DNA from: a virus | DNA: 64,000 nt | Strand: one strand, 5' to 3' | Virus record (IMG/VR): IMGVR_UViG_3300032213_001637 | Coordinates: 45,022-109,021 of that record | Part shown: one piece after another, positions 1 through 64,000 of the stretch | How positions within the stretch are numbered: position 1 is the stretch's first letter | How the letters are laid out: every line of letters begins with the position of its first letter | Translations under genes and position numbers: made by a program | Notes under the pieces: generated by a model | Told to the model about the DNA's origin: nothing | Databases searched by the model: none | What the model saw: only the letters and a program-made list of their open reading frames with translations

Positions 1-201
1 GTTGATGAATTGGACGTGACTGACCGTGGTGATGGTGGTTTTGGAAGTACTGATATTCCTAAACCAACAACAACCACATCCGCATCTACTGGAAAAAGTA
101 TTGAAGATTTAATCAAACAAAAGGAAGGATATTTTCAAGCTAACGCTCAAAAGTATTCAGATATGATCAAGGAAAGAGACAATAAAGTTTTTGGAAATTA
201 A
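1..201 (+). CDS. dut: dUTPase, C-terminal fragment (5' truncated by the window)
   Basis: Frame 1 reads VDELDVTDRGDGGFGSTD, the trimeric dUTPase motif V (RGxGGFGST), followed by a ~48 aa extension. Confidence 0.85.
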   Translation, partial: VDELDVTDRGDGGFGSTDIPKPTTTTSASTGKSIEDLIKQKEGYFQANAQKYSDMIKERDNKVFGN

Positions 202-202
202 T

Positions 203-1519
203 ATGAGTAAACCATTATGTGTTATACAAGGACCAATCTTTAGTCGAAGTGGCTATGGTGATTGGTCCAGAGAAGTCGCTAAAAGCATTCTACGTTACAA
301 TAAGTACGATCTACGTATTGCAACTACCAAGTGGGGTGCCAATCCAATTAAACGTTTTCAGGATGACTTGGATTGTAATGATCCTCTCAATCTTGCATTG
401 TTTGATAAAATGTTGAAGGAACCTTTAAATAGACAACCCGATTTGTTTATTCAAATCGCAATACCAAACGAGTTCAAACCGATTGGCAAATACAACATCG
501 GAATGACAGCTGGTATTGAAACAACAGCTGCTGCTGGAGAATGGATTGAAGGATTAAACAAGATGGACATGAACATTGTTACATCTCGTCATTCCAAAAA
601 GGTATTTGATGAAGCAGACTATACCAAGGAGTATAAGGATGGAAGTGGACGTAAAGAGCAATTACGTAATAACAAACCTATGGAAATATGTTTCTGGGGA
701 GCCAATACCGAAATCTATAAGATTACCAATGAAAAAGTTGAGTCTGTAGAAAAGGTATTAAATCAAATTCCTGAAACCTTTGCGTTCTTGTTTGTTGGTC
801 AATGGACTCACGAAAATCCATTCGCTGATCGAAAAGATATTGGTAACTTGATTAAGACGTTTCTTACTACGTTTAGAAATCGTCCGCAAAAACCATGTTT
901 GATTCTCAAGACAAGTGGAACTAACTACTCCAAAGTTGATAAGGATTCAATTTTGAAGAAGATTAAAGCGGCAGAATCACAGGTTGACGGTGATAAACCC
1001 AACGTGTATTTAATCCATGGAGAACTCAATGATGTTGAAATGAACGCACTATTTAACCATGAAAAGGTTAAATGTCATGTCAGCTTTACACATGGTGAGG
1101 GTTTTGGTCACCCATTGTTGTTGGCATCACTCAGTGGAAAACCCGTTCTAGCTCCAGATTGGAGTGGACATTTGGATTTCTTGGAATCTAACAAAGAAGG
1201 TTTGTTGCAAGGAAAGGTCGATGTTATCGATTCCGCATCAGTTAACCAGTGGTTGATCAAGGAATCTGCATGGTTTACAGTATCATATAGTTTAGCAGAA
1301 GAACGATTGAAACAGTATTATTTCAGTATGAATCAAAGGACTAAAGATAACGCACTTGCATTGTCTGAACGTAATGCTGAACAATTTTCTACACATGCAA
1401 TGGATAAGAAACTACATGAAATTTTAGAAAAATATGTTCCTCAATTTGCGGTAGAACAAAAGATAGTTATTCCTCAACTGAAAATGAATATACCATCTGT
1501 TCCTCAAATTAATGTATGA
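203..1519 (+). CDS. GT-B (GT4-like) glycosyltransferase
   Basis: N-terminal SRSGYG, RKDIGNLIKTF, and C-terminal HGEGFGHPLLLASLSGKPV..WSGHLDF are typical of GT4. ATG at 203 preferred over TTG at 191. Confidence 0.85.
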   Translation: MSKPLCVIQGPIFSRSGYGDWSREVAKSILRYNKYDLRIATTKWGANPIKRFQDDLDCNDPLNLALFDKMLKEPLNRQPDLFIQIAIPNEFKPIGKYNIGMTAGIETTAAAGEWIEGLNKMDMNIVTSRHSKKVFDEADYTKEYKDGSGRKEQLRNNKPMEICFWGANTEIYKITNEKVESVEKVLNQIPETFAFLFVGQWTHENPFADRKDIGNLIKTFLTTFRNRPQKPCLILKTSGTNYSKVDKDSILKKIKAAESQVDGDKPNVYLIHGELNDVEMNALFNHEKVKCHVSFTHGEGFGHPLLLASLSGKPVLAPDWSGHLDFLESNKEGLLQGKVDVIDSASVNQWLIKESAWFTVSYSLAEERLKQYYFSMNQRTKDNALALSERNAEQFSTHAMDKKLHEILEKYVPQFAVEQKIVIPQLKMNIPSVPQINV

Positions 1520-2166
1520 AACCGTTTATTTCGTATTTAGTTACTTGTCATAATGAGGGTGTGCAACTGCGTGCCCTTTTATCTCTTCTTTTAAAGTACT
1601 CAGAAGGAAATCAAATTGTAGTATTAGATGATTATTCTACAGATCCAATTACTTTAGAAGTATTACATGAATATCAATCAGTTGTTGGTGTTAAATTGGT
1701 TGCACACCATCTCAATAAAGATTATGGTACACATAAAACTTATGGCACACAACAGTGTGACGGTGAATATGTGTTTCAAATTGACGCAGACGAATTGCCC
1801 AGCGAAATTTTGTTGGCTAACTTATACGAACTTCTCAGATCAAATCCAAAATGTGAAATGTTTTGGGTTCCACGTGTAAATAATTTCATTGGTGTAACCC
1901 CAGAAGATATCAAAAATTATGGTTGGCAAGTAAATGAAAAAGGTCACGTCATGTGGCCAGATTATCAATCTCGTATATACAAAAACCAACCGAATATTCG
2001 GTGGGAACGTAAACTACATGAAACCATCATAGGATTCAAAGAGTTTACACGTATTCCCGCAATGGAAGAATTGTCGTTATATCACACCAAGACAATTGAA
2101 AAACAACGTAACGATAACAAGAGATACATGAATGAATTTTCACTAGAAGATAATGTTAGAAAGTAA
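1516..2166 (+). CDS. GT2-family glycosyltransferase
   Basis: ISYLVTCHNE, VLDDYSTD, DxD motif QIDADE, WPDYQSRIYKN..W..KLHE. Confidence 0.85.
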   Translation: MKPFISYLVTCHNEGVQLRALLSLLLKYSEGNQIVVLDDYSTDPITLEVLHEYQSVVGVKLVAHHLNKDYGTHKTYGTQQCDGEYVFQIDADELPSEILLANLYELLRSNPKCEMFWVPRVNNFIGVTPEDIKNYGWQVNEKGHVMWPDYQSRIYKNQPNIRWERKLHETIIGFKEFTRIPAMEELSLYHTKTIEKQRNDNKRYMNEFSLEDNVRK

Positions 2167-2168
2167 TC

Positions 2169-2885
2169 ATGGAAAAGACACCCGTATATTGTTTATATTC
2201 ATCACAGATGGACGAAATATTTCACAGACATTTCCATCCGTCTTTTATAAAGTTTAATAAATATAATTATGATCTTCGTATCTTTGAAACCAATGTTAAT
2301 GGAAACGGAGATTATAATACAGATGAATACATTGAATGTTTACACAATAAAACAAGGTTGATGTTACATACTACAAAAGAAAATCTTGGTAGAACAATAA
2401 TATGGACCGACATTGATATTAAGTTTTTCTCTACTATTGATTTAACATCGTTTGATAAAACATTTACGGCGTTAAAAGAAGATGAAAATCCATCAGATAC
2501 CTTTGTAAATCCAGCATTTTGTAAAATAGAATGTAACGATATAATGGTAGATTTTTTTGAAAAACTATTAATTAGTTGTAAAAATAATGATGTACATGAT
2601 ATGGATGTTATCAATTACTTTGCGGATACCATTCCTAGTATCGAAGTTGGTACATTTGATTTTCGATATCTTCAATACACATCATTGTCATATAGAAATG
2701 ATACAATCCAATGTAATATATGTTCAAATAACCATGGATGTTATAAATGTACACATCAATTATCAAATTTAGATACAATTGACACGTCAAAAATAATACT
2801 TTATCATGCAAATTGTACAATTAACACCGATAGAAGTACCAGCATGGAACTAAAACTAGAACAACTAAACTATCTATCAAAATGA
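2169..2885 (+). CDS. Nucleotide-diphospho-sugar transferase (GT-A, GT77-like)
   Basis: DxD motif WTDIDI, VNPAF, and C-terminal LYHAN; glycan-cluster context. Confidence 0.6.
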   Translation: MEKTPVYCLYSSQMDEIFHRHFHPSFIKFNKYNYDLRIFETNVNGNGDYNTDEYIECLHNKTRLMLHTTKENLGRTIIWTDIDIKFFSTIDLTSFDKTFTALKEDENPSDTFVNPAFCKIECNDIMVDFFEKLLISCKNNDVHDMDVINYFADTIPSIEVGTFDFRYLQYTSLSYRNDTIQCNICSNNHGCYKCTHQLSNLDTIDTSKIILYHANCTINTDRSTSMELKLEQLNYLSK

Positions 2886-3694
2886 TTACAGTTACAATAG
2901 GATCAAATGGAAGGTTTGGCAATCAAATGTTTCAATACGCATCGTTGATGGGTATTGCAGACAAACAAAATTGTTTATACGGCGTTGATTATTCAGGTGA
3001 AAATACAATACCGTGGAATGAATTTACAGATAATGAAATTATTAACAAACAAACGTTTGTGTTGCCAAAAGCATTTCAACTATCTGCATTACAATGTAAT
3101 GAAAAGTATCGAATGGTTCATGAAGGACAACACTTTCACTTTAACCAAGACCTTTTTAAAATTGGTGATAATGTACATCTTCATGGGTATTTTCAAACCG
3201 AAAAGTATTTTAAACACATAGAATCTAAAGTTAGGTCGGAATTTACATTTAGACCAGATATTGTCAATACAGTAAATGACTATTTAAAAAATAAACAATC
3301 ATATGAAACTGTTTCTATTCATGCTCGTAGAGGTGATTATGTACATTTGTCACATCATGGTACATGTGATTTAACATACTATACCAATGCCTTAAGTCAT
3401 TTTACGGACAAATCATATAATTTTATAGTTGTATCAGATGATATTGATTGGGCAAAATCAACATTTAGTGGATGTGATAACTTTTTTGTGTCAGAATATC
3501 GTAACCAATTTGTTGATATGTGTATTATGACTCAATGTAATCACAATATTATTGCTAATAGTACATTTAGTTGGTGGGGAGCGTGGTTAAATGCAAATCC
3601 AAATAAAAAGGTTATTTCACCATCACGATGGTTTGGTCCAAATGTTCTCTTAGACACAAAAGATTTATATATTCCAGATTGGATTATAATATGA
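2882..3694 (+). CDS. Alpha-1,2-fucosyltransferase (GT11)
   Basis: GRFGNQMFQYA, GYFQTEKYF, SIHARRGDY, VVSDDIDW and IIANSTFSWWGAWL are all GT11 signature motifs. Confidence 0.93.
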   Translation: MITVTIGSNGRFGNQMFQYASLMGIADKQNCLYGVDYSGENTIPWNEFTDNEIINKQTFVLPKAFQLSALQCNEKYRMVHEGQHFHFNQDLFKIGDNVHLHGYFQTEKYFKHIESKVRSEFTFRPDIVNTVNDYLKNKQSYETVSIHARRGDYVHLSHHGTCDLTYYTNALSHFTDKSYNFIVVSDDIDWAKSTFSGCDNFFVSEYRNQFVDMCIMTQCNHNIIANSTFSWWGAWLNANPNKKVISPSRWFGPNVLLDTKDLYIPDWIII

Positions 3695-4521
3695 AAATTC
3701 CAACAGAAATTCAAACAATACAAAAAGCAAAAACAATCACGGATGGATTGATTCCATTACAAGAGTGTACGTTTATTATACCCGTTTGCATCGAAAGTGA
3801 AGATAGAAAGAAGAACTTTACTATTATATATGATTATCTACGTCGTAACTTTGAAACAAACATTATTGTATACGAATGTTCCAAAGAACCTATCGTTTCA
3901 TCTTTGATTAAAGATGATGTAACTTATATACATCAAAACATCCCAGATGAGTCATTTCATAGAACACGGTATCTAAACCGAATGTTAGCGTTATCAAACA
4001 CCACAGTTACGGTAAATTATGACGCAGATGTAATTCTACCCATCGAATCATACCTAATGGCATACAAAAAAATAACTCGTCAAAATCATGATTTGGTATA
4101 TCCGTTTGCTATTGGAAAATTCCAAAAGAAAGTTGATGCATCTGGAAGAGAAAAGTTGTTAAATCAATCATCTGTTGTAGAACTTACACCTCAAGATTAC
4201 TCAGAGTGTGTTGCAGAATATGGTCACTGTCAATTTTTCAAAACATCATCTTATAAAAATTATGGTTGGGAAAATGAAAACTTTATATCGTATGGTCCAG
4301 AAGATAGAGAACGATATGACAGATTCAAGAAGTTTAATACCGTGGTTACGCACCTTGATAAAGGGTTTGTATATCACATCGAACATAGTCGTGGATCAGA
4401 CTCCAGCGAAAAAAATCCTTATTTCAAATCCAACAATGATTTATATAAAAAATTGAGTGATATGAATCAAGATCAATTAAATACCTATTATAACGGCGTT
4501 GAGTATTTGAAGAATTATTAA
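3691..4521 (+). CDS. GT2/GT7-like (galactosyltransferase-type) glycosyltransferase
   Basis: TFIIPV, NYDADV (DxD), GWENENFISYGPEDRE (GT7 C-terminal motif). ATG at 3691 overlaps the upstream stop. Confidence 0.75.
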   Translation: MKIPTEIQTIQKAKTITDGLIPLQECTFIIPVCIESEDRKKNFTIIYDYLRRNFETNIIVYECSKEPIVSSLIKDDVTYIHQNIPDESFHRTRYLNRMLALSNTTVTVNYDADVILPIESYLMAYKKITRQNHDLVYPFAIGKFQKKVDASGREKLLNQSSVVELTPQDYSECVAEYGHCQFFKTSSYKNYGWENENFISYGPEDRERYDRFKKFNTVVTHLDKGFVYHIEHSRGSDSSEKNPYFKSNNDLYKKLSDMNQDQLNTYYNGVEYLKNY

Positions 4522-4524
4522 GTT

Positions 4525-5235
4525 ATGAAGATTGCCATTATTACGTTAGCTACTAATAAATACAAATCGTTTTTACACCCGTTGTGGACATCGGTTAAAA
4601 CACACTTTTTGCCAAGTGCACAAAAAGATTTTTACTTTTTTACGGATGAAAAGTTAGAATGGTTTGACGACTCAATTAAATGGTGTCAAATTGACCATCA
4701 ACCTTGGCCATACATTACATTAAAACGTTTTGAGTTTATATCATCGTATCTAAAAGAACTAACTCAATATGATTATGTATTCTATGTCGATAGTGATATG
4801 GAATTTGTAGATACATTAAGTCGTTTTGATATTGGAGATAAAAAATATTACGCTGTTTGTCATCCATCTGTTGTAGCTAATTTAAACTTCTGGCCTGTTG
4901 AAACCAATTCTAATTCAACCGCATATATTCCAGAACGTCACCGTTGTGTTTACGTTCAAGGATGTGTGTGGGGTGCAAAAGGAAGTCACATCGAATATAT
5001 GGTCAGTTTGATGAAGAATAACATCAATATAGATCTTCAGAACGATATCATTGCGGTATGGCATGATGAATCTCACCTTAACAAATTCATAGTTGATCAT
5101 CGAACCGAAGTAGCTATTTTGAGTCCTAGTATGGCATATCCAGAACATTGGAATTTGCCTGTAAATAAATTGATGATACATAAAGATAAGAATATGGTTG
5201 AGTATCCAAGATTCAAAGGAGCCTCACCAACATGA
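4525..5235 (+). CDS. GT6-family (ABO/alpha-1,3-Gal/GalNAc transferase-like) glycosyltransferase
   Basis: IAIITLATNKY, FFTD, WPYITLKRF, YVDSD and AVWHDESHLNK (GT6 hallmark with the catalytic Glu). Confidence 0.92.
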   Translation: MKIAIITLATNKYKSFLHPLWTSVKTHFLPSAQKDFYFFTDEKLEWFDDSIKWCQIDHQPWPYITLKRFEFISSYLKELTQYDYVFYVDSDMEFVDTLSRFDIGDKKYYAVCHPSVVANLNFWPVETNSNSTAYIPERHRCVYVQGCVWGAKGSHIEYMVSLMKNNINIDLQNDIIAVWHDESHLNKFIVDHRTEVAILSPSMAYPEHWNLPVNKLMIHKDKNMVEYPRFKGASPT

Positions 5236-6194
5236 AAATAGTTATTTGGGGTCATCCTCTATATTCACATACTCATTCGTATGTTCATTCTTCATACTAC
5301 AAAGCATTATCTCATATGGGTCATGAAGTACATTGGTTTCATGACAAAGATTATCCCAAAGATTTTGACTATTCCGATTGTATTTTTATCACCGAAGGAT
5401 TTGCGGATCAGAACATTCCTCTAAATAATACAAGTACATACTTTGTAATGTATTGTCCGTCACCAAAAAAGTATTTGGAAGCGGGTGTTAAACGTTATAT
5501 TGACGTTAGATGTGTAGCAAAAGATCATAAAGATCACATACACGAATACTCAATAGATAAAACAATAACTCAAAAGGTTGGTCCATCATGTTATTATGTA
5601 CCAAAAACCAACCAACAAGTACACATAAAAAACAATTATGTAGATTACATCATTGATGATTTTGATAAGTTTTACTTGAGTTGGGCAACCAATTTATTGC
5701 CTGAAGAATTTAACCTCGACGACGTTTATCTTCCCAGAGAAAACGCAATTTATTTCTGCGGAAGTCTTTCCAATTCAGGTGTATGTGAAAACATGAGCAA
5801 TTGGCTTCCATTTATGCAAGAGTGTAAACGTAATAATATCACGTTTTATCACAACGATCCATGGAAAAATCCTTTGTCAGATGATAAAGTAAAAGAACTT
5901 GTTCAAAAATCATTATTGGGAATTGATATTCGTGGACCAGAACACGAAAGAACTGGCATCATTACATGTCGAATATTTAAAAACGTCAGTTATGGTCATT
6001 TGGGATTGACCAATTCCAAAGAAATATACAATGAAATGGAAGGAAATTGTTTATACAATCCAAATCCATCAGAGTTGTTTAATATTGGTATACGAAACCG
6101 AACAAACTATGATTTCATCAAAAAATCAATGTTGTATGTAAAAGAGAATCATACTTATGTGAACAGAATTAATAGTCTATTTTCAATTTTATAA
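5232..6194 (+). CDS. Putative GT-B glycosyltransferase (CgeB/Glyco_trans_1_2-like C-terminus)
   Basis: CRIFKNVSYG and the terminal ENHTYVNRI resemble the CgeB-like C-terminus; cluster context. Confidence 0.6.
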   Translation: MKIVIWGHPLYSHTHSYVHSSYYKALSHMGHEVHWFHDKDYPKDFDYSDCIFITEGFADQNIPLNNTSTYFVMYCPSPKKYLEAGVKRYIDVRCVAKDHKDHIHEYSIDKTITQKVGPSCYYVPKTNQQVHIKNNYVDYIIDDFDKFYLSWATNLLPEEFNLDDVYLPRENAIYFCGSLSNSGVCENMSNWLPFMQECKRNNITFYHNDPWKNPLSDDKVKELVQKSLLGIDIRGPEHERTGIITCRIFKNVSYGHLGLTNSKEIYNEMEGNCLYNPNPSELFNIGIRNRTNYDFIKKSMLYVKENHTYVNRINSLFSIL

Positions 6195-6197
6195 TTT

Positions 6198-6803
6198 ATG
6201 TTTAGATCACAAGCACATCAAGATCAATTTGCACACAAGATTCTAAATGGAAAACACAATGGTTATTTCGTAGACATTGGAAGTTGTGGTGCAGTAGATC
6301 ATAACAATAGTTACTTTTTTGAATCCATCGGATGGAAAGGTATTTGCGTTGAAATCGAAAAAGGATACGCTCCTACATATTCATCAAGGACATGTCAATT
6401 TATAAATCAAAACGCACTAACAGTTGATTATAAAAATCTATTCGAAAGTCTTTCTTATCCATCTGTGATTGACTACCTCTCACTTGATATAGACCAATTT
6501 AGTACTGACGCTCTTAAATTGTTACCACATGACTCTTATCAATTTAGCGTTATTACTATTGAACATGATGCATACATTTATGGAGACACATTTCGTATAC
6601 CACAACGTGAATATCTAAAAAATCTTGGATATCATCTATTAGGATCAAATGTACGTGTTCCAGATTTACATTTTAAATCATTAAGTACATTAAATCATTT
6701 GAATAATAATGGGTTTGAAGATTGGTGGGTACATCCTTCTTTGAATAAAAATAATTACTATTTCGAAAGTTCATTTCCAGAAAATCTAATTGCACAATTG
6801 TGA
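6198..6803 (+). CDS. FkbM-family SAM-dependent methyltransferase
   Basis: SQAHQD, GYFVDIGS, NSYFFE..GWKGICVE, IDYLSLDID, ITIEHD, EDWWV. Confidence 0.85.
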   Translation: MFRSQAHQDQFAHKILNGKHNGYFVDIGSCGAVDHNNSYFFESIGWKGICVEIEKGYAPTYSSRTCQFINQNALTVDYKNLFESLSYPSVIDYLSLDIDQFSTDALKLLPHDSYQFSVITIEHDAYIYGDTFRIPQREYLKNLGYHLLGSNVRVPDLHFKSLSTLNHLNNNGFEDWWVHPSLNKNNYYFESSFPENLIAQL

Positions 6804-7738
6804 AATTATTTTTAGTTAACCATAAAGTAAAAAATTGTGGCGTGTACCAATATGGTAAACGTGTTGCATCTATTATTTCCAAGTCAAAAAACCTAATCGT
6901 TCATTATTTGGAAATGGATAACCGAGATGAATTTAAAAAAGAAGTTGATCTGCATAAACCTCAAGTGATTGTTTATAATCATCTCACAGGTACAATGCCG
7001 TGGGTTGACGGTGAGTATGTTAACCAACTTCGTCAATTGGGAATTAAACAAGGAACTATTGTTCACAATGTTGCGTACTCTACATTCTTTGATTTTTATC
7101 TACACCAAGATCCCAATTATAAACCTAACGAAAACAATTATCGGTTATTGAGACCATTGTTTCAATATACCAACAAGACCAATTTAAATCCAAACAAACT
7201 AAAGATTGGGTCATTTGGATTCGGATTTGCATCAAAACAATATGAAAGTCTATGTGCGTGTATACGAGACAATTTTCATCGAACCACATTTCCAGTTGAA
7301 TTAAGGTTACATCTTACACATTCACATTTCTGTGAAAATTCCAGAGACATTGAAACGATTAAGTTTGTATCAAATAGAATACTAAACAATCCTAATATCA
7401 CTTTGAATATTACCACAAATTTTATCAGTGATGACGAACTGTTGGAATTTCTTGCCGGTAATGATCTCAATATCTTCTTCTATCAAAAATATCCAAGTTA
7501 CAATGGTATATCATCATCCATAGATTACGCATTGTCAGTAAAACGTCCTATTGCGATTTGTCGTAGCAACATGTTTTCACACATTTGGAATACAACTCCA
7601 TCTATTTGCGCCGAAGATTCTTCATTAAAAGAAATAATCAACAACGGTTTTGGTCCTTTAGAACACTATTATAATCAGTGGTCACATTCAAATTTCATTA
7701 AAGTATTCGAAGACAATATTAAAAATGTAGTGTTATGA
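6800..7738 (+). CDS. Putative GT-B glycosyltransferase
   Basis: CGVYQYG at the N-terminus, IGSFGF, DLNIFFY..GISSSIDYALSVKRPIAI. GTG start overlaps the upstream stop. Confidence 0.6.
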   Translation: MKLFLVNHKVKNCGVYQYGKRVASIISKSKNLIVHYLEMDNRDEFKKEVDLHKPQVIVYNHLTGTMPWVDGEYVNQLRQLGIKQGTIVHNVAYSTFFDFYLHQDPNYKPNENNYRLLRPLFQYTNKTNLNPNKLKIGSFGFGFASKQYESLCACIRDNFHRTTFPVELRLHLTHSHFCENSRDIETIKFVSNRILNNPNITLNITTNFISDDELLEFLAGNDLNIFFYQKYPSYNGISSSIDYALSVKRPIAICRSNMFSHIWNTTPSICAEDSSLKEIINNGFGPLEHYYNQWSHSNFIKVFEDNIKNVVL

Positions 7739-8481
7739 TAACGTTGGGAGTTTTAGTTACATGTTATAATGAAGTACGAGCGGTAGAATATTCCTTAACA
7801 TATTTCAGGAAAATATACCGCTCTACAAATATTTACCTTACCACCGAAAGTCACGATTCAGACTACAATAGTTTATTGAATCTAAATAACATTAGTATCA
7901 ATCATGTTGACGATACAATGTATTTTATAAAAGAAGTCACAGATCAGAACTTTTTAGAGCCATATTTTCAAGAAAAAATACTATTTGCAACACGATCATT
8001 CTTAAATCGTGTCAAACAAGCAATTGAATACTGTCAAAGTGATTATTTGTTATTAATGGATCCTGACACCCTTGTTCGTGGACCATTATCAATTCCACAA
8101 GGAGCCAAGTTATTAGGATCTAGAATAAATTGGGGATTGCCTATGGCGTTGAGAACCATATTGACACAAACACCCGGCGCAATTGATATTAACTGTTGGG
8201 GAGCAACTCCAGCAATAATTCATTGTGATACTTTTTTGAAATCATATAAGTATGTGATGGAACAAGATCCAACCTTTTTACCACGTATTGCAAAAACGTT
8301 TTATGCTATTTTTGCACATGACGTAATTCTCCCAATTTTATTTGCATTACAAGGAGAGCAAGAAATATTTAATAGTCAGATTATCGAGTGTGGTCGATAT
8401 CCGTATTGGCAACAAACATCACATCCAATAGTACATCAATTTAAATATTTATATGACAACAATCGTAACATCGTTTATTAA
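7735..8481 (+). CDS. Putative GT-A glycosyltransferase
   Basis: LGVLVTCYNE N-terminus and DxD motif LMDPD. Confidence 0.55.
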   Translation: MITLGVLVTCYNEVRAVEYSLTYFRKIYRSTNIYLTTESHDSDYNSLLNLNNISINHVDDTMYFIKEVTDQNFLEPYFQEKILFATRSFLNRVKQAIEYCQSDYLLLMDPDTLVRGPLSIPQGAKLLGSRINWGLPMALRTILTQTPGAIDINCWGATPAIIHCDTFLKSYKYVMEQDPTFLPRIAKTFYAIFAHDVILPILFALQGEQEIFNSQIIECGRYPYWQQTSHPIVHQFKYLYDNNRNIVY

Positions 8482-8520
8482 CGGTATACTACAAATCGGT
8501 GTAAATGTTACATAAAACTT

Positions 8521-9339
8521 ATGAGTAAATTATCTGCTGTATTTATTGGAAATTGTCAAAATTCTGGAATTGTTACTTATCTTAAAAAGAACAAAGAATT
8601 TGCAGACAATTACGAGGTAAAAATTTACGCAAATTGGGAAATGATTAAAAATAAAGATTCTTTGCCGATCAAAGAATTATTAACTGCTGATTTATTTGTG
8701 TATCAACCATTACCCGATATATATGGCTGTTATTCTACAGATCCAACCGTCCCCGATTCTTTAATTCACTATTTAAAGTCATCATGTATTCAAATTTCGT
8801 ATCCATACGTATTTAACTCAGCATTATGGCCTATATATCAAAAAGGACATGAACAAAATTCTTGGTTTGGAGATAGTGTTATAAATAAATTGTTATTATC
8901 AAAAGCAACTCATGATGATATAATTAAACTATATCAATCAAATCAAATTGATTGGGAATATGAAAATAGGTTCAATGAATCAATGTCAATTCTAAAAACT
9001 AAAGAAATTATAACCGACGTAAAGATTTCTAATTATATCGAATCAGAATTACAAAATCGTCTTTTGTTTTTAATTCCACAACATCCTACAAGCATTATAT
9101 TTTTAAACATGGTTAATCAAATTTTAACAAAACTAAAAATGAATCAATTAAATGAGGATGTTATATTAGACAAAAATGAAACAAAATTACCAGACTCAAC
9201 ATATAACAATCCCAATGGAATGTTTCCAATTCACGCATCAGTAATTAATCATTATGGATTAAAAAACTGTGATGGTTATGTACTTGATGCAAATCAGTTT
9301 TATTTGGATAAACTTATAAAATATATAAATATGTTATAG
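8521..9339 (+). CDS. WcbI-like polysaccharide biosynthesis protein (putative acetyltransferase)
   Basis: N-terminal FIGNCQ, DLFVYQP and LF...HPT are characteristic of the WcbI family. Confidence 0.7.
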   Translation: MSKLSAVFIGNCQNSGIVTYLKKNKEFADNYEVKIYANWEMIKNKDSLPIKELLTADLFVYQPLPDIYGCYSTDPTVPDSLIHYLKSSCIQISYPYVFNSALWPIYQKGHEQNSWFGDSVINKLLLSKATHDDIIKLYQSNQIDWEYENRFNESMSILKTKEIITDVKISNYIESELQNRLLFLIPQHPTSIIFLNMVNQILTKLKMNQLNEDVILDKNETKLPDSTYNNPNGMFPIHASVINHYGLKNCDGYVLDANQFYLDKLIKYINML

Positions 9340-9362
9340 TATTTACTATTAAAATAATAATT

Positions 9363-10112
9363 ATGACAACAATAGTTACAGCGTTATTTGATATTAACAG
9401 AAAACAATACGGCGACGGACGGTCATTTGAAAAATATTTAGAATGGCTTCCGGAAACATTATCATTATCTTCAAATTATGTTATCTACACTGAAGATAAA
9501 GTTGTACCATATATTCCAAAAAAAGATAACATCAAGGTTATAGTTTCATCATTGGAAGAAGTTCCACTATATCACAAACACGATCAAATTGAATCAATAC
9601 TTAAAAATCCAGAGTATTTAAACAAAATTAAAGATCCTCACCGCGTTGAATGTGTTTTACCGTTATATAACATAATTCAATATTCAAAGTTTGAATGGTT
9701 AAAACGAACAATCAAAGAAAATCCATTCAATTCATCATACTTTTTTTGGATGGACGCTGGGTGTAGTCGTTTTTTTGATAACCTCCCAAACTCTTTTCCC
9801 AATCCAGATAAACTTCCACCCAAGTTTTTGATTCAAGGTAATGCCAATACTAATAGAATTGTTATTGACGATAGTTACAAATGGATGTCAGACTGTGTAT
9901 TGGTAGGCACGTTCTTTGGAGGTCATTACGAATACGTAACCAAGGTTTCTGATCTCACGTTACAGTTCTTACAAGAAGAAATGTTGGATCAAAATATGAT
10001 TAATAACGAACAAATTGCATTAGCTTACATTTGTAAGCGTAATCCATCATTGTTTAATGTATATATACAGTTGAACGGACAACACTTACCCGTGTTAAAA
10101 ATACTTGTATGA
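9363..10112 (+). CDS. HtrL/YibB (WlaTC-like) glycosyltransferase
   Basis: TIVTALFDINR, YNIIQYSKF..IKENPFNSSYFFWMDAG, GTFFGG, NNEQ. Confidence 0.8.
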   Translation: MTTIVTALFDINRKQYGDGRSFEKYLEWLPETLSLSSNYVIYTEDKVVPYIPKKDNIKVIVSSLEEVPLYHKHDQIESILKNPEYLNKIKDPHRVECVLPLYNIIQYSKFEWLKRTIKENPFNSSYFFWMDAGCSRFFDNLPNSFPNPDKLPPKFLIQGNANTNRIVIDDSYKWMSDCVLVGTFFGGHYEYVTKVSDLTLQFLQEEMLDQNMINNEQIALAYICKRNPSLFNVYIQLNGQHLPVLKILV

Positions 10113-10729
10113 ACGAAACATTTTTTGCAGAACATAAAGAGGATCAATTTCTTAGATTAAAATACTTTCCTGATTATAGTTACAAAGGTACTTTGGTTGA
10201 AGTCGGTGGAGCAACTCCCGAGTTTATATCTGTATCTCGTCACTTCACATTAAACGAATGGAGAACAGTTATTGTAGAACCAAATCCTACATTTGCTAAA
10301 CAACACCGTGATATTGGAAATGAAATATACGAATATGCACTATCTGACACTGAGGAAGATGATGTTGATTTTACATTGGTACATATCACCGGAGGCAATG
10401 TCACCGATCACGCATTTTCTTCTTTAAAGATTAAAGACTCATATCAGTCAATATCAAATGGATGGGTGAATAAATTAAATAAAACCCAAATTAAAGTTAA
10501 ACAACGTCGTTTGGACACAATAATTAAAGAAGCGAACATCGAACATATAGACATTCTTTCAGTTGATACCGAAGGTTGGGAATTAGAAGTTATGAAAGGA
10601 CTTAGTTTACTTAGACCCAAGGTAATCATGTTGGAAAATCTATTTAATGAAAACTCGTATCGTGAATATATGACCGAAAGAGGTTATAAGTTTGATACAC
10701 GAATTAAAGACTGTGACATTTATCTATGA
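10109..10729 (+). CDS. FkbM-family methyltransferase
   Basis: LVEVGG, IVEPNP, RRLDTI, IDILSVDTEGWELEVMKG, VIMLE. Confidence 0.88.
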   Translation: MNETFFAEHKEDQFLRLKYFPDYSYKGTLVEVGGATPEFISVSRHFTLNEWRTVIVEPNPTFAKQHRDIGNEIYEYALSDTEEDDVDFTLVHITGGNVTDHAFSSLKIKDSYQSISNGWVNKLNKTQIKVKQRRLDTIIKEANIEHIDILSVDTEGWELEVMKGLSLLRPKVIMLENLFNENSYREYMTERGYKFDTRIKDCDIYL

Positions 10730-11673
10730 AAATTTCAATTATTGGACCCGGAATTATGCCCATACCTCCTAAAGGATGGGGTGCTGTAGAATCTCTGATA
10801 TGGGATTATAATATCGAATTAACCAAACTTGGTTACGATGTGCAAATTGTCAACACACAAAATCGTCAAGAGATTATTAATCAAGTTAATCAATATAATC
10901 CTGACTTTGTACATCTTCAATACGACGACTTGTTTGATGTGTTACCATATATCAAATGTAAACACAAAGCCGCAACTACCCATTATGGCTACCTAGAACA
11001 ACCACATCGTTACGGTGGATATGCTCGAATCTTTGAAGCATTTCTTCGTGGAGACTTTAACATCATCTGTTTATCAGAAGGTATCAAAAACGTATATAAA
11101 AAATATGGTGCCAATGAAAATAGATTGTACATAGTGTGTAACGGTGCAAGACAAGACATGTTCCGATATACCTCCACGCCATCTAAACCCGAAAAGAGCG
11201 TTTATCTCGCTAAAATCACAGATCGAAAACGTCAGTGGATGTATCAAAACATCAATGACATTGACTTTATTGGCAATAAGGACGATAATCGGTTTAATTT
11301 CTCTCGTCCAAACTATATTGGAGAATGGGATAAGCCTACATTGTATGACAATCTAACCAATTATGCCAACTTGGTATTATTGAGTGATGGAGAAGCAGAT
11401 CCACTTGTGACTAAGGAAGCGTTAATTGCGGGTCTTGGAGTGGTTATTTCAGAATGTTCTGTTGCTAATTTGGACTTGTCAAAACCATATATTAGTGTAA
11501 TATCTGAAGATAAAATTTACGATTTAAACTACATTCGTGGCGTTATTGAAACCAACAGACAACAATCGTTGTTACACCGTGATGAAATTCGTCAATATGG
11601 AATTACTAATTTTGCGTGGGAAAACGTTGTGAAACAATATATTAATGTAGTAAATCAAATTATCTCAAAATAA
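10726..11673 (+). CDS. GT4-like glycosyltransferase
   Basis: IPPKGWGAVESLIWDY and LLSDGEADPLVTKEALIAG (EX7E motif). Confidence 0.85.
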   Translation: MKISIIGPGIMPIPPKGWGAVESLIWDYNIELTKLGYDVQIVNTQNRQEIINQVNQYNPDFVHLQYDDLFDVLPYIKCKHKAATTHYGYLEQPHRYGGYARIFEAFLRGDFNIICLSEGIKNVYKKYGANENRLYIVCNGARQDMFRYTSTPSKPEKSVYLAKITDRKRQWMYQNINDIDFIGNKDDNRFNFSRPNYIGEWDKPTLYDNLTNYANLVLLSDGEADPLVTKEALIAGLGVVISECSVANLDLSKPYISVISEDKIYDLNYIRGVIETNRQQSLLHRDEIRQYGITNFAWENVVKQYINVVNQIISK

Positions 11674-11676
11674 GTT

Positions 11677-12762
11677 ATGTACGATTATTTAATTGTAGGC
11701 AGTGGTATGTTTGGATCAGTGTGTGCAAGAGAACTCACTGATAAAGGTTACAAGTGTTTGGTGATTGAAAAACGCAATCATATTGGTGGCAATTGTTATA
11801 CTGAAAACAAAGATGGTATTAACATTCACAAGTATGGCGCTCACATATTTCACACATCCAATAAAGAGATTTGGGATTATATCAATAAGTTTGCGAAGTT
11901 TAATAACTTTGTAAATCATGTCAAGGTCAATTATAACGGTCAAATTTATTCTTTTCCGGTTAACATGATGACACTGCATCAAATCTATGGAGTAACCACA
12001 CCAGAACAAGCAAAAAAGAAACTAGATGAAGTTCGTATTCACAATGAAAATCCAAAGAACTTAGAAGAGTGGATACTATCGCAAGTAGGAAAAGAAATAT
12101 ACGAAATATTCATCAAAGGATATACCACAAAACAATGGGGAAGACATCCCGTAGATTTACCATCTTCCATTATTAAACGTCTTCCTATTCGATTTACCTA
12201 CGATGATAGTTACTATGGACTTGACTATCAAGGTGTTCCTATCGGTGGTTACACTCAAATATTTGAAAAGTTATTGGATGGAATCGAAGTACGGTTGAAT
12301 GAGGACTATCTTCAAAACAAAGAGTCACTTAACAATGTCGCTAAAAAAGTTATTTATACCGGTTCAATTGATGCATACTATAACTACTGTTTTGGAAACT
12401 TGAACTACAGAAGTCTAAAGTTTGAAACTGAACGAATTGAAATACCGGATTATCAAGGAAACGCAGTTGTCAACTATACAGAACTTCATGTTCCATTTAC
12501 CCGAATTCTTGAACATAAACATTTTGATCCTGTTAATACAAACTTCACCTATATTACACGTGAATATCCAAGAGAATATGGTGAAGGACTTGAACCATAT
12601 TATCCTATAAATGATAAAGTTAATACACCAATATATGAGAAGTATAAAACATTAACTGAAAAAGAATCGAATGTTATATTTGGTGGTCGGTTGGCTGAAT
12701 ATAGATACTATGATATGCATCAAGTGATTGGTTCCGCATTACACACCTGTAAAAAACTATGA
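11677..12762 (+). CDS. glf: UDP-galactopyranose mutase
   Basis: LIVGSGMFG FAD motif, HIGGNCY, HKYGAHIFHT, YTTKQWG, PYYPIND, GRLAEYRYYDMHQVI. Confidence 0.97.
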   Translation: MYDYLIVGSGMFGSVCARELTDKGYKCLVIEKRNHIGGNCYTENKDGINIHKYGAHIFHTSNKEIWDYINKFAKFNNFVNHVKVNYNGQIYSFPVNMMTLHQIYGVTTPEQAKKKLDEVRIHNENPKNLEEWILSQVGKEIYEIFIKGYTTKQWGRHPVDLPSSIIKRLPIRFTYDDSYYGLDYQGVPIGGYTQIFEKLLDGIEVRLNEDYLQNKESLNNVAKKVIYTGSIDAYYNYCFGNLNYRSLKFETERIEIPDYQGNAVVNYTELHVPFTRILEHKHFDPVNTNFTYITREYPREYGEGLEPYYPINDKVNTPIYEKYKTLTEKESNVIFGGRLAEYRYYDMHQVIGSALHTCKKL

Positions 12763-13664
12763 AAATACAAATTGTTACACACCTTCTTCCCCACGAATTA
12801 GATGAATTTGAACGTCAATTGACCGTATTGAGTCAAGAAATGATTGATTGTCATGAAGTTACCTTGGATGTTACATTGAATTTGAACACAGTTGATTGGA
12901 ACAAAACAAAAATTCCAAAGGATTTCTTTATTGAGAAGTTCGAATCATTGTCAAAGTACGTTACTCATACCAGTTGGGCAAGAAACTACATCTTTGATGT
13001 AGATGACCATGGTACTTGTAGAGGGATCAACGACAAACGTCGTAATAGCATACGTAAATACGGTAAAGATGTAGACGCATTTATATACTTGGATTCAGAC
13101 TTGGTATTTCCTCCAGCAACTTTGTCATATTCGATACACTGTGCTACTCAGGTAAAGAACAAATATTATATTATTTCACCTCAAATCACCAAAATTTGGG
13201 ATCAAACATGGGACCATTTGGTAAATCATCAGTTCATTAACAACAAATATGGAAGTGAAAAGACGATCAATCCATATTTTGAAGTCAACCGTAAATCATA
13301 TTTGAATCACATCAATCTTATCAAATGTGATCCTACCAAATTTGGTGGTGGATGGTTCAATTTAATTAGTTCCAACCTATTAACATTTACAGATATACCC
13401 GATGCACTTGGACCCTATGGCGTTGATGATACCTATGTTATGTTCGCGGCTCAAATCATGAAAGTCAATAATATTGATTTCCAACAATATTTAATGGAAC
13501 ACATTATTGTAGCTGAGAACTATTTATTGAGACACAATTCATACAAAGATTACATAACCTATTTCGAAGACAGAAACAACTTCAAAAGCAAGGCGGAGGC
13601 ATCATTAGGCGACTGCCTAAGAGACTTTGTTAACAAAAACCAATACACATTCAAACATCTATGA
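12759..13664 (+). CDS. Putative GT-A glycosyltransferase
   Basis: DxD motif IYLDSD, KFGGGWF, GPYGVDDT. Confidence 0.55.
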   Translation: MKIQIVTHLLPHELDEFERQLTVLSQEMIDCHEVTLDVTLNLNTVDWNKTKIPKDFFIEKFESLSKYVTHTSWARNYIFDVDDHGTCRGINDKRRNSIRKYGKDVDAFIYLDSDLVFPPATLSYSIHCATQVKNKYYIISPQITKIWDQTWDHLVNHQFINNKYGSEKTINPYFEVNRKSYLNHINLIKCDPTKFGGGWFNLISSNLLTFTDIPDALGPYGVDDTYVMFAAQIMKVNNIDFQQYLMEHIIVAENYLLRHNSYKDYITYFEDRNNFKSKAEASLGDCLRDFVNKNQYTFKHL

Positions 13665-14014
13665 TAAACCTGATAAACATACTAAATACTACATTTATTG
13701 GAGTTGCATTTTTGGTTGTGTGGTTTCATACAGAAGCGTTTCTTGAATACAGTGGTTTGTTTAAAATGAAACGTCTTTTTAAAATAGATGAATTTGAAAA
13801 AGCACAAGAAAACGATTTCAGTTTAGAATACTTACAGTGGATAAAACAAACCTATCCAAACTTCTTCACTAAACTTGTCAATTGCCCGTGGTGTATTGGG
13901 TTTTGGTTTACCGTATTATCTTCATGGATTTTCTCCACGTTTTACATATTTCCCGTAACTTATGTGTTTACACTTGTTATATATTTACTTATCGTAAATA
14001 AGTTTTTTAAATAA
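13661..14014 (+). CDS. Small membrane protein with CxxC (DUF1360-like)
   Basis: Hydrophobic segments and the motif LVNCPWCIGFW. Confidence 0.55.
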   Translation: MINLINILNTTFIGVAFLVVWFHTEAFLEYSGLFKMKRLFKIDEFEKAQENDFSLEYLQWIKQTYPNFFTKLVNCPWCIGFWFTVLSSWIFSTFYIFPVTYVFTLVIYLLIVNKFFK

Positions 14015-14015
14015 T

Positions 14016-14309
14016 ATGATACTGGTTCAAAACTTCACCGAATTTTACAACATATTAAAAACGCACAATGGAATACCCAATTCAGTTTCTAAACTGAAAG
14101 AGTATGTATTATTGGTAGAACGTTTTAAAAATACGTGCAGTTGTAGAGGTACCGAAAAACAACGTGTAAAAAACGAGTGTGAATCCCAATACCGATTATT
14201 GGTTATAACCGAAGTTAGTAACCATATCAATCTATTCAAAAACTCTTTGGGTGATGGTAACATTAAATTTATTCAAAATAATGTTATCATCCAAGAGTTT
14301 AATGTTTGA
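14016..14309 (+). CDS. Hypothetical protein
   Basis: 97 aa ORF coupled to the upstream gene; contains CSC. Confidence 0.6.
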   Translation: MILVQNFTEFYNILKTHNGIPNSVSKLKEYVLLVERFKNTCSCRGTEKQRVKNECESQYRLLVITEVSNHINLFKNSLGDGNIKFIQNNVIIQEFNV

Positions 14310-15272
14310 TTATAGATAACTTTCAATAGTTGTCTTTAAAGCGTTTGAAAAGTCTGTAAGGTTCATTTGTCCAAACTTCTGTTCATAATCAAAGGTCTCA
14401 ATCGAATAACGCAAGTCATGTCCCTTGCGATCTTCTACATAGTTGATATAATCATAGTCGATCTTAGTGTTAGTAACATCTTCATAAACAGATTTAATAT
14501 GTTCAATCAACTCAAGATTGGTTAATTCATTCTTTCCGCCAATCAAATACTGACTTCCTACATCCCCAGTTTCAAGAACGTCCCAAATACAGTTAACGTG
14601 ATCTTTTACATAAATCCAATCACGTACATTTTGACCAGTTCCATATACAGGAATTGGTTCACGGTTTTTCAACTTACGAATACAAGTTGGAATTAACTTT
14701 TCACCATTTTGTCTTGGTCCAAAATTATTGCTACAATTAGTAATGATAGCAGGTAACTTATATGTCTTAACATAACTACGTACAAGTAAGTCACTTGCAG
14801 CCTTTGTGGCAGAATATGGACTGTTGGGTCGATATGGACTATCTACAGTAAATGAAGACTCCTTTGCATTCAATGATCCATACACTTCATCAGTGGATAT
14901 ATGAATAAACTTCTCTACCTTTCCATAATCATATATCGCTTTAATCAAATTAAATGTTCCCAAAACATTGGTGGTAACAAACGGATCGGGAGAATAAATT
15001 GAATTATCAACATGAGTTTCTGCGGCAAAGTTTACTACATGAGTAATCTCAAACTTATTCAACGTCTGCCACAGAATAACACCATCGTTAATATCCGCAA
15101 CATAATGTTTATATCGTGGATCAACATTAAACTGTAAATTCTTATTGGCAGCATATGTTAACTTATCAAAGTTAATGATATTGTCAATATCAGGATTGTT
15201 CAATAACTTCTCTACAAAATGTGATCCTATAAAACCACATCCACCTGTGACTAAAACGTTTTTCTTATTCAT
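14310..15272 (-). CDS. rmlB: dTDP-glucose 4,6-dehydratase
   Basis: VLVTGGCGFIGS, DKLTYA, NFAAETHVDNS, HISTDEVYG, PYSATKA, DRKGHDLRY. Confidence 0.96.
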   Translation of the reverse strand: MNKKNVLVTGGCGFIGSHFVEKLLNNPDIDNIINFDKLTYAANKNLQFNVDPRYKHYVADINDGVILWQTLNKFEITHVVNFAAETHVDNSIYSPDPFVTTNVLGTFNLIKAIYDYGKVEKFIHISTDEVYGSLNAKESSFTVDSPYRPNSPYSATKAASDLLVRSYVKTYKLPAIITNCSNNFGPRQNGEKLIPTCIRKLKNREPIPVYGTGQNVRDWIYVKDHVNCIWDVLETGDVGSQYLIGGKNELTNLELIEHIKSVYEDVTNTKIDYDYINYVEDRKGHDLRYSIETFDYEQKFGQMNLTDFSNALKTTIESYL

Positions 15273-16528
15273 ATAATTTCAAATGTGGGACACGGAACAA
15301 TAAAATGACCACCAGCCATCAAATACGGTGCTTCTCTCCTCTTGAATTCATCAATAAAATGCCAAGGCAAAATCAAAAGATAATCTGGTCTAGCCTTTCT
15401 CATTTCATTTTCAGAATATATAGGAATGTCAGTGCCAACTGTTCTTAGTCCAAATTTATATGGACTACGTTCAGCCGCACCATCAATCAACCGTTTATCC
15501 AATCCAAAGTACTGTAATAATGTATTTCCCTTAGTAGATGCTCCGTATACCCAAATCTTTTTACCTTTCAACTTCTCTTGTTTGATGAAGTTATACGTTT
15601 TAATCTTCAACTCTTGAAGTTTCTTATAGAAATCCATGTAAAATTCAATAGTGTTTGCACCAATCTTGTTTTCATATTCCAAAATAGAGTTTACACGATA
15701 ACGAGCGACATCACGATATGGCGCAGTAGCGAAAGAAGTAACCTTAGCGACATCTTTCTGTAGATATACTCTAAATGATCCACCGTTAACATCATTCAAC
15801 TCACAATCAACAATTTTAAACTTGGCTCTATCAGCAACATGTTTAAATGAATGTAATGAATAGTACATTAAATGTTCATGACAAATGTTATCAAATGCCA
15901 TTTGTTGAATCATCAACGGAGTATAACTCATTTGAACCACAAACATTCCTTCATCACCCAACACGTCATAAATCTCATTCATGAACGCAACTGGGTCAGG
16001 CAAGTCATAGAACATCGCAATACATGTGATTACGTCACACTTACGTCCTTTAAAAATACTTCGATCAAATGCGTCCTTAGAGAAGTAGTCTTGAATTACC
16101 TGATCAGCAAACTTAACACTCTCTTTGGTATATGAATCATCCGCTGGATCAATTCCTAGACGAGCATATGGTGTGGGAACATAGTTCAACAACGTTCCAT
16201 CGTTACACGCAATATCCAACCATAACGGAGTATCACATGGAATGTGCACATTGATACAACTATCAACCACGTTTTTAAGTTGATTACGCATGGTTTGATT
16301 AGTACCAGAACGATACCAATACTGACCATACATTTTGTTTGGATCGGCGCCCTGTTCTAACTGTACCAACTTTGATGTCGGTGAAAACATCAACTTCATT
16401 TCAGACTTATAATCGTCAGATGGTTGTTTTTTTACAAAGTTTGAAATGAACAAATTACCCAACGTAAACAACGGAGTTAATGTATCATTTGATACCCGAC
16501 AATTTGTAACTTTTTCAGTATATTTCAT
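15269..16528 (-). CDS. NDP-hexose C-methyltransferase (TylCIII/NovU/TcaB9-like)
   Basis: YWYRS, LDIACNDGTLL, FDNICHEHLMYYS, GGSFRV, YGASTKGNTLLQY, PDYLLILPWHF. Confidence 0.9.
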   Translation of the reverse strand: MKYTEKVTNCRVSNDTLTPLFTLGNLFISNFVKKQPSDDYKSEMKLMFSPTSKLVQLEQGADPNKMYGQYWYRSGTNQTMRNQLKNVVDSCINVHIPCDTPLWLDIACNDGTLLNYVPTPYARLGIDPADDSYTKESVKFADQVIQDYFSKDAFDRSIFKGRKCDVITCIAMFYDLPDPVAFMNEIYDVLGDEGMFVVQMSYTPLMIQQMAFDNICHEHLMYYSLHSFKHVADRAKFKIVDCELNDVNGGSFRVYLQKDVAKVTSFATAPYRDVARYRVNSILEYENKIGANTIEFYMDFYKKLQELKIKTYNFIKQEKLKGKKIWVYGASTKGNTLLQYFGLDKRLIDGAAERSPYKFGLRTVGTDIPIYSENEMRKARPDYLLILPWHFIDEFKRREAPYLMAGGHFIVPCPTFEII

Positions 16529-16529
16529 A

Positions 16530-17390
16530 TTATTTCCAGTTCTCTAAACAGTAATCTAATGCTTCATCTACAGTTCTCATTTTAATTCCAGTTGATAACA
16601 ATTTTTGATTGTTCATAACACAGTTGGAACGTGGTGTTTTTGCGGCTGTGGTATAAAACGATTCTTCATTATCAAAAAATTCGAAGACTTTATCTTTAGC
16701 AATAGTCTTTTGCATTTTTTCAATAACTTGTTTTGTAGTTATAAATCCAGTATTAGTAACGTTGTAAATACCATACGGTACATCTCGCGTAATAGTTTCA
16801 ATACAAGCACGTACAAACTCTTGTTTATTAGATATAGAATTTTCAGCATCTAATAGTTTTTTATAATTCAACATTTTGGATAGATAATTACGAGGATTGT
16901 CAATATCTTCAAATGGAATTCTCAATCGCCAAATATAATGTTTAGGAGAATTCTTTATGATGATATTTTCCGCCATAGCCTTTGTTCCACTATAAAAGCT
17001 ACAATTGTTTTGTTCAAAACTGAAATTGGGAGGATCAAATTCGGTAAACGGACTTCCATCACTACGCCGTCCAGTATAAATACACCCACTTGACACATGT
17101 GCAAACGTAATATTATTGTTTCCACAAAACGTTGACAATATAGTAGGTAGTACAACATTACCATAAATGGTGTTATGTTTATCAGTTTCACACGCATCTA
17201 CATTTGGTTTGCCAGTGTATCCAGCACAATTAATGATTGCAGTTAACTTTAACGATTTGTGTAGAAGTTGTAATTGTGTGTATGTAATGTCCCTAGAAGG
17301 AATATGTGTACGAGTTGGAATTCCTTTTTGAAATAGTTGTTTATAAAACTCTTTTCCAACATAACCATTTGAACCTAATAATAAAATCAT
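16530..17390 (-). CDS. dTDP-4-keto-6-deoxyhexose reductase, NRS/ER (3,5-epimerase/4-reductase)-like
   Basis: LLGSNGYVG, NCAGYTGKPNVDACE, SSGCIY, SFYSGTK, LRIPF, RSNCVM. Closer to the NRS/ER type than to classical RmlD. Confidence 0.82.
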   Translation of the reverse strand: MILLLGSNGYVGKEFYKQLFQKGIPTRTHIPSRDITYTQLQLLHKSLKLTAIINCAGYTGKPNVDACETDKHNTIYGNVVLPTILSTFCGNNNITFAHVSSGCIYTGRRSDGSPFTEFDPPNFSFEQNNCSFYSGTKAMAENIIIKNSPKHYIWRLRIPFEDIDNPRNYLSKMLNYKKLLDAENSISNKQEFVRACIETITRDVPYGIYNVTNTGFITTKQVIEKMQKTIAKDKVFEFFDNEESFYTTAAKTPRSNCVMNNQKLLSTGIKMRTVDEALDYCLENWK

Positions 17391-17405
17391 AACCGGGAAT
17401 ATATA

Positions 17406-18245
17406 TCAAAGAATAGATTCCAAATAATTTCTATATTCGGATTTTGGTGTTTTTTCAATTATAATTTTGTATTGATCCACATTGATAAAGCCATTGTTTA
17501 AACAATCTTCTTCAATACAAGCAATTTTGATACCCTGACGTTCCTGAATAGTTTGAACATAACTACTAGCTTGTGCTAATGTAGTTGGTGTTCCAGCGTC
17601 CAACCATACAGATCCACGTTTCATTAACGTGGCATACAACTCATTTCTTTCCAAAAACACTTTGTTTACGTCAGTGATTTCCAATTCACCTCTAGCAGAT
17701 GGTTTTAACTTTTTAGCAATACCAACCACCGCATTATCATAAAAATATAAACCCGGAACCGCATATTTACTCTTAGGAACCTCTGGTTTTTCTTCTATTG
17801 ACTTTACTCGTCCATCATAAGAAAACTCAACCACACCATAATCCCGTGGGTTTGTTACTGAATATGCAAAGATTTGTGCCGGTGAAAACAACGTATCAAC
17901 CAAGGTTCCAAAAATAATGTTATCACCCAATATCAAAGATACACAATCCTTCTTAATAAAATCTTCAGCGATCAAAAATGATTGAGCAATACCTTTTGGT
18001 TGTGGTTGTACACCATATACAATCTTTAATCCCAAATGTTTTCCATTTCCAAATAACGCCTTGTACTCAGGAATCCATTTGGGCGTAGATATAATCATGA
18101 TTTCTCGGATTCCTTTGTTAATCAATGTTGACAAAGGATAATAAATCATGGGTTTATCAAATACAGGCAACAACTGTTTGTTACATGTACATGTAAGTGG
18201 ATATAACCTACTACCAGTTCCACCAGATAAAATAATGCCTTTCAT
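17406..18245 (-). CDS. rmlA: Glucose-1-phosphate thymidylyltransferase
   Basis: KGIILSGGTGSRLYPLT..NKQLLPVFDKPMIYYPL, LILGDN, EEKP, SARGELEITD, WLDAGT. Confidence 0.97.
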   Translation of the reverse strand: MKGIILSGGTGSRLYPLTCTCNKQLLPVFDKPMIYYPLSTLINKGIREIMIISTPKWIPEYKALFGNGKHLGLKIVYGVQPQPKGIAQSFLIAEDFIKKDCVSLILGDNIIFGTLVDTLFSPAQIFAYSVTNPRDYGVVEFSYDGRVKSIEEKPEVPKSKYAVPGLYFYDNAVVGIAKKLKPSARGELEITDVNKVFLERNELYATLMKRGSVWLDAGTPTTLAQASSYVQTIQERQGIKIACIEEDCLNNGFINVDQYKIIIEKTPKSEYRNYLESIL

Positions 18246-18907
18246 TTTTTGAACATCGTTTCGTAAATTGGTGACACAATCTTGTTCAGAGTTTCATCGT
18301 TCATAATATCCTGATATGTTTTACCGGTGGAATTTATATGTTCCCATTCAACCAAAACGTCGGATTCATCCTTAACCTTAGGATCGTTCCAACGTTCATG
18401 ATCATTCGCAGGATCAGTCCAAATCTTTTTGGTTGTATTGGCAATATCACTACGAATACGTCTTCCATCTGTAGGAAAACCATATGTGTACTTGGAAACG
18501 TGAATTAACTTACCTTGCAAATCGTTGGTAATCCAATACACTTCGTCTTTTGGATAAAAGTTATACCGAATATCTGTTATAAAAATAACATCCGAATTAT
18601 CCTTTTCCATATCAGATTGAAGTTTCTCGGTCCAATAACGACCATGTGTTTGTTTACGTTTTACATCACCATACCAAACAAGCATATCTCGAAATACCTT
18701 TTTTTCTTCAGTATTCTCCGTAAAAACATCCACCCCCAACTTATCCTGTATAAACTCCTTACAGTCATTCTTGAGATAATACGCTAAAGCATAAGAACTG
18801 ACTGACAATCCATATGTTTCGGCAATGATTTTCTTTGATATATCACAAAACAAGTTCTTGCCTGATCTTGCGACTCCAGATATTCCGATATAAACTTTTT
18901 TATTCAT
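18242..18907 (-). CDS. Deoxynucleoside monophosphate kinase-like P-loop kinase
   Basis: IGISGVARSGK P-loop, ALAYYLK, R..LVWYG..KR, ITDIRY. Confidence 0.7.
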   Translation of the reverse strand: MNKKVYIGISGVARSGKNLFCDISKKIIAETYGLSVSSYALAYYLKNDCKEFIQDKLGVDVFTENTEEKKVFRDMLVWYGDVKRKQTHGRYWTEKLQSDMEKDNSDVIFITDIRYNFYPKDEVYWITNDLQGKLIHVSKYTYGFPTDGRRIRSDIANTTKKIWTDPANDHERWNDPKVKDESDVLVEWEHINSTGKTYQDIMNDETLNKIVSPIYETMFKK

Positions 18908-19418
18908 TTGTCATTAGTTTTTCCGCTTCTTCGTCGGTCAAACCATACGCTTTACATATATTGATCATTTCTGTTAAACCACTATCTGTTTGACTTAAAA
19001 TTTCAACATATTCTTCTACTTCTGAAGATGAACATTCATACCATCGTGCCAGCAATTGATAAAACTCCGAAGAGTATTTTGTCTTTGATGGTTTGATATA
19101 GGGATGAAAATATTTAGTACGAGGTACAGTTGCAATCAATACCTGATAAAAGTTCTCAGACGGCATACTGTCCTGATACTTTCCAATATAAGAAAGTGAA
19201 TCAAGAGAGTTACGATCCATCGACAAAAACTTCATCAACATCACGTGAGCAAAACTCTTTTTGTCAGCATCACTTAACGTTGAAAAGTACTTGGGATTTT
19301 GAACATTACGTATGTGGTTAACATGATCAAATAACCCCAAGGCCTTTGGTGTGCTAATATTACTGTCTTCTGTTGATGCTTTTTTGGATTTCTTTGGTGA
19401 CGTTTTTCTTGTTGCCAT
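18900..19418 (-). CDS. Clamp loader small subunit (T4 gp62-like)
   Basis: LFDHVNHI..F...MLMKFLSM..Y..L...VP..K.F.PYIK pattern; size and replication context fit. Confidence 0.6.
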   Translation of the reverse strand: MATRKTSPKKSKKASTEDSNISTPKALGLFDHVNHIRNVQNPKYFSTLSDADKKSFAHVMLMKFLSMDRNSLDSLSYIGKYQDSMPSENFYQVLIATVPRTKYFHPYIKPSKTKYSSEFYQLLARWYECSSSEVEEYVEILSQTDSGLTEMINICKAYGLTDEEAEKLMTNE

Positions 19419-19662
19419 GATTTTGATTCCGTAACGATTTAAGATCAGAGGATAACACCTTCTGGTTGGTTAGTAAAGTTGTTATAACCTTGTTTACATC
19501 GTTGGTATTTTCATCAATAATTTTTTTGTTGGCGAGTAACATCTTGTGAACCTTATATAAGTAAAATACCACTAGGACGAATCCCAGTGGTATCAGTACT
19601 TCAAACTTATAGGTTAACAAAGATAATACTACCAATATGGTAAGTATAGTCTTTTTAATCAT
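19360..19662 (-). CDS. Hypothetical membrane-anchored coiled-coil protein
   Basis: Two N-terminal hydrophobic stretches followed by a heptad-like C-terminus. Confidence 0.6.
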   Translation of the reverse strand: MIKKTILTILVVLSLLTYKFEVLIPLGFVLVVFYLYKVHKMLLANKKIIDENTNDVNKVITTLLTNQKVLSSDLKSLRNQNHGNKKNVTKEIQKSINRRQ

Positions 19663-19663
19663 A

Positions 19664-19801
19664 TTATTCTTCTTCTTCTCTTTCGAATGGTTGATTCTTA
19701 TCGAATTTTCCTGGCTTGGACTTGTTCGAACTTTGTTCTACCTTACGATTCTTTTTCTTACGTTGAAAAGAATCCGAATTCTTTCTATAAGTCTTTCCCA
19801 T
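19664..19801 (-). CDS. Small basic protein, 45 aa (absent from the ORF track)
   Basis: ATG at 19801 to TAA at 19664 reads MGKTYRKNSDSFQRKKKNRKVEQSSNKSKPGKFDKNQPFEREEEE; it fills the gap between co-oriented genes. Confidence 0.65.
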   Translation of the reverse strand: MGKTYRKNSDSFQRKKKNRKVEQSSNKSKPGKFDKNQPFEREEEE

Positions 19802-19825
19802 ATCTCTGTCTATGTTAGTTCTTGT

Positions 19826-20194
19826 TTACTTGGTCTTAACAGGCTTGGTTGCAGGCTTGCCAGGCTTAACAGGCTTTGCCGGCTTGGCAGCCTTAACCGC
19901 CTTGCGGGCAAGAACTCCAGCAACGATATTGGTGACATCCCTACGAATCGTCTCCATTGCAACCTTAGTCGTCTTACGAGTACGAACTCCAGCAAGAGTC
20001 TTGCTCTTGTCGAGTACGTTACGAAGGGCACGAATCTGATTACCGTTCAAATCCACTCGGGTCTTTCCGACATGGAGGGTCAAACGGGTAGCACGATGTG
20101 CGCCATTGGTTGGTCCCGCAATATAAGTATTGATTGCGGCGTTCTTACTTTGAACAAAATACGTCTTAAGACGTGAGTCATTAATAATCTTCAT
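19826..20194 (-). CDS. Basic protein with histone H1-like Lys/Ala/Pro tail
   Basis: C-terminus KAVKAAKPAKPVKPGKPATKPVKTK; a strong sigma70-like promoter lies upstream. Confidence 0.7.
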   Translation of the reverse strand: MKIINDSRLKTYFVQSKNAAINTYIAGPTNGAHRATRLTLHVGKTRVDLNGNQIRALRNVLDKSKTLAGVRTRKTTKVAMETIRRDVTNIVAGVLARKAVKAAKPAKPVKPGKPATKPVKTK

Positions 20195-20254
20195 AACTTT
20201 ATTATATTTAGTGTTTTAGTTTTTTATTTCGTTAGTTTGGAACTAACTATCCTC

Positions 20255-20282
20255 ATCATATCATAGATATGTATGATGTCAA
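20255..20282 (-). promoter_or_regulatory. Sigma70-type promoter
   Basis: TTGACA-16nt-TATGAT with an extended -10 TG, upstream of the ORF starting at 20194. Confidence 0.7.
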
Positions 20283-20295
20283 CAGAATTGTTTTT

Positions 20296-21222
20296 TTAAT
20301 TCAACTCCGATTGAAATTTTTCGATAGCGTAATCTTTGGCTTTAAACTCCATTTCAAGATCCAAGTTACCATTGTATGTGGCATATTCCACCGGAATATC
20401 ACGCACATACTGACCATGTGACCGGGGATTCTTTTCAGAAGGATCGTTATCGCTAAAGTGAAACAACGGAATATACGCAGACCACGTATTTGTAGCCATC
20501 GTTAGAGCTTCAGTTGCAGTTTGACGACCCGGATTGCAACGAAAATGAAGGTTGTCATATGTGATTGGAATACCAGTCTGTTGATAAACGTGTTCATACA
20601 GTTGTTCCACATTCCAACTGTTAGGCTTGTCTTCGTTCTCCAAAACCAATCTTCGCTTCACTGACACCGAAAGATCGTTGTATACGTCAATAAAACGTTT
20701 TGCGATGTCTTTTAGATCCGCACCCTTGAAACAATTCATATGAATGTTGATAGGTGCGTCATACGATTGAGGAAGTCCCATATAATCCATCATCTTTCCA
20801 TGAGTTTCCAACTCAATAACAGATTTTTGAGCCACATTGGGATTTGCGCTAGCGGGAACCACAAATTGGTCAGGATGTGTAGAACAACGAATGTTATGTT
20901 GTTTGATCACCGAAGTACACAAATCAAACTCATGTTTGATCTTGTCAAAGTTATAAGTGGTTTCAATAGAAAGATTTGCTTCTGGAAGTGTTTCTAAAGG
21001 CATCATACCGCTGCTGATACGGTAATTCCACTTACGAGAAGCACAATATTCTAGTGTCTTACGTGTTACAATTACGTTGTTTAGGGTACGATCTGCAACA
21101 GTACGTTCTGCGTTGACTCGTTCCAACTGAAGGAAACGAGTTTTGGTCATGGTGGACGCTTGAATTCCCTGCTCTTGAAGACGAAGGGAGATACAACACA
21201 GACTATAACGGTGATTACGCAT
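20296..21222 (-). CDS. uvsE: UV damage endonuclease (UvsE/UVDE)
   Basis: YRISS, STHPDQFVV, NIHM, RLVLENEDK, ITYDNLH, PLFHFS, H..Y and EFKAKD are UVDE TIM-barrel motifs. Confidence 0.92.
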   Translation of the reverse strand: MRNHRYSLCCISLRLQEQGIQASTMTKTRFLQLERVNAERTVADRTLNNVIVTRKTLEYCASRKWNYRISSGMMPLETLPEANLSIETTYNFDKIKHEFDLCTSVIKQHNIRCSTHPDQFVVPASANPNVAQKSVIELETHGKMMDYMGLPQSYDAPINIHMNCFKGADLKDIAKRFIDVYNDLSVSVKRRLVLENEDKPNSWNVEQLYEHVYQQTGIPITYDNLHFRCNPGRQTATEALTMATNTWSAYIPLFHFSDNDPSEKNPRSHGQYVRDIPVEYATYNGNLDLEMEFKAKDYAIEKFQSELN

Positions 21223-21227
21223 GAGAT

Positions 21228-21257
21228 GACCGTATCATAGGAATACGGTCGTGTACA
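21228..21257 (-). promoter_or_regulatory. uvsE promoter overlapped by an inverted repeat (possible operator)
   Basis: TGTACA-17nt-TACGGT ends 6 nt before the ATG; the perfect inverted repeat GACCGTAT-N7-ATACGGTC spans 21228-21250. Confidence 0.5.
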
Positions 21258-21265
21258 GACTTTTT

Positions 21266-21457
21266 TTAAAAATATGTGCTTGCCTCACCACGTTTCCACT
21301 TAACACCTTCATAAACGTAGATATAATTCTCACAAATAATAATCTGTCCAAAAGTACCAACGGTGCTTGACGTAGGAGTGCATGAGCCAGAATCATTCAC
21401 AATCAAAGTAGTGGCTGTAACTGTACCAGCAATTAGTTCAGTATACGTCGTTGGCAT
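21266..21457 (-). CDS. Small protein, duplicate of the C-terminal module of 21460..22053
   Basis: GTVTATTLIV..GTFGQIIICENYIYVYEGVKWKR..STYF; ATG at 21457. Confidence 0.7.
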   Translation of the reverse strand: MPTTYTELIAGTVTATTLIVNDSGSCTPTSSTVGTFGQIIICENYIYVYEGVKWKRGEASTYF

Positions 21458-21459
21458 AA

Positions 21460-22053
21460 TCAATAATAAGTAGAAAGTTCAAAACGTTTCCATTCAGTCC
21501 CATCGTAAATGTACATGTAATTTTCACATACAGTAATCTCGCCAAACGTTCCAGCGCTGGTTGGAGGACATGGTGTATTACTATCAACAATCAACGTCGT
21601 TACAGTTAATGTGCCAACATCAATATCACCATAATAAGTGTACGGAGTAGGAGTAGGATACGGAGTAGGAGTTGCACATGCAGATGCTGGTGTAATTTCA
21701 CAAATAACACAAATTTGACTGCGAACACCTTTATTTTCCCATTTTGTACCGGGACTATTATCCTTTTTAGTCCACGTTACATTTTTATTTACACCATCAT
21801 TTAACACCACCGAATAATTGTTACACAACCGTTCAATCGAATTATTAATTAAATTAATAACAGTGAAATCAGAATCATTTGGATATTTGTACGAAAATAC
21901 ATTACCACGCTTTTGTAGAATGGTGCCGGCAGGTCCAGTAAATAGACCGTTTGCGGAATTATCCACATATGATGGAGAAAATTGAGTTTTTCTAACCACC
22001 AACAAACGTTCTATAAACGTGTTAAATCTGTTATAAGAAATAAAATCTAGCAC
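21460..22053 (-). CDS. Hypothetical (possibly virion fibre/decoration) protein
   Basis: PTPYPTPTPY linker, then GTFGEITVCENYMYIYDGTEWKR..STYY; preceded by the TATTTATA motif. Confidence 0.65.
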   Translation of the reverse strand: MLDFISYNRFNTFIERLLVVRKTQFSPSYVDNSANGLFTGPAGTILQKRGNVFSYKYPNDSDFTVINLINNSIERLCNNYSVVLNDGVNKNVTWTKKDNSPGTKWENKGVRSQICVICEITPASACATPTPYPTPTPYTYYGDIDVGTLTVTTLIVDSNTPCPPTSAGTFGEITVCENYMYIYDGTEWKRFELSTYY

Positions 22054-22088
22054 AAAAGTCCTATTTATTGTACATTATAAATATGAAC

Positions 22089-23270
22089 TCAGCGGCCAAC
22101 TTCTTTAAAAAAGTTTTCTTTAGCAGTTTGATACGACATGTCAGTAATCGGACTATAATACAATACCTCACTTTTAAGGTTATTTTCAGCTTTTAACTTG
22201 ATATATCGATCTTTTGCCTTGGCTTTCCACCAATTCATTATAGCATCCGTATCATCCACATACAACTTTTTCATGACCAATTGATCTTCAGTAATCTCGT
22301 TCTTCAAGAATTCCTTGGTATTTTCATAAAAACTACTGTAGTATACGCCCCGTTCATATCCGTGAACATAATCTTGAGTCCGAAGTTTCAATTCTTGAAA
22401 GATCATGCTCAATACACGTTGTTTAGCACCAGTCACAGGTCCAGAAACATTATCCTTTTGGGTCATCTTTTTAGTGTATTCCGCAGATTTGTTTTCCTTG
22501 ATCCAATCATGCCAAATCTGATATACATCGTCATTTGGCTTAATTGGTATCTTCCCAGAGCTGGTCCCACACTTGTGCCACCACTTCAAACTGTTATACA
22601 TACTGTAACTACCATACAAACTGGTGGTTGTCATTCCTACCAACGTTTGACCATACAACTTCTTCCATACATTACGAACCGCAGATGATGTAACCAAACA
22701 CGCTATCAACTTACCACCCAAAAAGTTATAACCGAATGGTTGAGTACTCATAATACAACTTCCGATTGAACTATGAACCAACTTGCCGTCTTCCAACTTA
22801 TTCTTTGGTGTCCATCCTAGATAAACATCTCTATCCTGAATGGTAATAACATCACTTGATACAGATACCGCTCCCAAATACTTTGGGTTGTCTTCATTGC
22901 CATCCGTAATAAGAAACTTTAAAAATCTACCCGGAGTCTGACTAAACTCCATCGTATGACAAAATACACGCAACATCAACCAATCCAATTCTTGCGATTC
23001 GGTTTCAACATGAACCATCGTAGGTTTCATATTTTCCAACTGTTGTAGTGTTAACTGTTCATTGTTAAGATCCTTGGGTTTCCAGATTTTACACTTCACA
23101 TCATCAGACTTAGTTGCAAAGTTACTATACCCTTTTACTTCCTCCCACTTCTTATAAAACGTTGATTCCTCAACACTCATAGCTTTGAAAAAGTTCATAT
23201 TATCTATGAACTTTTGTTTTTCTAGTTTCTCATTAAACTCAAATGCGGATAAATCAAAAAAATCACTCAT
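22089..23270 (-). CDS. DUF4338 / Druantia DruA-like protein
   Basis: PGRFLKFLITD, YLG...SSDV...RD.YLGW, QPFGYNFLGGKLIA, TTTSLYG..SMYN, GTSSG. Confidence 0.72.
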   Translation of the reverse strand: MSDFFDLSAFEFNEKLEKQKFIDNMNFFKAMSVEESTFYKKWEEVKGYSNFATKSDDVKCKIWKPKDLNNEQLTLQQLENMKPTMVHVETESQELDWLMLRVFCHTMEFSQTPGRFLKFLITDGNEDNPKYLGAVSVSSDVITIQDRDVYLGWTPKNKLEDGKLVHSSIGSCIMSTQPFGYNFLGGKLIACLVTSSAVRNVWKKLYGQTLVGMTTTSLYGSYSMYNSLKWWHKCGTSSGKIPIKPNDDVYQIWHDWIKENKSAEYTKKMTQKDNVSGPVTGAKQRVLSMIFQELKLRTQDYVHGYERGVYYSSFYENTKEFLKNEITEDQLVMKKLYVDDTDAIMNWWKAKAKDRYIKLKAENNLKSEVLYYSPITDMSYQTAKENFFKEVGR

Positions 23271-23821
23271 GATGTTTTCTTTCGGTCTTCAAAGTCTATA
23301 GTAACATCCCGTTTAAAGTCAAATATTATATTATCATCTGATAGTTTTTCTTTTTTACCCGATGGTTTTTCTATTGCCTCAAATTCAAATACTATCTTAC
23401 CTGATTGTATTGATACATTTATCAATTTACTATAATTGATTGGTGGCAATTGACCATTTTCATCTTTAGGCAATTTAGTAGTGACGGCGGACTTAACTTC
23501 ACTTTTGCTGCCAATAGAAATGGGAGATCCCTTTTTAATCAAACCACTTCTATCGTAAAGTAAGTAACCATCTTCCGTTTCAAGTTCAAAATGGTAATAT
23601 GGATGTCTCTTCTCTTTAATTGTTACAGATCTTAATTTGCTATAAGTAACAATTGGCATTTTACCGTTTTTATCTTTAGGAAGTTTAGTTACTTCATTCT
23701 TAACTTTACGTTCGTCGCCAATAGAAAGAGGAGAGTCTAGTTTGATTAGACTCTCCTCATCATACAAAAAGTACGCGTCACCCTTAGCCAATTCAAAATA
23801 ATAATAGTGTTTTCTCTTCAT
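23267..23821 (-). CDS. Hypothetical protein made of two tandem ~68 aa repeats
   Basis: The unit YYxFEL..D.Y.LYD...LIK..SP.SIG....VK..VT.KLPKD.NG..P...YSKL..V.I occurs twice. Confidence 0.75.
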   Translation of the reverse strand: MKRKHYYYFELAKGDAYFLYDEESLIKLDSPLSIGDERKVKNEVTKLPKDKNGKMPIVTYSKLRSVTIKEKRHPYYHFELETEDGYLLYDRSGLIKKGSPISIGSKSEVKSAVTTKLPKDENGQLPPINYSKLINVSIQSGKIVFEFEAIEKPSGKKEKLSDDNIIFDFKRDVTIDFEDRKKTS

Positions 23822-23877
23822 ATGAATGAGTTTTTACAACTCATATACATAGAACAAAAAACACTATCTTGGTTATT

Positions 23878-24288
23878 TTAAACTGTAGAGACCGTGGTGT
23901 TATTATTATGCGTCACATGATCCATAACATCTGAAGTCTCCTCTGTGGTAGGAACAACACTCATAACATTCACAATGTGAGGAATGTTGTCATTGAGAAC
24001 AACACCCGCAGATCGGGCAGTTTCAATAGTTTCTTGAGAAACAGGAGCGTTGGCAAATACCAACTTGGGACGACCCTTAATACCCTTTACGGTACCCAAG
24101 GAGACCACCTGATTTGCTTCAATTGCGTTGGTCAACCTAACCCGAAGCGTAATCAGAGCAGCAAAATGCTGGTTCTGACTCCACAAACTGGGAATGTTAG
24201 GATGTGATTCACTGGTTTCCATCGTGTAAAAGCCGTTGGGCCAATTCACGCTGAGTCCAGTCTTGTTCTGTCGATTTGTCTTCTTCAT
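23878..24288 (-). CDS. Hypothetical protein, possibly winged-helix DNA-binding
   Basis: ITLRVRL..AIE...V..LG......GRPKLVF resembles a wHTH wing; weak call. Confidence 0.5.
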   Translation of the reverse strand: MKKTNRQNKTGLSVNWPNGFYTMETSESHPNIPSLWSQNQHFAALITLRVRLTNAIEANQVVSLGTVKGIKGRPKLVFANAPVSQETIETARSAGVVLNDNIPHIVNVMSVVPTTEETSDVMDHVTHNNNTTVSTV

Positions 24289-24315
24289 ATTTTATATTTA
24301 CTTTCTTGTTAGTTG

Positions 24316-26352
24316 TTAGATTTTACTATTACTGTTCAAAAACATGTCGTTCATTGTCTTAGCGACACTAATAACGTTGGTTACATCAATAAACCGGGAG
24401 TCTTTACCGTACATAGTTTTAAAACATGTAACGGCCGGATCAATATAATAATTTTTATGTGTATATTCACTGATAAAATAAGACACAACCTTATATCCCT
24501 TTTCACGGATCATGCCAACCTGTTTACGAGTGTGTTTTGATCCATTATTACTTGAATACACAATATATACGTTGTTCTTTTGATAACAATACCCCGGTTC
24601 ACCATCAGAGAAATTCAGGAAATAATAATCCTCGTTTTCTCCACAGTCTTTCAACTGATCCATAATTGCCTCGAAACACAATCCTTCAGGAGTGCTTCCA
24701 GTACAAGACAAATAAGGAAACAGATTCACCACTTTGGCAAAAGAGTCCTTACTAGAATCATACACCATAGCAATATACGGATTACCACTTGTATGACTGG
24801 TTGTACGAAGACTCACACTGACACGAATATTAGAAATCATTGAAGCGGCTTTACAAATTGCCGTAACACAAGTGATAGTATTAGTCCACTTTTTACCATC
24901 CATACTAGCACTAGCATCTACAGAAATATGAATAAACGCCTTTTTATACAGATCCGTCTCAATTCTATAGAAAACATTCTCGTTGTCAAATCCAAGATCA
25001 GACAAAACACGTCGATCAATTTTACCCATTGACTTACGCATATACTTCGTTGTGTTAATTTCACTACGAATACTCAGACGTTTTCCAAGCAAAATGCCAA
25101 GTTGGACACCTCGTTCCACTGCCATTTTAGTGGCTGCCTTAGGGTTTTTATGTTCATCATAATCAACACAAGGACAAATATCGGAAAATACCAGTTCACG
25201 ATTGAAGTTCTTCACAACAATACAATCAACACCGGGTGTGGGACTAGTACCATCAATAATATTAGCTCCAACATTAACAATAGTCACTCCCGCACTTTCC
25301 AAACTGGCAAGAATCTTATTCTCAGTAGCAGAAATCTTTGACTTCTTGATATTTCCCAAAACAAAAATCTTCTGCTTCTTTAGAGCACGATCAATAGAAT
25401 CACGTTTGCTCTTGGAAACTCCACTTTGTTCATTCGCCTTTTTAGTAACATCTTCAGAATTAGAAGTTGGAGAAACTACAGACGTAGTTAAACCTCCAAT
25501 GATAGATTCAGCAGAATCAGAAGATTTACCATTTGATTCATCCGAACCAATAACAAGTTTGGTATCACTTTCACCATTCTTAGAATTTCCATTCTCCATT
25601 TTCTGCTGATCAGAATCAATGTTTGTGTAAATCAACTCACAAACTTTGATAGCCAAATCAAGACGATCTTGAGGCGTTTTCAAACGATTGATTGTCGAAA
25701 TACTAATCGTCTCAGCAATCTCCCTAAAATCAGGCAACGCATCCAAATCAGTATTTGGATTTGTCAAATTAATCAACCGAGATTCATAGGATTGAAGAGT
25801 AGCGGAACGATACATTTGTGACTTCAACATCACATCAATGTTTTTGTTGTTGAAAAACTTGTCATACAACGCCAAGTAATATCCACGGTACCCCGGCGCA
25901 TTTGTGTAAATAAACTGATCGATATAACGATCTTCAATGACATTCAGAATCGTTTTAAGAAACGAAGCTACATCAGTTTTAGAAAACCCCTTTGTCTCGG
26001 CAATATTGTAAAGACTACGTGGAATGTTCTGCCACAGATCAATCACCAAACGAAAGTCACTCAACAACACATGTGATCCTTCATGTAGAGCCAATCCAAC
26101 AAGACTATCAAAATCCTCAGGATCTCCTATGTCAGATGAAAGATACACAACCTTACCATCAGTCATGTTGTCTCCGCTGTCATTGAACATCACCGGGATG
26201 TTCTTTCCGGTGAGGATACTAACAAAATTAGCAACAGCTCTACGGCTCATATTGAGTCGAATAAGACGAGTGGTCGAATCAACAGCAACCGTCGAGTCGA
26301 AATCATCAAATTCGTCCAACCAGAAATCAGAATGTATAGAGGATTGTTTCAT
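24316..26352 (-). CDS. vWA (MIDAS) domain protein with N-terminal HExxH metallopeptidase-like domain (CobT-like MoxR partner)
   Basis: GLALHEGSH, LNVIEDRYID, MIDAS SVDASASM, TPEG, FSDGEP. Confidence 0.85.
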   Translation of the reverse strand: MKQSSIHSDFWLDEFDDFDSTVAVDSTTRLIRLNMSRRAVANFVSILTGKNIPVMFNDSGDNMTDGKVVYLSSDIGDPEDFDSLVGLALHEGSHVLLSDFRLVIDLWQNIPRSLYNIAETKGFSKTDVASFLKTILNVIEDRYIDQFIYTNAPGYRGYYLALYDKFFNNKNIDVMLKSQMYRSATLQSYESRLINLTNPNTDLDALPDFREIAETISISTINRLKTPQDRLDLAIKVCELIYTNIDSDQQKMENGNSKNGESDTKLVIGSDESNGKSSDSAESIIGGLTTSVVSPTSNSEDVTKKANEQSGVSKSKRDSIDRALKKQKIFVLGNIKKSKISATENKILASLESAGVTIVNVGANIIDGTSPTPGVDCIVVKNFNRELVFSDICPCVDYDEHKNPKAATKMAVERGVQLGILLGKRLSIRSEINTTKYMRKSMGKIDRRVLSDLGFDNENVFYRIETDLYKKAFIHISVDASASMDGKKWTNTITCVTAICKAASMISNIRVSVSLRTTSHTSGNPYIAMVYDSSKDSFAKVVNLFPYLSCTGSTPEGLCFEAIMDQLKDCGENEDYYFLNFSDGEPGYCYQKNNVYIVYSSNNGSKHTRKQVGMIREKGYKVVSYFISEYTHKNYYIDPAVTCFKTMYGKDSRFIDVTNVISVAKTMNDMFLNSNSKI

Positions 26353-26361
26353 CGTGATAAT

Positions 26362-26390
26362 ATCCTACACCGGAATTATACAAATGTCAA
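26362..26390 (-). promoter_or_regulatory. Sigma70-type promoter, near-leaderless
   Basis: TTGACA-17nt-TAGGAT, 9 nt before the vWA ATG. Confidence 0.75.
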
Positions 26391-26398
26391 TACTTTTT

Positions 26399-27349
26399 TT
26401 AGAACGGAGGTTGAGAAACACCAACTGGATCATTCATCAACGGAGTGGTGTTGGATTCTGCCGGAATATACTTCTGAACAACCTGTTTGATATACACACG
26501 TTCACTGTCAACACCACCGTCAATAGAAAACTCAGGATAAATGACACTTTCAGCAATCTCACGAAGATTGAATCCATCATTGGCCAATTCTGTCATCTCA
26601 CACACAGCACGGGTAGACACAAAGTTGGTAATCTTACCATCTTCCTGACGATATTGATCACGGGTATGAGCCGCAATATCACAAATTGCTGAGATCGTGT
26701 TGAAAACCTCAGTATCTTTGGTGTTAATCTTGAATCGATTAACCATAAGGTTAAATTCGGACTGTTTATCAAGAAAGTCCATTTCAATCTTAACAGTAAA
26801 ACGGTCCATCAAAGCACGATCCATAACACGGGTGGCAGTATACTGATTACCAATATTGGCAGTTCCAATAAAACACACACCCTTCGCTACGGTAATAACT
26901 TCACTGTCCTTCTTTTCATCCAAACGAAGATATCGTTGAAGGTTATCAAGAACAGTCATCATGATGTTTGCAGCATCGTGATGAGCACGGCTAATTTCAT
27001 CCAAAAGAATGACAGCATTAGGAGTTTGAATCGCCCTAACAAAAGTAGACTCACTAAAAATCGTTCCCGTGTCCTTTTCAAAGTGAGTATTACCAATAAG
27101 AGCACTACGAGAATCTTGAGTAGATCCCATGTTGAAGTAAAAGAACGGACGATTGAAGACCTTGGCAACTGTCTGAGCGGCAAGAGTCTTACCACAACCA
27201 GTGGGTCCAACCATCAACACGTTCTTACCGTAAAGAACTGATCGAACGAGGTACTTCCACTTAAGATCTGAAATAATCACATCAGATGGCTTAAGATTCA
27301 CAGAAGTCTTGAGGATATCGTTGACTGAGGAGAGTTTGATGTCTGTCAT
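26399..27349 (-). CDS. MoxR-family AAA+ ATPase (CbbQ/NirQ/CobS-like)
   Basis: Walker A GPTGCGKT, Walker B ILLDE, TANIG, MDRALMDRF. ATG at 27349 preferred because the ATGs at 27367/27364 overlap or abut the -10 box. Confidence 0.9.
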   Translation of the reverse strand: MTDIKLSSVNDILKTSVNLKPSDVIISDLKWKYLVRSVLYGKNVLMVGPTGCGKTLAAQTVAKVFNRPFFYFNMGSTQDSRSALIGNTHFEKDTGTIFSESTFVRAIQTPNAVILLDEISRAHHDAANIMMTVLDNLQRYLRLDEKKDSEVITVAKGVCFIGTANIGNQYTATRVMDRALMDRFTVKIEMDFLDKQSEFNLMVNRFKINTKDTEVFNTISAICDIAAHTRDQYRQEDGKITNFVSTRAVCEMTELANDGFNLREIAESVIYPEFSIDGGVDSERVYIKQVVQKYIPAESNTTPLMNDPVGVSQPPF

Positions 27350-27365
27350 ATTTTTAATTTCCATC

Positions 27366-27393
27366 ATCCTACACCGGTTATAGAAAAAGTCAA
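27366..27393 (-). promoter_or_regulatory. Sigma70-type promoter
   Basis: TTGACT-16nt-TAGGAT; shares CCGGTGTAGGAT with the vWA promoter. Confidence 0.7.
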
Positions 27394-27394
27394 C

Positions 27395-27424
27395 AAAAAA
27401 TCCGCTGTTTTTTCAGCGGATTTT
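27395..27424 (-). terminator. Rho-independent terminator
   Basis: Stem TCCGCTG/CAGCGGA with a T-run on the minus strand, downstream of 27452..27742. Confidence 0.75.
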
Positions 27425-27451
27425 ACGAGGGTTTTAGAATGTTTGATGTTT

Positions 27452-27742
27452 TTATCGTCTACGACCATGATGGTGATGTCCGCCAACCCAAATCGTTGGA
27501 GCGGGATAATAAACCACAGGTCGTGGCATTATTACAACCGGCTGATGATACACTACCGGCTGATGATACACTACCACTTGTGGTTGATATACTACGGGAA
27601 CATAAACAACTGGTTGTGGTGGATAACAATACACGGGAACGCCAAATCCAATAGAAACACCCCAACTGAAGTGACCAGCATTAACAGAACATACACTGAG
27701 TAACGCTGCAACAAGTAATAATTTAGATATAATTCTTTTCAT
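27452..27742 (-). CDS. Small secreted Pro/Val/Tyr-rich (PXPV-like) protein
   Basis: Signal peptide MKRIISKLLLVAALLSVCSVNA, FSWGVSIG, PVVY repeats (18 bp tandem duplication at 27537-27572), His/Arg tail. Confidence 0.7.
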   Translation of the reverse strand: MKRIISKLLLVAALLSVCSVNAGHFSWGVSIGFGVPVYCYPPQPVVYVPVVYQPQVVVYHQPVVYHQPVVIMPRPVVYYPAPTIWVGGHHHHGRRR

Positions 27743-27796
27743 AGGTTTTATCCGACAGTGGTTTGACTATGCTAGATATACCCGTATTCGATTAAC

Positions 27797-28468
27797 TCAC
27801 TTAAATTTGACAGTCAAGTCATCATCCGATTGTTTCGGATACTTGTACTTTGGCTTTTCACCCTTCAAAGAGTGATCAGATTGCTTTTCAACCTTTTTAA
27901 GGTTAACATCTTGCATCGGTTGGTCGGGAAGATCCTCTTTCTTTTCTACTGCATCAACTACTTTAACGTCAGTCTTTTGTGGTCCGTCTTGTTTCTTCTT
28001 CTTTTCCTTATCAAGGCTATTGTCTGCGACTTTGTTGTAAGCAGTATTGAGATAGTTTTCTTTATCGCTTGTCAAATATGATTTGATAAAGTCTTTCACT
28101 TCATCATATGTCAAACCAATCTTTTTGGTTCGATCTGTTTTGTCTTTATAAGCCAATATTTCAAAACTGTTGTTCCAACGTGGACGTACATGAACGTGGT
28201 ATGGATCACATCCACACAATTCAAAATTACCAGCGTCATTTTTGGTGACACTATAACTCTTATTGATCTTTTTGGCCTCTTTATCCAACTCTTCTTCGAT
28301 TTGTGAACAAGTTTTATCGAACTCCGCATTCTTTTCTTCAATAACCTCCATCACAATCTTCTTCAAAAGACCTGAGATCTTATTTCTTTCATCCAAACGT
28401 TTCTTTCGTTCAACAAGAACTTCTTGGATTCCTTCAGAAATGAGTGTACGTAATTGATCAATTTTCAT
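27797..28468 (-). CDS. Hypothetical charged protein (possible head-internal protein)
   Basis: ATG at 28468 (MKIDQLRTLISEGIQEVLVE) lies directly after the TATTTATA motif. Confidence 0.7.
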   Translation of the reverse strand: MKIDQLRTLISEGIQEVLVERKKRLDERNKISGLLKKIVMEVIEEKNAEFDKTCSQIEEELDKEAKKINKSYSVTKNDAGNFELCGCDPYHVHVRPRWNNSFEILAYKDKTDRTKKIGLTYDEVKDFIKSYLTSDKENYLNTAYNKVADNSLDKEKKKKQDGPQKTDVKVVDAVEKKEDLPDQPMQDVNLKKVEKQSDHSLKGEKPKYKYPKQSDDDLTVKFK

Positions 28469-28506
28469 ATTATGACTATAAATATATAAAAGTTGAATAT
28501 AACAAC

Positions 28507-28537
28507 AAAAAAAGAACACCCAAAATAGGGTGTTCTT
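28507..28537 (-). terminator. Rho-independent terminator
   Basis: 10 bp stem AAGAACACCC/GGGTGTTCTT followed by a T-run on the minus strand. Confidence 0.8.
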
Positions 28538-28556
28538 GTGATGTTATTTAACTTTA

Positions 28557-28772
28557 TTAACGTTTATTGCCACTAGAACCACTAGAACCACTTGATCCTG
28601 TAGGCTTTGGTGTTCCGGTTGGCTTTGGCTTAGAACCACTTGATCCGCCGGAACCACTGGATCCACTGGATCCACTTGATCCTGTAGGCTTTGGTGTTCC
28701 AGTTGGCGTTGGCTTAGAACCGTTAGTTCCGGCTGTACCACTTGGTGTTGGCGTTGGTGTTGGATTTGACAT
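28557..28772 (-). CDS. 71 aa low-complexity Pro/Thr/Gly/Ser microprotein
   Basis: SD-like AAGGA upstream and a terminator downstream; reads MSNPTPTPTPSG..KPTGSSGSSGSSG with the latter unit repeated. Confidence 0.65.
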   Translation of the reverse strand: MSNPTPTPTPSGTAGTNGSKPTPTGTPKPTGSSGSSGSSGSGGSSGSKPKPTGTPKPTGSSGSSGSSGNKR

Positions 28773-28812
28773 AATTTATTCCTTTATTTTATTTTATTTT
28801 GAACCGTGGTGT

Positions 28813-29871
28813 TTATAGTTTAAAACCAGCGAAAACATTTTCGTTGATTGTATTATCTACACCTTTTACATAACTGCTCAATTCAGTTTCTTGAGGAGCA
28901 ACTTGTAACTTTTTACTGTCGTAAAAACTATCCAACCATCCCGATAGAGGATTGTTTTTGGCGTTAGGATAAATCTTCTTGTATCCCAAACTTGAAAGTC
29001 GGTTATTAGCCAACCATTCAACATAATGTTTGAGACTTTCAGAAGTCAATCCCACCAAATTGCCTTTACTGAACAAATAATCGGCCCAATCCTTTTCAGC
29101 ATTGACTGCCATTTCATAGGCAGCATAAACCTTGTCTTCGTTCTTCTTGACAATATCTTGAAATCCTTCATCTGGATTATTCATCCAATTCTTCATGATA
29201 TTCTGAGTAATCGCCACATGAAGGTTTTCATCACGACTAATAAACTTGATAATCTTTGAGTTACCTTCCATCTTTCCACGGTAACCAAAGTAAAAACTAC
29301 ATGCAAAACTTACATAAAAGACCAGTCCCTCTGTGATCTGTGTGGCCAAAACGGCATCATACAATCGTTGACGTTCATCTTTACCACCGGTCAAAAGTTC
29401 ATCGTACTTTTGTGATATTTCAGTTGCACGTTTTACAATTTCTGGATCTTCCAAAACACTATTAAAAAACTTAGTAGAGTCAGGATAGACGTTATTCAGA
29501 ATATATGTATAACTGTTGCTGTGAATCGTTTCAAAAAACGACCACGTATTCATACAAATCTCCAATTCGGGATTTGTAACGTATTTCATCAATTCATGAA
29601 TACTTCGACTCAACATCGAATCAGTCATCGTTTGAAACTTAAGGTTGTTATCAAACACAAATCGTTCTTCGTCTGATAAACTCTTGTAATCACTGATATC
29701 TTTTACCAACGAAACTTCTTGGGGTCTCCAAAAAAAGTTAAGTTGTTGATCGTAAAGATCATAAAACTTCTGATATTTGATTTGATCATATCGTTGAAGA
29801 GACAAATCTTCACCAAAGAACATTGGGTTCGACAACTGATCAATATTTTTCTTGTTTAGTACAGTTTTCAT
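28813..29871 (-). CDS. nrdB: Class Ia ribonucleotide reductase beta subunit
   Basis: FFWRPQEV, ETIHSNSY, EGLVFYVSFACSF, ISRDENLH, QVAPQETE..SY. Confidence 0.97.
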   Translation of the reverse strand: MKTVLNKKNIDQLSNPMFFGEDLSLQRYDQIKYQKFYDLYDQQLNFFWRPQEVSLVKDISDYKSLSDEERFVFDNNLKFQTMTDSMLSRSIHELMKYVTNPELEICMNTWSFFETIHSNSYTYILNNVYPDSTKFFNSVLEDPEIVKRATEISQKYDELLTGGKDERQRLYDAVLATQITEGLVFYVSFACSFYFGYRGKMEGNSKIIKFISRDENLHVAITQNIMKNWMNNPDEGFQDIVKKNEDKVYAAYEMAVNAEKDWADYLFSKGNLVGLTSESLKHYVEWLANNRLSSLGYKKIYPNAKNNPLSGWLDSFYDSKKLQVAPQETELSSYVKGVDNTINENVFAGFKL

Positions 29872-29883
29872 AGTTTTATTATT

Positions 29884-32181
29884 TTACATTGCACATGCAC
29901 CGCTAACACACCCAAACTGTTCTTCTTCAATCTTCGGTTCATCCTTAACAGTTTCTTTAACATCCGACATTGCAGTTTGCTTATCACCGTCATCGGTATT
30001 GGCATAATACAGATTCTTAAGTCCATACTTATATGCCAACATCATATCCATAATTACATCCTGTACAGGAACCTTATTCTGAGGATAACGTGATGGAACA
30101 TAATAAGTGTTGGTACTAATACTCATGTCTGTGAACTTCTGAATAGCAGCAGCTACTCTAAGGTACCCAGTATTGTCCGGCATGTCAAACGCAAAGGTGT
30201 AATCATCCTTGTATTTTTCCACACCGGGAACAACCACCGGGAGAATATTAGTCTTGCTACCCTTGTGACTAATCAAACTACGTGGAGGTTCAATTCCATT
30301 GGTACTACTCTGAATAACACTGCTGGATTCAACAGGCATACAAGCAGTCAACGTACTATGACGCATTCCATGTGTCTTGATCTTTTCACGAAGAACCTCC
30401 CAATCCATATTAAGAGGTTCAGTAACAAACGTATCAATATCTTTCTTATAAGTATCGATAGGCAAAATACCTTGACTAAACTTTGTTCGATTAAACTTCT
30501 CACACGGACCAAACTCTTTTGCCATTTCAACGCTGGCGTCGATAAGATAATAACTCATCTTCTCCATCCAACGTGCAGCAATGTTTGGTGCATCATTATC
30601 CCAATACTTAACTCCCGATCTCGCAAGAACCGCTGCCAAGTTGGTAACACCAACTCCAAGACTACGACGTTTCTTAGCAAAATTCTCAGCGGCAGGAACG
30701 AAATAATTCTGATGTTCAATCAACGAATCAAGCATTCGAACAATAACGTCACAAACACTCTTCATTTCGTCGTCTGAAGAAATCTCCAACCAATTAACCG
30801 CTGCTAAAATACACACTCCAATCTCACCGTTCGTATCGTTAACATCTTCAATTGGAATCAAAGGATGATTCACCTCAAGGCAAAGATTGCTTGTATCTAC
30901 TTGATCCAGCCAACTGCCATGTTCATTAGCATGATCAACAAACATTGTATAGATACGACCGGTTTCAATACGTTCTTTTGCCAAGACCATCAACAAATCA
31001 CGTGCCTTGATCTTCTTCTTGAACTTGATGTTCTTGTTAGCTTCTGCCATTTCGTACTTTTCCTTGAAATCATCATAACCAAATCGATTCCAAAGACTCG
31101 GACACTCATGATAACTGAACAATGTAATATCCTTGTTCTCCATGAATCGTTCAAAGATCAACTTATCAAGACCAATACAATAATCCAACTTACGAACACG
31201 GTTATCATCAGTTCCAGCGTTATTCTTCAACACCAAAATGTCCATAATGTCATAATGGAACCACGCAAAGTTAACTGTGGCACTTCCACCACGAATACCA
31301 TTTTGGTGACAACTCTTGACAGTTGACTCAAATGCCTTGGCAAATGGGATTGGACCGGTGTGAATCACTTCACCGTTACGAATTGGTGCGTTTGTAGCAC
31401 GTAGACGTGACAAATTGAGACCAATACCATAACGACTTGCGGTTGCGTATCCAACAGCGCTATTGTTACTGAAAATACTCTTGAGAGTATCATCAACAGA
31501 AAACAACGAACATGAAGCGTAACTCTTCATGACAGATCGAACACCCGCCATAATTGGTGTGGGTAGATTGATCTTGTGTTTGCTGAAATAGTTGTATGCC
31601 TTCTTGACATATTCCAGACGATTCTCCTTGTAGTTCTTGAAGAACGTCATGGCAATCAACATATATGCAAACTGAGGAGTCTCATAGATCTCTTTAGTAC
31701 TACGATTTTGAATCAAGTACTTATCGCACAACTGTTTAATGCCAGCATAAGCAAAATCAAGATCCCGATCATGTTTGAGATACTCGTCCAACTTATCAAA
31801 GTCCTTCTTGGAATACCATTCCAAGATATCACCGTCATAAACAAACTTTTCGATGTTTGTCTTAACGAGATCATACAACTTTGGTGGATTTTTGCCACCC
31901 CAAACACGTTTACGAAGTTGATAATTCAACAAACGTGATGCAACGTATTGATAATTTGGCTTTTCAATACTAATTTGTTGTGCAGCCGCTTCAATCAACG
32001 AAACATGAATGTTATCAGAAGTCATTCCATCGAAGAATGACAAATGTGCATTCATTGCAACTTCTTCAAACGAAACGTTTTTGATACCTTCAGTTGACCA
32101 CTGTAGAACCTGATTGATTTTATCCGCATTGAATTTCTCCAATGCGCCACCTCTTTTTTTAATAAAGATTTCTTTGTTCAT
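29884..32181 (-). CDS. nrdA: Class Ia ribonucleotide reductase alpha subunit with ATP cone
   Basis: IKKRGG..EKFN..KI, ETPQ, PTP, ASC, SNLCLE, MPVESSS, KNLYY, C-terminal CVSGAC. Confidence 0.97.
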   Translation of the reverse strand: MNKEIFIKKRGGALEKFNADKINQVLQWSTEGIKNVSFEEVAMNAHLSFFDGMTSDNIHVSLIEAAAQQISIEKPNYQYVASRLLNYQLRKRVWGGKNPPKLYDLVKTNIEKFVYDGDILEWYSKKDFDKLDEYLKHDRDLDFAYAGIKQLCDKYLIQNRSTKEIYETPQFAYMLIAMTFFKNYKENRLEYVKKAYNYFSKHKINLPTPIMAGVRSVMKSYASCSLFSVDDTLKSIFSNNSAVGYATASRYGIGLNLSRLRATNAPIRNGEVIHTGPIPFAKAFESTVKSCHQNGIRGGSATVNFAWFHYDIMDILVLKNNAGTDDNRVRKLDYCIGLDKLIFERFMENKDITLFSYHECPSLWNRFGYDDFKEKYEMAEANKNIKFKKKIKARDLLMVLAKERIETGRIYTMFVDHANEHGSWLDQVDTSNLCLEVNHPLIPIEDVNDTNGEIGVCILAAVNWLEISSDDEMKSVCDVIVRMLDSLIEHQNYFVPAAENFAKKRRSLGVGVTNLAAVLARSGVKYWDNDAPNIAARWMEKMSYYLIDASVEMAKEFGPCEKFNRTKFSQGILPIDTYKKDIDTFVTEPLNMDWEVLREKIKTHGMRHSTLTACMPVESSSVIQSSTNGIEPPRSLISHKGSKTNILPVVVPGVEKYKDDYTFAFDMPDNTGYLRVAAAIQKFTDMSISTNTYYVPSRYPQNKVPVQDVIMDMMLAYKYGLKNLYYANTDDGDKQTAMSDVKETVKDEPKIEEEQFGCVSGACAM

Positions 32182-32277
32182 ATTGACAAAAATAACTATG
32201 ATTTTGTATTTTCAAATACCCTCAGTTGATATTCATTTTGATAAATTTTTTTGACGTTTTTTGATCGTAACATACTA

Positions 32278-33660
32278 TCAGTCTTTGTCATCTTCTATGT
32301 GAGCATTCCACTTATTGCTAAGTGCCTTCTTCACAAGATTCTCACTGTCACCCATTTCATTGATAACTGACATACCATCCTTGGAGTTTTCAGCATAAAT
32401 CTGAATATCACCACATCCGGCATTCATTCGACTCGGAAATGTCATACCATCGGGACCAAAACGGTTCTTGATGATATGAAACCGTGCAGTATTCGATACT
32501 TTATCGGTAACTTTACGGCTCAATGACATAACAAAGTCTGCCGTCATGATCTTTCGATACGAATCGGAGATGTTATTTGCCTGAATAATGTCTTCATCCA
32601 TAGCAGCACGGTTACTTTGTGAAGCACTCCATATAGGAACCTGAAGTTCGCCAGCAACACTACGAAGTTCTTCATAAATACCACCAGCTTCACTATAACT
32701 ATTGCTGTTACGTTCACTCTGATAAGGACGTAGAATGTCAGCATAATCGACAATAATCAAATCGATCTTACTTCCCAACATCGCAATACGTTCCGTATGC
32801 ATCTTCAAGTGATGGGCACTAACAGTTTTGATAGGAAAGTACTTGATGAACAGTTTACCGGGAACTTGTTCAATCTTCTTACGAACGATATCAATGTTAT
32901 TACGAATGTTTTGAAAGTCAATTCCGGTAAAACATGCATCATAACGAAGACCCACATAGTTTTCATTCAACTCAAGAGTAAAATGAACCACGTTCTTTCC
33001 TTGCTTCATGGCTTCAGCACCAATCTTTGCCAAAACCCAACTCTTGCCACTACCAGCACAAGCAGTGATAATTCCAAGTTCACCGCCTGCCAATCCACCA
33101 TCCATGATGGTATCTACTTCAGTCCAGTTGGTCTTAACAGTGTTACGTGCCATAACACTCATACGTTTATCAACATCAGTCATATAATCATGACCAATGT
33201 TACGTTCCATACCAGCCTTCATTGCACTGTCAACCAAAGACTTGACTTTTTCATAATTTCCAGTCTTGAGATGTTCAACACTATCAATAATAGCGTTCTT
33301 TAGCTTCTGACTCTTACAGAACTCCAAGTATTGTTCCTTGACGAACTTAAGATCACTATCAGTGATCTTTTGATATACGTTTCTTAGTTGTGAAACGATT
33401 GATTCCTTGAGTACCGAGTTTTCAATACTATCAACCTTAATCTTAAATACATTAAGGGTAGGCAAATCCTTATATTGCATAAAGTATGCAACGGTTTGCT
33501 TTACAATCCATTGATGAGCATCAGATTCAAACGATGTGGGGTCAATGATGTCCGAAAGTCTTTCCAAAAAAGACTTATCGCTGAGAATTCCTGAGATACA
33601 CTTGATCTGGAATTCTGATCCAAACTTCTTCAAATTGTCGATTACATGGTTTTCGCTCAT
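32278..33660 (-). CDS. Replicative DnaB/gp41-like helicase
   Basis: GGLAGGELG, GSGKS, FTLEL, IIVDYAD, SASQSNR, KNRFG. Confidence 0.92.
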   Translation of the reverse strand: MSENHVIDNLKKFGSEFQIKCISGILSDKSFLERLSDIIDPTSFESDAHQWIVKQTVAYFMQYKDLPTLNVFKIKVDSIENSVLKESIVSQLRNVYQKITDSDLKFVKEQYLEFCKSQKLKNAIIDSVEHLKTGNYEKVKSLVDSAMKAGMERNIGHDYMTDVDKRMSVMARNTVKTNWTEVDTIMDGGLAGGELGIITACAGSGKSWVLAKIGAEAMKQGKNVVHFTLELNENYVGLRYDACFTGIDFQNIRNNIDIVRKKIEQVPGKLFIKYFPIKTVSAHHLKMHTERIAMLGSKIDLIIVDYADILRPYQSERNSNSYSEAGGIYEELRSVAGELQVPIWSASQSNRAAMDEDIIQANNISDSYRKIMTADFVMSLSRKVTDKVSNTARFHIIKNRFGPDGMTFPSRMNAGCGDIQIYAENSKDGMSVINEMGDSENLVKKALSNKWNAHIEDDKD

Positions 33661-33694
33661 AATTAGTAATTAATATTCATCTATTACATCACCC

Positions 33695-33723
33695 AGTATA
33701 GGGTATGTATTCCGTTTAGTACA
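33695..33723 (-). promoter_or_regulatory. Sigma70-type promoter
   Basis: TGTACT-17nt-TATACT upstream of the helicase. Confidence 0.55.
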
Positions 33724-33736
33724 GTTATTTTATTTT

Positions 33737-34801
33737 TTATCTCACCAACGTGGTCAACTTACCAAAACACTCGTTGAGCCAAATTTGGTAGTTGGGGATG
33801 TTATTCCACATTTTGTCTTCTGTGACCAACTTGGAAAATCCAACTCTGTCCATCTTCTTTATTGGCATATCCAAGATTTCATTGATACGAAGTTGTGAGA
33901 AACTTTGAATCTCCGTATCCTTCAATTGCATCAACGTATAGTTACGTTCGACAATATCCTTGTTTTCAAGAATATTACGATAGAGCTTATATTTGCTCTG
34001 ATTGTTTTCACAATAAGTGTAAATCTCTTGCAGATCTACATGTCTACTTTCGGCAAAAAACGGAAAACACTTGATAATAGTTTTTAGTCCAGCGCCATTA
34101 ATTCCATCGATGTTATCTGACACATCACCCTCCAAAACTCTATACCAAATATAATTCTGACAGCTAACACCGTATTCATTTAGAATTTCAGCACAACCAT
34201 ACAGTTTCTTTTTGGTAGGACTCCATACTTTAATTTTATCACTTGCCAATTGTAGAAAATCTTTATCAGCACTCATGATACTTACATTACTATCTTTATA
34301 ATATTGTTGAGCAACATATGCAATTGTGTCATCTGCTTCAATATGATCGATTGCCATGGTTGAAATAGGCAAACAATCCAAATAGTGAACAGAACGCATT
34401 AACTGCGATTTCATATTCTTTTCTTCCAAATCACTAGTTGAAAGTTCTGAGTATGCTCTGTTTAATCGTATTTTTGTGTGTCGTTTATGTTTGTATTGTG
34501 GGTAAATCTTACGGCGTTTCATACTTCCGCCATTACCATCAAAAATAATAACACACCTAGTAGGGTTAATTAATTTGATTGCATAACCCACACTCTTTAA
34601 AAATCCGGCAATGCCACCCGTGTGAAGACCATCTTCATTCATGGATGGCATTACCGAATATGCGCGAATAAATGTATTTAGCCCGTCCACCAAGAGAATA
34701 TCCGAATTTTGACTTCGGTTAGACAAAGTATTCTTTTCTTCTTGTGAAATATTCTCAAAAATAGAGAACAACTTCTTTTTTTCCTCTTGGTTAAAACTCA
34801 T
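33737..34801 (-). CDS. 5'-3' exonuclease / flap endonuclease (PolI N-domain, T4 RNase H-like)
   Basis: LLVDGLN, IIFDG, YK..R, EADDTIA, SADKDFLQL, GDVSDNIDGINGAGLKT. Confidence 0.93.
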   Translation of the reverse strand: MSFNQEEKKKLFSIFENISQEEKNTLSNRSQNSDILLVDGLNTFIRAYSVMPSMNEDGLHTGGIAGFLKSVGYAIKLINPTRCVIIFDGNGGSMKRRKIYPQYKHKRHTKIRLNRAYSELSTSDLEEKNMKSQLMRSVHYLDCLPISTMAIDHIEADDTIAYVAQQYYKDSNVSIMSADKDFLQLASDKIKVWSPTKKKLYGCAEILNEYGVSCQNYIWYRVLEGDVSDNIDGINGAGLKTIIKCFPFFAESRHVDLQEIYTYCENNQSKYKLYRNILENKDIVERNYTLMQLKDTEIQSFSQLRINEILDMPIKKMDRVGFSKLVTEDKMWNNIPNYQIWLNECFGKLTTLVR

Positions 34802-34807
34802 ATGCTA

Positions 34808-35995
34808 TTATTCTCCGCCAACTTCTTCTGCGTCCTCGGAAGAATCAACTTCCACATCTTCTCTAATCTCACTGTCAGGTGACTTGTACTTCATGATAGT
34901 TACTTCAGAAATCTTCTGATACAACTCTTCACGAAGTTCGGCATTAACCTTTACATCCTTAGCAAATGTCTTGGTATCAATCTTAACAACTTCACCACTG
35001 TTCTTGATGTAATTGTATGGCGACTTAGCACCAGTGATAATTGAATGTTTCTTCAACACTTCAATCCAATTGCCACAATTATCAATACCACTATCAAAGT
35101 AAATATTGAAATCAGCGTATCTCATAGGCGGACCCATACGATTTTTAACAACCACCGCTCGAGTCTTAACGCCAATGTGAATAGGTTCACCATTTTGAGT
35201 AATCTTCAAAGCACCCATACCCTTCAGTCGAAGACGTACACTAGCATGATACTGAATTGCCTTACCACCACTGGTAATATACTTATCGCCAAACATCGCT
35301 GCCTGAAGGTTGACACGTAGTTGATTCGTGAAAACCAATGCAATACGTTGCTTACCAATCATGTCGTTAATCTTACGCATCGCCTTGGAAATAATGATGG
35401 CCTTTCCAGTTGCATAACCATCCTTACCGTGATCACTTTCCAACTCGGCCTTAGTAGATGCACCAGCAACACTGTCAACTATAATTGTGACAAGTCGATC
35501 TTTATTAGATTTACGAGCTTGAGAAATCAATAGTTCGATCTTTTCAAAGATGTCTTCCACTGTATTTGCGGTAACATACAACATCTTTGGAATATCAACA
35601 CCAATTGCTGTAAGAAAATCTTCAGAAACGGACTGTTCTGTATCAATAAAGATAGCAAGTCCACCCTTCTTTTGAGTTTCAGCAAGCAAATGTGCAGCCA
35701 ACAAACTCTTACCGGACGCTTCAAGTCCAGTAATTTCGATAATTCGTCCCACCGGCATACCGGCATGTGGTCGATTTGAAATTGCGAGATCCAAGATATC
35801 ACAACCTGTACTAATCCAATCCGTAATTGTAGATGGATCTTCTTTTTGATCCAAGAAAAACGCACACTTACCTGCATCTTTATTGGCCTTGTTTAACGCA
35901 TCAGCGATAGATTCAATTAGTTCATCTCTCTGTGATGTACTATCATGTGTAACATGAGTTGATACTTTTTTCTTTTTTGGTGTTTCGTCTGACAT
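34808..35995 (-). CDS. recA: RecA/UvsX recombinase
   Basis: ISTG...LD, GRIIEITGLEASGKS, FIDTE, IVDSVA, FTNQLR, SGGKA, KNRMGPP. Confidence 0.93.
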   Translation of the reverse strand: MSDETPKKKKVSTHVTHDSTSQRDELIESIADALNKANKDAGKCAFFLDQKEDPSTITDWISTGCDILDLAISNRPHAGMPVGRIIEITGLEASGKSLLAAHLLAETQKKGGLAIFIDTEQSVSEDFLTAIGVDIPKMLYVTANTVEDIFEKIELLISQARKSNKDRLVTIIVDSVAGASTKAELESDHGKDGYATGKAIIISKAMRKINDMIGKQRIALVFTNQLRVNLQAAMFGDKYITSGGKAIQYHASVRLRLKGMGALKITQNGEPIHIGVKTRAVVVKNRMGPPMRYADFNIYFDSGIDNCGNWIEVLKKHSIITGAKSPYNYIKNSGEVVKIDTKTFAKDVKVNAELREELYQKISEVTIMKYKSPDSEIREDVEVDSSEDAEEVGGE

Positions 35996-36011
35996 AACTT
36001 TTATTGAAATG

Positions 36012-36048
36012 AAAAAGGAGAGGTGGCAGTTTACCCACCACCTCTCCT
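36012..36048 (-). terminator. Rho-independent terminator after the SSB gene
   Basis: 11 bp stem AGGAGAGGTGG/CCACCTCTCCT with a T-run on the minus strand. Confidence 0.8.
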
Positions 36049-36059
36049 GTTAATGTTGT

Positions 36060-36902
36060 TTAACTATTGAACAAATTGTCAAACGCCTTGGTGAGGTCGT
36101 CTGTATTTGTCTTTGCCACACCAGCAGTAGGAGACTTACTAGTTGCCTTTGCCGGAGCAGCAGCTTGAATAGCTGCGGCAGCGGCGACTGGCTGAGTATC
36201 GTCTTCGTCAATAACCGCGTTGTTAACAGTCTCGGCTGGAGCGTTCTCCGGATTTAGCCAAGAGGTCATAACCTCCTTGAGTTCCTCATACTTGGGTTCG
36301 GGAAACAAATCAAGAATGTCAGTCTGATTCTTGATAGAATCAATCATCTTGTTATCCTTAGGATCAACTGCGGGTGTAGCGTTAGGCTTCACACGAATTG
36401 AAGTTTCAGGATAGTTCTTACCACTCTCCTCAGCGGTACGGAACTCAACAACGATATCACGTCCGGACGCGAGATCGGTAATATCACCGTAATCGGGATC
36501 GGCCATAACAGATAGAATTTCCTGATAGACCTGCTTTCCGAATCCCCAGAACTTCACACCTTCATGCTCTTCACCACGAACGATGACAGGAGCGAATGTG
36601 CGCATCTTGGGTTCCATCTTACGACCAGTCTGCCAATCTTCCTTAGAACCAGTCTTCTTGAGACGGTTGCTAAATTCGACGATAGGATCCGGACGATTAA
36701 AACTATCTGGAGACAGATAAGTCTTGTTATTGATGCCGTAATGAAACTTGAGTTCGATGAACGGAGCATCAGGTTGGAACTTATAGGGAACGATACGAAT
36801 TGTTTGCTTACCCGGCTTTGGCTTCCAAATGAGTTGGGTCTTGGAATTCGTGTTTGAAAGAGAGTTCAAACGGCTCTTAATCTTCGACAAGTCAATTGCC
36901 AT
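36060..36902 (-). CDS. Single-stranded DNA-binding protein (T4 gp32-like)
   Basis: WKP..G.Q.IRIVP, FHY, DPI.E, PVIVRG.E..GVKFWGFGK, YGDITD...GRD, acidic C-tail ending FDNLFNS. Confidence 0.85.
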   Translation of the reverse strand: MAIDLSKIKSRLNSLSNTNSKTQLIWKPKPGKQTIRIVPYKFQPDAPFIELKFHYGINNKTYLSPDSFNRPDPIVEFSNRLKKTGSKEDWQTGRKMEPKMRTFAPVIVRGEEHEGVKFWGFGKQVYQEILSVMADPDYGDITDLASGRDIVVEFRTAEESGKNYPETSIRVKPNATPAVDPKDNKMIDSIKNQTDILDLFPEPKYEELKEVMTSWLNPENAPAETVNNAVIDEDDTQPVAAAAAIQAAAPAKATSKSPTAGVAKTNTDDLTKAFDNLFNS

Positions 36903-36993
36903 AATTTTTTATTTATTAATTAATTGTTAAGTAGTAATTAGTTAAGCGTTTGCATCCACTCGGATACACACGGTTGTAACTAATTCTGGTATA

Positions 36994-37022
36994 ACTATAT
37001 CAGCGTATTCTCAAACTTTCAA
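36994..37022 (-). promoter_or_regulatory. Sigma70-type promoter for the SSB gene
   Basis: TTGAAA-17nt-TATAGT with an extended -10 TG. Confidence 0.6.
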
Positions 37023-37411
37023 CTTATTATATCGAAAATTTTGAGGGGAATTATTTTAACGGAGATCTCATTTGTTATAATCAATGAGTTATTATAATAC
37101 TCCCAATTTAACTGATAAGTTTTATCAAAAACGCCATTATTTTCCTCGGTGATGAGTTTGTTCATGGCATTTAACGTATACAAAGTATTGGTTTGTTTTT
37201 TACGATGTATAGAAATAGTATTAGGCAGCTTTTTACGAGCGAACTCACTATTTAGTATATTATATGTAAGATACAATTCGTTGTTGTTTTTCTCATTATT
37301 AAACACAAAAATTTTGTTGTTTGTTAATGTATAAAACGATTTAACTTGTTCCACTAATAGTTTATAGTCCGTTGGAACAGAAAATGTACAAAGTAATTGT
37401 GTGTCTTTCAT
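37019..37411 (-). CDS. Hypothetical phage protein
   Basis: 130 aa ORF with LLCTF, TYNI, NTISIHRKKQTNTLYTLNAMN. Confidence 0.7.
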   Translation of the reverse strand: MKDTQLLCTFSVPTDYKLLVEQVKSFYTLTNNKIFVFNNEKNNNELYLTYNILNSEFARKKLPNTISIHRKKQTNTLYTLNAMNKLITEENNGVFDKTYQLNWEYYNNSLIITNEISVKIIPLKIFDIIS

Positions 37412-38103
37412 CTAACAGATAATATTGTTGTTTTGTGGCTATTTACGTTATACCACTCACATCCAACCAATTGACCGTCAACATTATACCAACGGTTTTT
37501 ATTACGAATCCAATTGTTGGACGTTGCTTCTTCCAACGTAAATTCCATTGTTAAGATTTTTTCGATTTCCGCTGCGTCTTTTTCTTTTTGATCGGGACTT
37601 CTGGTGGCAAGATCGTCGCTTTGACTTCCGGTTTGACTTCCGGTTTGACTTCCGGCTGAACTTCCTCCTTGCATTGGGTCTTGCCCCTGAACTTGTTGAT
37701 TAGGTTGTTGAGCACCTGGCTCAATTTCGATAGGTTTTTCATTTGGTGATGTTGGTTCTTGTACTGGTTGTGCAGGAGCGTTAAAATCCAAATTGGTTTG
37801 ACCCTTTGTTGGATCTTCTTCAAAATGGGTTCTACGCTTTAGCGCACGTTGTTTATATTCCGGGTTCGGAAATGTAACCAATATACCCTTGGAGTTATAA
37901 GCTTGTCTCTCTGGGTATTTACCTTCAATAACTTTATTTGCATATTCAACAACTTCTCCTTTTGGAATTCCCATTTCAGAGAATTTTTCTCTTAGGATTT
38001 CCATGTGATCGTTGTTAAAAATATCAAATATGCCGTCGTCAACTCGTCTATCAAGACAAAGTTCAGACAACAACGCAGAAACGTTCTTATAAATCTTTTT
38101 CAT
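37408..38103 (-). CDS. Hypothetical protein (possible head-internal protein)
   Basis: N-terminal LLSEL..G..D..N..H..L helix and a Q/P/G-rich linker. Confidence 0.65.
   Translation of the reverse strand: MKKIYKNVSALLSELCLDRRVDDGIFDIFNNDHMEILREKFSEMGIPKGEVVEYANKVIEGKYPERQAYNSKGILVTFPNPEYKQRALKRRTHFEEDPTKGQTNLDFNAPAQPVQEPTSPNEKPIEIEPGAQQPNQQVQGQDPMQGGSSAGSQTGSQTGSQSDDLATRSPDQKEKDAAEIEKILTMEFTLEEATSNNWIRNKNRWYNVDGQLVGCEWYNVNSHKTTILSVR
37620..37655. repeat. 12 bp tandem repeat x3 (TTTGACTTCCGG) encoding GSQT
   Basis: Directly visible in the sequence. Confidence 0.85.
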
Positions 38104-38104
38104 G

Positions 38105-39781
38105 TTATTTCTTTAAGTCTACGGATGCACTGTCTACTTTTGCTAATGGCATGGTGATCAACGAGAAGTTTAGAAACAAATAATCATCGTTTCCGATTGT
38201 TAACGAAGCAGCCTGATCCGTGGTTCCACCTTCTCCACAAAGAGTTGGTCGATATGCAAAAATTGGATCCTTGGCATTTTTTGGAAGTGGCAAGTTAGGA
38301 TTAAACCAAACATGTCCACCTTCAGTGGTTTTAATCAAAAGATGTCGTTCATTTGAAGCGTTTGGTGAATTTGATTTAATCCAATTAATAGATCCCATTT
38401 TACTCGGATCACGTGCTGTCATATCTTCTGGATTAATTACGTTCATTTCAACGTTTGCAGTTGTATGCATTAATATACAACAATTGTTTTCACTAAATGG
38501 TGCTTTGCCATCAATATCAAATTCGGGACCATATATTGTCTTGCCGGCAATAATTCTGGTTGCTTTTGTTCCATCCAAGAAATCAAGATGTCCTGAAAAT
38601 TTGCTACCACCCATGTAATACAAATACTTTTTGCCAGTAGATGGTTTTGTTACAAATTTATAAAACGCATTACGAAAATCTGAAGTTATGGCAATATAAA
38701 ATTTAGTTCCTTGTCCAAGTGTTTCAAGTACAGACTTTCCATTAATAGTGATGGCTTTATTTTGTTCATCAAATGTAGTTGTCTTCGGATTAATCGTTAA
38801 TGGTGGAACCCGATAATGCCTCTTAATTCCTTCTATGAAAGATACCTTAATACTATCCCATATCATTTTAACTTTTCCATCGGTGAATGCCTTATCTAAT
38901 CCTAACATTCCAGAATACTGTGGGAAATCTACTCTACGTACTGACTGTACTTTTACCTTTGGATTAAATTCCGCACCTTTAAAGGAAATCCAAAATACAT
39001 CAGTTTCTTGATTGCACAATGCAATGTCTGCTTTAGCATCCTTACCTTTATTTAATCTTTTAGCGTAATCAACTTCAACTCCAGTGGCAACTCGTTCATT
39101 TTGGTCCCAAAAATGCAACCGCATTGGAGTTTTTTCTGGATTATTTTCTTTAAACCACACGTTCATATGATCAACTGCAATTTCTTCTTTTTCCTTGCCA
39201 GGCGATTTAGATACTACACCCAAAGTAAACAAATCGGGGTGTTCTTTTATCAACTTAAAAAACAACATAAGTTGTCCGAAAGCTATACCAGTATCAGTTT
39301 TAATACCATGTGTAGTGTTGATATTTGAAACTCGGGTACCTTTATTTGTAGCAATTCTTAATGAACTGTTACTATGTAATACTTTTAATCCCCCTTCTTC
39401 TTTTCCAATTTTTACGACATCACTCATTGTTAACGACGCATCTTGTTTACGATCTTTAGGAAACAATGTTGGTGGTTGATTTCTTGCGTTTGAAAGATCA
39501 AGTTTTCTTAAATCGTCATCGTCAAAAAATACACGTGCTTGTTCTGGTTTACCACGCCCAATTATTTTATTGATTAATGTGATATCTTCCTCGGATAATC
39601 CGTTTGATGGGGTTTTACTTTCAATTTCGTTGACCAATTTTGGTATTGAAAAATAAGAATCGTAACCACAATTTTCGATTGCGGTAACCAACAAATCATG
39701 ATCTAATTTGTCAATACCGCCAGTTTTTGAAAGTACCGAATACTCTAAAAGTATATCTTTGATGATTTTATCTTTATTCAT
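38105..39781 (-). CDS. Hypothetical protein with a PD-(D/E)xK-like nuclease motif
   Basis: E..A...N, KADIAL and WISFK resemble a restriction-like nuclease core. Confidence 0.5.
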   Translation of the reverse strand: MNKDKIIKDILLEYSVLSKTGGIDKLDHDLLVTAIENCGYDSYFSIPKLVNEIESKTPSNGLSEEDITLINKIIGRGKPEQARVFFDDDDLRKLDLSNARNQPPTLFPKDRKQDASLTMSDVVKIGKEEGGLKVLHSNSSLRIATNKGTRVSNINTTHGIKTDTGIAFGQLMLFFKLIKEHPDLFTLGVVSKSPGKEKEEIAVDHMNVWFKENNPEKTPMRLHFWDQNERVATGVEVDYAKRLNKGKDAKADIALCNQETDVFWISFKGAEFNPKVKVQSVRRVDFPQYSGMLGLDKAFTDGKVKMIWDSIKVSFIEGIKRHYRVPPLTINPKTTTFDEQNKAITINGKSVLETLGQGTKFYIAITSDFRNAFYKFVTKPSTGKKYLYYMGGSKFSGHLDFLDGTKATRIIAGKTIYGPEFDIDGKAPFSENNCCILMHTTANVEMNVINPEDMTARDPSKMGSINWIKSNSPNASNERHLLIKTTEGGHVWFNPNLPLPKNAKDPIFAYRPTLCGEGGTTDQAASLTIGNDDYLFLNFSLITMPLAKVDSASVDLKK

Positions 39782-39831
39782 GACGACACAATATTTAATA
39801 AATATTGCGTCTTATATGAAAACCTTTCTTT

Positions 39832-41175
39832 TTAGAAAGATACTGGAATCATGTCATGATAGTTCTTTCCTGTATAACACTTGGTTGGAAATCCTTGGTT
39901 CTCCATCAATCGTATAATTTCAGACAAAATACCCTGTTTACCCTCACTTTTATGTACATCAAACAACATAGAATCATAAGTGTACAAAATAGGTTTGGTC
40001 TGTTTATCACTCAAATAACGATTCACATCCATCAAACTCTGCATCGAATATTCAGTTTCAGACGCTTGAAGAATATAGTTGAACAACTTGTTCGGATTGG
40101 AATCCTTCAAGTGATTTGACGTTATAGGACGTTTAAAAATGGGAGTCTCAATATATCCAAAACTCTTAAAGAAATCCCACCGGTGCTCAATATATTCACG
40201 GATCTTCGCAAAATAAGGAATTTTAAGGTATTCATCAGAAATTGAACCATACAATTGTTGGAACGTTAACGTTTTCGCCTTCTTCAACTGATCTTCAGAA
40301 AGATCTTCGGATTTGAAGTAATATTGACCCAAATATGCATATATGTTAACATTTTTAGGAAAATCATATCGAATCAATTTTCCAATAATATGCGGATGAT
40401 ACGCGCTATAATCCAACATCACCAATATTCCATCATCACCAAACCTTGATACAAAACTCTTACGACATTCGTTTTCTTTGTTCAACGCGGAATAGTTGAT
40501 ACCGCCAAAACGATTGCTGGGACGACCCGTTGATGTAAAAATGTTATACTCGGTGTATATACGGTTGTTTACTACCAGATGTTTCTTATCAGGGAAGTGT
40601 TTCTCAAACTCAACCATATCAACGTACAATCCATGTGATTCAATAGATTGTAGAGTTTCTATAATCGATGTATTAACGTTGTGATATGAATCATCATACG
40701 TCTTTTTAATATGAACCTCTACATCTTCACATACGTCCAAAAATCGTGATATGTGATTGTTAACAGGAATTATCTTGTTGAGTTCATTATGATGATTGTA
40801 CTTGTTTCTAAAGAATAGGTGTGCCGAAGTATCATATTCGTCCTGATCAATAATCTCTCCTGATTCAATAAATGATATCAATGACAAATCATGAAGATTC
40901 TGAATCTTCAACAAATGAAGTACTTTACGTTTAGAAAAACAAAAGATACGTCCACGAATCGTATTTAACAGATTGATAATATCATCCTTAGATACAAACT
41001 CAACCGAATCATATGTGTCAATATGAATCGAATACCATTTGTTGTTTGACACCACCTTGATCAACACCAAACACGGTTCGTCTGACGCGGAATGTCTAAA
41101 ATCAGATAAAGGCACCACATCCAAAATGATGTCCTTCTTTCCAATCTCAGATATAATTTTTTTAACAAGATTCAC
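39832..41175 (-). CDS. Compact family A DNA polymerase
   Basis: TSTGRPSN, motif A LDYSAYH, motif B KAKTLTFQQLYG, NYILQASE, motif C YTYDSMLFD. GTG start. Confidence 0.88.
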   Translation of the reverse strand: MNLVKKIISEIGKKDIILDVVPLSDFRHSASDEPCLVLIKVVSNNKWYSIHIDTYDSVEFVSKDDIINLLNTIRGRIFCFSKRKVLHLLKIQNLHDLSLISFIESGEIIDQDEYDTSAHLFFRNKYNHHNELNKIIPVNNHISRFLDVCEDVEVHIKKTYDDSYHNVNTSIIETLQSIESHGLYVDMVEFEKHFPDKKHLVVNNRIYTEYNIFTSTGRPSNRFGGINYSALNKENECRKSFVSRFGDDGILVMLDYSAYHPHIIGKLIRYDFPKNVNIYAYLGQYYFKSEDLSEDQLKKAKTLTFQQLYGSISDEYLKIPYFAKIREYIEHRWDFFKSFGYIETPIFKRPITSNHLKDSNPNKLFNYILQASETEYSMQSLMDVNRYLSDKQTKPILYTYDSMLFDVHKSEGKQGILSEIIRLMENQGFPTKCYTGKNYHDMIPVSF

Positions 41176-41184
41176 TCACCTATA

Positions 41185-41213
41185 ACCATATCGTAACGAT
41201 TTCAAAATGTCAA
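41185..41213 (-). promoter_or_regulatory. Sigma70-type promoter, near-leaderless
   Basis: TTGACA-17nt-TATGGT, 9 nt before the GTG of the polymerase. Confidence 0.7.
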
Positions 41214-41587
41214 CCTTTAAACGCATTTAAATAATTCTCGCTAATTTTCAAGGTTATTCCAGTCATGTCTTTTTCTGCCAACTTAACTTGTTTACGATTA
41301 TACTCGTAAGCACCTTCTTGAATCACCTTGCCATCTTTAATAACGTCACGTTGTATTCCAGATACTTGCCAATTGATGCTTGATTTCTTATAGATATTTT
41401 CTGGAAGATTTCTAAAATTGTCACCCTCAACTTCAATAACGTCGTTGTCGTTGATCTTTTTAACAAAATAACGACGTGTATAAGGAATACTATAGTCAAT
41501 GTCAGAAGACGAAAACAAATACGCACGTGGAAATATCGATGGTATTATATCCCCAGCTAAATTAATATATTTACTCAATTCAATCAT
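41210..41587 (-). CDS. Hypothetical protein at the end of the baseplate operon
   Basis: RYFVKK.N...IEV, WQVSG; coupled to the upstream gene. Confidence 0.65.
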   Translation of the reverse strand: MIELSKYINLAGDIIPSIFPRAYLFSSSDIDYSIPYTRRYFVKKINDNDVIEVEGDNFRNLPENIYKKSSINWQVSGIQRDVIKDGKVIQEGAYEYNRKQVKLAEKDMTGITLKISENYLNAFKG

Positions 41588-44040
41588 AATTTAACGTTCA
41601 ATCCTTTTGTTGGTCGAAGTCCTGCCGTTATTGTGGTCGTCCATGTACCATTGCTTTGTAAACTATGTTTTACATCTTCTATCTGAAATAAGATGTCTTT
41701 ATCATACGGTTCAGGTAAATTGTCAATACCAAAAATTTGGAAAGTTTTTAAACCGCCAATACCAGTTAATGTAATTTCAGCTTTAATTCCCGGTTGTGGG
41801 AATGAATTAATCGAACCATTGTTTGGATCTTTATCGTTAACCAATAAAGTCAATAAATCTTTTTGAGTCAGTACCAACTTACGAATATATGTTTTTTCTT
41901 CTCCGTTTTCACGGGTTATAACACCATAAATGTATGCACCTTCCTTTACATCTCTCTCTTTTTGAAGTTGATTTTGAAATTGATTTTGTTTATCATCTAA
42001 TCTTTTACGTTCAGCCTCAACGTTTTGTTTATCTTTGAGTAAAGTTTGTGGATCTTTTGGAGATAAGTATGATGCGTCATTGGTTAATTTGAAAAATCTA
42101 TCTCTTGTTACAAATCCAAACGGATTCTTCATTGGAACAGATGTTTTGTTATCATTTGGTGAATTATATAAAACCGACATCGTCACTTTATCACTTAATT
42201 TAACACTGAAATTTAATGCTTGAATATTATTTCGACTTGCTCTATTTTTAAAGAAATACAAATACGGACGTTTATCCGAATTTAATTCTTGCAAGCGTTT
42301 CAAACTAAAACAATCATTATCAATAATAGATAACAACGAATTAGAGGGACCAAATTGAATAAGATTAAACTTCCACAATCCATTTACCGCTTCAGATATT
42401 TTATTCAACACAAAGTTTAAAATATCAGTGACCGTTTCGGATTTCTCAATCGCTTTTATGACTACATCTTTATGAATATACAAGTTCTCCAACTTGCCTA
42501 AATTATAATCGTATTGTTTTGATGGAAATTCAACATCGATGGGATTTTTACCCCCGTTATTTATTCTAAAGTAATTAATAATTTCATTGAGATCTTGTCT
42601 GGTTGTACTATTGAATACTGATTGTAGAGTTTTGTCCGCATAACTCATTGCAGATGGATCGGTGCCGTCCTTTTGTGTATCCGGCGTTGTATAGTTTTTT
42701 GAGTTTCCACGATCTTCGACCGATGGTGAAATATTAGGAGCCTGAGAATTTGGTATTAACAATACTTTACCGTCGGTGCTGATCAAATTCTTGTGTCCTC
42801 CAATCCACGAAGATGATATATCAATTCTTCCGAATGTAGCTCCGTTTTTATTAGACACACTTTCACAATACTTATTGATCAAATCTATAAACAAACCCAT
42901 AGTGATCCAAAACTCATCATTTGCACCAGAGTCAAAACTGTATTTTGTTACATTATCAATCTTTGTACGTGGATCATTAGAAGTATCCAAGTTACGTGGA
43001 ATGAATACCCGTGTTTCTGGTCCCGAAAGAGTTGGGAATAGTGGATTACTGCCATTTAAACCAGTTAATACGGTCTTTGGCAGCGATTTAAAATCTCCAT
43101 TGATATAATCCCGTAATCCTTTGACTGGTTCTGGCGTTTTGTTTCCTTTACTATCAGCAGGAGATGTTGATGCCAAAGCGTTACTACGAGTTTGAACACC
43201 ACTGTATATAAAGCTATTGCTTTTTATTTCTGTTGTACAATCATATGAACCATCTGCTTGTAAAGAATAATCAAAACTACTTATGATACCACAAGTTAAA
43301 TCATATAGACCTTTACCATCGTCAACAATCAATTGTTGTTCCAATGGATCTGTGTAAATTCCCAATAGACCAAATCCCTTGGTTTTTCTAGGATCTTGAG
43401 GATCTCCAGATGGTCCGGGAGTTTTATCGTCAGTAGACTCCTTCATTTTGGCAGGTTGGCCTAAATCGTTTAAATTCAACAAACTCTTTGGGTTATAATG
43501 ATTCCAACCCCATTCAATGAACATTGAAACGTTGGGAGACATAAAGTATGGTGACATGTAATTCAAATGATCTTTGGAATAACACTTCCACTTGATCGTA
43601 ATCTGACGATACATCGACTTTTGCATTACAGCATCAACGCTGATGATGCCTGGTGGTGGAACATGTTTGTTTATAATTCCATCTTGAGTATTTTCACCAG
43701 CAATAATATGTTCGACTCCTGAAGGAGTAAATCCCAACACCGTTTCAGTTTTGTTGTAAGTGGTTGGACCAAAGCCATAGTCTTTATAAAAACCATTTGC
43801 ACCACCCATTACAAAACCTTCTTTAGAACCATATCTCGATTCACCAATACCATTGGAACATACACGAACCCAACAACGCATTGGTCCTTTGTATGTATTC
43901 CAATTACCGTCATCGTCCCAACTAGCTACCGTATTGGAAATGAAGTTCATTCCAACATCTTTTTCACGACGTTCTAGTTCGTCACGAATAAATTTTGGAA
44001 ATGGTTGAATTTCAAATGGTGCTACAAAGTTAGTGGCCAT
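41584..44040 (-). CDS. Baseplate hub-like protein
   Basis: PPGI.SV, IKWKCYS, FIEWGW, G.ISSFDYS...GSYDCTTE, ITLTGIGG..F, FQIEDVKHSL..WTTTI. Follows the LysM gene in the tail module. Confidence 0.65.
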   Translation of the reverse strand: MATNFVAPFEIQPFPKFIRDELERREKDVGMNFISNTVASWDDDGNWNTYKGPMRCWVRVCSNGIGESRYGSKEGFVMGGANGFYKDYGFGPTTYNKTETVLGFTPSGVEHIIAGENTQDGIINKHVPPPGIISVDAVMQKSMYRQITIKWKCYSKDHLNYMSPYFMSPNVSMFIEWGWNHYNPKSLLNLNDLGQPAKMKESTDDKTPGPSGDPQDPRKTKGFGLLGIYTDPLEQQLIVDDGKGLYDLTCGIISSFDYSLQADGSYDCTTEIKSNSFIYSGVQTRSNALASTSPADSKGNKTPEPVKGLRDYINGDFKSLPKTVLTGLNGSNPLFPTLSGPETRVFIPRNLDTSNDPRTKIDNVTKYSFDSGANDEFWITMGLFIDLINKYCESVSNKNGATFGRIDISSSWIGGHKNLISTDGKVLLIPNSQAPNISPSVEDRGNSKNYTTPDTQKDGTDPSAMSYADKTLQSVFNSTTRQDLNEIINYFRINNGGKNPIDVEFPSKQYDYNLGKLENLYIHKDVVIKAIEKSETVTDILNFVLNKISEAVNGLWKFNLIQFGPSNSLLSIIDNDCFSLKRLQELNSDKRPYLYFFKNRASRNNIQALNFSVKLSDKVTMSVLYNSPNDNKTSVPMKNPFGFVTRDRFFKLTNDASYLSPKDPQTLLKDKQNVEAERKRLDDKQNQFQNQLQKERDVKEGAYIYGVITRENGEEKTYIRKLVLTQKDLLTLLVNDKDPNNGSINSFPQPGIKAEITLTGIGGLKTFQIFGIDNLPEPYDKDILFQIEDVKHSLQSNGTWTTTITAGLRPTKGLNVKL

Positions 44041-44045
44041 AACAG

Positions 44046-44342
44046 TTAGGAATTAATCGAGGTATAATTATTGAGAATTGTGGTTATATTGATAGGTATA
44101 CGTAATTGTAATCCTACAGGAACCGATAATTTTCCTTTTCCAATATTATTTGCTTGAGCAATAATCCACCACAATGAAGGATTCTTATAATATTTGAACG
44201 CTAAATTATCCAACGTGTCACTTTCGTTTGTTACAACATACATATCAGATGAAGTGACTGGAATATTTGGATACAATCGTGTACCGAAATATCTTTTACC
44301 ATCCCATCTTTTCTTTATGTTGACACTTTTGTCATATCTCAT
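44046..44342 (-). CDS. LysM-domain baseplate wedge protein (gp53/tail X-like)
   Basis: DTLDNLAFKYYKNPSLWWIIAQAN..G.QLRIP. Confidence 0.85.
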   Translation of the reverse strand: MRYDKSVNIKKRWDGKRYFGTRLYPNIPVTSSDMYVVTNESDTLDNLAFKYYKNPSLWWIIAQANNIGKGKLSVPVGLQLRIPINITTILNNYTSINS

Positions 44343-44352
44343 ATCTCAATAA

Positions 44353-47292
44353 TTATACACGATTAACCGTTAAGGCTTCTGAAAACTCATTATTAAATCC
44401 TCCAACCAATCCAATGTTCTTAAGATCTCTTGGAGCATGTCCAAAGTTTGCCATTCCAGTGACAGGTCGTTCTTTGAACAACGGTGTCAAATCAACTGAT
44501 ATTTCAACTTCTCTTGGAAATTGAGCAACTTTTCCTTTTGAACCAGTCCATGTAATAATGTTATTCAAATATGACCAATCTTGTTCCGAGTTTTCACTCA
44601 CAGTTTCCCACGACGCTCCTTCTGGTATGGTGAGTCCTACTCGATTAATAATAATAGGTTGTTCTTTATATATGTCGCCTAACGTCAATAATACAAACGC
44701 AGGAATGATGAATTGATTCTCACTGCCACCACCTTGACTTGGTGCAGATGTATAATTTGCAGGCATTGTTAATCCGCACAAATAATTTACACGTGTCCAC
44801 ATCGGCAACAACTCTTTGATACTGTTGGCAATTACCTTGAAACTGAAACTCAACTGACGAGTTACACCATCATACACATATAGTTTGTCAGCACGACCAA
44901 TATATTTGTAATTTACCCAGTCGGCTTGAAAACTGTCACTGATTCCAGTTACCGATGCTCTAAACGGTATATACTTTTCATTGATCATGTCATAAAAGTA
45001 AAACGCAATTAGATCATCGTTGTATGGTTCGTATGTAGACCAACCAGAAATTCCGGTGTCATCTTTGATCTTTTTATCTTTTTCAATAATAGTCAATCGA
45101 TTCAATCCATCACTTGTATTAGATGTTGCCATTTTACGACTATTAATACGTGCGTGTTTGCCCATACCGTCCAACAATTGTGTATTGTCTTTATAATCGT
45201 CAACCAACATTTTATCGTTGATATTTGACTGTTTGAGTTTATCTATTCCAAATAATGTCGTGTTTGGACTTGTAAATACACGTGTATCGGCATTAGTAAA
45301 CGCTACCGAATAACCGGCTTTCTTAATATTTTCAACCAATTTGTTAAGATTATCGATTTGTTTTTTATTAACAGGATCTTCTTTTTTGGACTGAAGAGTT
45401 GAGTTAATACGATCACCAACATCATTGGTTTCAGTGTCTAAATTTTTTGATTTGTCGTCTTCTACCTTGGTCAAAATTTCAGCAAGAACTCCATTTTCGT
45501 TATCGTTTAGAATAAAATTCTGACGGTTCTTTGAGTATGTACCATCAACGGTATAAGCAGGTCTTGTTGGATCCGATCCACGTTTTGGAATTTGATCAAT
45601 TGTCTTTAACTTAGCTGTATCAGGTGTATCATTTAATCCAAGATTGGTGTAGATCTTTTTCTTGTTGTCAGTAATATCCGTGACAATACGATCTTCTTGC
45701 TTTTGTTGAAGAGTTGCGTTGATTGGTTCTCCAATATCGTTAACCGCTGATGGTACGTTTACGAATTTACTGTCTTCAAGATTCTTCTTGAATTCAGACA
45801 ACACACCGTTTCCACCTTCATCTTTTCTATTCTTAGAATAAGTACCGTCAACATTGTATGCTGCACGTTTTTCGTCGCCGGATCCTTGACGAGTTGGTAT
45901 AGATGTAAATGGCTTTACTTCAAATACGGTAGGAACAGATTCAAATCCGTACTTTTTGTAAAATGATTCTTGTGGTCTTAGAATAATTGGATCATCTGCG
46001 TTGGTTAAATCAACAGGTGCAACATCCATCTTAGTCTGAAACGTACTTGTCTTGTCGAGAAACTTTTTATAGTTCATCAACATCACAGAAAACTTGAAAT
46101 TGTTAGCAGAATCTTTACGATATGCTTCAATTCCTACTGATTTTCCATACTTTTCAACGTTATCTACATCTTTTTGAAAAGTAAATCCCGTGGATCCTCC
46201 ATTGATTGATGGTCCAGACACGTCTGTTCCAGAAATCTTTTGATCACTACCATCAATAAACTTGATTTTTCTGTTTTGTGGTACTTCATTTCCGTTTTTA
46301 CGAATGTTTTTTGGTCCTCCATCAGAACTTCCCGCAATCCACAACTGTGTTAGTTGAATTTCAGCACCAGTAATTACATGGTTTTTGGTAAACTTGCCCT
46401 TAAGATCCGAGATCATCATTCCATACGCACCTTCATCCGCTCTATATCCTGTGTTAACAGGCTGTTTACTATTGATTAGTGATGGAAACACTGATGCGGC
46501 CATTGACTTGAGAAAATCCTTTTTTGCATTACCACCCCAACGAGATGCAAGTGAAGTGTAACCAGAGGATGCAGTTTTTCCTCTGATCAAACCCTTGCCA
46601 CCCCCCACCGATTGTTTTGATAGTGGCGAATTATCAGCACTATCGTTGATTCCATCTCCTACAGTACCCTTAGGCGATGATTTGCCGTTGTTTACACTGA
46701 ATCCTACCACACTTGCCAATGCGCCTAAAATACCGCCACTCAAATCAATATGTCTAGTTGGTCTAGGAAGTAATCCTAATGAACCCGGACGTGTTGCAGC
46801 AAGGATAGGCATCAACGGGTTGTACAAATTGGTTTCATTGAACGGTTGTAGGTTTTGTAACAATGACTGTTTCAACAAAAATATAACACCGTTTCCAGAT
46901 ACACTGTATTTAGAAATACGTACTACGTCTTGTAATGTTGATCCAATTGGAAATGCGCGACTGTCATATTTCTTTATTGCATTTGTTCCACTGTTTCCTT
47001 CATTTGGATTATACCAAACAAATGGTTGACGTGGTCCAAATCGCAACAAACTATTCGCATAATCAGTTTTTGCAGTAAATCTGGTTAGAATCTTCTGATT
47101 ATTGGCAGTATACAACTTCTCAATCTTACCCGGAACAGATGTTGTCGGATAGTCAAGTGGTACCGTATTGATCGGCGGTACCATATTACGTGGGTTGTTT
47201 GGATCACTTCCCGGCGTTGGAGAACTAGAAGCGTTATTATAACGTATTTCTAGTGGAAACGCTATTGAGTTTCTTTGAATTTGATCAGCCAT
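44353..47292 (-). CDS. Large tail/baseplate protein with a C-terminal tube-initiator-like domain
   Basis: C-terminal PFRA..TGISDSF.ADW..Y.GRAD..Y.G.TRQLSFSF, LTLGD and W. Lies between the tape measure and LysM genes; has an internal ~100 aa duplication. Confidence 0.65.
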   Translation of the reverse strand: MADQIQRNSIAFPLEIRYNNASSSPTPGSDPNNPRNMVPPINTVPLDYPTTSVPGKIEKLYTANNQKILTRFTAKTDYANSLLRFGPRQPFVWYNPNEGNSGTNAIKKYDSRAFPIGSTLQDVVRISKYSVSGNGVIFLLKQSLLQNLQPFNETNLYNPLMPILAATRPGSLGLLPRPTRHIDLSGGILGALASVVGFSVNNGKSSPKGTVGDGINDSADNSPLSKQSVGGGKGLIRGKTASSGYTSLASRWGGNAKKDFLKSMAASVFPSLINSKQPVNTGYRADEGAYGMMISDLKGKFTKNHVITGAEIQLTQLWIAGSSDGGPKNIRKNGNEVPQNRKIKFIDGSDQKISGTDVSGPSINGGSTGFTFQKDVDNVEKYGKSVGIEAYRKDSANNFKFSVMLMNYKKFLDKTSTFQTKMDVAPVDLTNADDPIILRPQESFYKKYGFESVPTVFEVKPFTSIPTRQGSGDEKRAAYNVDGTYSKNRKDEGGNGVLSEFKKNLEDSKFVNVPSAVNDIGEPINATLQQKQEDRIVTDITDNKKKIYTNLGLNDTPDTAKLKTIDQIPKRGSDPTRPAYTVDGTYSKNRQNFILNDNENGVLAEILTKVEDDKSKNLDTETNDVGDRINSTLQSKKEDPVNKKQIDNLNKLVENIKKAGYSVAFTNADTRVFTSPNTTLFGIDKLKQSNINDKMLVDDYKDNTQLLDGMGKHARINSRKMATSNTSDGLNRLTIIEKDKKIKDDTGISGWSTYEPYNDDLIAFYFYDMINEKYIPFRASVTGISDSFQADWVNYKYIGRADKLYVYDGVTRQLSFSFKVIANSIKELLPMWTRVNYLCGLTMPANYTSAPSQGGGSENQFIIPAFVLLTLGDIYKEQPIIINRVGLTIPEGASWETVSENSEQDWSYLNNIITWTGSKGKVAQFPREVEISVDLTPLFKERPVTGMANFGHAPRDLKNIGLVGGFNNEFSEALTVNRV

Positions 47293-47301
47293 ATTCTATA
47301 A

Positions 47302-50300
47302 TTATGAACTTGCGATAGCAAGTTGTTCACTTACTTTTCTACCATCAAGATTTACAGCAATACCACCACTCATCATTAAACCAATAAGGGTATCCAATTT
47401 CTGATTGGTTTCTTGGATTGCGGAAATCATACCTTCTTGGTTTTGAGCAGACGACTCAGCTCCAGCACCAATACCACCAGTGTCTACACCAATTAATTTA
47501 CCAACAATCTTAAAGGGAATACTAAGAGCAGTTTGTATAAACGTAGCAATTGAGGTAAACCCTGTCATAATAATCTGAAAAATAGTTTCAAACGGACTTG
47601 TGAAAATCTTAAGAATTGCTGACCCAACTCCAATCAATCCTTTGATTATACCATCACCCAAAGTTGAATTGCTCTTTCCAACAAATAAATCTGAAATGAA
47701 GGTCCACGCATCTACCCATGGTTGAATAAAAACAGTATACAATATAGATCCAAAACCCTTGAGTACACTCAAGAGCATTGGTCCAATTCCCATAAAAGAT
47801 TTAACAATCAGTATCGGTATAAAGAATAAACCAGACACTACAGATTTTAGATTTTCAATAGTGAACAATGATTTTAATGTATCCATCACTTTTGGGAACA
47901 TGGACATTAGAGACTTGAACAAAATAATAGGCACCAAATACATACCATTCAACACAGATTGTCCGATGTTTAGTAAATTTTTAACAATGTCTTTTCCCGA
48001 GAACAATTCTTTGATCGATTCCCATCCAGTTTGAAAGATGTTAAATACACTTGCGATTGTCGATTTAATTACGGGAAATATAGTTAATAGTGGTTTAAAC
48101 AAATCACCGATAATCGGTATCTTGGTTAACAGTTCTACCAACATTTCAATTGGTCCAATAAATACATCATATAATGTTTCACCTAACGCATCAAAAAATC
48201 CCATTCCACTCATTAGACGAGTAATCATTCCGTACGCGGCTTGTAATACCATTATTACTTCTCCTATAATTGGTATTGCCTTGCCAGCCGTACCAAGTAT
48301 TCCAACAATACGTCCAACCTTTCCAAACCCACTGGCAAACTTTCCGACTACGCCGCTTGCACTTCCAAGTCCAGTTACAAATCCTCTAATAGGACCAAGA
48401 AGACCACTAGCATATCTAGAAATCTTTCCGAATACTTTCATGGTAGTAGTAAAAATAGGAGTTAATACACTACCGGTTGCACCTAATAATGACATTTTAG
48501 TACTCATTGATACAATCAAACCACCCATCTTACCAATCAAACCACCAACCTTACCAATCACAACACCAACCTTTCCGAATCCAGATGCAATCCTACTAAT
48601 CGCACCACCAATAGTTTGGAGTTTAGTTCCAATCGTACCAACAGTCGGCGACAACATTCTAAATATTCTAAACATAAAATCAATTGGAGCAGCAATCTTT
48701 AATAGTATAACTCCAAGCGGAATCGAAAATTGAACAGCTTCTTCAATTTTACTATTGATACCATCAAACGCATCACTGATGCTTTGTACTACCGGTTCCA
48801 ACGGTTCAAACAGTTTATATAATGCGTTAGCAAGAACTTTAACAGGAATCAATATTAAGTTAAAAACCAATAATGCTAACTTTAATGCTGGAATCAATAA
48901 CTTGACCGCAACATTTACTACAGGAGTTAATATATCAGCAAGAATCTGTTTGAATGCCGCAAACGTGTTGTTCAATTGTGCCATAGCACTTTGCATTTGA
49001 GTCTTCATCAACAGATCTTTACCCGTCTCTTCGTTCTGTTCTTTCATTGCTTCAAGTGCTTTTTCATATGAAGCCTTTTCTTTGTCAGACAACTGTGCAA
49101 GTTTTTCTTCGTTCTTCAACATCTTGGTCAACTCAACCGCACTATATCCAGTTGCCTTAGCTAGTGCCTCTTGTTGAAAGACATTCATCTTATTGAAATC
49201 TCCCATCTGACGTACTTGATTCAATATTTCTTTTTGTGCACCAGCTACGTCTCCTTGAAATGATAGTTGACGTGCAGAATTGAGATTCAAGTTCTTACCC
49301 AATAGTACGCTTGCTTCCATTTCATCAGATACGCTCTGAGTAAAGTTCAATAACCCCTTTGCAGAACTTGCAGATTTATCAAGACTTACACCCATTTGTT
49401 TTGCTTGAATTGCAGCCATGGTCATTTGTTTGACATTGCCTCTCATCATGGTGACCGTCTCGTCAGATGCGTTTGCCACATCATTCATCACTTCATCCAA
49501 ATTAACTCCTGCTGCATTTGCAAGGTTGGCAGTAAATCCAGCCATTGCACTGGCTTGTTTATCTGTCATTCCTCCAATTGCAGACATCTTTTGTAAGAAT
49601 CCAGCTGCGGTTTTCTCATTTACACCATAATTAGCTGCCAATAAAGCAGTAGTTTGTGCTAATTCTTTATTGATCAATAAAGATGTACCTAACACCTGAC
49701 CGATAGCAACAAGTGATTTATACGCACCTTCAATCGTTACCCCCAATGTAACAAACTGTTGATTTAGTTGAAGAGCTACTTGTTCTAACGATCTTGCGTT
49801 ATCACGTCCCAATCCCAATTCTTTTCTAAAATTTGCCGCTGCTTTATCTAATTCAACAAAACGATCAAATGCATCAGCAAAATGTGAAATCATTTTTTTT
49901 GCTAATTCAGCTTGTGACTTTAATTTATACACCATAGCTTGAGCTTTATCAACAACATCTTGTTGTTTTTTACGTTGTGCATTAATAAGACCGTTTTGAT
50001 TATCGAGAAGAGGAGGTGTCTTTTTTGCAATATCCAATTTTTCTTGTTCTTTTTTCAACTGATCAGCCAAAGAATCCATTTTAGACTCATCACACTTGGT
50101 GATTTTATCACAGAGTTCTTTTTCGTTCTTTAACTTTTCTTCCAACTGTTTGACCGCATCTTCTCCACTTTTAATTTCGTCTTCACGGATTTTTGGAAGA
50201 CCATCCAGTATTTTTTTTTGTTTTTCTAACTCCTCATTTGCCTTTTTGATTGGTTCATTGAACATTAATCCAGCAATTGCACCAAACGTTTTCAATAAAT

Positions 50301-50565
50301 CATTTCCATCCGACACCCCTCTTTGAAGAATGTCATGAAACGTATCTGATGGTGCGTCAAACGCTTCTGTGACAGTTGCTAATTCCTTACCAAGTTCTCT
50401 GAAACTTTTTGTTGCAGTCGATGCAGTTGATCTTGCTTCATCAAGTGCCCTATTATAAATCCTAACTTGATCCGCTGATAATGAAACTTCCTTGGCACCT
50501 TTTTTGACGCTTTCAGTCAACTGTTCTTGAATTTTTCTTGCTTTATCCTGTGTATCGGGATCCAT
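47302..50565 (-). CDS. Tape measure protein
   Basis: 1087 aa, helical and Ala/Gly-rich with amphipathic repeats, ending in AVNLDGRKV; downstream of the tube and chaperone genes. Confidence 0.88.
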   Translation of the reverse strand: MDPDTQDKARKIQEQLTESVKKGAKEVSLSADQVRIYNRALDEARSTASTATKSFRELGKELATVTEAFDAPSDTFHDILQRGVSDGNDLLKTFGAIAGLMFNEPIKKANEELEKQKKILDGLPKIREDEIKSGEDAVKQLEEKLKNEKELCDKITKCDESKMDSLADQLKKEQEKLDIAKKTPPLLDNQNGLINAQRKKQQDVVDKAQAMVYKLKSQAELAKKMISHFADAFDRFVELDKAAANFRKELGLGRDNARSLEQVALQLNQQFVTLGVTIEGAYKSLVAIGQVLGTSLLINKELAQTTALLAANYGVNEKTAAGFLQKMSAIGGMTDKQASAMAGFTANLANAAGVNLDEVMNDVANASDETVTMMRGNVKQMTMAAIQAKQMGVSLDKSASSAKGLLNFTQSVSDEMEASVLLGKNLNLNSARQLSFQGDVAGAQKEILNQVRQMGDFNKMNVFQQEALAKATGYSAVELTKMLKNEEKLAQLSDKEKASYEKALEAMKEQNEETGKDLLMKTQMQSAMAQLNNTFAAFKQILADILTPVVNVAVKLLIPALKLALLVFNLILIPVKVLANALYKLFEPLEPVVQSISDAFDGINSKIEEAVQFSIPLGVILLKIAAPIDFMFRIFRMLSPTVGTIGTKLQTIGGAISRIASGFGKVGVVIGKVGGLIGKMGGLIVSMSTKMSLLGATGSVLTPIFTTTMKVFGKISRYASGLLGPIRGFVTGLGSASGVVGKFASGFGKVGRIVGILGTAGKAIPIIGEVIMVLQAAYGMITRLMSGMGFFDALGETLYDVFIGPIEMLVELLTKIPIIGDLFKPLLTIFPVIKSTIASVFNIFQTGWESIKELFSGKDIVKNLLNIGQSVLNGMYLVPIILFKSLMSMFPKVMDTLKSLFTIENLKSVVSGLFFIPILIVKSFMGIGPMLLSVLKGFGSILYTVFIQPWVDAWTFISDLFVGKSNSTLGDGIIKGLIGVGSAILKIFTSPFETIFQIIMTGFTSIATFIQTALSIPFKIVGKLIGVDTGGIGAGAESSAQNQEGMISAIQETNQKLDTLIGLMMSGGIAVNLDGRKVSEQLAIASS

Positions 50566-50624
50566 AAAAATCTATTGTGCCCTATAAATATAAAATTCAA
50601 GGGTTATTGTTCAATTTTTAATGG

Positions 50625-50825
50625 TTATTTACCCTTTGATTTTGTAGCATTTTCCATTTGTTCGTTTTCTTTTTTACGAACTTCTGCTAATTTTCTAAGG
50701 TAAAAGACACGTAGATGTGTTGGAAGGTTATACGCAATTTCTTGAGTAAATGCTCCTTCCGAGTAATACGCTAGATCAAAGATCTGGGTATGTAGTGATA
50801 TCTTATCTTCCGGCGTCAGGCCAAA
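50625..50825 (-). CDS. Startless ORF, probable frameshift extension of the tail assembly chaperone (gpGT / T4 gp51-like)
   Basis: The +1 frame reads FGLTPEDKISLHTQIFDLAYYSEGAFTQEIAYNLPTHLRVFYLRKLAEVRKKENEQMENATKSKGK*. It has an in-frame TGA four codons upstream and overlaps TTC TTT TGG of 50803..51684. Confidence 0.75.
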   Translation of the reverse strand, partial: FGLTPEDKISLHTQIFDLAYYSEGAFTQEIAYNLPTHLRVFYLRKLAEVRKKENEQMENATKSKGK

Positions 50826-51684
50826 AGAACTGGGCCGTCATAGGCACCGACATCCTTTCTTCATTTCCACATTCATCACATGAAAAGTTAAAGTTCATAT
50901 CCAAATCCGGAGTTTGTTCCCTAACGTGTGTTCTGAACGCTAAACTATCTCTGGATGGAAGTTCTTGACTCACAAACTTTTGAATTACGTTTCTATCAGA
51001 ATTACCATCAACAGCAATAATCATAGTACGTAGACGAGTTGTTACGTCACTGCTTGAATTTTTGTTAATCTTAACAATTGCCTTAAGTTCGGCATCAATC
51101 ATCAATTCATCTTTATGAGTCAACAACTTATACTTAATTAACTTCTTTGTGTATGGCAACAAAAATTCAAATTCGTTTTGTCCTTTTGTATATGTTGATA
51201 GATCGACTTCTTTGGCTTTCATCAAATTGAGATCGATCTTTCGTTCACCTTCGGTCTGACATTTAGGACATGTTACCTTAACTGGTCCATAGGTATCACC
51301 ATACGCCAACCGTCGTGCGGCAAAGAATATTGCGTTTTTATCACCTACTAAAATATCATCTATCTTTACAGGTGTTACAATCAACGATTCAAGCAATCGA
51401 TCCAATACAATACCTTTTCGGATTAGGTTTTGATTGGTCAAAATATCTTCTTCTCTAGCAGTCATCATCTTGAGTTCAAGATTTCCATTTGATAGTGGAT
51501 GACCGTCTGGATAAAAGTGACCCTGACTAGGAAGTTCGATTATTTCCGTCGGAAAGCTATTTGTCAGTTTATTGGAGGTGCCAGTATTTGTTGTTACTGG
51601 CTGTGACATTGATGGTTGACGTGCAATAGGTGGACCGCCAACAATTGTCGATGGTCGTGTAATGGAAATATTTTCTTCACTCAT
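50803..51684 (-). CDS. Tail assembly chaperone / baseplate hub assembly protein (T4 gp26-like)
   Basis: IELPSQG, MTAREEDIL, GDKNAI..AR..AYG..Y, two CxxC motifs, ends FFWP; lies between tube and tape measure. Confidence 0.8.
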   Translation of the reverse strand: MSEENISITRPSTIVGGPPIARQPSMSQPVTTNTGTSNKLTNSFPTEIIELPSQGHFYPDGHPLSNGNLELKMMTAREEDILTNQNLIRKGIVLDRLLESLIVTPVKIDDILVGDKNAIFFAARRLAYGDTYGPVKVTCPKCQTEGERKIDLNLMKAKEVDLSTYTKGQNEFEFLLPYTKKLIKYKLLTHKDELMIDAELKAIVKINKNSSSDVTTRLRTMIIAVDGNSDRNVIQKFVSQELPSRDSLAFRTHVREQTPDLDMNFNFSCDECGNEERMSVPMTAQFFWPDAGR

Positions 51685-51748
51685 AATAACTCTTTAATGT
51701 AACAATATATAGTATCTCAATAAAACTTTTTGTTATTTTAATTAAGTA

Positions 51749-52096
51749 TCAAGATCCACCTTTTTGTGCAGCTTTCAAATTATTTTCAGCCGCATTTACA
51801 CTATCTTTAGCATTTTTCTCTGCCTTTTTTGCATTATTCAATGCATCTTGTTCATTGCCACTATCATTTCCTCTGGATTCTGCCGCGTCTACCGTATCTG
51901 ACGTTTGTTGTGTACGACTTTGTGCTTGTTGTTCTTTTACTTTGGCAATAGCAACCCGTGTTTGTTGAAGAGCAACATTTTGATCGTGTGCTTTTTTGTT
52001 CAATGTTTCCAATGCGTTTGTGAATTTATCGGAATCAACAACTTCAGATAATACTTCGTTGATAATTGATTTCAATTCTGCTCTTGTAATCTTCAT
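51749..52096 (-). CDS. Hypothetical coiled-coil protein (possible head-internal protein)
   Basis: N-terminus MKITRAELKSIINEVLSE; TATTTATA lies immediately upstream. Confidence 0.7.
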   Translation of the reverse strand: MKITRAELKSIINEVLSEVVDSDKFTNALETLNKKAHDQNVALQQTRVAIAKVKEQQAQSRTQQTSDTVDAAESRGNDSGNEQDALNNAKKAEKNAKDSVNAAENNLKAAQKGGS

Positions 52097-52119
52097 ATGG
52101 TATAAATAGTTACAATAAG

Positions 52120-52149
52120 AAAAAACCCCACACTTTCGTATGGGGTTTT
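52120..52149 (-). terminator. Rho-independent terminator after the tail tube gene
   Basis: Stem AAAACCCCA/TGGGGTTTT with a T-run. Confidence 0.75.
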
Positions 52150-52174
52150 ATTAGACCTTAAGTTTACCAATCGA

Positions 52175-52666
52175 TTAATATTGTAGAATACAGTGGTCCA
52201 CAGCCAACGTCATAGTGATATTAAGAGAATCACCACCATTACCCCAATCAAGAGTACCGAATTCTGCACTGACGATCATTGCACCCTTCAATACCCATTC
52301 TTCAACTTTATCGCCAACTGGACCTAGAACTGAAATTGTACAGTCTTTCTTATAGAAATCAAGATATCCGTCACGTCCGGTAACAGATTCGTGATGTAGG
52401 CGGACCCATTCCATGACAGCTTGTGCACCAGATGGTGCGATTGGATCATAAAGTTCAATTTGCATATCACCCCAAGTGGTTTTACCCTTGTAGGTACGTT
52501 GAATGTTGATATAATCAATCGTTTTCTTTTCTTGAGTTAGTTTTGGACGATCAGTTTTCTTGATGATGAATGAAGGAATACCGTCAAGACTGAAAATGAA
52601 ACGGTTTTGAACCTTGGGTTCAAACACCGTGTAGAACATCTCATTTGGATTTAGTAGGTCTGCCAT
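52175..52666 (-). CDS. Tail tube protein (T4 gp19-like)
   Basis: FEPK..NRF, KGKTTW, LYDPI.PSGAQAVMEW, GY..FYKKD, LGPVGD.VEEW.LKGA, G.LDW. Confidence 0.9.
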   Translation of the reverse strand: MADLLNPNEMFYTVFEPKVQNRFIFSLDGIPSFIIKKTDRPKLTQEKKTIDYINIQRTYKGKTTWGDMQIELYDPIAPSGAQAVMEWVRLHHESVTGRDGYLDFYKKDCTISVLGPVGDKVEEWVLKGAMIVSAEFGTLDWGNGGDSLNITMTLAVDHCILQY

Positions 52667-52738
52667 ATGTTATATTGGTTAGTTGATAATAAATATGAAT
52701 GATAAATTGTTATTGTTGAAAAAGTTTAAAAAAATACG

Positions 52739-53428
52739 TTATTTGGTTTCTTTTAAAGAAAGTTTCATGTCGTACACTTTATTAACTGCTGTTTTTAAAT
52801 TGTCTAAATGACCACGGTTTCTTAATAATTTAAACACTATATTCTCAATGCTAAACTCTCCGCTCTTGATCAAACCAGATTCACGCATATCATATACCGC
52901 CTTTAATACACGCTTCAAATCTTCCAAATTGTTTGATTTAATCGCGTTCTTGATTTGAAGAGACATGTCAGTATATTTTTTCTGAATGCCATTCTTATCC
53001 AAATTCAAATTCAACTTTTGTGGTACTTTTATCCACTTATTATTAAGAATACTATAGATACCCATCGCTCTATTCTTTTCAGTGACATCTTGAATATACA
53101 ATTCTACTCTATGATTTTTAATCTGAATATCGTGGTTTTTATTCCAGTTAGCTTTGATACTGTCAACCATCTTTTTAACAAGTTCACGTTCCATTGATAG
53201 TTTGTTGAAATCTATCAGTACGTGAACGTCAACATCACTATTTGGACCCCAATTATAGTTAGCCGCGCTTCCAAGAACATAAATATCCTGAATCGGTGAT
53301 GTTAATTCAGACTCGGCATAAAAGTCCTGTGCAACCTTTAGTAAAGCGTCACGAACTTCTGGCTTTATTGTTTTATCATTGTTCCAAATATTTGGATTAA
53401 GTGTATCGTTGTAAATTCGTGCTTTCAT
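52739..53428 (-). CDS. Pol-beta superfamily nucleotidyltransferase-like protein
   Basis: VLGSAANYNW..SDVDVHVLID (hGS..DxD), VELYIQD, R..GL...GEFS.ENIVFK.LR. Confidence 0.75.
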   Translation of the reverse strand: MKARIYNDTLNPNIWNNDKTIKPEVRDALLKVAQDFYAESELTSPIQDIYVLGSAANYNWGPNSDVDVHVLIDFNKLSMERELVKKMVDSIKANWNKNHDIQIKNHRVELYIQDVTEKNRAMGIYSILNNKWIKVPQKLNLNLDKNGIQKKYTDMSLQIKNAIKSNNLEDLKRVLKAVYDMRESGLIKSGEFSIENIVFKLLRNRGHLDNLKTAVNKVYDMKLSLKETK

Positions 53429-53429
53429 A

Positions 53430-54053
53430 TTATATGTTTGACCGACTATATCCGTAACTTTCCTGTGTTATTCCCAAAACTCTTTTGAGTTGCATTATGC
53501 TATCTGTTGCGTTTTTGTGTTCAACAGCAGTTCCTCCTTTTGCTCTCCACTGAGCAATATTTGAAGGAAGATCATCAATCAGTATATGGTTTGGTCCCAA
53601 TGCATATTGTTGTTTAGCTTCTGAACTATCTACTAAAATTATGTTTTCATCCTTTGGAACAGGACTCAATTCGATAGACAACCATCTACGTTTTCCAATT
53701 TCCGCACTATTGCTTTTGGATCTTCTGGATGAAGTGCTGCTTAAAATCTTAACTGGATATCCCAATGAAGTTATAAACTTCCACAAAACATCACAATCGG
53801 TTGTTTTTGGTAACGTTGCCCACCAATCAACACCGTTATTTGGACTGTTCCAAATCAACTTCCACAGATCATCTGTGCGTCCTTCCGCATCAAACTGATC
53901 GGCAGATTTTCCTCCTGATAATGACTTGAACCCGACATCAAAATCCGCTAGTACGCCGTCCATATCACAATAAATAACCGTAGAATTTTCATCTTCGGTT
54001 TCCAATAAGTTATGGTCAAAAACTTCAGGGACAGCTTTTTTTAACGGTATCAT
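53430..54053 (-). CDS. HAD-family 5'(3')-deoxyribonucleotidase-like protein
   Basis: IYCDMDGVLADF, ILSS, GK..W, K..YA, ILIDD..NI.QW...GG. ATG at 54053 follows TATTTATA. Confidence 0.85.
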   Translation of the reverse strand: MIPLKKAVPEVFDHNLLETEDENSTVIYCDMDGVLADFDVGFKSLSGGKSADQFDAEGRTDDLWKLIWNSPNNGVDWWATLPKTTDCDVLWKFITSLGYPVKILSSTSSRRSKSNSAEIGKRRWLSIELSPVPKDENIILVDSSEAKQQYALGPNHILIDDLPSNIAQWRAKGGTAVEHKNATDSIMQLKRVLGITQESYGYSRSNI

Positions 54054-54137
54054 TGAGTATAAATATGTCAGAAAGATCATAACATCTTGACAAACTGCAA
54101 ATTTACCCATAAGCATTGCAGCGCAACAAGCGAATCG

Positions 54138-54338
54138 TTAAACTTTCAAAACATTAATCAATATATTTTTAGAGTTTATGGCATTAATAGTTAAGTTACT
54201 ATCAGTAGTTGGTTGTGTAGGCGCTTTAAGCGTCCACTTTAATTCAGTATTGCCAACCTGACCATAATCTGGTCCAGATACGACATGACTTAGATTATTG
54301 TCGTCATAAACATCAAATTTATCTTGGTCATCTTCCAC
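54138..54338 (-). CDS. Hypothetical small protein
   Basis: GTG-start 66 aa ORF directly after a TATTTATA motif. Confidence 0.5.
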   Translation of the reverse strand: MEDDQDKFDVYDDNNLSHVVSGPDYGQVGNTELKWTLKAPTQPTTDSNLTINAINSKNILINVLKV

Positions 54339-54371
54339 TTATATAAATAGGAAAACAAGTGTTAACGCAAT

Positions 54372-54400
54372 AAAAAACCCCGCTTTTTAGGGCGGGGTTT
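54372..54400 (-). terminator. Rho-independent terminator after the tail sheath gene
   Basis: Stem AAACCCCGC/GCGGGGTTT with a T-run on the minus strand. Confidence 0.8.
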
Positions 54401-54419
54401 GATTAATCCGTTGCGTTAA

Positions 54420-57400
54420 TTAAGCACCGAAGGATGCACCCGTAGGCAAGATGTTGAAATCAAGAATGATAAATTCAGCAGTCTTGGTTGGTTGTAGAAA
54501 AATCTGTCCATATAAGATATTTCTATCAATCAAGTCAGGGGTGTTGTTGGTCTCGTCCATCTTAACTTGGAAAGCGTACAAACCACTACGTGATTGTACT
54601 TGTTCAAGATAAGGATTGACGATACTCAAGAAACGATTACGTGTATTTGCCACGTTCTGTTCGAATACCAAGAAACGTGAACTTGAAGCAATGAACTTCT
54701 TCAAGTTGATCATCAAACGACGAACGTTAATACGATCCAATGCGCTTGGTGCGATTTGAAGAGTCTTTTGACCCCATACACAGATTCCCTGACCGGGGAA
54801 TGCTGCAATTGGGTTAACACGACCTTCATATAGTGTATCACGTTCACCGTGTGTCAAACGATCCAACACTTGAACGGCTTGGGTAATACCACCACGGTTC
54901 AAACCGGCTGGAGCAAACCATTCAGCAGAAGACTTATCGTTTGCGGCGTAAATGGCAGGCAGAACAACAGATGGAGGTACACTAATAATCTTGTTCATGT
55001 TGGTATCAAGAATCTTGACCCATGGATAGTACGTAGCAGCGTAACTGCTATCGATTGTATTGGCAACGTTAATTGCCGCGTCAATCAATCCAGTGCTTTG
55101 ATTGCTCTTAGGAAACACCACGTTATCCATGATGTAGAAACAATCACCACGTGCTTCACACATATCAATTGTCAACTGTGCCACATAACTGTGGTGTTGA
55201 TAAAAGATACCCGGAGTGACGATCAAGTTAATATCGAACTCGTCAGCATTACCCAACGCACCGATACACTGTCTGTAAGCAACACTGCCTGGACTTGTAA
55301 TGTTAGTACAATTCAAACCTTGAGTATTGCCTGGAATGATATCAGATCCAACGTTAATTGGAATTGCTGGTGATTGACCATCAAATCCGCCTTGGAAGCC
55401 AAATACGAACTTACGCATCTTCACACGGGTTGATTCGTATGCAGCGTCATAAGTTGATGGAACACCACCACTATCGTTTTGAACGTCTGGTTGTTTAGAA
55501 CCAGTTAGATTGTGTGTATCACCGGTTTCAAGATCGAATACAACGTTATTGCCAATTGAAGTGAAACCTTCATAAGCAGGTAACGGAGCGAAGTATTGAA
55601 GATTGTCGTTATGTACGCTATATACACCCACAGATGATGTAGGATACAATGACAACAAATCGTCTGCTGCACCCACTGGGGGTTCACCAAACACGATACC
55701 AGATGGATATTTACCCGGAGCCGTTGAGTAAGTTGAAGCGCGGGTGAATTGTACTGGTGGCAAGAATCCGCCAACGTTACCACCGATTGGTGTAGCAAGA
55801 GCGTCAAATCCATAAGGAATTACGGCTTCTGGATACACATTTTCAGTCATTTCAATACGAACATACTTACTCAAGTTAGCATAAGTACCGAATTCAATGA
55901 TCTTACCGGAGAAAGCAATGTAGTTGTAACGATCACCAATACGGCGAGCGATAAAGTTACTGCTATCTGGATCAAGATTCAAGTTTTGGAAACGTTCCAA
56001 GTACTTAGGATTCTTATCAGTATCACTAAATCTACGTACACTCAATGTGAATGAACCATAGTCACTTCCAGCAACAGTACCAGCAAGTTTTACGTCACTG
56101 ATTTCAACCTTGTAGGATGTGTTCGTATTGGTTCCGTCAGCGAGTGTGTGTAGACGAAATAGTGGGAAACGTTGTGGGCGAGCTGTTATATCAGATGTAC
56201 CAGTAAATGGTGCAACTTGTTGTGAGTTAACCCATGGTGTTGTTGCCCACTTCAAACTAAAGTCACTGTAACCAGTTGTTGGTGTGTAACCAAAGTCATC
56301 GGTAAGCTTCAATGGATTACCATTGAATTGAACTTTATTCTCAGCACCAACTGGAGTATATGGAGCTTCACTTCCTACAATCTTCCAACCGTCAGACGGA
56401 TCAGTTGATTCTTCTGCGATACGAGCAATCGTATCCTTGAAGATATTGTAGAGATATGCAGCTTCAATCTTTTGACCAGCAACTTGTTTTGCCGGATCAC
56501 CAGCGGTTGGATCAGATCCAAACACATTGGTGATATAGTTTGAACTTGCTGGATCCAATGATAATTCATAGATTCCATAACTTCCACTTGAACCACCGAT
56601 GTTATAACGCAAATCAAGAACATAGTCTTGTGCGGTTGGATCTTCACTACCACTATACAAACCAGAGGTTGCAATCTTCTTGCTCAACACCGAACCCTCG
56701 AAACCATATACAACTTGTGACAACTTGTTGTTAGCATCAGATTGAATGGTTGCATTTTGGGTATTAGCAAGAACTGCAAGTACAACTGCTTCACGAGCAG
56801 CGCCTGGATTACAAGGATCTCCACCAGAAACAACAGTTTCAGTGAATGTGGTGAACTTACCAAAACTACCAGTAATGTTACAGGTCAATTGAATTTGAAC
56901 ACCGCAACTATTCGTTGGACGATACTTGGCAAAATTGATACTGTTAATGATAACAGAAGATGCATCACCAGATACTGGGAAGTCATCACTCAACTTAACC
57001 AAACTGCTTGTGGTTGCTAAACTACCCGATAATTTACCACTTTGTTCAGCAAGAGCACGCAACAACTTGGCTTCAGCGCTGATTGTCAAGTCACCTTGAT
57101 AACTGGAGCTAATTTCAAATGAAGCGGCATTAAACGTAAGATTCACATCACCGATATAACGAGTGGTGTATGTCTTGTTACCAGATGTGCCTGGTGGGTT
57201 ATATGTTGAGAATGAACTGGTTTCGAAGTTTGCGTACAAACTACCGGTAACAGTCAATATCTCAGTACCAGCACTTGAACTAACGTATTGTACGTTAACT
57301 GTAATATCATCTGGATCAAGTGCGATATATGATGAATCCGCAGTTCCCAACGCGGTAAATGAACCACTTTGTGTTGCGCGGTTATAATATCCCGGAATAG

Positions 57401-57728
57401 CGTAGATAACAAACGGACTATCTTGTTTATATCCGGTTAAAGCACCTACACGACAAATGGTAACTAGACCTTGTTCTTGTAGATACTGTTTGGCTGTGTA
57501 TGGGCCGTAATATACGCCGTCCGATACACCGAATTTTTCTTCTAACTCAGCTACGCTGGTGACAATCGTTGGAGCAAACCCCGGTCCCTTTGGAAAGGGA
57601 GCGACAATGGCCCCACCGATATCAGAAACGCCCTGAGCAAGTCCTGATAGATCGTTTTCACGACTGAAAACGCCTGGACTCACAATTTTATCATGTGGGG
57701 TAAATGTTCCCCCTTCTGTAATTGGCAT
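54420..57728 (-). CDS. Tail sheath protein (T4 gp18-like)
   Basis: SPGVFSRENDLS, KGP, YYPWV, WFAPAGLNRG, NPIAAFPG.GI.VWGQKTL, LDRINVRRL, FEQN, PTKTAEFI. Confidence 0.96.
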   Translation of the reverse strand: MPITEGGTFTPHDKIVSPGVFSRENDLSGLAQGVSDIGGAIVAPFPKGPGFAPTIVTSVAELEEKFGVSDGVYYGPYTAKQYLQEQGLVTICRVGALTGYKQDSPFVIYAIPGYYNRATQSGSFTALGTADSSYIALDPDDITVNVQYVSSSAGTEILTVTGSLYANFETSSFSTYNPPGTSGNKTYTTRYIGDVNLTFNAASFEISSSYQGDLTISAEAKLLRALAEQSGKLSGSLATTSSLVKLSDDFPVSGDASSVIINSINFAKYRPTNSCGVQIQLTCNITGSFGKFTTFTETVVSGGDPCNPGAAREAVVLAVLANTQNATIQSDANNKLSQVVYGFEGSVLSKKIATSGLYSGSEDPTAQDYVLDLRYNIGGSSGSYGIYELSLDPASSNYITNVFGSDPTAGDPAKQVAGQKIEAAYLYNIFKDTIARIAEESTDPSDGWKIVGSEAPYTPVGAENKVQFNGNPLKLTDDFGYTPTTGYSDFSLKWATTPWVNSQQVAPFTGTSDITARPQRFPLFRLHTLADGTNTNTSYKVEISDVKLAGTVAGSDYGSFTLSVRRFSDTDKNPKYLERFQNLNLDPDSSNFIARRIGDRYNYIAFSGKIIEFGTYANLSKYVRIEMTENVYPEAVIPYGFDALATPIGGNVGGFLPPVQFTRASTYSTAPGKYPSGIVFGEPPVGAADDLLSLYPTSSVGVYSVHNDNLQYFAPLPAYEGFTSIGNNVVFDLETGDTHNLTGSKQPDVQNDSGGVPSTYDAAYESTRVKMRKFVFGFQGGFDGQSPAIPINVGSDIIPGNTQGLNCTNITSPGSVAYRQCIGALGNADEFDINLIVTPGIFYQHHSYVAQLTIDMCEARGDCFYIMDNVVFPKSNQSTGLIDAAINVANTIDSSYAATYYPWVKILDTNMNKIISVPPSVVLPAIYAANDKSSAEWFAPAGLNRGGITQAVQVLDRLTHGERDTLYEGRVNPIAAFPGQGICVWGQKTLQIAPSALDRINVRRLMINLKKFIASSSRFLVFEQNVANTRNRFLSIVNPYLEQVQSRSGLYAFQVKMDETNNTPDLIDRNILYGQIFLQPTKTAEFIILDFNILPTGASFGA

Positions 57729-57788
57729 ATGCTAAATTTCCTTTCGATTGGTTAAGTTTTGTATGAGACGCATACAAAAAACTCTAAA

Positions 57789-57796
57789 TATAAATA
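57789..57796 (-). promoter_or_regulatory. Putative late promoter motif TATTTATA (representative copy)
   Basis: The same motif lies upstream of minus-strand genes at 22076, 28477, 50583, 52101, 54058 and 54342; variant TATTTATT at 39797 and 52688. Confidence 0.6.
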
Positions 57797-57823
57797 TTTC
57801 TAAAAATATGAAAGACTACATAT

Positions 57824-58639
57824 TTATATTTTAAGACTATTTTTTAGTGTGTAATTTATTGCATTAATCACATCTGCATCACTTATGGTATATGTACACT
57901 CATGTTGTCTATATGTTCCTTTGTAATGTGGACACCATATATCTTCCCATTTTATTTCTAAGTTATTATCGTTATAACAGCCAAAACAAATACTATCATC
58001 TGATGGACCCAACCGAACAATATTACTATTAAACTCAAAATAACGCTTGGTATGACCACTTATCATGATCACAGGTACACCCAAACACCATGCCAACCAC
58101 GCTAATCCGGAACTAACACCTATATAAACAGAAGAACTATATATCAAATCACACACTTGCAACAGATCCAAACCAGTACAATCAGTGACATTTGATAATA
58201 AAGTTGGTTCATTCGATATTGCAATTGGATCGTATCCTATAGTTTTAACATATTGCGTCGTCTTAAACCATCCAATAGGATTATTCCACGATTTACAATA
58301 GTTACTTCCATATTCAGAAAAAGTAATCGTTTTACCCGGCGTCTTTTTAAGTTTGGATAGATTAAACCTCGGACGTTGTTCAACATAATCAACCCCCAAT
58401 GCGTGCGCAGATGACCATTGTAGAGGTTTTTCACGATCAAACACATCAATTACTATCTTCTTGTCATAAGAAGACGGTATTTCAAATTTCAGGTTAGGAT
58501 AAGAGTCCGCAAATAAATTTTTATAATAAAAGTTTGTATAGACATCCCAACCGTATTTCTCTCTTGCAATATCAATATAAGGCAACCACGCAATGCCGTC
58601 ACCCAATTGGTTGCTTTCAAGATGTACGTATACTTTCAT
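57824..58639 (-). CDS. TibC/AAH-like (autotransporter heptosyltransferase-type) glycosyltransferase
   Basis: SNQLGDGIAW, KSWNNP.GW, IGVSSGLAWLAW, iron-finger C..GC..WCP..EC. Confidence 0.8.
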   Translation of the reverse strand: MKVYVHLESNQLGDGIAWLPYIDIAREKYGWDVYTNFYYKNLFADSYPNLKFEIPSSYDKKIVIDVFDREKPLQWSSAHALGVDYVEQRPRFNLSKLKKTPGKTITFSEYGSNYCKSWNNPIGWFKTTQYVKTIGYDPIAISNEPTLLSNVTDCTGLDLLQVCDLIYSSSVYIGVSSGLAWLAWCLGVPVIMISGHTKRYFEFNSNIVRLGPSDDSICFGCYNDNNLEIKWEDIWCPHYKGTYRQHECTYTISDADVINAINYTLKNSLKI

Positions 58640-60713
58640 CTATAATAAGTTTGTTGATCGTATCAATAACCATTTGAGAACTAATTTCTTTGGAACACTC
58701 AAATTGACGTGGCGTACCTTTTTGACGAGGACACCAGTTCCAATCACCACGATCAAAATCATGTTCATTCCAACAACCGTTACACACATTGGTATTGATA
58801 ACACGATACGGCGTGAAAAATTCGCTACGAGGTAAACTAAAACCACTCACCAATATCGTATGCTTTTTAATTGCCCAAGATAACCATGACAAACCAGACC
58901 CAATGCCAATGAAAAACTCACAATTATACAATAAATTTATAGTTTCCTGTATATCCTTGTCTCCAGACAAATTTATAATATTGTTAAACCGATCTTCCTT
59001 TTCAGCTTGAATCAATACCGGCTTCAAACCAATACTGTTCAAATAATCACACGTTTCCTGCCAACCAGTAGGATTGTTCCAATACTTGGCTTGAGCCGTT
59101 GATTGTGTTGCAAAACAAACATACTTTTGTTCAATTTTCCTATCGGTATTCTTAATTACAATATTAGGTTTAATCTCTTTGTGATTTATACCCAATATAG
59201 ACGATGATAAACGTTGTAAAGATACATCCTTGTAATTAAACAATGAACGATGGGTATCCGGATAACACCCAACTATATAAATAGCATAAAAATTGCCACT
59301 CCACTGTAATCCACAAAACTTAAGGTCCGGATAGTTATCTTGAAATAATGATGACCAATTCGTAGCACATGTAACATTACATCCGTGTTTTTTTCTAAAC
59401 TCTTCCACATACGGAAACCACGCAATACAATCTCCCAACGATTTAGTATCCAAACAAATTAAAACCTCTTTGTTCTTCAAATTAAGTTTTTGATCCAATA
59501 TTAACTTCGAATCCACGTTAACCTTGATACGATATGGCACATAACGTTTGATCAAACATTTTGACCACTCGTTCGTTTTCATCGTGCCACTATACAAACT
59601 ATCATCGGTGTCATCATCAATAAAATCAAAACTATAACGAGTATCAACATTACCACCGGTAATGGACAAATGTGCACCATCAGTATAGTTAATCTCGATC
59701 TTAGCACCTTGCATTTGTTTATCGACACGTTTGGTCGAATCATAAATTTCATTTAACTCATTTGTCATACGATATTCATCAATCTTTCGATATTCTCTAA
59801 CCAAATCATCTACAACATGATTCCAATCGTTGGTTGTTGCATATTTAAACCCCTCTTTACACAATATACGATAATCGTTCATCGCCTTACAAACACCATC
59901 ATATACAGATTCGACATTTCTTTCGATCTTCACCATTCCCGGCAAACTATCACTATCATATGTTGATACCACAGGTAAACCACATGACAACGCTTCTATC
60001 AATGTCAAATTCGGATGACCTGCTTCAACAGAAGATGGATGTAGAAAAATAGTGTGATCTTGATACACCTTTAATAAGGCATCTTCATTTAAATCGTACA
60101 AGAAAGTCAACTTGTCATACGGTTTAAAATCTTTGTTCTTTTCAAAAAATTCTTTGTTTGCAATTGGTCCCGCAACTGTAATTTCCAAATTAAGTTTTCT
60201 TGCAGCTTCAATCGCATACACAAAACCCTTACGATCAAATGACATATCTTCAGCCAAACCATTTCGACCAATACACAATAGTTTATGTTGTTTATTAGAC
60301 GGATCTCCCGGTTTAAAAAATGATGTATTTGTACCGTGACGCAAATACTTCACACGACGACTGTCAAAATATGAAACCAAATGTTTAGCAGGAACAAATG
60401 ATAAAACAGACTTTTCAATTGCTTCCCGGTTTTGATTATATAAATTTGAACTGTTACCATACACCTCAGTATGATGATCGTGCATTGTAAACACATACGG
60501 AATACCACGTTCGTGGGCTATAATTCCAAGATTGGCAACATGAATATGAACAATGTCATAATCTTCTTTGCGAACATCATCAAGATACTTGATATCACAT
60601 GTATGTCCCAATCGTTCCAACGACTGTTTATATTCCCAAATAATCTTTTCAACTGCACCCCACCCATTCGGAGGAATAGAAATTAATCCCGGTGTAACAT
60701 GACAAATTTTCAT
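58617..60713 (-). CDS. Two-domain GT4 + TibC/AAH-like heptosyltransferase
   Basis: GT4 part: IPPNGWGAVE and EAGHPNLTLIEA. C-terminal part: KSLGDCIAW, STAQAKYWNN, IGIGSGLSWLSW, CNGCWN..WCP..FECSK. Confidence 0.85.
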   Translation of the reverse strand: MKICHVTPGLISIPPNGWGAVEKIIWEYKQSLERLGHTCDIKYLDDVRKEDYDIVHIHVANLGIIAHERGIPYVFTMHDHHTEVYGNSSNLYNQNREAIEKSVLSFVPAKHLVSYFDSRRVKYLRHGTNTSFFKPGDPSNKQHKLLCIGRNGLAEDMSFDRKGFVYAIEAARKLNLEITVAGPIANKEFFEKNKDFKPYDKLTFLYDLNEDALLKVYQDHTIFLHPSSVEAGHPNLTLIEALSCGLPVVSTYDSDSLPGMVKIERNVESVYDGVCKAMNDYRILCKEGFKYATTNDWNHVVDDLVREYRKIDEYRMTNELNEIYDSTKRVDKQMQGAKIEINYTDGAHLSITGGNVDTRYSFDFIDDDTDDSLYSGTMKTNEWSKCLIKRYVPYRIKVNVDSKLILDQKLNLKNKEVLICLDTKSLGDCIAWFPYVEEFRKKHGCNVTCATNWSSLFQDNYPDLKFCGLQWSGNFYAIYIVGCYPDTHRSLFNYKDVSLQRLSSSILGINHKEIKPNIVIKNTDRKIEQKYVCFATQSTAQAKYWNNPTGWQETCDYLNSIGLKPVLIQAEKEDRFNNIINLSGDKDIQETINLLYNCEFFIGIGSGLSWLSWAIKKHTILVSGFSLPRSEFFTPYRVINTNVCNGCWNEHDFDRGDWNWCPRQKGTPRQFECSKEISSQMVIDTINKLIIDESIRTS

Positions 60714-63106
60714 AACGATTTAAAATTATAGTGCGGCGAACCCACTTTGATATAACTATTAAATTCATCAATAGAATCTATTGTTTTAAAACGACAAATC
60801 GCATTGCTGTTAATTACATATGCAACACTCGGTTTGTCATTTTTTGGATTCAACGATGTAAATAAAATGTTATTTGCAAACATATGTGAATGTGTCTTAC
60901 GAACATATTGTACAAATTGATCCGGGGGTGTACACAATGAAACGTCCTTGATAACCACATTGATTTCGTTATCATAGTTTTCCAGTTGACGAACTACATC
61001 AAGTTCAGATTGATGTGAATAACTTCTGTATGTAACACCCCAAACAGATAATTCCGTAATATAATCCAAGTTAACATCGTTACAATTAACATGATGAAGA
61101 TTAATAGCGTTGGATGGTATCAACGATTTACCATGAAATAAAAATCGTCCATTTTTATCAATATCATGAATATTTGATACTGTTATTTTCTTTAAATTAA
61201 TACACTCAGAGTCAGAATTGTATTCTTCTAATGTTACATCATAAACGCATCCCGGTTTTACATTAACAACTTGATAAAAGTTTCTGTTTGATAACTGAAC
61301 ATAACCAATTTTCAAAATACACACCCGGTTTTCATACACACGAATAATAACATTCTTGTTATCAACCAAGTTGGAAGAACTTTTCCAAACATAAAACTTG
61401 GTAAATTCATCGTTGGGAACCACAGTAAAATACTCAACACAAGAAAACGCATTCAAAGAACTGTGTGGAAACAATTCACTTTCGTTCTTTTTAGTAATAA
61501 TCAAGTCATTTAAATTGTTCTTTAACACATGATACGTGTAATTCTCCAAACTATTTGATGGAGAGTCGTGTTTAACAATACTTGCATTATAATCCAATTC
61601 AGTATATACACTTTCAAATTTTTCAATAAAATAATCATTGTCAATAACAAAAAATACAGTCTTTAACGTGTCACCTTCGCCCAATACTTCATGAATAAAA
61701 AACCCTTTGGATGATGATATACGTAACTTGTTAACAATATCATCAACCACCAACAAATCCTTATCGTTTAAAACAATATCATAGTTCAAACATACACTAT
61801 AACGATATCCAAGTTCTTTTGACTTACGTATACCATTCTGATAGTTGGTCCAAACAGCCAATCCATGATAATTATCATTGTCATTAGCCTTTAAATTAAT
61901 GTCACACTTGTATCGACCAGTATTCCACCACGCTTTACAATAATAGGTATGCTTGATAATAGGATTACGTTCATCATAAACAACCGTATCCGCAATATTC
62001 CTAAACTTTTCATATGAAGAATGATGTGTAGTCAAAATACGATGAGCGTTAGTCAGTGATCGTAAACATTGAACCGTAGTAACAAAAGACACAGACGTGG
62101 TAGGATACGTCGATACAATATAAGAATAATCAGGTACTATCTTTTTTTTTAAAATATACGATCTGATAATATCAACATTCTTATCCAAATCATTCGATAA
62201 ATATTTGATATTTGAATACCGATCATACATGTTGAGATACACCGGTAAGTTATATATCAACGACGGTAACTTGTAACTAATAGCTTCACGTATAACAATA
62301 GGACTTGTCTCTTTATCATTGTCATTTCCACGACTTGTAAACAAAAACAAGTCCATACTACTATAAAACGTGTCAACATCACTACGTTCACCCCACACTT
62401 TACAGTTAGATGGTAAATTTTTAAGAATTGGTGACCAATATGACTCAAAATTACCAGCTGTATTACCAATAAAGTGAAACTGAACAGGCAAATCAATCAT
62501 CTTTTTTGCATACTCAACAATTTCACCCTGATTTTTTCGCGGTGACCATAAACCCACATTCACCACATGCAATAAATTAGGATCCAACCCCAAACTAACC
62601 AACGATTTATCCCTATTACCAACTCTATCCTTATGAACAATAGGATATTCTACAACATGTGAATCAATTTTTAACGGATTCATTTGTTGTTTCTGAAAAT
62701 TACTCACAAAAACAAACCGATCCGGAAAAAAACGCTTTGACGCAGTATTAAAACTACTATCATGTGAGGTTTCTACAATATTATAAGATCGGGTATTAAC
62801 ATAAACCTTCGACGCAATATCGTCAGACATATAATACTCTGGCATTTCTTCCAAATGTATTATGTCAGGTTGTACTTTATCAATAATCGATAACAATTGT
62901 TCTTTGTTATCACCCAAAACAAAATATCGGTCTTTCAATAACTCCCGCACTTGGTTCTTCTGAACAACAAACCACTCACCATAATCATTGTACTCTACAC
63001 AATATAAATCATGTATATCATTCAATAACCGCAGTTTCTTTAAAAGATACTGCGGACACCCACCAGTAGATAAATGAGGAGTAATGTAAAGAATTTTATA
63101 ACTCAT
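60710..63106 (-). CDS. Multidomain glycosyltransferase (N-terminal GT4)
   Basis: PHLSTGGCPQY, NVGLWSPRKNQ, DLFLFTS..E.SPIVIREA; a second domain contains LNYD. ATG at 63106. Confidence 0.8.
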   Translation of the reverse strand: MSYKILYITPHLSTGGCPQYLLKKLRLLNDIHDLYCVEYNDYGEWFVVQKNQVRELLKDRYFVLGDNKEQLLSIIDKVQPDIIHLEEMPEYYMSDDIASKVYVNTRSYNIVETSHDSSFNTASKRFFPDRFVFVSNFQKQQMNPLKIDSHVVEYPIVHKDRVGNRDKSLVSLGLDPNLLHVVNVGLWSPRKNQGEIVEYAKKMIDLPVQFHFIGNTAGNFESYWSPILKNLPSNCKVWGERSDVDTFYSSMDLFLFTSRGNDNDKETSPIVIREAISYKLPSLIYNLPVYLNMYDRYSNIKYLSNDLDKNVDIIRSYILKKKIVPDYSYIVSTYPTTSVSFVTTVQCLRSLTNAHRILTTHHSSYEKFRNIADTVVYDERNPIIKHTYYCKAWWNTGRYKCDINLKANDNDNYHGLAVWTNYQNGIRKSKELGYRYSVCLNYDIVLNDKDLLVVDDIVNKLRISSSKGFFIHEVLGEGDTLKTVFFVIDNDYFIEKFESVYTELDYNASIVKHDSPSNSLENYTYHVLKNNLNDLIITKKNESELFPHSSLNAFSCVEYFTVVPNDEFTKFYVWKSSSNLVDNKNVIIRVYENRVCILKIGYVQLSNRNFYQVVNVKPGCVYDVTLEEYNSDSECINLKKITVSNIHDIDKNGRFLFHGKSLIPSNAINLHHVNCNDVNLDYITELSVWGVTYRSYSHQSELDVVRQLENYDNEINVVIKDVSLCTPPDQFVQYVRKTHSHMFANNILFTSLNPKNDKPSVAYVINSNAICRFKTIDSIDEFNSYIKVGSPHYNFKSL

Positions 63107-63139
63107 TATATACAATTATCAATATAACCAATTGAACAA

Positions 63140-64000
63140 TTATTTTATTTTTTCCATCAATTCTTTAACCTGTTTCTCCAAAATAGTCACTCTCTCATTC
63201 AATTCCTTGAACGCATTGATCGTTACCCATTGAAGTTTCTCAGAATTAACCCAGTAATACCTTTGTGGTCCACTGTCATTTGGATGTGCTTTTTGTTCAA
63301 ATGTAGTCACAATTTCAGGAAAATCATTCATTACATCTTGAGCCACTATACCATATGACACAACTTCATCTGACATCTTGTTATTGCCAAGAACGTTGTA
63401 TTCAAATGATACAGGATTCAATTTCAACAAATCATCCAACCCCTTAGTCAACGGACGTATGTTCTTCTTCAAACGACGATCCGATGTACCACCACCCGCC
63501 GCACCTTGCGCACCTTGTGAACCAGTTGAACCAGTTAAACCTTTGACACCACTCGTTCCAGCTGCGCCTTGAGCACCTTGAGAACCTGTCCCCGGTACAC
63601 CTTGAAAACCTTGAGCGCCTTGTGCACCTTGAGAACCTGTCCCCGGTACCCCTTGAAAACCTTGTGCACCTTGTGCACCTTGTGCGCCTTGAGCACCTTG
63701 TGCGCCTTGAGCACCTTGTACACCTGATGAACCAGATGCACCTTGTGCGCCCTGTGCGCCCTGTGCACCACCACCACCTTGTGAACCTTGCGCACCTTGG
63801 ACACCTGATGAACCTCCAGCACCTTGTGCGCCCTGAGCACCTTGTGCGCCTTGAAAACCTTGAGCGCCTTGTGCGCCCTGAGCACCTTGTGCGCCTGATG
63901 TGCCAGATGAACCCGCCGCACCTTGTGCGCCCTGAGCACCTTGTGCGCCTTGAAAACCTTGAGCGCCTTGTGCGCCCTGAGCACCTTGTGCGCCTGATGT
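63140..64000 (-). CDS. Collagen-like tail fibre with C-terminal peptidase S74 chaperone (5' truncated)
   Basis: The frame is open from the window end: (GAQ)n/GFQ/GSSGTS triplets, then SDRRLKKNI..L.PVSF.Y..GIVAQDV..PE.V and a terminal coiled coil. Confidence 0.92.
   Translation of the reverse strand, partial: TSGAQGAQGAQGAQGFQGAQGAQGAQGAAGSSGTSGAQGAQGAQGAQGFQGAQGAQGAQGAGGSSGVQGAQGSQGGGGAQGAQGAQGASGSSGVQGAQGAQGAQGAQGAQGAQGFQGVPGTGSQGAQGAQGFQGVPGTGSQGAQGAAGTSGVKGLTGSTGSQGAQGAAGGGTSDRRLKKNIRPLTKGLDDLLKLNPVSFEYNVLGNNKMSDEVVSYGIVAQDVMNDFPEIVTTFEQKAHPNDSGPQRYYWVNSEKLQWVTINAFKELNERVTILEKQVKELMEKIK
63497..64000 (-). repeat. 9 bp-unit collagen (Gly-X-Y) coding repeat array
   Basis: GGy GCn CAr units, with higher-order duplications such as the GFQGVPGTGSQ block at about 63573-63664. 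Confidence 0.9.

Follow-up and report, generated by a model that had tools for sequence, protein, structure and literature searches.

Gene content of a large T4-like phage suggests a cytoplasmic glycosylation system owned by the phage

Bacterial enzymes of the TibC/Aah type transfer the first sugar onto Ser of folded adhesins in the cytoplasm. Glycosylated DNA bases are known from T4 and from phages with arabinosyl-hmC, and the 'LPS genes' of marine T4-like phages are usually interpreted as a means of remodelling the host envelope. The latter reading has been given for S-SCSM2R, P-SSM2 and S-SCSM1 (PMC12801897), as well as for pelagimyophages (PMC7029224). Here, we describe a large uncultured T4-like jumbo phage carrying an export-less island for making and joining sugars, together with adhesin-type protein glycosyltransferases beside a collagen-like fibre. 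Judged from these genes alone, the phage probably coats its particles with sugars by itself.

The glycan island and its borders

The window analysed here (64,000 nucleotides) belongs to a 109-kb contig with 128 ORFs, and ~78 kb more were visible in collinear relatives. By the CheckV estimate, the available sequence amounts to only 35% of the genome, about two thirds being missing. The island spans ~20 kb, of which 191-18245 lie in the window, and starts ~1.5 kb upstream of it. An extra GT1 gene (contig positions 43565-44536, i.e., 1456-485 bases before the window), which weakly matches PF20706, a GT4 family in conflict systems (28 bits), precedes the gene for a dUTPase-like protein of 229 aa. 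Starting 488 bases ahead of the window, this gene reaches into it with its C-terminal part (1-201, +); the protein matches Pfam dUTPase (42 bits) and NCBIfam dut (61.7 bits, below the cut-off), and its identity in relatives is merely 34-38%. The dUTPase-like gene thus belongs to the interior of the island, whereas the sequence-only reading had placed it at the border. The opposite flank was assigned to a dNMP kinase, a weak label for the putative product of this P-loop kinase gene (18242-18907, -): Pfam P-mevalo_kinase scores 28.3 bits, below the cut-off, PDB gave no match, and the sole phage match, the dNMP kinase of Thermus phage P23-45, covers the N-terminal part only. This gene overlaps the start of rmlA by 4 bases and is conserved together with the dTDP-sugar cassette.

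Twelve independent related IMG/VR contigs carry the island in an identical position, its ends being conserved and its middle variable. Consequently, it is not a chimera with a bacterial locus, a possibility that had been raised for this DNA. The gene content of the proposed 18-kb glycan factory was confirmed, with corrections to the glycosyltransferase count, the FkbM genes, the cassette and the boundaries.

Eleven glycosyltransferase-like genes lie within 191-13664, matching the estimate of about 11, each by profile, fold or homologue-family evidence (Pfam, PHROG, AlphaFold2/Foldseek or homologue families). The first encodes a GT1/GT4-like GT-B protein of 442 aa (191-1519, +; Pfam Glycos_transf_1 25.7 bits, just below the cut-off of 26.4), and 15 of 73 distant C-methyltransferase loci contain a homologue, for which the order with the adjoining GT2 gene (216 aa, 1516-2166, +; Pfam Glycos_transf_2 49 bits) is kept. 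The 238-aa GT-A product of 2169-2885 (+) is a distant relative of Nucleotid_trans (PF03407), as 27 of its 29 remote homologues match this family and the DxD (D81, D83) is invariant; no homologue was found in the relatives G1 or G2. Next are a GT11 enzyme of the alpha-1,2-fucosyltransferase family (270 aa, 2882-3694, +; Pfam Glyco_transf_11 118 bits), a galactosyltransferase-like GT-A (297 aa, 3628-4521, +; phrog_15655 at 5.6e-67, phrog_1721 'galactosyl transferase' at 1e-4 and a weak Glyco_transf_7C match) and a GT6 (236 aa, 4525-5235, +; Pfam Glyco_transf_6 84 bits). Two further products represent Pfam-less families, for which AlphaFold2 models combined with Foldseek indicated the GT-B fold. 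That of 5232-6194 (+; 320 aa, pLDDT 91) matched exclusively GT-B structures (FUT9, OtsA, SenB, T4 BGT and EarP) and is 54-62% identical to genes of the Synechococcus phages DSL-LC02, SynMITS9220M01 and Bellamy, and none of its 461 homologues carries a Pfam family. That of 6800-7738 (+; 312 aa, pLDDT 94, 463 homologues) matched the Chlorella virus NY2A glycosyltransferase 3OY2 best, followed by BshA and SenB (TM 0.6-0.69). The remaining three are an HtrL/YibB-family protein (249 aa, 9363-10112, +; Pfam HtrL_YibB 74 bits), a GT4 (315 aa, 10726-11673, +; Pfam Glyco_transf_4 24.7 bits, below the cut-off) weakly paralogous to the N-terminal domain of the TibC-containing fusion described below, and a GT2-like protein of the conserved island core (301 aa, 12759-13664, +). 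The last has 526 homologues, some with PF00535, and almost every related locus extending to its position has it at 64-94% identity. We left the function of a 248-aa protein (7735-8481, +) unassigned: it has no Pfam or PHROG match, its ESM Atlas clusters are virus-only, and the nearest named cluster, GT2 at 0.95, provides only a lead to a GT2-like relationship.

The island also encodes enzymes for sugar donors and decorations. RmlA (glucose-1-phosphate thymidylyltransferase; 17406-18245, -), RmlB (dTDP-glucose 4,6-dehydratase; 14310-15272, -) and the 361-aa UDP-galactopyranose mutase Glf (11677-12762, +) score above their NCBIfam equivalog cut-offs (TIGR01207, 366.7 against 360.65 bits; TIGR01181, 370.4 against 365.1; TIGR00031, 408.7 against 303.75). 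Glf also matches Pfam GLF at 260 bits, and some relatives lack it. The presence of glf and a dTDP-sugar cassette thus holds, the cassette being without RmlC, which was found neither there nor elsewhere in the Pfam-scanned island. Within the cassette lie genes for an NDP-hexose C-methyltransferase (419 aa, 15269-16528, -; Pfam Methyltransf_14 149 bits, also Methyltransf_13 and Methyltransf_23), which has 272 relatives in IMG/VR and is missing from the related loci L005, L012 and L015, and for an RmlD-fold 4-ketoreductase (16530-17390, -; Pfam RmlD_sub_bind 79.6 bits). We rejected the reductase as an RmlD equivalog (TIGR01214, 69.5 bits against a cut-off of 224). The 97-aa product of 14016-14309 (+) has no family match and is conserved in relatives. 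A 272-aa polysaccharide-modifying enzyme of the WcbI family, anticipated in the sequence-only reading, is encoded at 8521-9339 (+; Pfam WcbI 74 bits); no homologue was found in the related loci examined, among which only the present contig has it. Of the two FkbM methyltransferases proposed, that at 10109-10729 (+; 206 aa, Pfam Methyltransf_21 65.8 bits) is firm. The 201-aa product of 6198-6803 (+) has FkbM-like motifs and may be a second, unconfirmed one: a PHROG methyltransferase matched only at E 0.035, BLAST against the firm FkbM was not significant, and the gene adjoins FkbM homologues in L024, L026 and L091.

Machinery for export or for a lipid carrier appeared to be absent. As foreseen, a hydropathy scan detected a single membrane protein in the island, a DUF1360 protein of 117 aa with two helices (13661-14014, +; Pfam DUF1360 24.3 bits). 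Among the 128 ORFs and in two collinear relatives (172 and 134 kb), no polytopic membrane protein was found by hydropathy except a tape-measure-like one. In five related contigs of 109-172 kb each, PF02397 and PF00953 were not found, PF00005 gave sub-threshold P-loop matches only, and family searches, with hydropathy on three of the contigs, detected no phosphoglycosyl transferase (PGT), WecA, flippase, polymerase or ABC permease. The claimed lack of a flippase, polymerase, ABC exporter and initiating transferase therefore extends to the 109-kb contig and the relatives searched, about a third of the genome. Credible polytopic ORFs near the dTDP cassette were few in 80 viral loci.

Glycosyltransferases beside a collagen-like fibre

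The tail module (57824-64000) carries two TibC-type protein O-glycosyltransferases together with two more GT-B domains, all encoded between the genes for a collagen-like fibre and the tail sheath. The larger enzyme (698 aa, 58617-60713, -; Pfam matches GT1, GT4 and GT9) is a fusion of a GT4/GT1 domain (residues 1-300) with a TibC/Aah-type O-glycosyltransferase (339-689). It matches TibC of PDB 4RAP by phmmer (E 3e-70, 240 bits), and both its catalytic Asp and its Cys iron-finger align with those of TibC. Its paralogue, a second TibC-type catalytic domain of 271 aa (57824-58639, -), shares 31% identity with the C-terminal half of the fusion (E 5e-41) and retains the Asp of the LGD motif and four Cys. 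No heptose-donor pathway for TibC-type enzymes was found. Directly downstream of the fibre gene lies that for an 801-aa protein with a GT1 domain (60710-63115, -; Pfam Glyco_trans_1_4 31.8 bits), and in 22 of 71 distant loci a homologue of this protein adjoins TibC-like genes. The fibre itself (63140-64000, -) is represented by its C-terminal 286 aa, as the contig ends inside the repeat; its Gly-X-Y region is proline-free, with GAQ triplets and GSSGTSG, and its C-terminus is an S74 intramolecular chaperone (Pfam Peptidase_S74 43 bits). The product of the gene at the fibre position in the relative G2 is 4390 aa long, contains 919 GTS triplets and has 50% Ser+Thr. The order of fibre, 801-aa protein, fusion, 271-aa TibC and a tail sheath of 1102 aa (54420-57728, -; Pfam Phage_sheath_1 and Phage_sheath_1C), encoded directly downstream of these glycosyltransferases, is kept in G1 and G2.

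This pairing recurs in other phages. Among the best 80 TibC-like loci of IMG/VR, 42 have a collagen-like gene (15 or more consecutive Gly-X-Y triplets, no more than 10 kb away) as opposed to 5 of 80 controls, and three of those five control loci contain a TibC-like gene themselves. The paired runs are mostly 40-64% Ser+Thr. In four loci from at least three other lineages (L037, L055, L058 and L075), homologues of island genes (GT1_323, GT1_442, GT2, RmlB-like, C-methyltransferase and FkbM) lie within 5-9 kb of a TibC-like gene, and three of the four also have a collagen-like gene; such adjacency, in 4 of 73 loci, does not exceed random expectation if both share one genome of 150-300 kb.

Possible acceptors of the glycan

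We propose a cytoplasmic glycosylation system owned by the phage, the product of which most likely resides on proteins of the virion and chiefly on its collagen-like tail fibre, a proposal that we believe and doubt in about equal measure. The earlier idea that the glycan is built in the cytoplasm on a phage substrate gains from the lack of carrier and export genes and from the TibC/Aah-type enzymes beside the fibre; that the island glycan ends up on the virion is what we infer. Alternatively, the island may serve host-envelope remodelling, its transferases using the host undecaprenyl carrier to build an O-antigen, capsule or S-layer glycan specified by the phage, with the host initiating enzyme and exporter completing the job, the altered surface blocking superinfection or grazing, and the TibC module being a separate system. 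Soluble glycosyltransferases of LPS and capsule loci do act on undecaprenyl-linked intermediates, which a host could prime and export, and the GT11, GT6, HtrL_YibB, WcbI, Glf and Rml genes are typical of O-antigen, LPS or capsule loci. The island also stands apart from the structural genes, adjoining nucleotide-metabolism genes, and two thirds of the genome lie outside the sequence in hand. Late expression of the island is itself questionable, since the gene run in which it begins is headed by a PD-(D/E)XK nuclease gene, the dTDP-sugar arm is co-oriented and overlaps with the nucleotide-kinase-like gene, and 36 kb separate the island from the tail module; nor could the island be linked to any late-promoter signal. 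Nevertheless, the five related contigs hold no gene for priming, flipping, polymerising, ligating or exporting, and making a new polymer of ~10 linkages in a single latent period, with exporters adapted to a different glycan, would be costly and has no shown precedent on a lytic host. Moreover, protein glycosyltransferases of the cytoplasmic kind are encoded by this phage next to a fibre rich in Ser and Thr, and TibC modules are adjoined by island-type genes in other lineages. We therefore regard envelope remodelling as a serious but doubtful alternative.

Two other acceptors appear less probable still. The glycan could be attached to a host or non-virion phage protein, a lipid or a small molecule, e.g., in disarming a defence or as a soluble decoy, and never reach a virion or cell surface. 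The conflict-system match of the upstream GT1 would suit this option, which we consider unlikely, as no positive evidence points to any such acceptor and an island so large and hypervariable fits a product that is exposed at a surface and subject to diversifying selection. DNA, named before as a possible substrate, is now a highly improbable one. If hydroxymethylated bases were glycosylated, the dUTPase-like and P-loop kinase genes, which lie within or border the island, could act in a modified-nucleotide pathway; two island GT-B models resemble the T4 beta- and alpha-glucosyltransferases in fold (TM 0.42 and 0.63), and a thymidylate-synthase homologue with ~120 extra residues is encoded at contig positions 5171-6331. 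However, the fold matches are generic to GT-B and the kinase label is weak. The homologue, the sole one found, retains PPCH, the dUMP-specifying Asn (PFNIASY) and the full C-terminus of thymidylate synthases, and its aligned core is close to the bacterial enzymes (252.6 bits to 3UWL), so that it is seemingly a normal thymidylate synthase and not a dCMP hydroxymethylase. Nor does any DNA glycan known to us come close to the more than ten transferases, the Galf and the C- and O-methylation of this island.

As donors, RmlA and RmlB yield dTDP-4-keto-6-deoxyglucose, which the C-methyltransferase and the RmlD-fold reductase would convert to a C-methyl-6-deoxyhexose, and Glf yields UDP-galactofuranose. 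To these the island adds 11-12 soluble glycosyltransferases as well as methyl- and probably acyl-decorating enzymes. If virion glycosylation is the case, the TibC-type enzymes would prime Ser/Thr of the Gly-X-Y fibre, and the remaining transferases, those of the island included, would extend and cap the chain before assembly, so that the virion would leave the cell in a glycan coat specific to its strain. Since the middle of the island varies among relatives, the glycan would then differ from lineage to lineage. Virion glycosylation in mycobacteriophages, cited in PMC12619734, offers a precedent, and Megavirinae possess clade-specific clusters of 6-33 genes for fibril glycans (PMC10117803). 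Known here from their sequences, the 698-aa and 271-aa proteins of the phage resemble the bacterial adhesin glycosyltransferases TibC and Aah.

The phage and its sugar-gene island

The window is the final 64 kb of a linear IMG/VR contig of 109,021 bp, whose completeness was estimated by CheckV as 35%, implying a genome near 300 kb. The contig encodes a family-B DNA polymerase that shares 45% identity with its counterpart in Microcystis phage Mel-JY01 and ~28% with the polymerases of T4-like cyanophages. Genes for a ribonucleotide reductase, a DnaB-like helicase, a UvsX-like recombinase, a T4-type baseplate protein and a tail sheath were also found. Judged from the polymerase identities and these replication, baseplate and sheath genes, the phage is a large, uncultured, T4-related myophage. 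An assignment to the 'moraphage' lineage was set aside, because moraphages were described without much of the replication machinery (PMC12619734) that is present here. No match was found when the first 20 kb of the window was compared by megablast with 50,697 phage records, and no tRNA gene was found in the window.

Pfam and NCBIfam profiles identified GT1-like, GT2, GT11, GT6, HtrL_YibB, GT4, WcbI, FkbM and Glf proteins in the sugar-gene island (window 191-18245), together with a cassette for RmlA, RmlB, an RmlD-fold reductase and a sugar C-methyltransferase. Four island ORFs without Pfam matches were also assigned as glycosyltransferase-like: the models of the 320-aa and 312-aa proteins (pLDDT 91 and 94, respectively) have exclusively GT-B glycosyltransferases as structural neighbours, PF00535 occurs in some of the 526 homologues of the 301-aa protein, and the 238-aa protein, whose DxD is invariant, is remotely related to Nucleotid_trans. 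An earlier, sequence-only reading had listed about 11 glycosyltransferase-like genes, two FkbM methyltransferases, a WcbI-like gene, glf and a dTDP-sugar cassette. Profile, fold and homologue evidence gave the same count of 11 transferase genes (window 191-13664), and the WcbI-like gene, glf and the cassette were recovered by Pfam/NCBIfam; one FkbM gene is firm, while the second (6198-6803) was recognised at the level of motifs only. The same reading placed the island between dUTPase and dNMP kinase genes. The dUTPase-like gene lies inside the island and not at its edge, as a further GT1 gene is located upstream of it, before the window, and the whole island thus spans ~20 kb and starts before the window. 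The kinase label is weak; almost no matches were obtained with this gene as a query against PDB and phage proteins. The G+C content of the island is slightly lower (30-34% vs 35-40%).

RmlA and RmlB passed the NCBIfam equivalog cut-offs, the RmlD-like protein scored 69.5 bits against a cut-off of 224, and RmlC was found neither in the cassette nor in the rest of the Pfam-scanned island. The dTDP-L-rhamnose pathway requires all four equivalogs, and a C-methyltransferase gene is inserted in this cassette. With RmlC missing, the reductase below its cut-off and the C-methyltransferase present, the cassette is not a rhamnose pathway, and the known chemistry of these families indicates that its product is probably a dTDP-C-methyl-6-deoxyhexose.

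The island is a genuine part of the phage genome. The kinase-like gene (72-90% identity) and its neighbours recur in 12 independent IMG/VR contigs, ruling out a chimera with a bacterial locus, and two relatives of 172 and 134 kb (G1 and G2) are collinear with our contig over its full length. One conserved end of the island comprises the genes for the kinase-like protein, RmlA, the reductase, RmlB, a 97-aa protein, a DUF1360 protein and the 301-aa glycosyltransferase, and the other comprises GT7C-like, GT11, GT2, GT1 and the upstream GT1. Between these ends the content varies, and genes for the C-methyltransferase, Glf, GT6, WcbI and others are present in some relatives and missing in others. 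Related viruses therefore differ in the transferases and donor pathways that they encode, with no export machinery seen beside them.

Indeed, the proposed lack of export and lipid-carrier machinery held in five related contigs, in which 35-49% of each genome is present. Except for a tape-measure-like protein, no polytopic ORF (at least five hydrophobic segments) that might be a flippase, polymerase, ligase or ABC permease was found among all ORFs of our contig, G1 and G2. Neither Bac_transf (PF02397) nor WecA/MraY (PF00953) matched in the five contigs, and ABC_tran (PF00005) gave sub-threshold P-loop matches only, while control genomes matched in these searches. The contigs together sample roughly 190 kb of a ~300-350 kb genome, and the absence applies to this sampled part. 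Few of 80 viral loci with a related C-methyltransferase cassette carry a credible polytopic ORF. Two GtrA/GtrB candidates were considered and rejected: a small 4-helix protein (contig 6550-6924) belongs to no Pfam family, and a 318-aa 3-helix protein (contig 17876-18832) gave a sub-threshold DUF3130 match alone.

Several genes outside the island deserve mention. A UvdE-type UV damage endonuclease gene (window 20296-21222; Pfam 138 bits) lies just past the island and is kept in all relatives. A DUF3431 protein (contig 8644-9303, in L002, a piece of our contig; 98 bits) is encoded distant from the island and may be glycan-related, as DUF3431 also occurs in one remote homologue of the 238-aa island GT-A. 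A thymidylate synthase homologue (L002:5171-6331, before the window) is 386 aa long, with ~120 extra residues in two insertions that interrupt an otherwise highly conserved core, and its copies in G1 and G2 are just 41-45% identical.

Scans for the T4 late-promoter motif TATAAATA, sigma-70 promoters and terminators gave no usable timing signal for the island. Outside it, the octamer TATAAATA was found on the plus strand 3-5 bases from the start codons of seven minus-strand genes (window 52101-52108 and 54342-54349; contig 12699, 14837, 17791, 22109 and 26653), reading TATTTATA-N3-5-ATG in gene orientation; it is absent from the island. This spacing is too short for a normal promoter plus leader, and the element may be a promoter for leaderless transcripts or a translation signal.

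A TibC-type module next to a collagen-like fibre gene

A second set of transferase genes lies 36 kb from the island, in the tail region (window 57824-64000), and brings the total on the contig to about 15-16. On the minus strand, from a fibre gene (63140-64000) towards the sheath gene, it encodes three proteins, of 801 aa (GT1-containing), 698 aa and 271 aa in this order. In the 698-aa protein, residues 339-689 align with residues 24-386 of TibC (PDB 4RAP; E 3e-70, 240 bits), so that a TibC-type enzyme is joined to a GT4 domain, and the TibC-type domain recurs in the 271-aa protein (E 5e-41). The catalytic Asp of the LGD motif, which is Ala in entry 4RB4, is kept (SLGDCIAWFPY in the 698-aa protein and QLGDGIAWLPY in its paralogue vs TLGDLLGWFPY in TibC), and all four Cys of the iron-finger motif (CxxC ... 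WCP ... FEC) align in both proteins. By these sequence features, the two are true homologues of the TibC/Aah heptosyltransferases. TibC and Aah act in the cytoplasm, where they attach sugars to Ser residues of adhesins and use no lipid carrier.

The trio of genes is conserved in the relatives, and its neighbour encodes a collagen-like fibre, not an autotransporter. Our contig ends within the collagen repeat of this gene. In G2 (IMGVR_UViG_3300044624_002142), a single ORF of 4390 aa (2656-15828) lies just upstream of the trio and contains 919 Gly-Thr-Ser triplets; the repeat is interrupted five or six times by a short globular segment. The sequences of several relatives, and of TibC-like loci such as L114, L119 and L121, also stop within ~6 kb of the TibC-like gene, some of them inside a collagen-like run, and such repeats may break assemblies. 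A search for a heptose-donor pathway detected none: no GmhA-type SIS_2 gene was found in the five contigs, and the sole lead is a gene for a 142-aa cytidylyltransferase-like protein (contig 22124-22552, L003:2124-2552; PF01467, 68 bits). This protein may be a further nucleotide-sugar or -alditol activating enzyme; its gene is surrounded by large late-looking genes and has no homologue in G1 or G2.

The adjoining sheath gene (window 54420-57728) encodes 1102 aa, with the sheath domains confined to the last 280 residues and a large N-terminal part that is 83-90% conserved in the relatives; T4 gp18 has 659 aa. In the 95-base gap between the last glycosyltransferase gene of the module and the sheath gene, TATAAATA is present on both strands (window 57789-57828), and the minus-strand copy, which precedes the start of the sheath gene by 93 bases, could be a T4-type late promoter.

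The pairing of enzyme and fibre extends beyond this phage. IMG/VR contains 356 relatives of the TibC-like domain, and at 42 of the best 80 loci a run of 15 or more Gly-X-Y triplets lies no more than 10 kb away; the loci include near-duplicates, yet the pairing spans enzymes just 37-46% identical to ours. The runs are mostly 40-64% Ser+Thr. Such a run was found in five of 80 control loci of similar size, three of which themselves carry a TibC-like gene. Among isolated phages, a TibC-like gene was found in Mel-JY01 only, adjoining a gene for a 'structural protein', and it also occurs in three huge uncultured phages. The Mel-JY01 protein is labelled 'methyltransferase FkbM' in GenBank, but Pfam recognises GT1, TibC_1st and GT9 and no FkbM, and we dropped an argument for FkbM and TibC in a single chain for this reason. 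Our literature search found no paper on TibC-type enzymes in phages or on their pairing with a collagen-like fibre.

At four distant C-methyltransferase loci (L037, L055, L058 and L075), representing at least three lineages, homologues of island genes (GT1, GT1, GT2, RmlB-like, C-methyltransferase and FkbM) lie within 5-9 kb of a TibC-like gene, and in three of the four a Ser/Thr-rich collagen-like gene is located beside the latter. A statistical claim for this adjacency was rejected, since random placement within one large genome would yield about this frequency (four of 73 loci); the physical linkage is thus suggestive of a connection and not proof of it.

Possible acceptors of the glycan

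The sequence-only reading held that the glycan is built in the cytoplasm, without a carrier, on virion proteins or possibly DNA. For virion proteins, the proposal fares differently in the two gene sets. Cytoplasmic glycosylation of the virion fibre by the tail module is well supported by the homology to TibC and the neighbouring fibre gene, and for the genes of the 20-kb island the same role is plausible. Tentatively, we extend this proposal to large aquatic T4-like phages, which would build a strain-specific heteroglycan cytoplasmically on TibC-primed fibres, making the 'LPS genes' of marine cyanophages and pelagiphages virion-coat genes. The acceptor would be mucin-like, proline-free collagen fibres primed by TibC-type enzymes, and the heteroglycan would contain galactofuranose, C-methyl-6-deoxyhexose and O-methyl caps in about ten different linkages.

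The published reading is that such islands remodel the host envelope (PMC12801897, PMC7029224), and the family content of the island fits it. We nevertheless regard this role as rather unlikely here, as the host would have to prime and export a foreign glycan within the lytic cycle, and the TibC-type module would be left unexplained. Glycosylation of DNA by the island transferases is also unlikely. No T4-type hydroxymethylase (dCMP/dUMP) was found on the contig, which is 35% of the genome. Its sole thymidylate synthase-family gene keeps the dUMP-specifying Asn, PPCH and the full C-terminus, and the core of the protein is close to bacterial thymidylate synthases (252.6 bits to 3UWL). The weak kinase label likewise speaks against DNA as an acceptor. 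The island GT-B models do resemble T4 AGT (TM 0.63) and BGT (TM 0.42), in a generic fold with hundreds of GT-B matches. An acceptor in the cytoplasm other than the virion seems improbable.

Sugar-gene islands are common among abundant aquatic T4-like phages, and for twenty years, to our knowledge, they have been taken to modify host LPS without a test of that reading. If they instead serve to coat the particle, they would bear on host recognition, on avoiding non-productive adsorption, on resistance to grazers and proteases, and on how related phages sharing one host stay distinct. Such coating would also mean that complex O-glycans can be built on a defined repeat protein in the cytoplasm without a carrier, which is of interest for glycoengineering.

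Comparison with known glycosylation systems

The closest parallel to the tail module is found in the TibC-TibA and Aah-AIDA-I systems of E. coli (PDB 4RAP/4RB4), in which a homologous soluble cytoplasmic enzyme is encoded adjacent to a repetitive, elongated protein. In the phage, however, the neighbour is a collagen-like fibre, the enzyme carries a fused GT4 domain, and more than 12 further transferases are present. A comparable acceptor is BclA of the Bacillus anthracis exosporium, a collagen-like Gly-X-Thr filament. Deoxyhexose oligosaccharides with a methylated rare sugar as their cap are O-linked to it in the cytoplasm of the mother cell, and rml-type genes supply the donors. BclA is a bacterial spore protein and its transferases are unrelated; we know of no TibC-type enzyme in that system. 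Virion glycosylation in mycobacteriophages Che8, Corndog and Myrna (Freeman et al. 2023) is cited in PMC12619734 and PMC12801897. Soluble phage transferases reportedly glycosylate virion proteins there in the cytoplasm without a carrier, and these phages are said to have few transferases, encoded near structural genes, and to be modified at the C-termini of capsid and tail-tube proteins. By that description, our phage differs in having a 20-kb island apart from the structural genes, its own nucleotide-sugar synthesis and another priming family.

The fibril-glycan clusters of Megavirinae comprise 6-33 genes for nucleotide-sugar pathways and transferases with clade-specific content, and virion glycosylation in Megavirinae and chloroviruses bypasses the glycosylation route of the host secretory system (PMC10117803, PMC9614988). 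Among viruses of bacteria, the proposed system would correspond to the glycosylation of Mimivirus fibrils. A chlorovirus glycosyltransferase is the best fold match of the 312-aa island protein, a likeness by fold only; those viruses infect eukaryotes, and the virion acceptor in our phage is putative.

Phages of the same type are already known to carry such islands, namely the 'LPS / cell-wall' gene sets of T4-like cyanophages and pelagimyophages (P-SSM2, S-SCSM1, S-SCSM2R and Bellamy). Homologues of the 320-aa GT-B in Synechococcus phages are 54-62% identical. Genes 208-228 of Bellamy form an analogous island with an aldolase, a kinase, a nucleotidyltransferase, two epimerase/dehydratases, glycosyltransferases, a carbamoyltransferase, a methyltransferase and a UDP-glucose dehydrogenase, in which the 54% homologue of the 320-aa GT-B is annotated as hypothetical. 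Pelagimyophage glycosyltransferases are situated among tail-fibre genes (PMC7029224), and these sugar genes have been interpreted in terms of host O-chain modification or DNA glucosylation (PMC12801897, PMC7029224). Relative to the literature, the present system is thus akin to mycobacteriophage virion glycosylation, to the fibril-glycan clusters of giant viruses (PMC10117803) and to the cyanophage 'LPS' islands. It stands out by its transferase genes, more numerous within 109 kb than the 13 claimed as a record for S-SCSM2R (PMC12801897), by its C-methyl deoxysugar branch and by the co-occurring TibC-type enzymes.

What the first reader, a model, noticed from the sequence alone, without database searches (positions are those of the whole stretch)
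57824..64000. Collagen tail fibre followed by TibC/AAH-type protein O-heptosyltransferases: candidate virion glycosylation module
Seen: a collagen/S74 fibre gene containing Ser/Thr triplets (GSSGTSG) is followed by three overlapping GT genes. Two carry the LGD catalytic-Asp motif, SGLxWLxW and a four-Cys CxxC..CP..EC motif. Established: bacterial autotransporter heptosyltransferases (AAH/TibC) are iron-finger enzymes that transfer ADP-heptose to serines of adhesins. Inference: the phage primes its own fibre serines with heptose, and the fused or adjacent GT4 domains extend the glycan. That would be a phage-encoded protein O-glycosylation pathway affecting host binding, stability or shielding.
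Basis: partly seen in the sequence, partly recalled or inferred. Interest (0 to 1): 0.88.

Follow-up and report, generated by a model that had tools for sequence, protein, structure and literature searches.

The report
Phage TibC-like fibre glycosylation cassette
A large lake-water phage carries three sugar-transferase genes, two of them true relatives of the E. coli adhesin-glycosylating enzyme TibC, between its collagen-like fibre gene and its tail-sheath gene; comparison with many phages and bacteria suggests they sugar-coat the fibre, but no sugar has been observed.

Summary
On the minus strand lie a collagen-like fibre gene with an S74 chaperone (cut by the contig end), an 801-aa GT4 + GT-A protein, a 698-aa GT4 + TibC-like fusion, a 271-aa TibC-like core, then the tail sheath.

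TibC homology is solid:
- PDB 4rap E 3e-70, and TIGR04414 at 332 bits against a cut-off of 200.
- The catalytic Asp, Thr/Lys, Trp and all four iron-finger Cys are kept.
- The 271-aa model matches TibC (TM 0.88), not LPS heptosyltransferases.

Linkage to fibres is conserved and specific. Gly-X-Y ORFs beside TibC-like genes are nearly pure, proline-free Gly-Ser/Thr-Ser/Thr (median occupancy 0.78, against 0.235 in a blind sample; Fisher p 2e-13). The pairing also occurs in bacteria.

Weak points:
- This window's visible fibre piece is mostly GAQ with GAAGSSGTSG islands (occupancy 0.17).
- The adenine-contacting Arg-286 and the dodecamer "thumb" are not conserved.
- No heptose pathway is on the contig, so heptose is unproven.
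- No glycan has been seen on any fibre.

This scan has already noted the same theme on many other genomes, including a close relative. I found no published description.

The parts
63485..64000 (-). Collagen-like (Gly-X-Y) region of the fibre gene, 5'-truncated by the contig end. Mostly GAQ triplets, with four G[AG][AGS]G[ST]SG islands (proposed acceptor sites); 23 Ser/Thr and 2 Pro in 172 residues.
   Evidence: Pfam Collagen 9e-22; triplet census; the only Gly-X-Y ORF on the 109-kb contig.
63140..63484 (-). C-terminal S74 intramolecular-chaperone domain of the fibre (Pfam envelope about 63308-63484) and its coiled tail, including the stop codon. It begins at ...GGGTSDRRLKKNI.
   Evidence: Pfam Peptidase_S74 2.9e-14; PHROG tail-fibre families.
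60710..63115 (-). 801-aa multi-domain glycosyltransferase: GT4 (about res 1-325), GT-A fold (res 331-556), beta-sandwich and a further alpha/beta domain (res 557-801). The likely ATG is at 63106. Proposed role: glycan extension.
   Evidence: Pfam Glycos_transf_1 / Glyco_trans_1_4. C-terminal model pLDDT 89, pTM 0.84. GT-A matches Z 12.8, rmsd 3.1 A over about 160 residues. Conserved next to the fibre gene in L004-L014.
59724..60713 (-). GT4 (GT-B) domain of the 698-aa fusion protein (res 1-330). Proposed role: adds the second sugar.
   Evidence: Pfam Glycos_transf_1 2.8e-10, Glyco_transf_4 2e-06. The start overlaps the stop of the 801-aa gene (ATGA).
58617..59705 (-). Full-length TibC/Aah-type domain of the 698-aa protein (res 337-698): beta-barrel plus catalytic GT-B plus iron finger. 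D428 = TibC D110, T539/K543 = T226/K230, W610 = W305, C644/C647/C661/C673 = C339/342/358/370. T591 replaces R286, and the thumb tip F265/V266 is deleted. Proposed role: initiating protein O-glycosyltransferase.
   Evidence: PDB 4rap E 3e-70 over TibC 24-386; TIGR04414 331.7 bits against a cut-off of 200; residue roles from PMC4358343; conservation in 80 phage homologues.
57824..58639 (-). 271-aa TibC-type catalytic core without the N-terminal beta-barrel and without the thumb. D14, S112, K116, W181 and four Cys (C218/C221/C236/C248) are kept. V replaces R286, and Ser sits at the TibC P300 / Aah S294 position.
   Evidence: PDB 4rap E 3.7e-26. TIGR04414 148.6 bits, below the cut-off. Model pLDDT 90. 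Foldseek top hit TibC TM 0.88, rmsd 2.6 A, against WaaC/WaaF 0.57-0.66. Orthologues in L004, L007, L011 and L012; absent in L008-L010.
54420..57728 (-). Tail sheath gene (1102 aa) immediately downstream. This is context showing that the cassette sits in the virion structural module.
   Evidence: Pfam Phage_sheath_1 and Phage_sheath_1C; PHROG 23 at 6.5e-70. Sheath genes lie within 3 kb of TibC-like genes: 7 of the 141 neighbour ORFs from 39 clusters.
54375..54400 (-). Strong terminator-like hairpin after the sheath gene. No comparable site was predicted in the fibre-to-sheath intergenic gaps.
191..18245 (.). Context only: an 18-kb glycan-gene cluster that could supply donors and further transferases. 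It holds GT4, GT2, GT11, GT6, WcbI, HtrL/YibB, FkbM, Glf and a dTDP-sugar cassette with a C-methyltransferase. Its link to the fibre cassette is inferred, not shown.
   Evidence: Pfam scans; first-stage note e1-6015472.

Best explanation
This is a phage-encoded, cytoplasmic protein O-glycosylation cassette whose acceptor is the phage's own collagen-like fibre.

Proposed mechanism:
1. The fibre is made late in infection. Its C-terminal S74 chaperone trimerises it and is probably cleaved off (inferred from the family).
2. The TibC-type domain of the 698-aa protein, and probably the 271-aa paralogue, use the conserved Asp (D428 / D14) as base to activate a Ser/Thr hydroxyl in the Gly-X-Y tract. 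Here that means the recurring GAAG(S/T)SG islands. They transfer the first sugar from an NDP-sugar, held by the conserved Thr/Lys and Trp.
3. The fused GT4 domain and the GT4 and GT-A domains of the 801-aa protein then extend the glycan, possibly with donors from the 18-kb sugar cluster on the same contig.

Shown: homology, conserved catalytic and iron-finger residues, conserved synteny, and a specific association with Ser/Thr-rich Gly-X-Y proteins.
Inferred: the acceptor, the order of steps, the sugar (heptose is possible but unproven), and the benefit (triple-helix stability, hydration, protease or receptor shielding, or host binding).
For: Homology:
- 698-aa res 339-689 aligns with TibC 24-386, E 3e-70, and exceeds the TIGR04414 equivalog cut-off.
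- The 271-aa model matches TibC at TM 0.88, well above the LPS heptosyltransferases.
- D110, K230, W305 and the four Cys are invariant in 80 phage homologues. Their roles are taken from PMC4358343.

Synteny:
- The order fibre, GT(801), GT4-TibC, [short TibC], sheath is kept in L004-L014, down to 46% TibC identity.

Specific association:
- 25 of 39 dereplicated TibC clusters have a Gly-X-Y ORF within 10 kb.
- Their S/T occupancy has a median of 0.78 (21 of 25 at 0.6 or more). In a blind sample of viral collagen-like ORFs the median is 0.235 (9 of 104 at 0.6 or more). Fisher p 1.8e-13.
- Reverse test: 3 of the 9 S/T-rich blind ORFs lie on records with a TibC-like gene (about 2, 4 and 13 kb away). 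None of 42 S/T-poor records does; p 0.004.
- In bacteria, 14 of 44 TibC-like loci have an S/T-rich Gly-X-Y ORF, mostly directly adjacent.

This contig:
- The fibre is its only Gly-X-Y or S/T-rich ORF.
- No autotransporter beta-domain is present.
- The overlapping start and stop codons of the three GT genes suggest coupled translation.
- Neighbours of TibC-like genes are mainly further GTs, methyltransferases and sheath genes.
- Weak hint of expression: lake metatranscriptome contigs 96-97% identical lie on parts of the 698 and 801 genes. Depth is non-uniform, unlike in the DNA runs.
Against: - No glycan has been observed on any such fibre.
- The visible part of this window's fibre is S/T-poor (occupancy 0.17), like its nearest relative L005 (0.23), whereas most TibC-linked fibres are S/T-saturated. 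The rest of the gene is missing.
- 14 of 39 TibC clusters show no Gly-X-Y ORF within 10 kb, and 6 of the 9 S/T-rich blind ORFs lie on records without TibC. Most of these records are fragments.
- Arg-286 (adenine contact) is not conserved and the thumb tip is deleted. Donor and oligomeric state may therefore differ from TibC's.
- TibC's known acceptors are beta-helical autotransporter repeats, not triple helices.
- Co-location in the structural module could partly reflect shared late expression rather than an enzyme-substrate relation.
Confidence: 0.6

Rival explanations
1. The cassette glycosylates a different protein: another virion component (sheath, capsid, other fibres encoded on the missing 65% of the genome) or a host surface protein such as an adhesin. 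The neighbouring fibre gene would then be a bystander in the same late module.
For: - The contig is only about 35% of the genome.
- The visible fibre part is S/T-poor.
- 14 of 39 TibC clusters lack a nearby Gly-X-Y ORF.
- In Microcystis phage Mel-JY01 the neighbour is a non-collagen, ISSS-repeat structural protein.
- TibC's natural acceptors are beta-helical repeats (PMC4358343).
Against: - The association is specific to S/T-rich Gly-X-Y proteins in both directions, and there is direct adjacency in bacteria.
- No other ORF of 150 aa or more on the contig has an S/T-rich tract.
- No autotransporter domain is present.
Confidence: 0.17
2. The GT genes act on host envelope glycans (LPS core, O-antigen or capsule), for example to change the infected cell's surface. 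The GT9-like domains would then be lipid-linked heptosyltransferases.
For: - Pfam assigns the domains to Glyco_transf_9.
- The contig carries an O-antigen-like 18-kb sugar cluster.
- GT4 and GT-A domains are generic.
Against: - Sequence and fold are TibC-type with an iron finger, and clearly separated from WaaC/WaaF (E 3e-70 against none by sequence; TM 0.88 against 0.57-0.66).
- LPS heptosyltransferase I scores 22 bits against a cut-off of 185.
- The genes sit between the fibre and sheath genes.
Confidence: 0.07
3. The 271-aa gene is a decaying or non-catalytic duplicate (a structural or regulatory subunit), and only the 698-aa fusion is an active initiating enzyme.
For: - It lacks the beta-barrel and the thumb.
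- It scores below the TIGR04414 cut-off.
- It is absent from the sister sub-lineage L008-L010.
Against: - All catalytic and iron-finger residues are kept, and they are invariant or nearly so in the alignment.
- The model is confident, pLDDT 90.
- Orthologues persist at 53-91% identity.
- A second short copy also accompanies a full-length one in the distant locus L015.
Confidence: 0.2
4. The transferases hypermodify phage DNA bases with sugars.
For: Phage GT-B and GT-A enzymes that glycosylate hydroxymethylated bases are known (bioRxiv 10.1101/2023.12.21.572611).
Against: - The TibC family consists of protein O-glycosyltransferases.
- The only thymidylate-synthase-family gene on the contig scores as an ordinary ThyA above the equivalog cut-offs.
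- The cassette lies in the structural module, not the nucleotide-metabolism region.
Confidence: 0.02

Closest known systems
TibC-TibA and Aah-AIDA-I of E. coli (bacterial autotransporter heptosyltransferases, BAHT; TIGR04414; PDB 4RAP/4RB4; PMC4358343)
   Same: - Same family by sequence and fold.
- Catalytic Asp, beta-phosphate Thr/Lys, sugar-contacting Trp and the four-Cys iron finger are all conserved.
- A cytoplasmic enzyme is encoded beside a long, repetitive, Ser-bearing fibrous protein that it would hyper-O-glycosylate.
   Different: - The acceptor would be a proline-poor collagen-like Gly-X-Y fibre of a virion, not a beta-helical autotransporter passenger.
- Arg-286 (adenine contact) is replaced.
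- The thumb tip needed for the dodecamer ring is deleted.
- One copy lacks the beta-barrel.
- The enzyme is fused to a GT4 domain and flanked by further GTs, so an oligosaccharide rather than a single heptose is likely.
- The donor is unknown.
Mimivirus L230 and viral collagen-like proteins (reviewed in PMC9614988)
   Same: A virus encodes both collagen-like proteins and the enzyme that glycosylates them.
   Different: - L230 hydroxylates Lys and glucosylates hydroxylysine, using a GT25-like GT-A domain plus a lysyl hydroxylase.
- Here the proposed linkage is directly to Ser/Thr, by a GT-B iron-finger enzyme.
- This is a bacteriophage, not a giant virus of amoebae.
BclA, the collagen-like exosporium glycoprotein of Bacillus anthracis (own knowledge; Daubenspeck 2004 is listed as a reference in PMC9614988)
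   Same: Gly-X-Thr collagen-like repeats carry O-linked oligosaccharides on Thr and form surface filaments.
   Different: - Unrelated transferases and a different organismal context (spore, not virion).
- BclA repeats are Pro-rich (GPT).
Mycobacteriophage virion glycosylation (Freeman et al. 2023, as summarised in PMC12619734)
   Same: Phage-encoded glycosyltransferases decorate the phage's own virion proteins.
   Different: - Those acceptors are the C-termini of capsid and tail-tube subunits.
- No TibC-type enzyme and no collagen-like acceptor is reported in the summary read here (PMC12619734); the original paper was not read.
LPS heptosyltransferases WaaC/WaaF (GT9)
   Same: GT-B fold of the same CAZy/Pfam family (PF01075).
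   Different: - They have no iron finger and no beta-barrel.
- The match is much weaker (TM 0.57-0.66 against 0.88 for TibC; TIGR02193 17-22 bits against a cut-off of 185).
- Their acceptor is a lipid.

Membership tests
BAHT / TibC-Aah (TIGR04414) | Score above the curated equivalog cut-off (200 bits) | tested here: met
   698-aa protein: 331.7 bits over profile positions 10-374 of 374. PDB 4rap E 3e-70.
BAHT / TibC-Aah (TIGR04414) | Score above the curated cut-off, for the 271-aa paralogue | tested here: not met
   148.6 bits, below 200, covering profile positions 84-372 only. It is still clearly homologous: 4rap E 3.7e-26 and TM 0.88.
BAHT / TibC-Aah | Catalytic base Asp-110 (LGD) | tested here: met
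   D428 in 698 and D14 in 271. Invariant in 80 phage homologues.
BAHT / TibC-Aah | Beta-phosphate contacts Thr-226 / Lys-230 and sugar O4 contact Trp-305 | tested here: met
   T539/K543/W610 in 698 and S112/K116/W181 in 271. K and W are invariant; T or S in all 80.
BAHT / TibC-Aah | Arg-286 hydrogen-bonding adenine N1 (the basis of ADP-sugar specificity in PMC4358343) | tested here: not met
   Thr-591 in 698 and Val in 271. Arg in only 10 of 80 phage homologues.
BAHT / TibC-Aah | Four-Cys iron finger (Cys-339/342/358/370) | tested here: met
   All four Cys align in both proteins and are invariant in 80 homologues. Iron binding itself cannot be tested here.
BAHT / TibC-Aah | N-terminal beta-barrel (TibC res 1-97) | tested here: inconclusive
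   Present by alignment in 698 (TibC 24-97 aligned). Absent from the 271-aa protein, which starts at about TibC residue 97-101.
BAHT / TibC-Aah | Beta-hairpin thumb with Phe-265/Val-266 mediating the dodecamer ring | tested here: not met
   The region is 8-9 residues shorter in both proteins, and F265/V266 fall in a deletion. The 271-aa model has no hairpin at res 141-158.
BAHT / TibC-Aah | Dodecameric assembly | not testable with these tools
   Needs SEC-MALS or cryo-EM.
BAHT / TibC-Aah | Acceptor is an autotransporter passenger domain | tested here: not met
   No autotransporter beta-domain on the 109-kb contig (the contig is a fragment). The neighbouring repetitive protein is a collagen-like fibre.
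BAHT / TibC-Aah | Transfers heptose from ADP-heptose | not testable with these tools
   No GmhA on the contig. GmhA-like genes occur in only 2 of 24 TibC-bearing records, one of them beside NeuB. No heptose-pathway family is among the 25 commonest neighbour families.
Collagen-like phage fibre with S74 intramolecular chaperone | Gly-X-Y repeats and a C-terminal Peptidase_S74 domain | tested here: met
   Collagen 9.3e-22 and Peptidase_S74 2.9e-14; PHROG tail-fibre families.
GT4 glycosyltransferases (Glycos_transf_1) | Pfam match above the gathering score | tested here: met
   698 N-terminus 40.4 bits and 801 N-terminus 30.1/31.8 bits.
GT-A fold glycosyltransferases (801-aa res 331-556) | GT-A Rossmann-like fold; DxD motif | tested here: inconclusive
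   The fold is met: Z 12.8, rmsd about 3.1 A over about 160 residues, tied among several GT-A families. The invariant motif is N-Y-D rather than a canonical DxD. No Pfam family matched.

The most novel reading that the evidence does not exclude
TibC-type iron-finger glycosyltransferases paired with proline-free Gly-Ser/Thr-Ser/Thr 'glyco-collagen' proteins form a widespread, undescribed two-component system in large aquatic phages and in bacteria. In it, dense O-glycans on Ser/Thr take the place of hydroxyproline in stabilising very long triple-helical fibres; one open Gly-X-Y frame here exceeds 5000 residues. This phage would be a variant in which glycosylation is confined to periodic GAAG(S/T)SG islands and served by two specialised TibC paralogues.
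Probability: 0.3. Interest if true: 0.88.

Novelty: new variant of a known kind. Interest (0 to 1): 0.74.

Why it matters
If true, this would extend virion protein glycosylation in phages beyond the mycobacteriophage case, to a different enzyme family and a different acceptor.

It would give the BAHT family, so far known only for virulence autotransporters, a second and apparently much larger natural substrate class.

It would also explain how proline-free Gly-Ser/Thr-Ser/Thr collagen-like fibres of abundant freshwater giant phages can be stable. Such glycans could govern host adsorption, particle stickiness and resistance to proteases in lakes.

The enzyme-acceptor pair is simple enough (an enzyme plus a short repeat peptide) to be tested directly, and to be reused for protein glyco-engineering.

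Tried and rejected
- Megablast of the region against 50,697 phage records: no match. Only four records match the TibC domain by tblastn, and one of them is cultured (Microcystis phage Mel-JY01).
- Complex prediction of the 698-aa TibC domain with the 271-aa paralogue: no verdict, score 0.00, controls not run. It is not used as evidence either way.
- Heptose supply: GmhA (TIGR00441) was searched in the contig and in 23 related records. It is absent here. Sub-threshold hits occur in two records, one beside NeuB and an SDR. This cannot support or exclude heptose.
- DNA hypermodification: the thymidylate-synthase-family gene is an ordinary ThyA.
- Autotransporter beta-domain: none on the contig.
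- Foldseek ranked human collagen galactosyltransferase COLGALT1 and LH3 first for the 801-aa C-terminal region (E 1.6e-6). TM is only 0.29 and rmsd 18 A, and VIA-align shows a tie among many GT-A families. I do not claim kinship with collagen glycosyltransferases.
- The ESM Atlas gave only leads.
- RNA contigs left the 271-aa gene (57840-58429) uncovered. This is no evidence of silence.
- A single fibre-to-sheath operon: no terminator is predicted before 54400. However, TATAAATA and TATTTATA motifs in and before the 95-nt gap, and RNA contigs ending at 57763-57767, suggest the sheath has its own promoter. Co-transcription with the sheath is therefore not claimed.
- Paper searches for TibC or heptosyltransferase together with phage and collagen-like found no precedent. 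No paper on Mel-JY01 is held.

Full report
**What is there.** The window is the last 64 kb of a 109-kb IMG/VR viral contig judged about 35% complete, so it is a fragment of a roughly 300-kb phage. The contig ends at window position 64000, inside a repeat. On the minus strand the order is as follows.
- A 5'-open fibre gene (63140-64000).
- An 801-aa gene (60710-63115; likely ATG at 63106).
- A 698-aa gene (58617-60713).
- A 271-aa gene (57824-58639).
- A 1102-aa tail sheath gene (54420-57728), followed by a strong terminator-like hairpin (54375-54400).

The fibre matches Pfam Collagen (9e-22), Peptidase_S74 (3e-14) and tail-fibre PHROGs. The 801/698 genes overlap by ATGA and the 698/271 genes by 23 nt.
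- The visible collagen part is mostly GAQ. Ser/Thr fill only 0.17 of the X and Y positions, in four G[AG][AGS]G[ST]SG islands.
- The 801-aa protein has no TibC domain.

**Are the enzymes TibC-type?** Yes.
- Residues 339-689 of the 698-aa protein align with TibC residues 24-386 (PDB 4rap) at E 3e-70. They score 331.7 bits on NCBIfam TIGR04414, the Aah/TibC equivalog model, whose cut-off is 200.
- The 271-aa protein aligns with TibC 101-385 (E 3.7e-26). It scores 148.6 bits, below the cut-off, because it lacks the N-terminal beta-barrel.
- Its AlphaFold model (pLDDT 90) has TibC as its top structural match (TM 0.88, rmsd 2.6 A). The LPS heptosyltransferases WaaC and WaaF score well below that (TM 0.57-0.66).

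I mapped the residue roles given in Yao et al. 2014 (PMC4358343) onto the alignments:
- Conserved in both proteins: the catalytic base Asp-110, the beta-phosphate contacts Thr-226 and Lys-230, the heptose-O4 contact Trp-305, and the four iron-finger cysteines. Asp-110, Lys-230, Trp-305 and the four Cys are invariant in 80 phage homologues; Thr-226 is Thr or Ser in all.
- Not conserved: Arg-286, which hydrogen-bonds adenine N1 and explains ADP-sugar specificity in TibC. It is Thr in 698 and Val in 271, and Arg in only 10 of 80 phage homologues.

These are true family members by descent and catalytic machinery. Their donor nucleotide and their quaternary structure cannot be assumed to be those of TibC.

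**The third gene.** A model of residues 331-801 of the 801-aa protein, built on 25 homologues, is confident (pLDDT 89, pTM 0.84).
- Its first roughly 225 residues are a GT-A glycosyltransferase fold (Z 12.8, rmsd about 3.1 A over about 160 residues, tied among several GT-A families).
- A beta-sandwich and another alpha/beta domain follow.
- Foldseek's top hits, human COLGALT1 and LH3, have low TM (0.29), and I do not read kinship into them.

The cassette thus carries five transferase-type domains: two GT4, one GT-A and two TibC-type.

**Is the link to fibres conserved?** A scan of IMG/VR found 356 viral stretches encoding a relative of the TibC-like domain, of which 80 loci were kept.
- The order fibre, GT(801-like), GT4-TibC, [short TibC], sheath is kept across L004-L014, down to 46% TibC identity and 47% sheath identity.
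- After clustering the TibC domains at 70% identity, 25 of 39 clusters have a Gly-X-Y ORF within the 10-kb flanks. At 55% identity it is 13 of 19. Many of these ORFs lie within a few hundred bases to 3 kb.

**Composition of the linked ORFs.** This is the most telling result. The linked ORFs are almost pure, proline-free Gly-Ser/Thr-Ser/Thr. In the sister sub-lineage L008, 502 of 594 triplets are GTS, and on that contig the frame stays open for 5275 residues.

As a control I drew a blind sample of viral collagen-like genes with a (GGNNNNNNN)x12 pattern. This gave 118 loci and 104 usable ORFs.

| Set | n | Median S/T occupancy | ORFs at 0.6 or more |
|---|---|---|---|
| Blind viral sample | 104 | 0.235 | 9 |
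| TibC-linked clusters | 25 | 0.78 | 21 |

Fisher p is 1.8e-13 and Mann-Whitney p is 2e-10.

The reverse test also holds. Of the nine S/T-rich blind ORFs, three lie on records that also encode a TibC-like gene, about 2, 4 and 13 kb away. None of the 42 fully searched records with S/T-poor collagen ORFs does (p 0.004).

In bacterial genomes, 14 of 44 TibC-like loci have an S/T-rich Gly-X-Y ORF (occupancy 0.67-0.97). Most are directly adjacent, in Polaromonas, Methylococcales, Bacteroidota and others. An enzyme and a compositionally peculiar repeat protein that travel together across phages and bacteria are most simply an enzyme and its acceptor.

**What this means for this window.**
- On the 109-kb contig the fibre is the only ORF with Gly-X-Y runs, and no other ORF of 150 aa or more has an S/T-rich tract.
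- There is no autotransporter domain.
- The visible fibre segment is one of the S/T-poor exceptions (0.17; nearest relative L005, 0.23), with Ser/Thr concentrated in recurring GAAG(S/T)SG islands. The rest of the gene was lost at the contig end.
- Within the lineage, the sub-lineage with (GTS)n fibres (L008-L010) lacks both the S74 domain and the short TibC gene. The sub-lineage with GAQ-type, S74-ended fibres (window, L004-L007, L011, L012) has the short TibC gene. That is only two sub-lineages, so it is an observation and not a correlation.

**Sugar and donors.** The contig has no GmhA. GmhA-like genes occur in only 2 of 24 TibC-bearing records, one of them beside NeuB. In a tally of 141 neighbours within 3 kb of TibC-like genes in 39 clusters, the common families are these:
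- GT1/GT4: 11
- Tail sheath: 7
- GT2: 5
- FkbM: 4
- Methyltransf_24: 4
- No heptose-pathway family is among the 25 commonest.

The same contig does carry an 18-kb cluster with GT4, GT2, GT11, GT6, WcbI, HtrL/YibB, FkbM, Glf and a dTDP-sugar cassette with a C-methyltransferase. This could supply donors and further steps, but the link is inferred. Heptose remains possible, since Trp-305 is kept, but it is unproven.

**Expression and habitat.**
- Near-identical DNA is present in freshwater and lake metagenomes from at least three studies.
- In two lake metatranscriptome runs from one study, contigs 96-97% identical cover the sheath gene at depth about 36. Shorter contigs lie on parts of the 698 and 801 genes at depth 2-4. 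Two DNA runs are roughly even at about 5. This is a weak hint that the cassette is transcribed in nature.
- The RNA contigs end at 57763-57767, and TATAAATA / TATTTATA motifs lie in and before the 95-nt gap upstream of the sheath gene. The sheath therefore probably has its own promoter.

**Rivals.**
- Another protein acceptor cannot be excluded on a 35% fragment (0.17).
- Action on host envelope glycans is unlikely given the TibC-type rather than LPS-type signature (0.07).
- DNA glycosylation has no support: the ThyA is ordinary.
- The short paralogue could be non-catalytic (0.2), but it keeps every catalytic and metal-binding residue.
- A complex prediction for the two paralogues gave no verdict.

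**Comparison with what is known.**
- The closest known system is TibC-TibA / Aah-AIDA-I. It shares the family and the logic (an enzyme beside a repetitive fibrous acceptor). The proposed acceptor class, the missing thumb and Arg-286, the GT fusions and the virion context are all different.
- Functional analogues are Mimivirus L230 with viral collagen-like proteins (PMC9614988), the BclA glycoprotein of Bacillus spores, and mycobacteriophage virion glycosylation (as summarised in PMC12619734).
- Full-text searches found no paper linking TibC-type enzymes to phages or to collagen-like proteins.
- This scan's own notes describe the same theme on many other genomes, including a close relative of this phage. 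My tests reproduce their main claims independently, but those notes are not evidence.

**Verdict.** I rate it a new variant of a known kind, with confidence 0.6 that the cassette O-glycosylates the adjacent fibre. The sugar's identity is open.

Noticed in passing
window 191-18245: An 18-kb glycan-gene cluster. On the plus strand it holds GT4, GT2, GT11, GT6, WcbI, HtrL/YibB, FkbM methyltransferase, GT4 and UDP-galactopyranose mutase. On the minus strand it holds an RmlA-like, RmlD-like, sugar C-methyltransferase and RmlB-like cassette. It has no heptose genes.
   Followed up: partly
L008:1-6489 (same contig as G002:C1:7-15825): In a sister phage (TibC 73% identical) the fibre gene at the same locus is (GTS)n. 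502 of 594 triplets in the locus are GTS, and the frame is open for 5275 residues from the contig start. It has a different, non-S74 C-terminal domain, and there is no short TibC gene.
   Followed up: partly
L003:3065-8430 (Microcystis phage Mel-JY01, PP395634): This is the only cultured phage found with a TibC-like domain. The domain is the C-terminus of a 1226-aa GT4-containing protein annotated 'methyltransferase FkbM'. Directly upstream lies a 509-aa 'structural protein' that is 26% Ser/Thr, with repeated ISSS motifs but no Gly-X-Y.
   Followed up: partly
L209, L216, L217, L222, L231, L242, L246, L248 (bacterial loci): In Polaromonas, other Burkholderiales, Methylococcales and further bacterial MAGs and genomes, small (100-340 aa) Gly-Thr/Ser-Ser proteins lie directly next to TibC-like genes.
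   Followed up: partly
window 57729-57830: A T4-late-like TATAAATA spans the stop codon of the 271-aa gene, and a TATTTATA lies in the 95-nt gap before the sheath gene. RNA contigs from two lake metatranscriptome runs end at 57763-57767.
   Followed up: partly
neighbours of TibC-like genes in related loci (alignment A4): 2OG-Fe(II) oxygenase genes (2 clusters), DegT aminotransferases (2), hexapeptide acyltransferases (3) and Laminin_G_3 proteins (3) occur within 3 kb of TibC-like genes. The oxygenases might be hydroxylases of the fibre.
   Followed up: no
L085:639-2121 (G017): A GmhA-like SIS protein (179 bits on TIGR00441, below the cut-off) sits beside a NeuB-family synthase and an SDR in a 219-kb TibC-bearing phage contig. 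This may be a nonulosonic-acid or heptose pathway.
   Followed up: no
L251:172-1332 (contig 5171-6331, upstream of the window): The thymidylate synthase is 386 aa and matches the ThyA models in three stretches (res 1-157 and 278-386 named). This suggests an insertion of about 120 residues in the middle.
   Followed up: no
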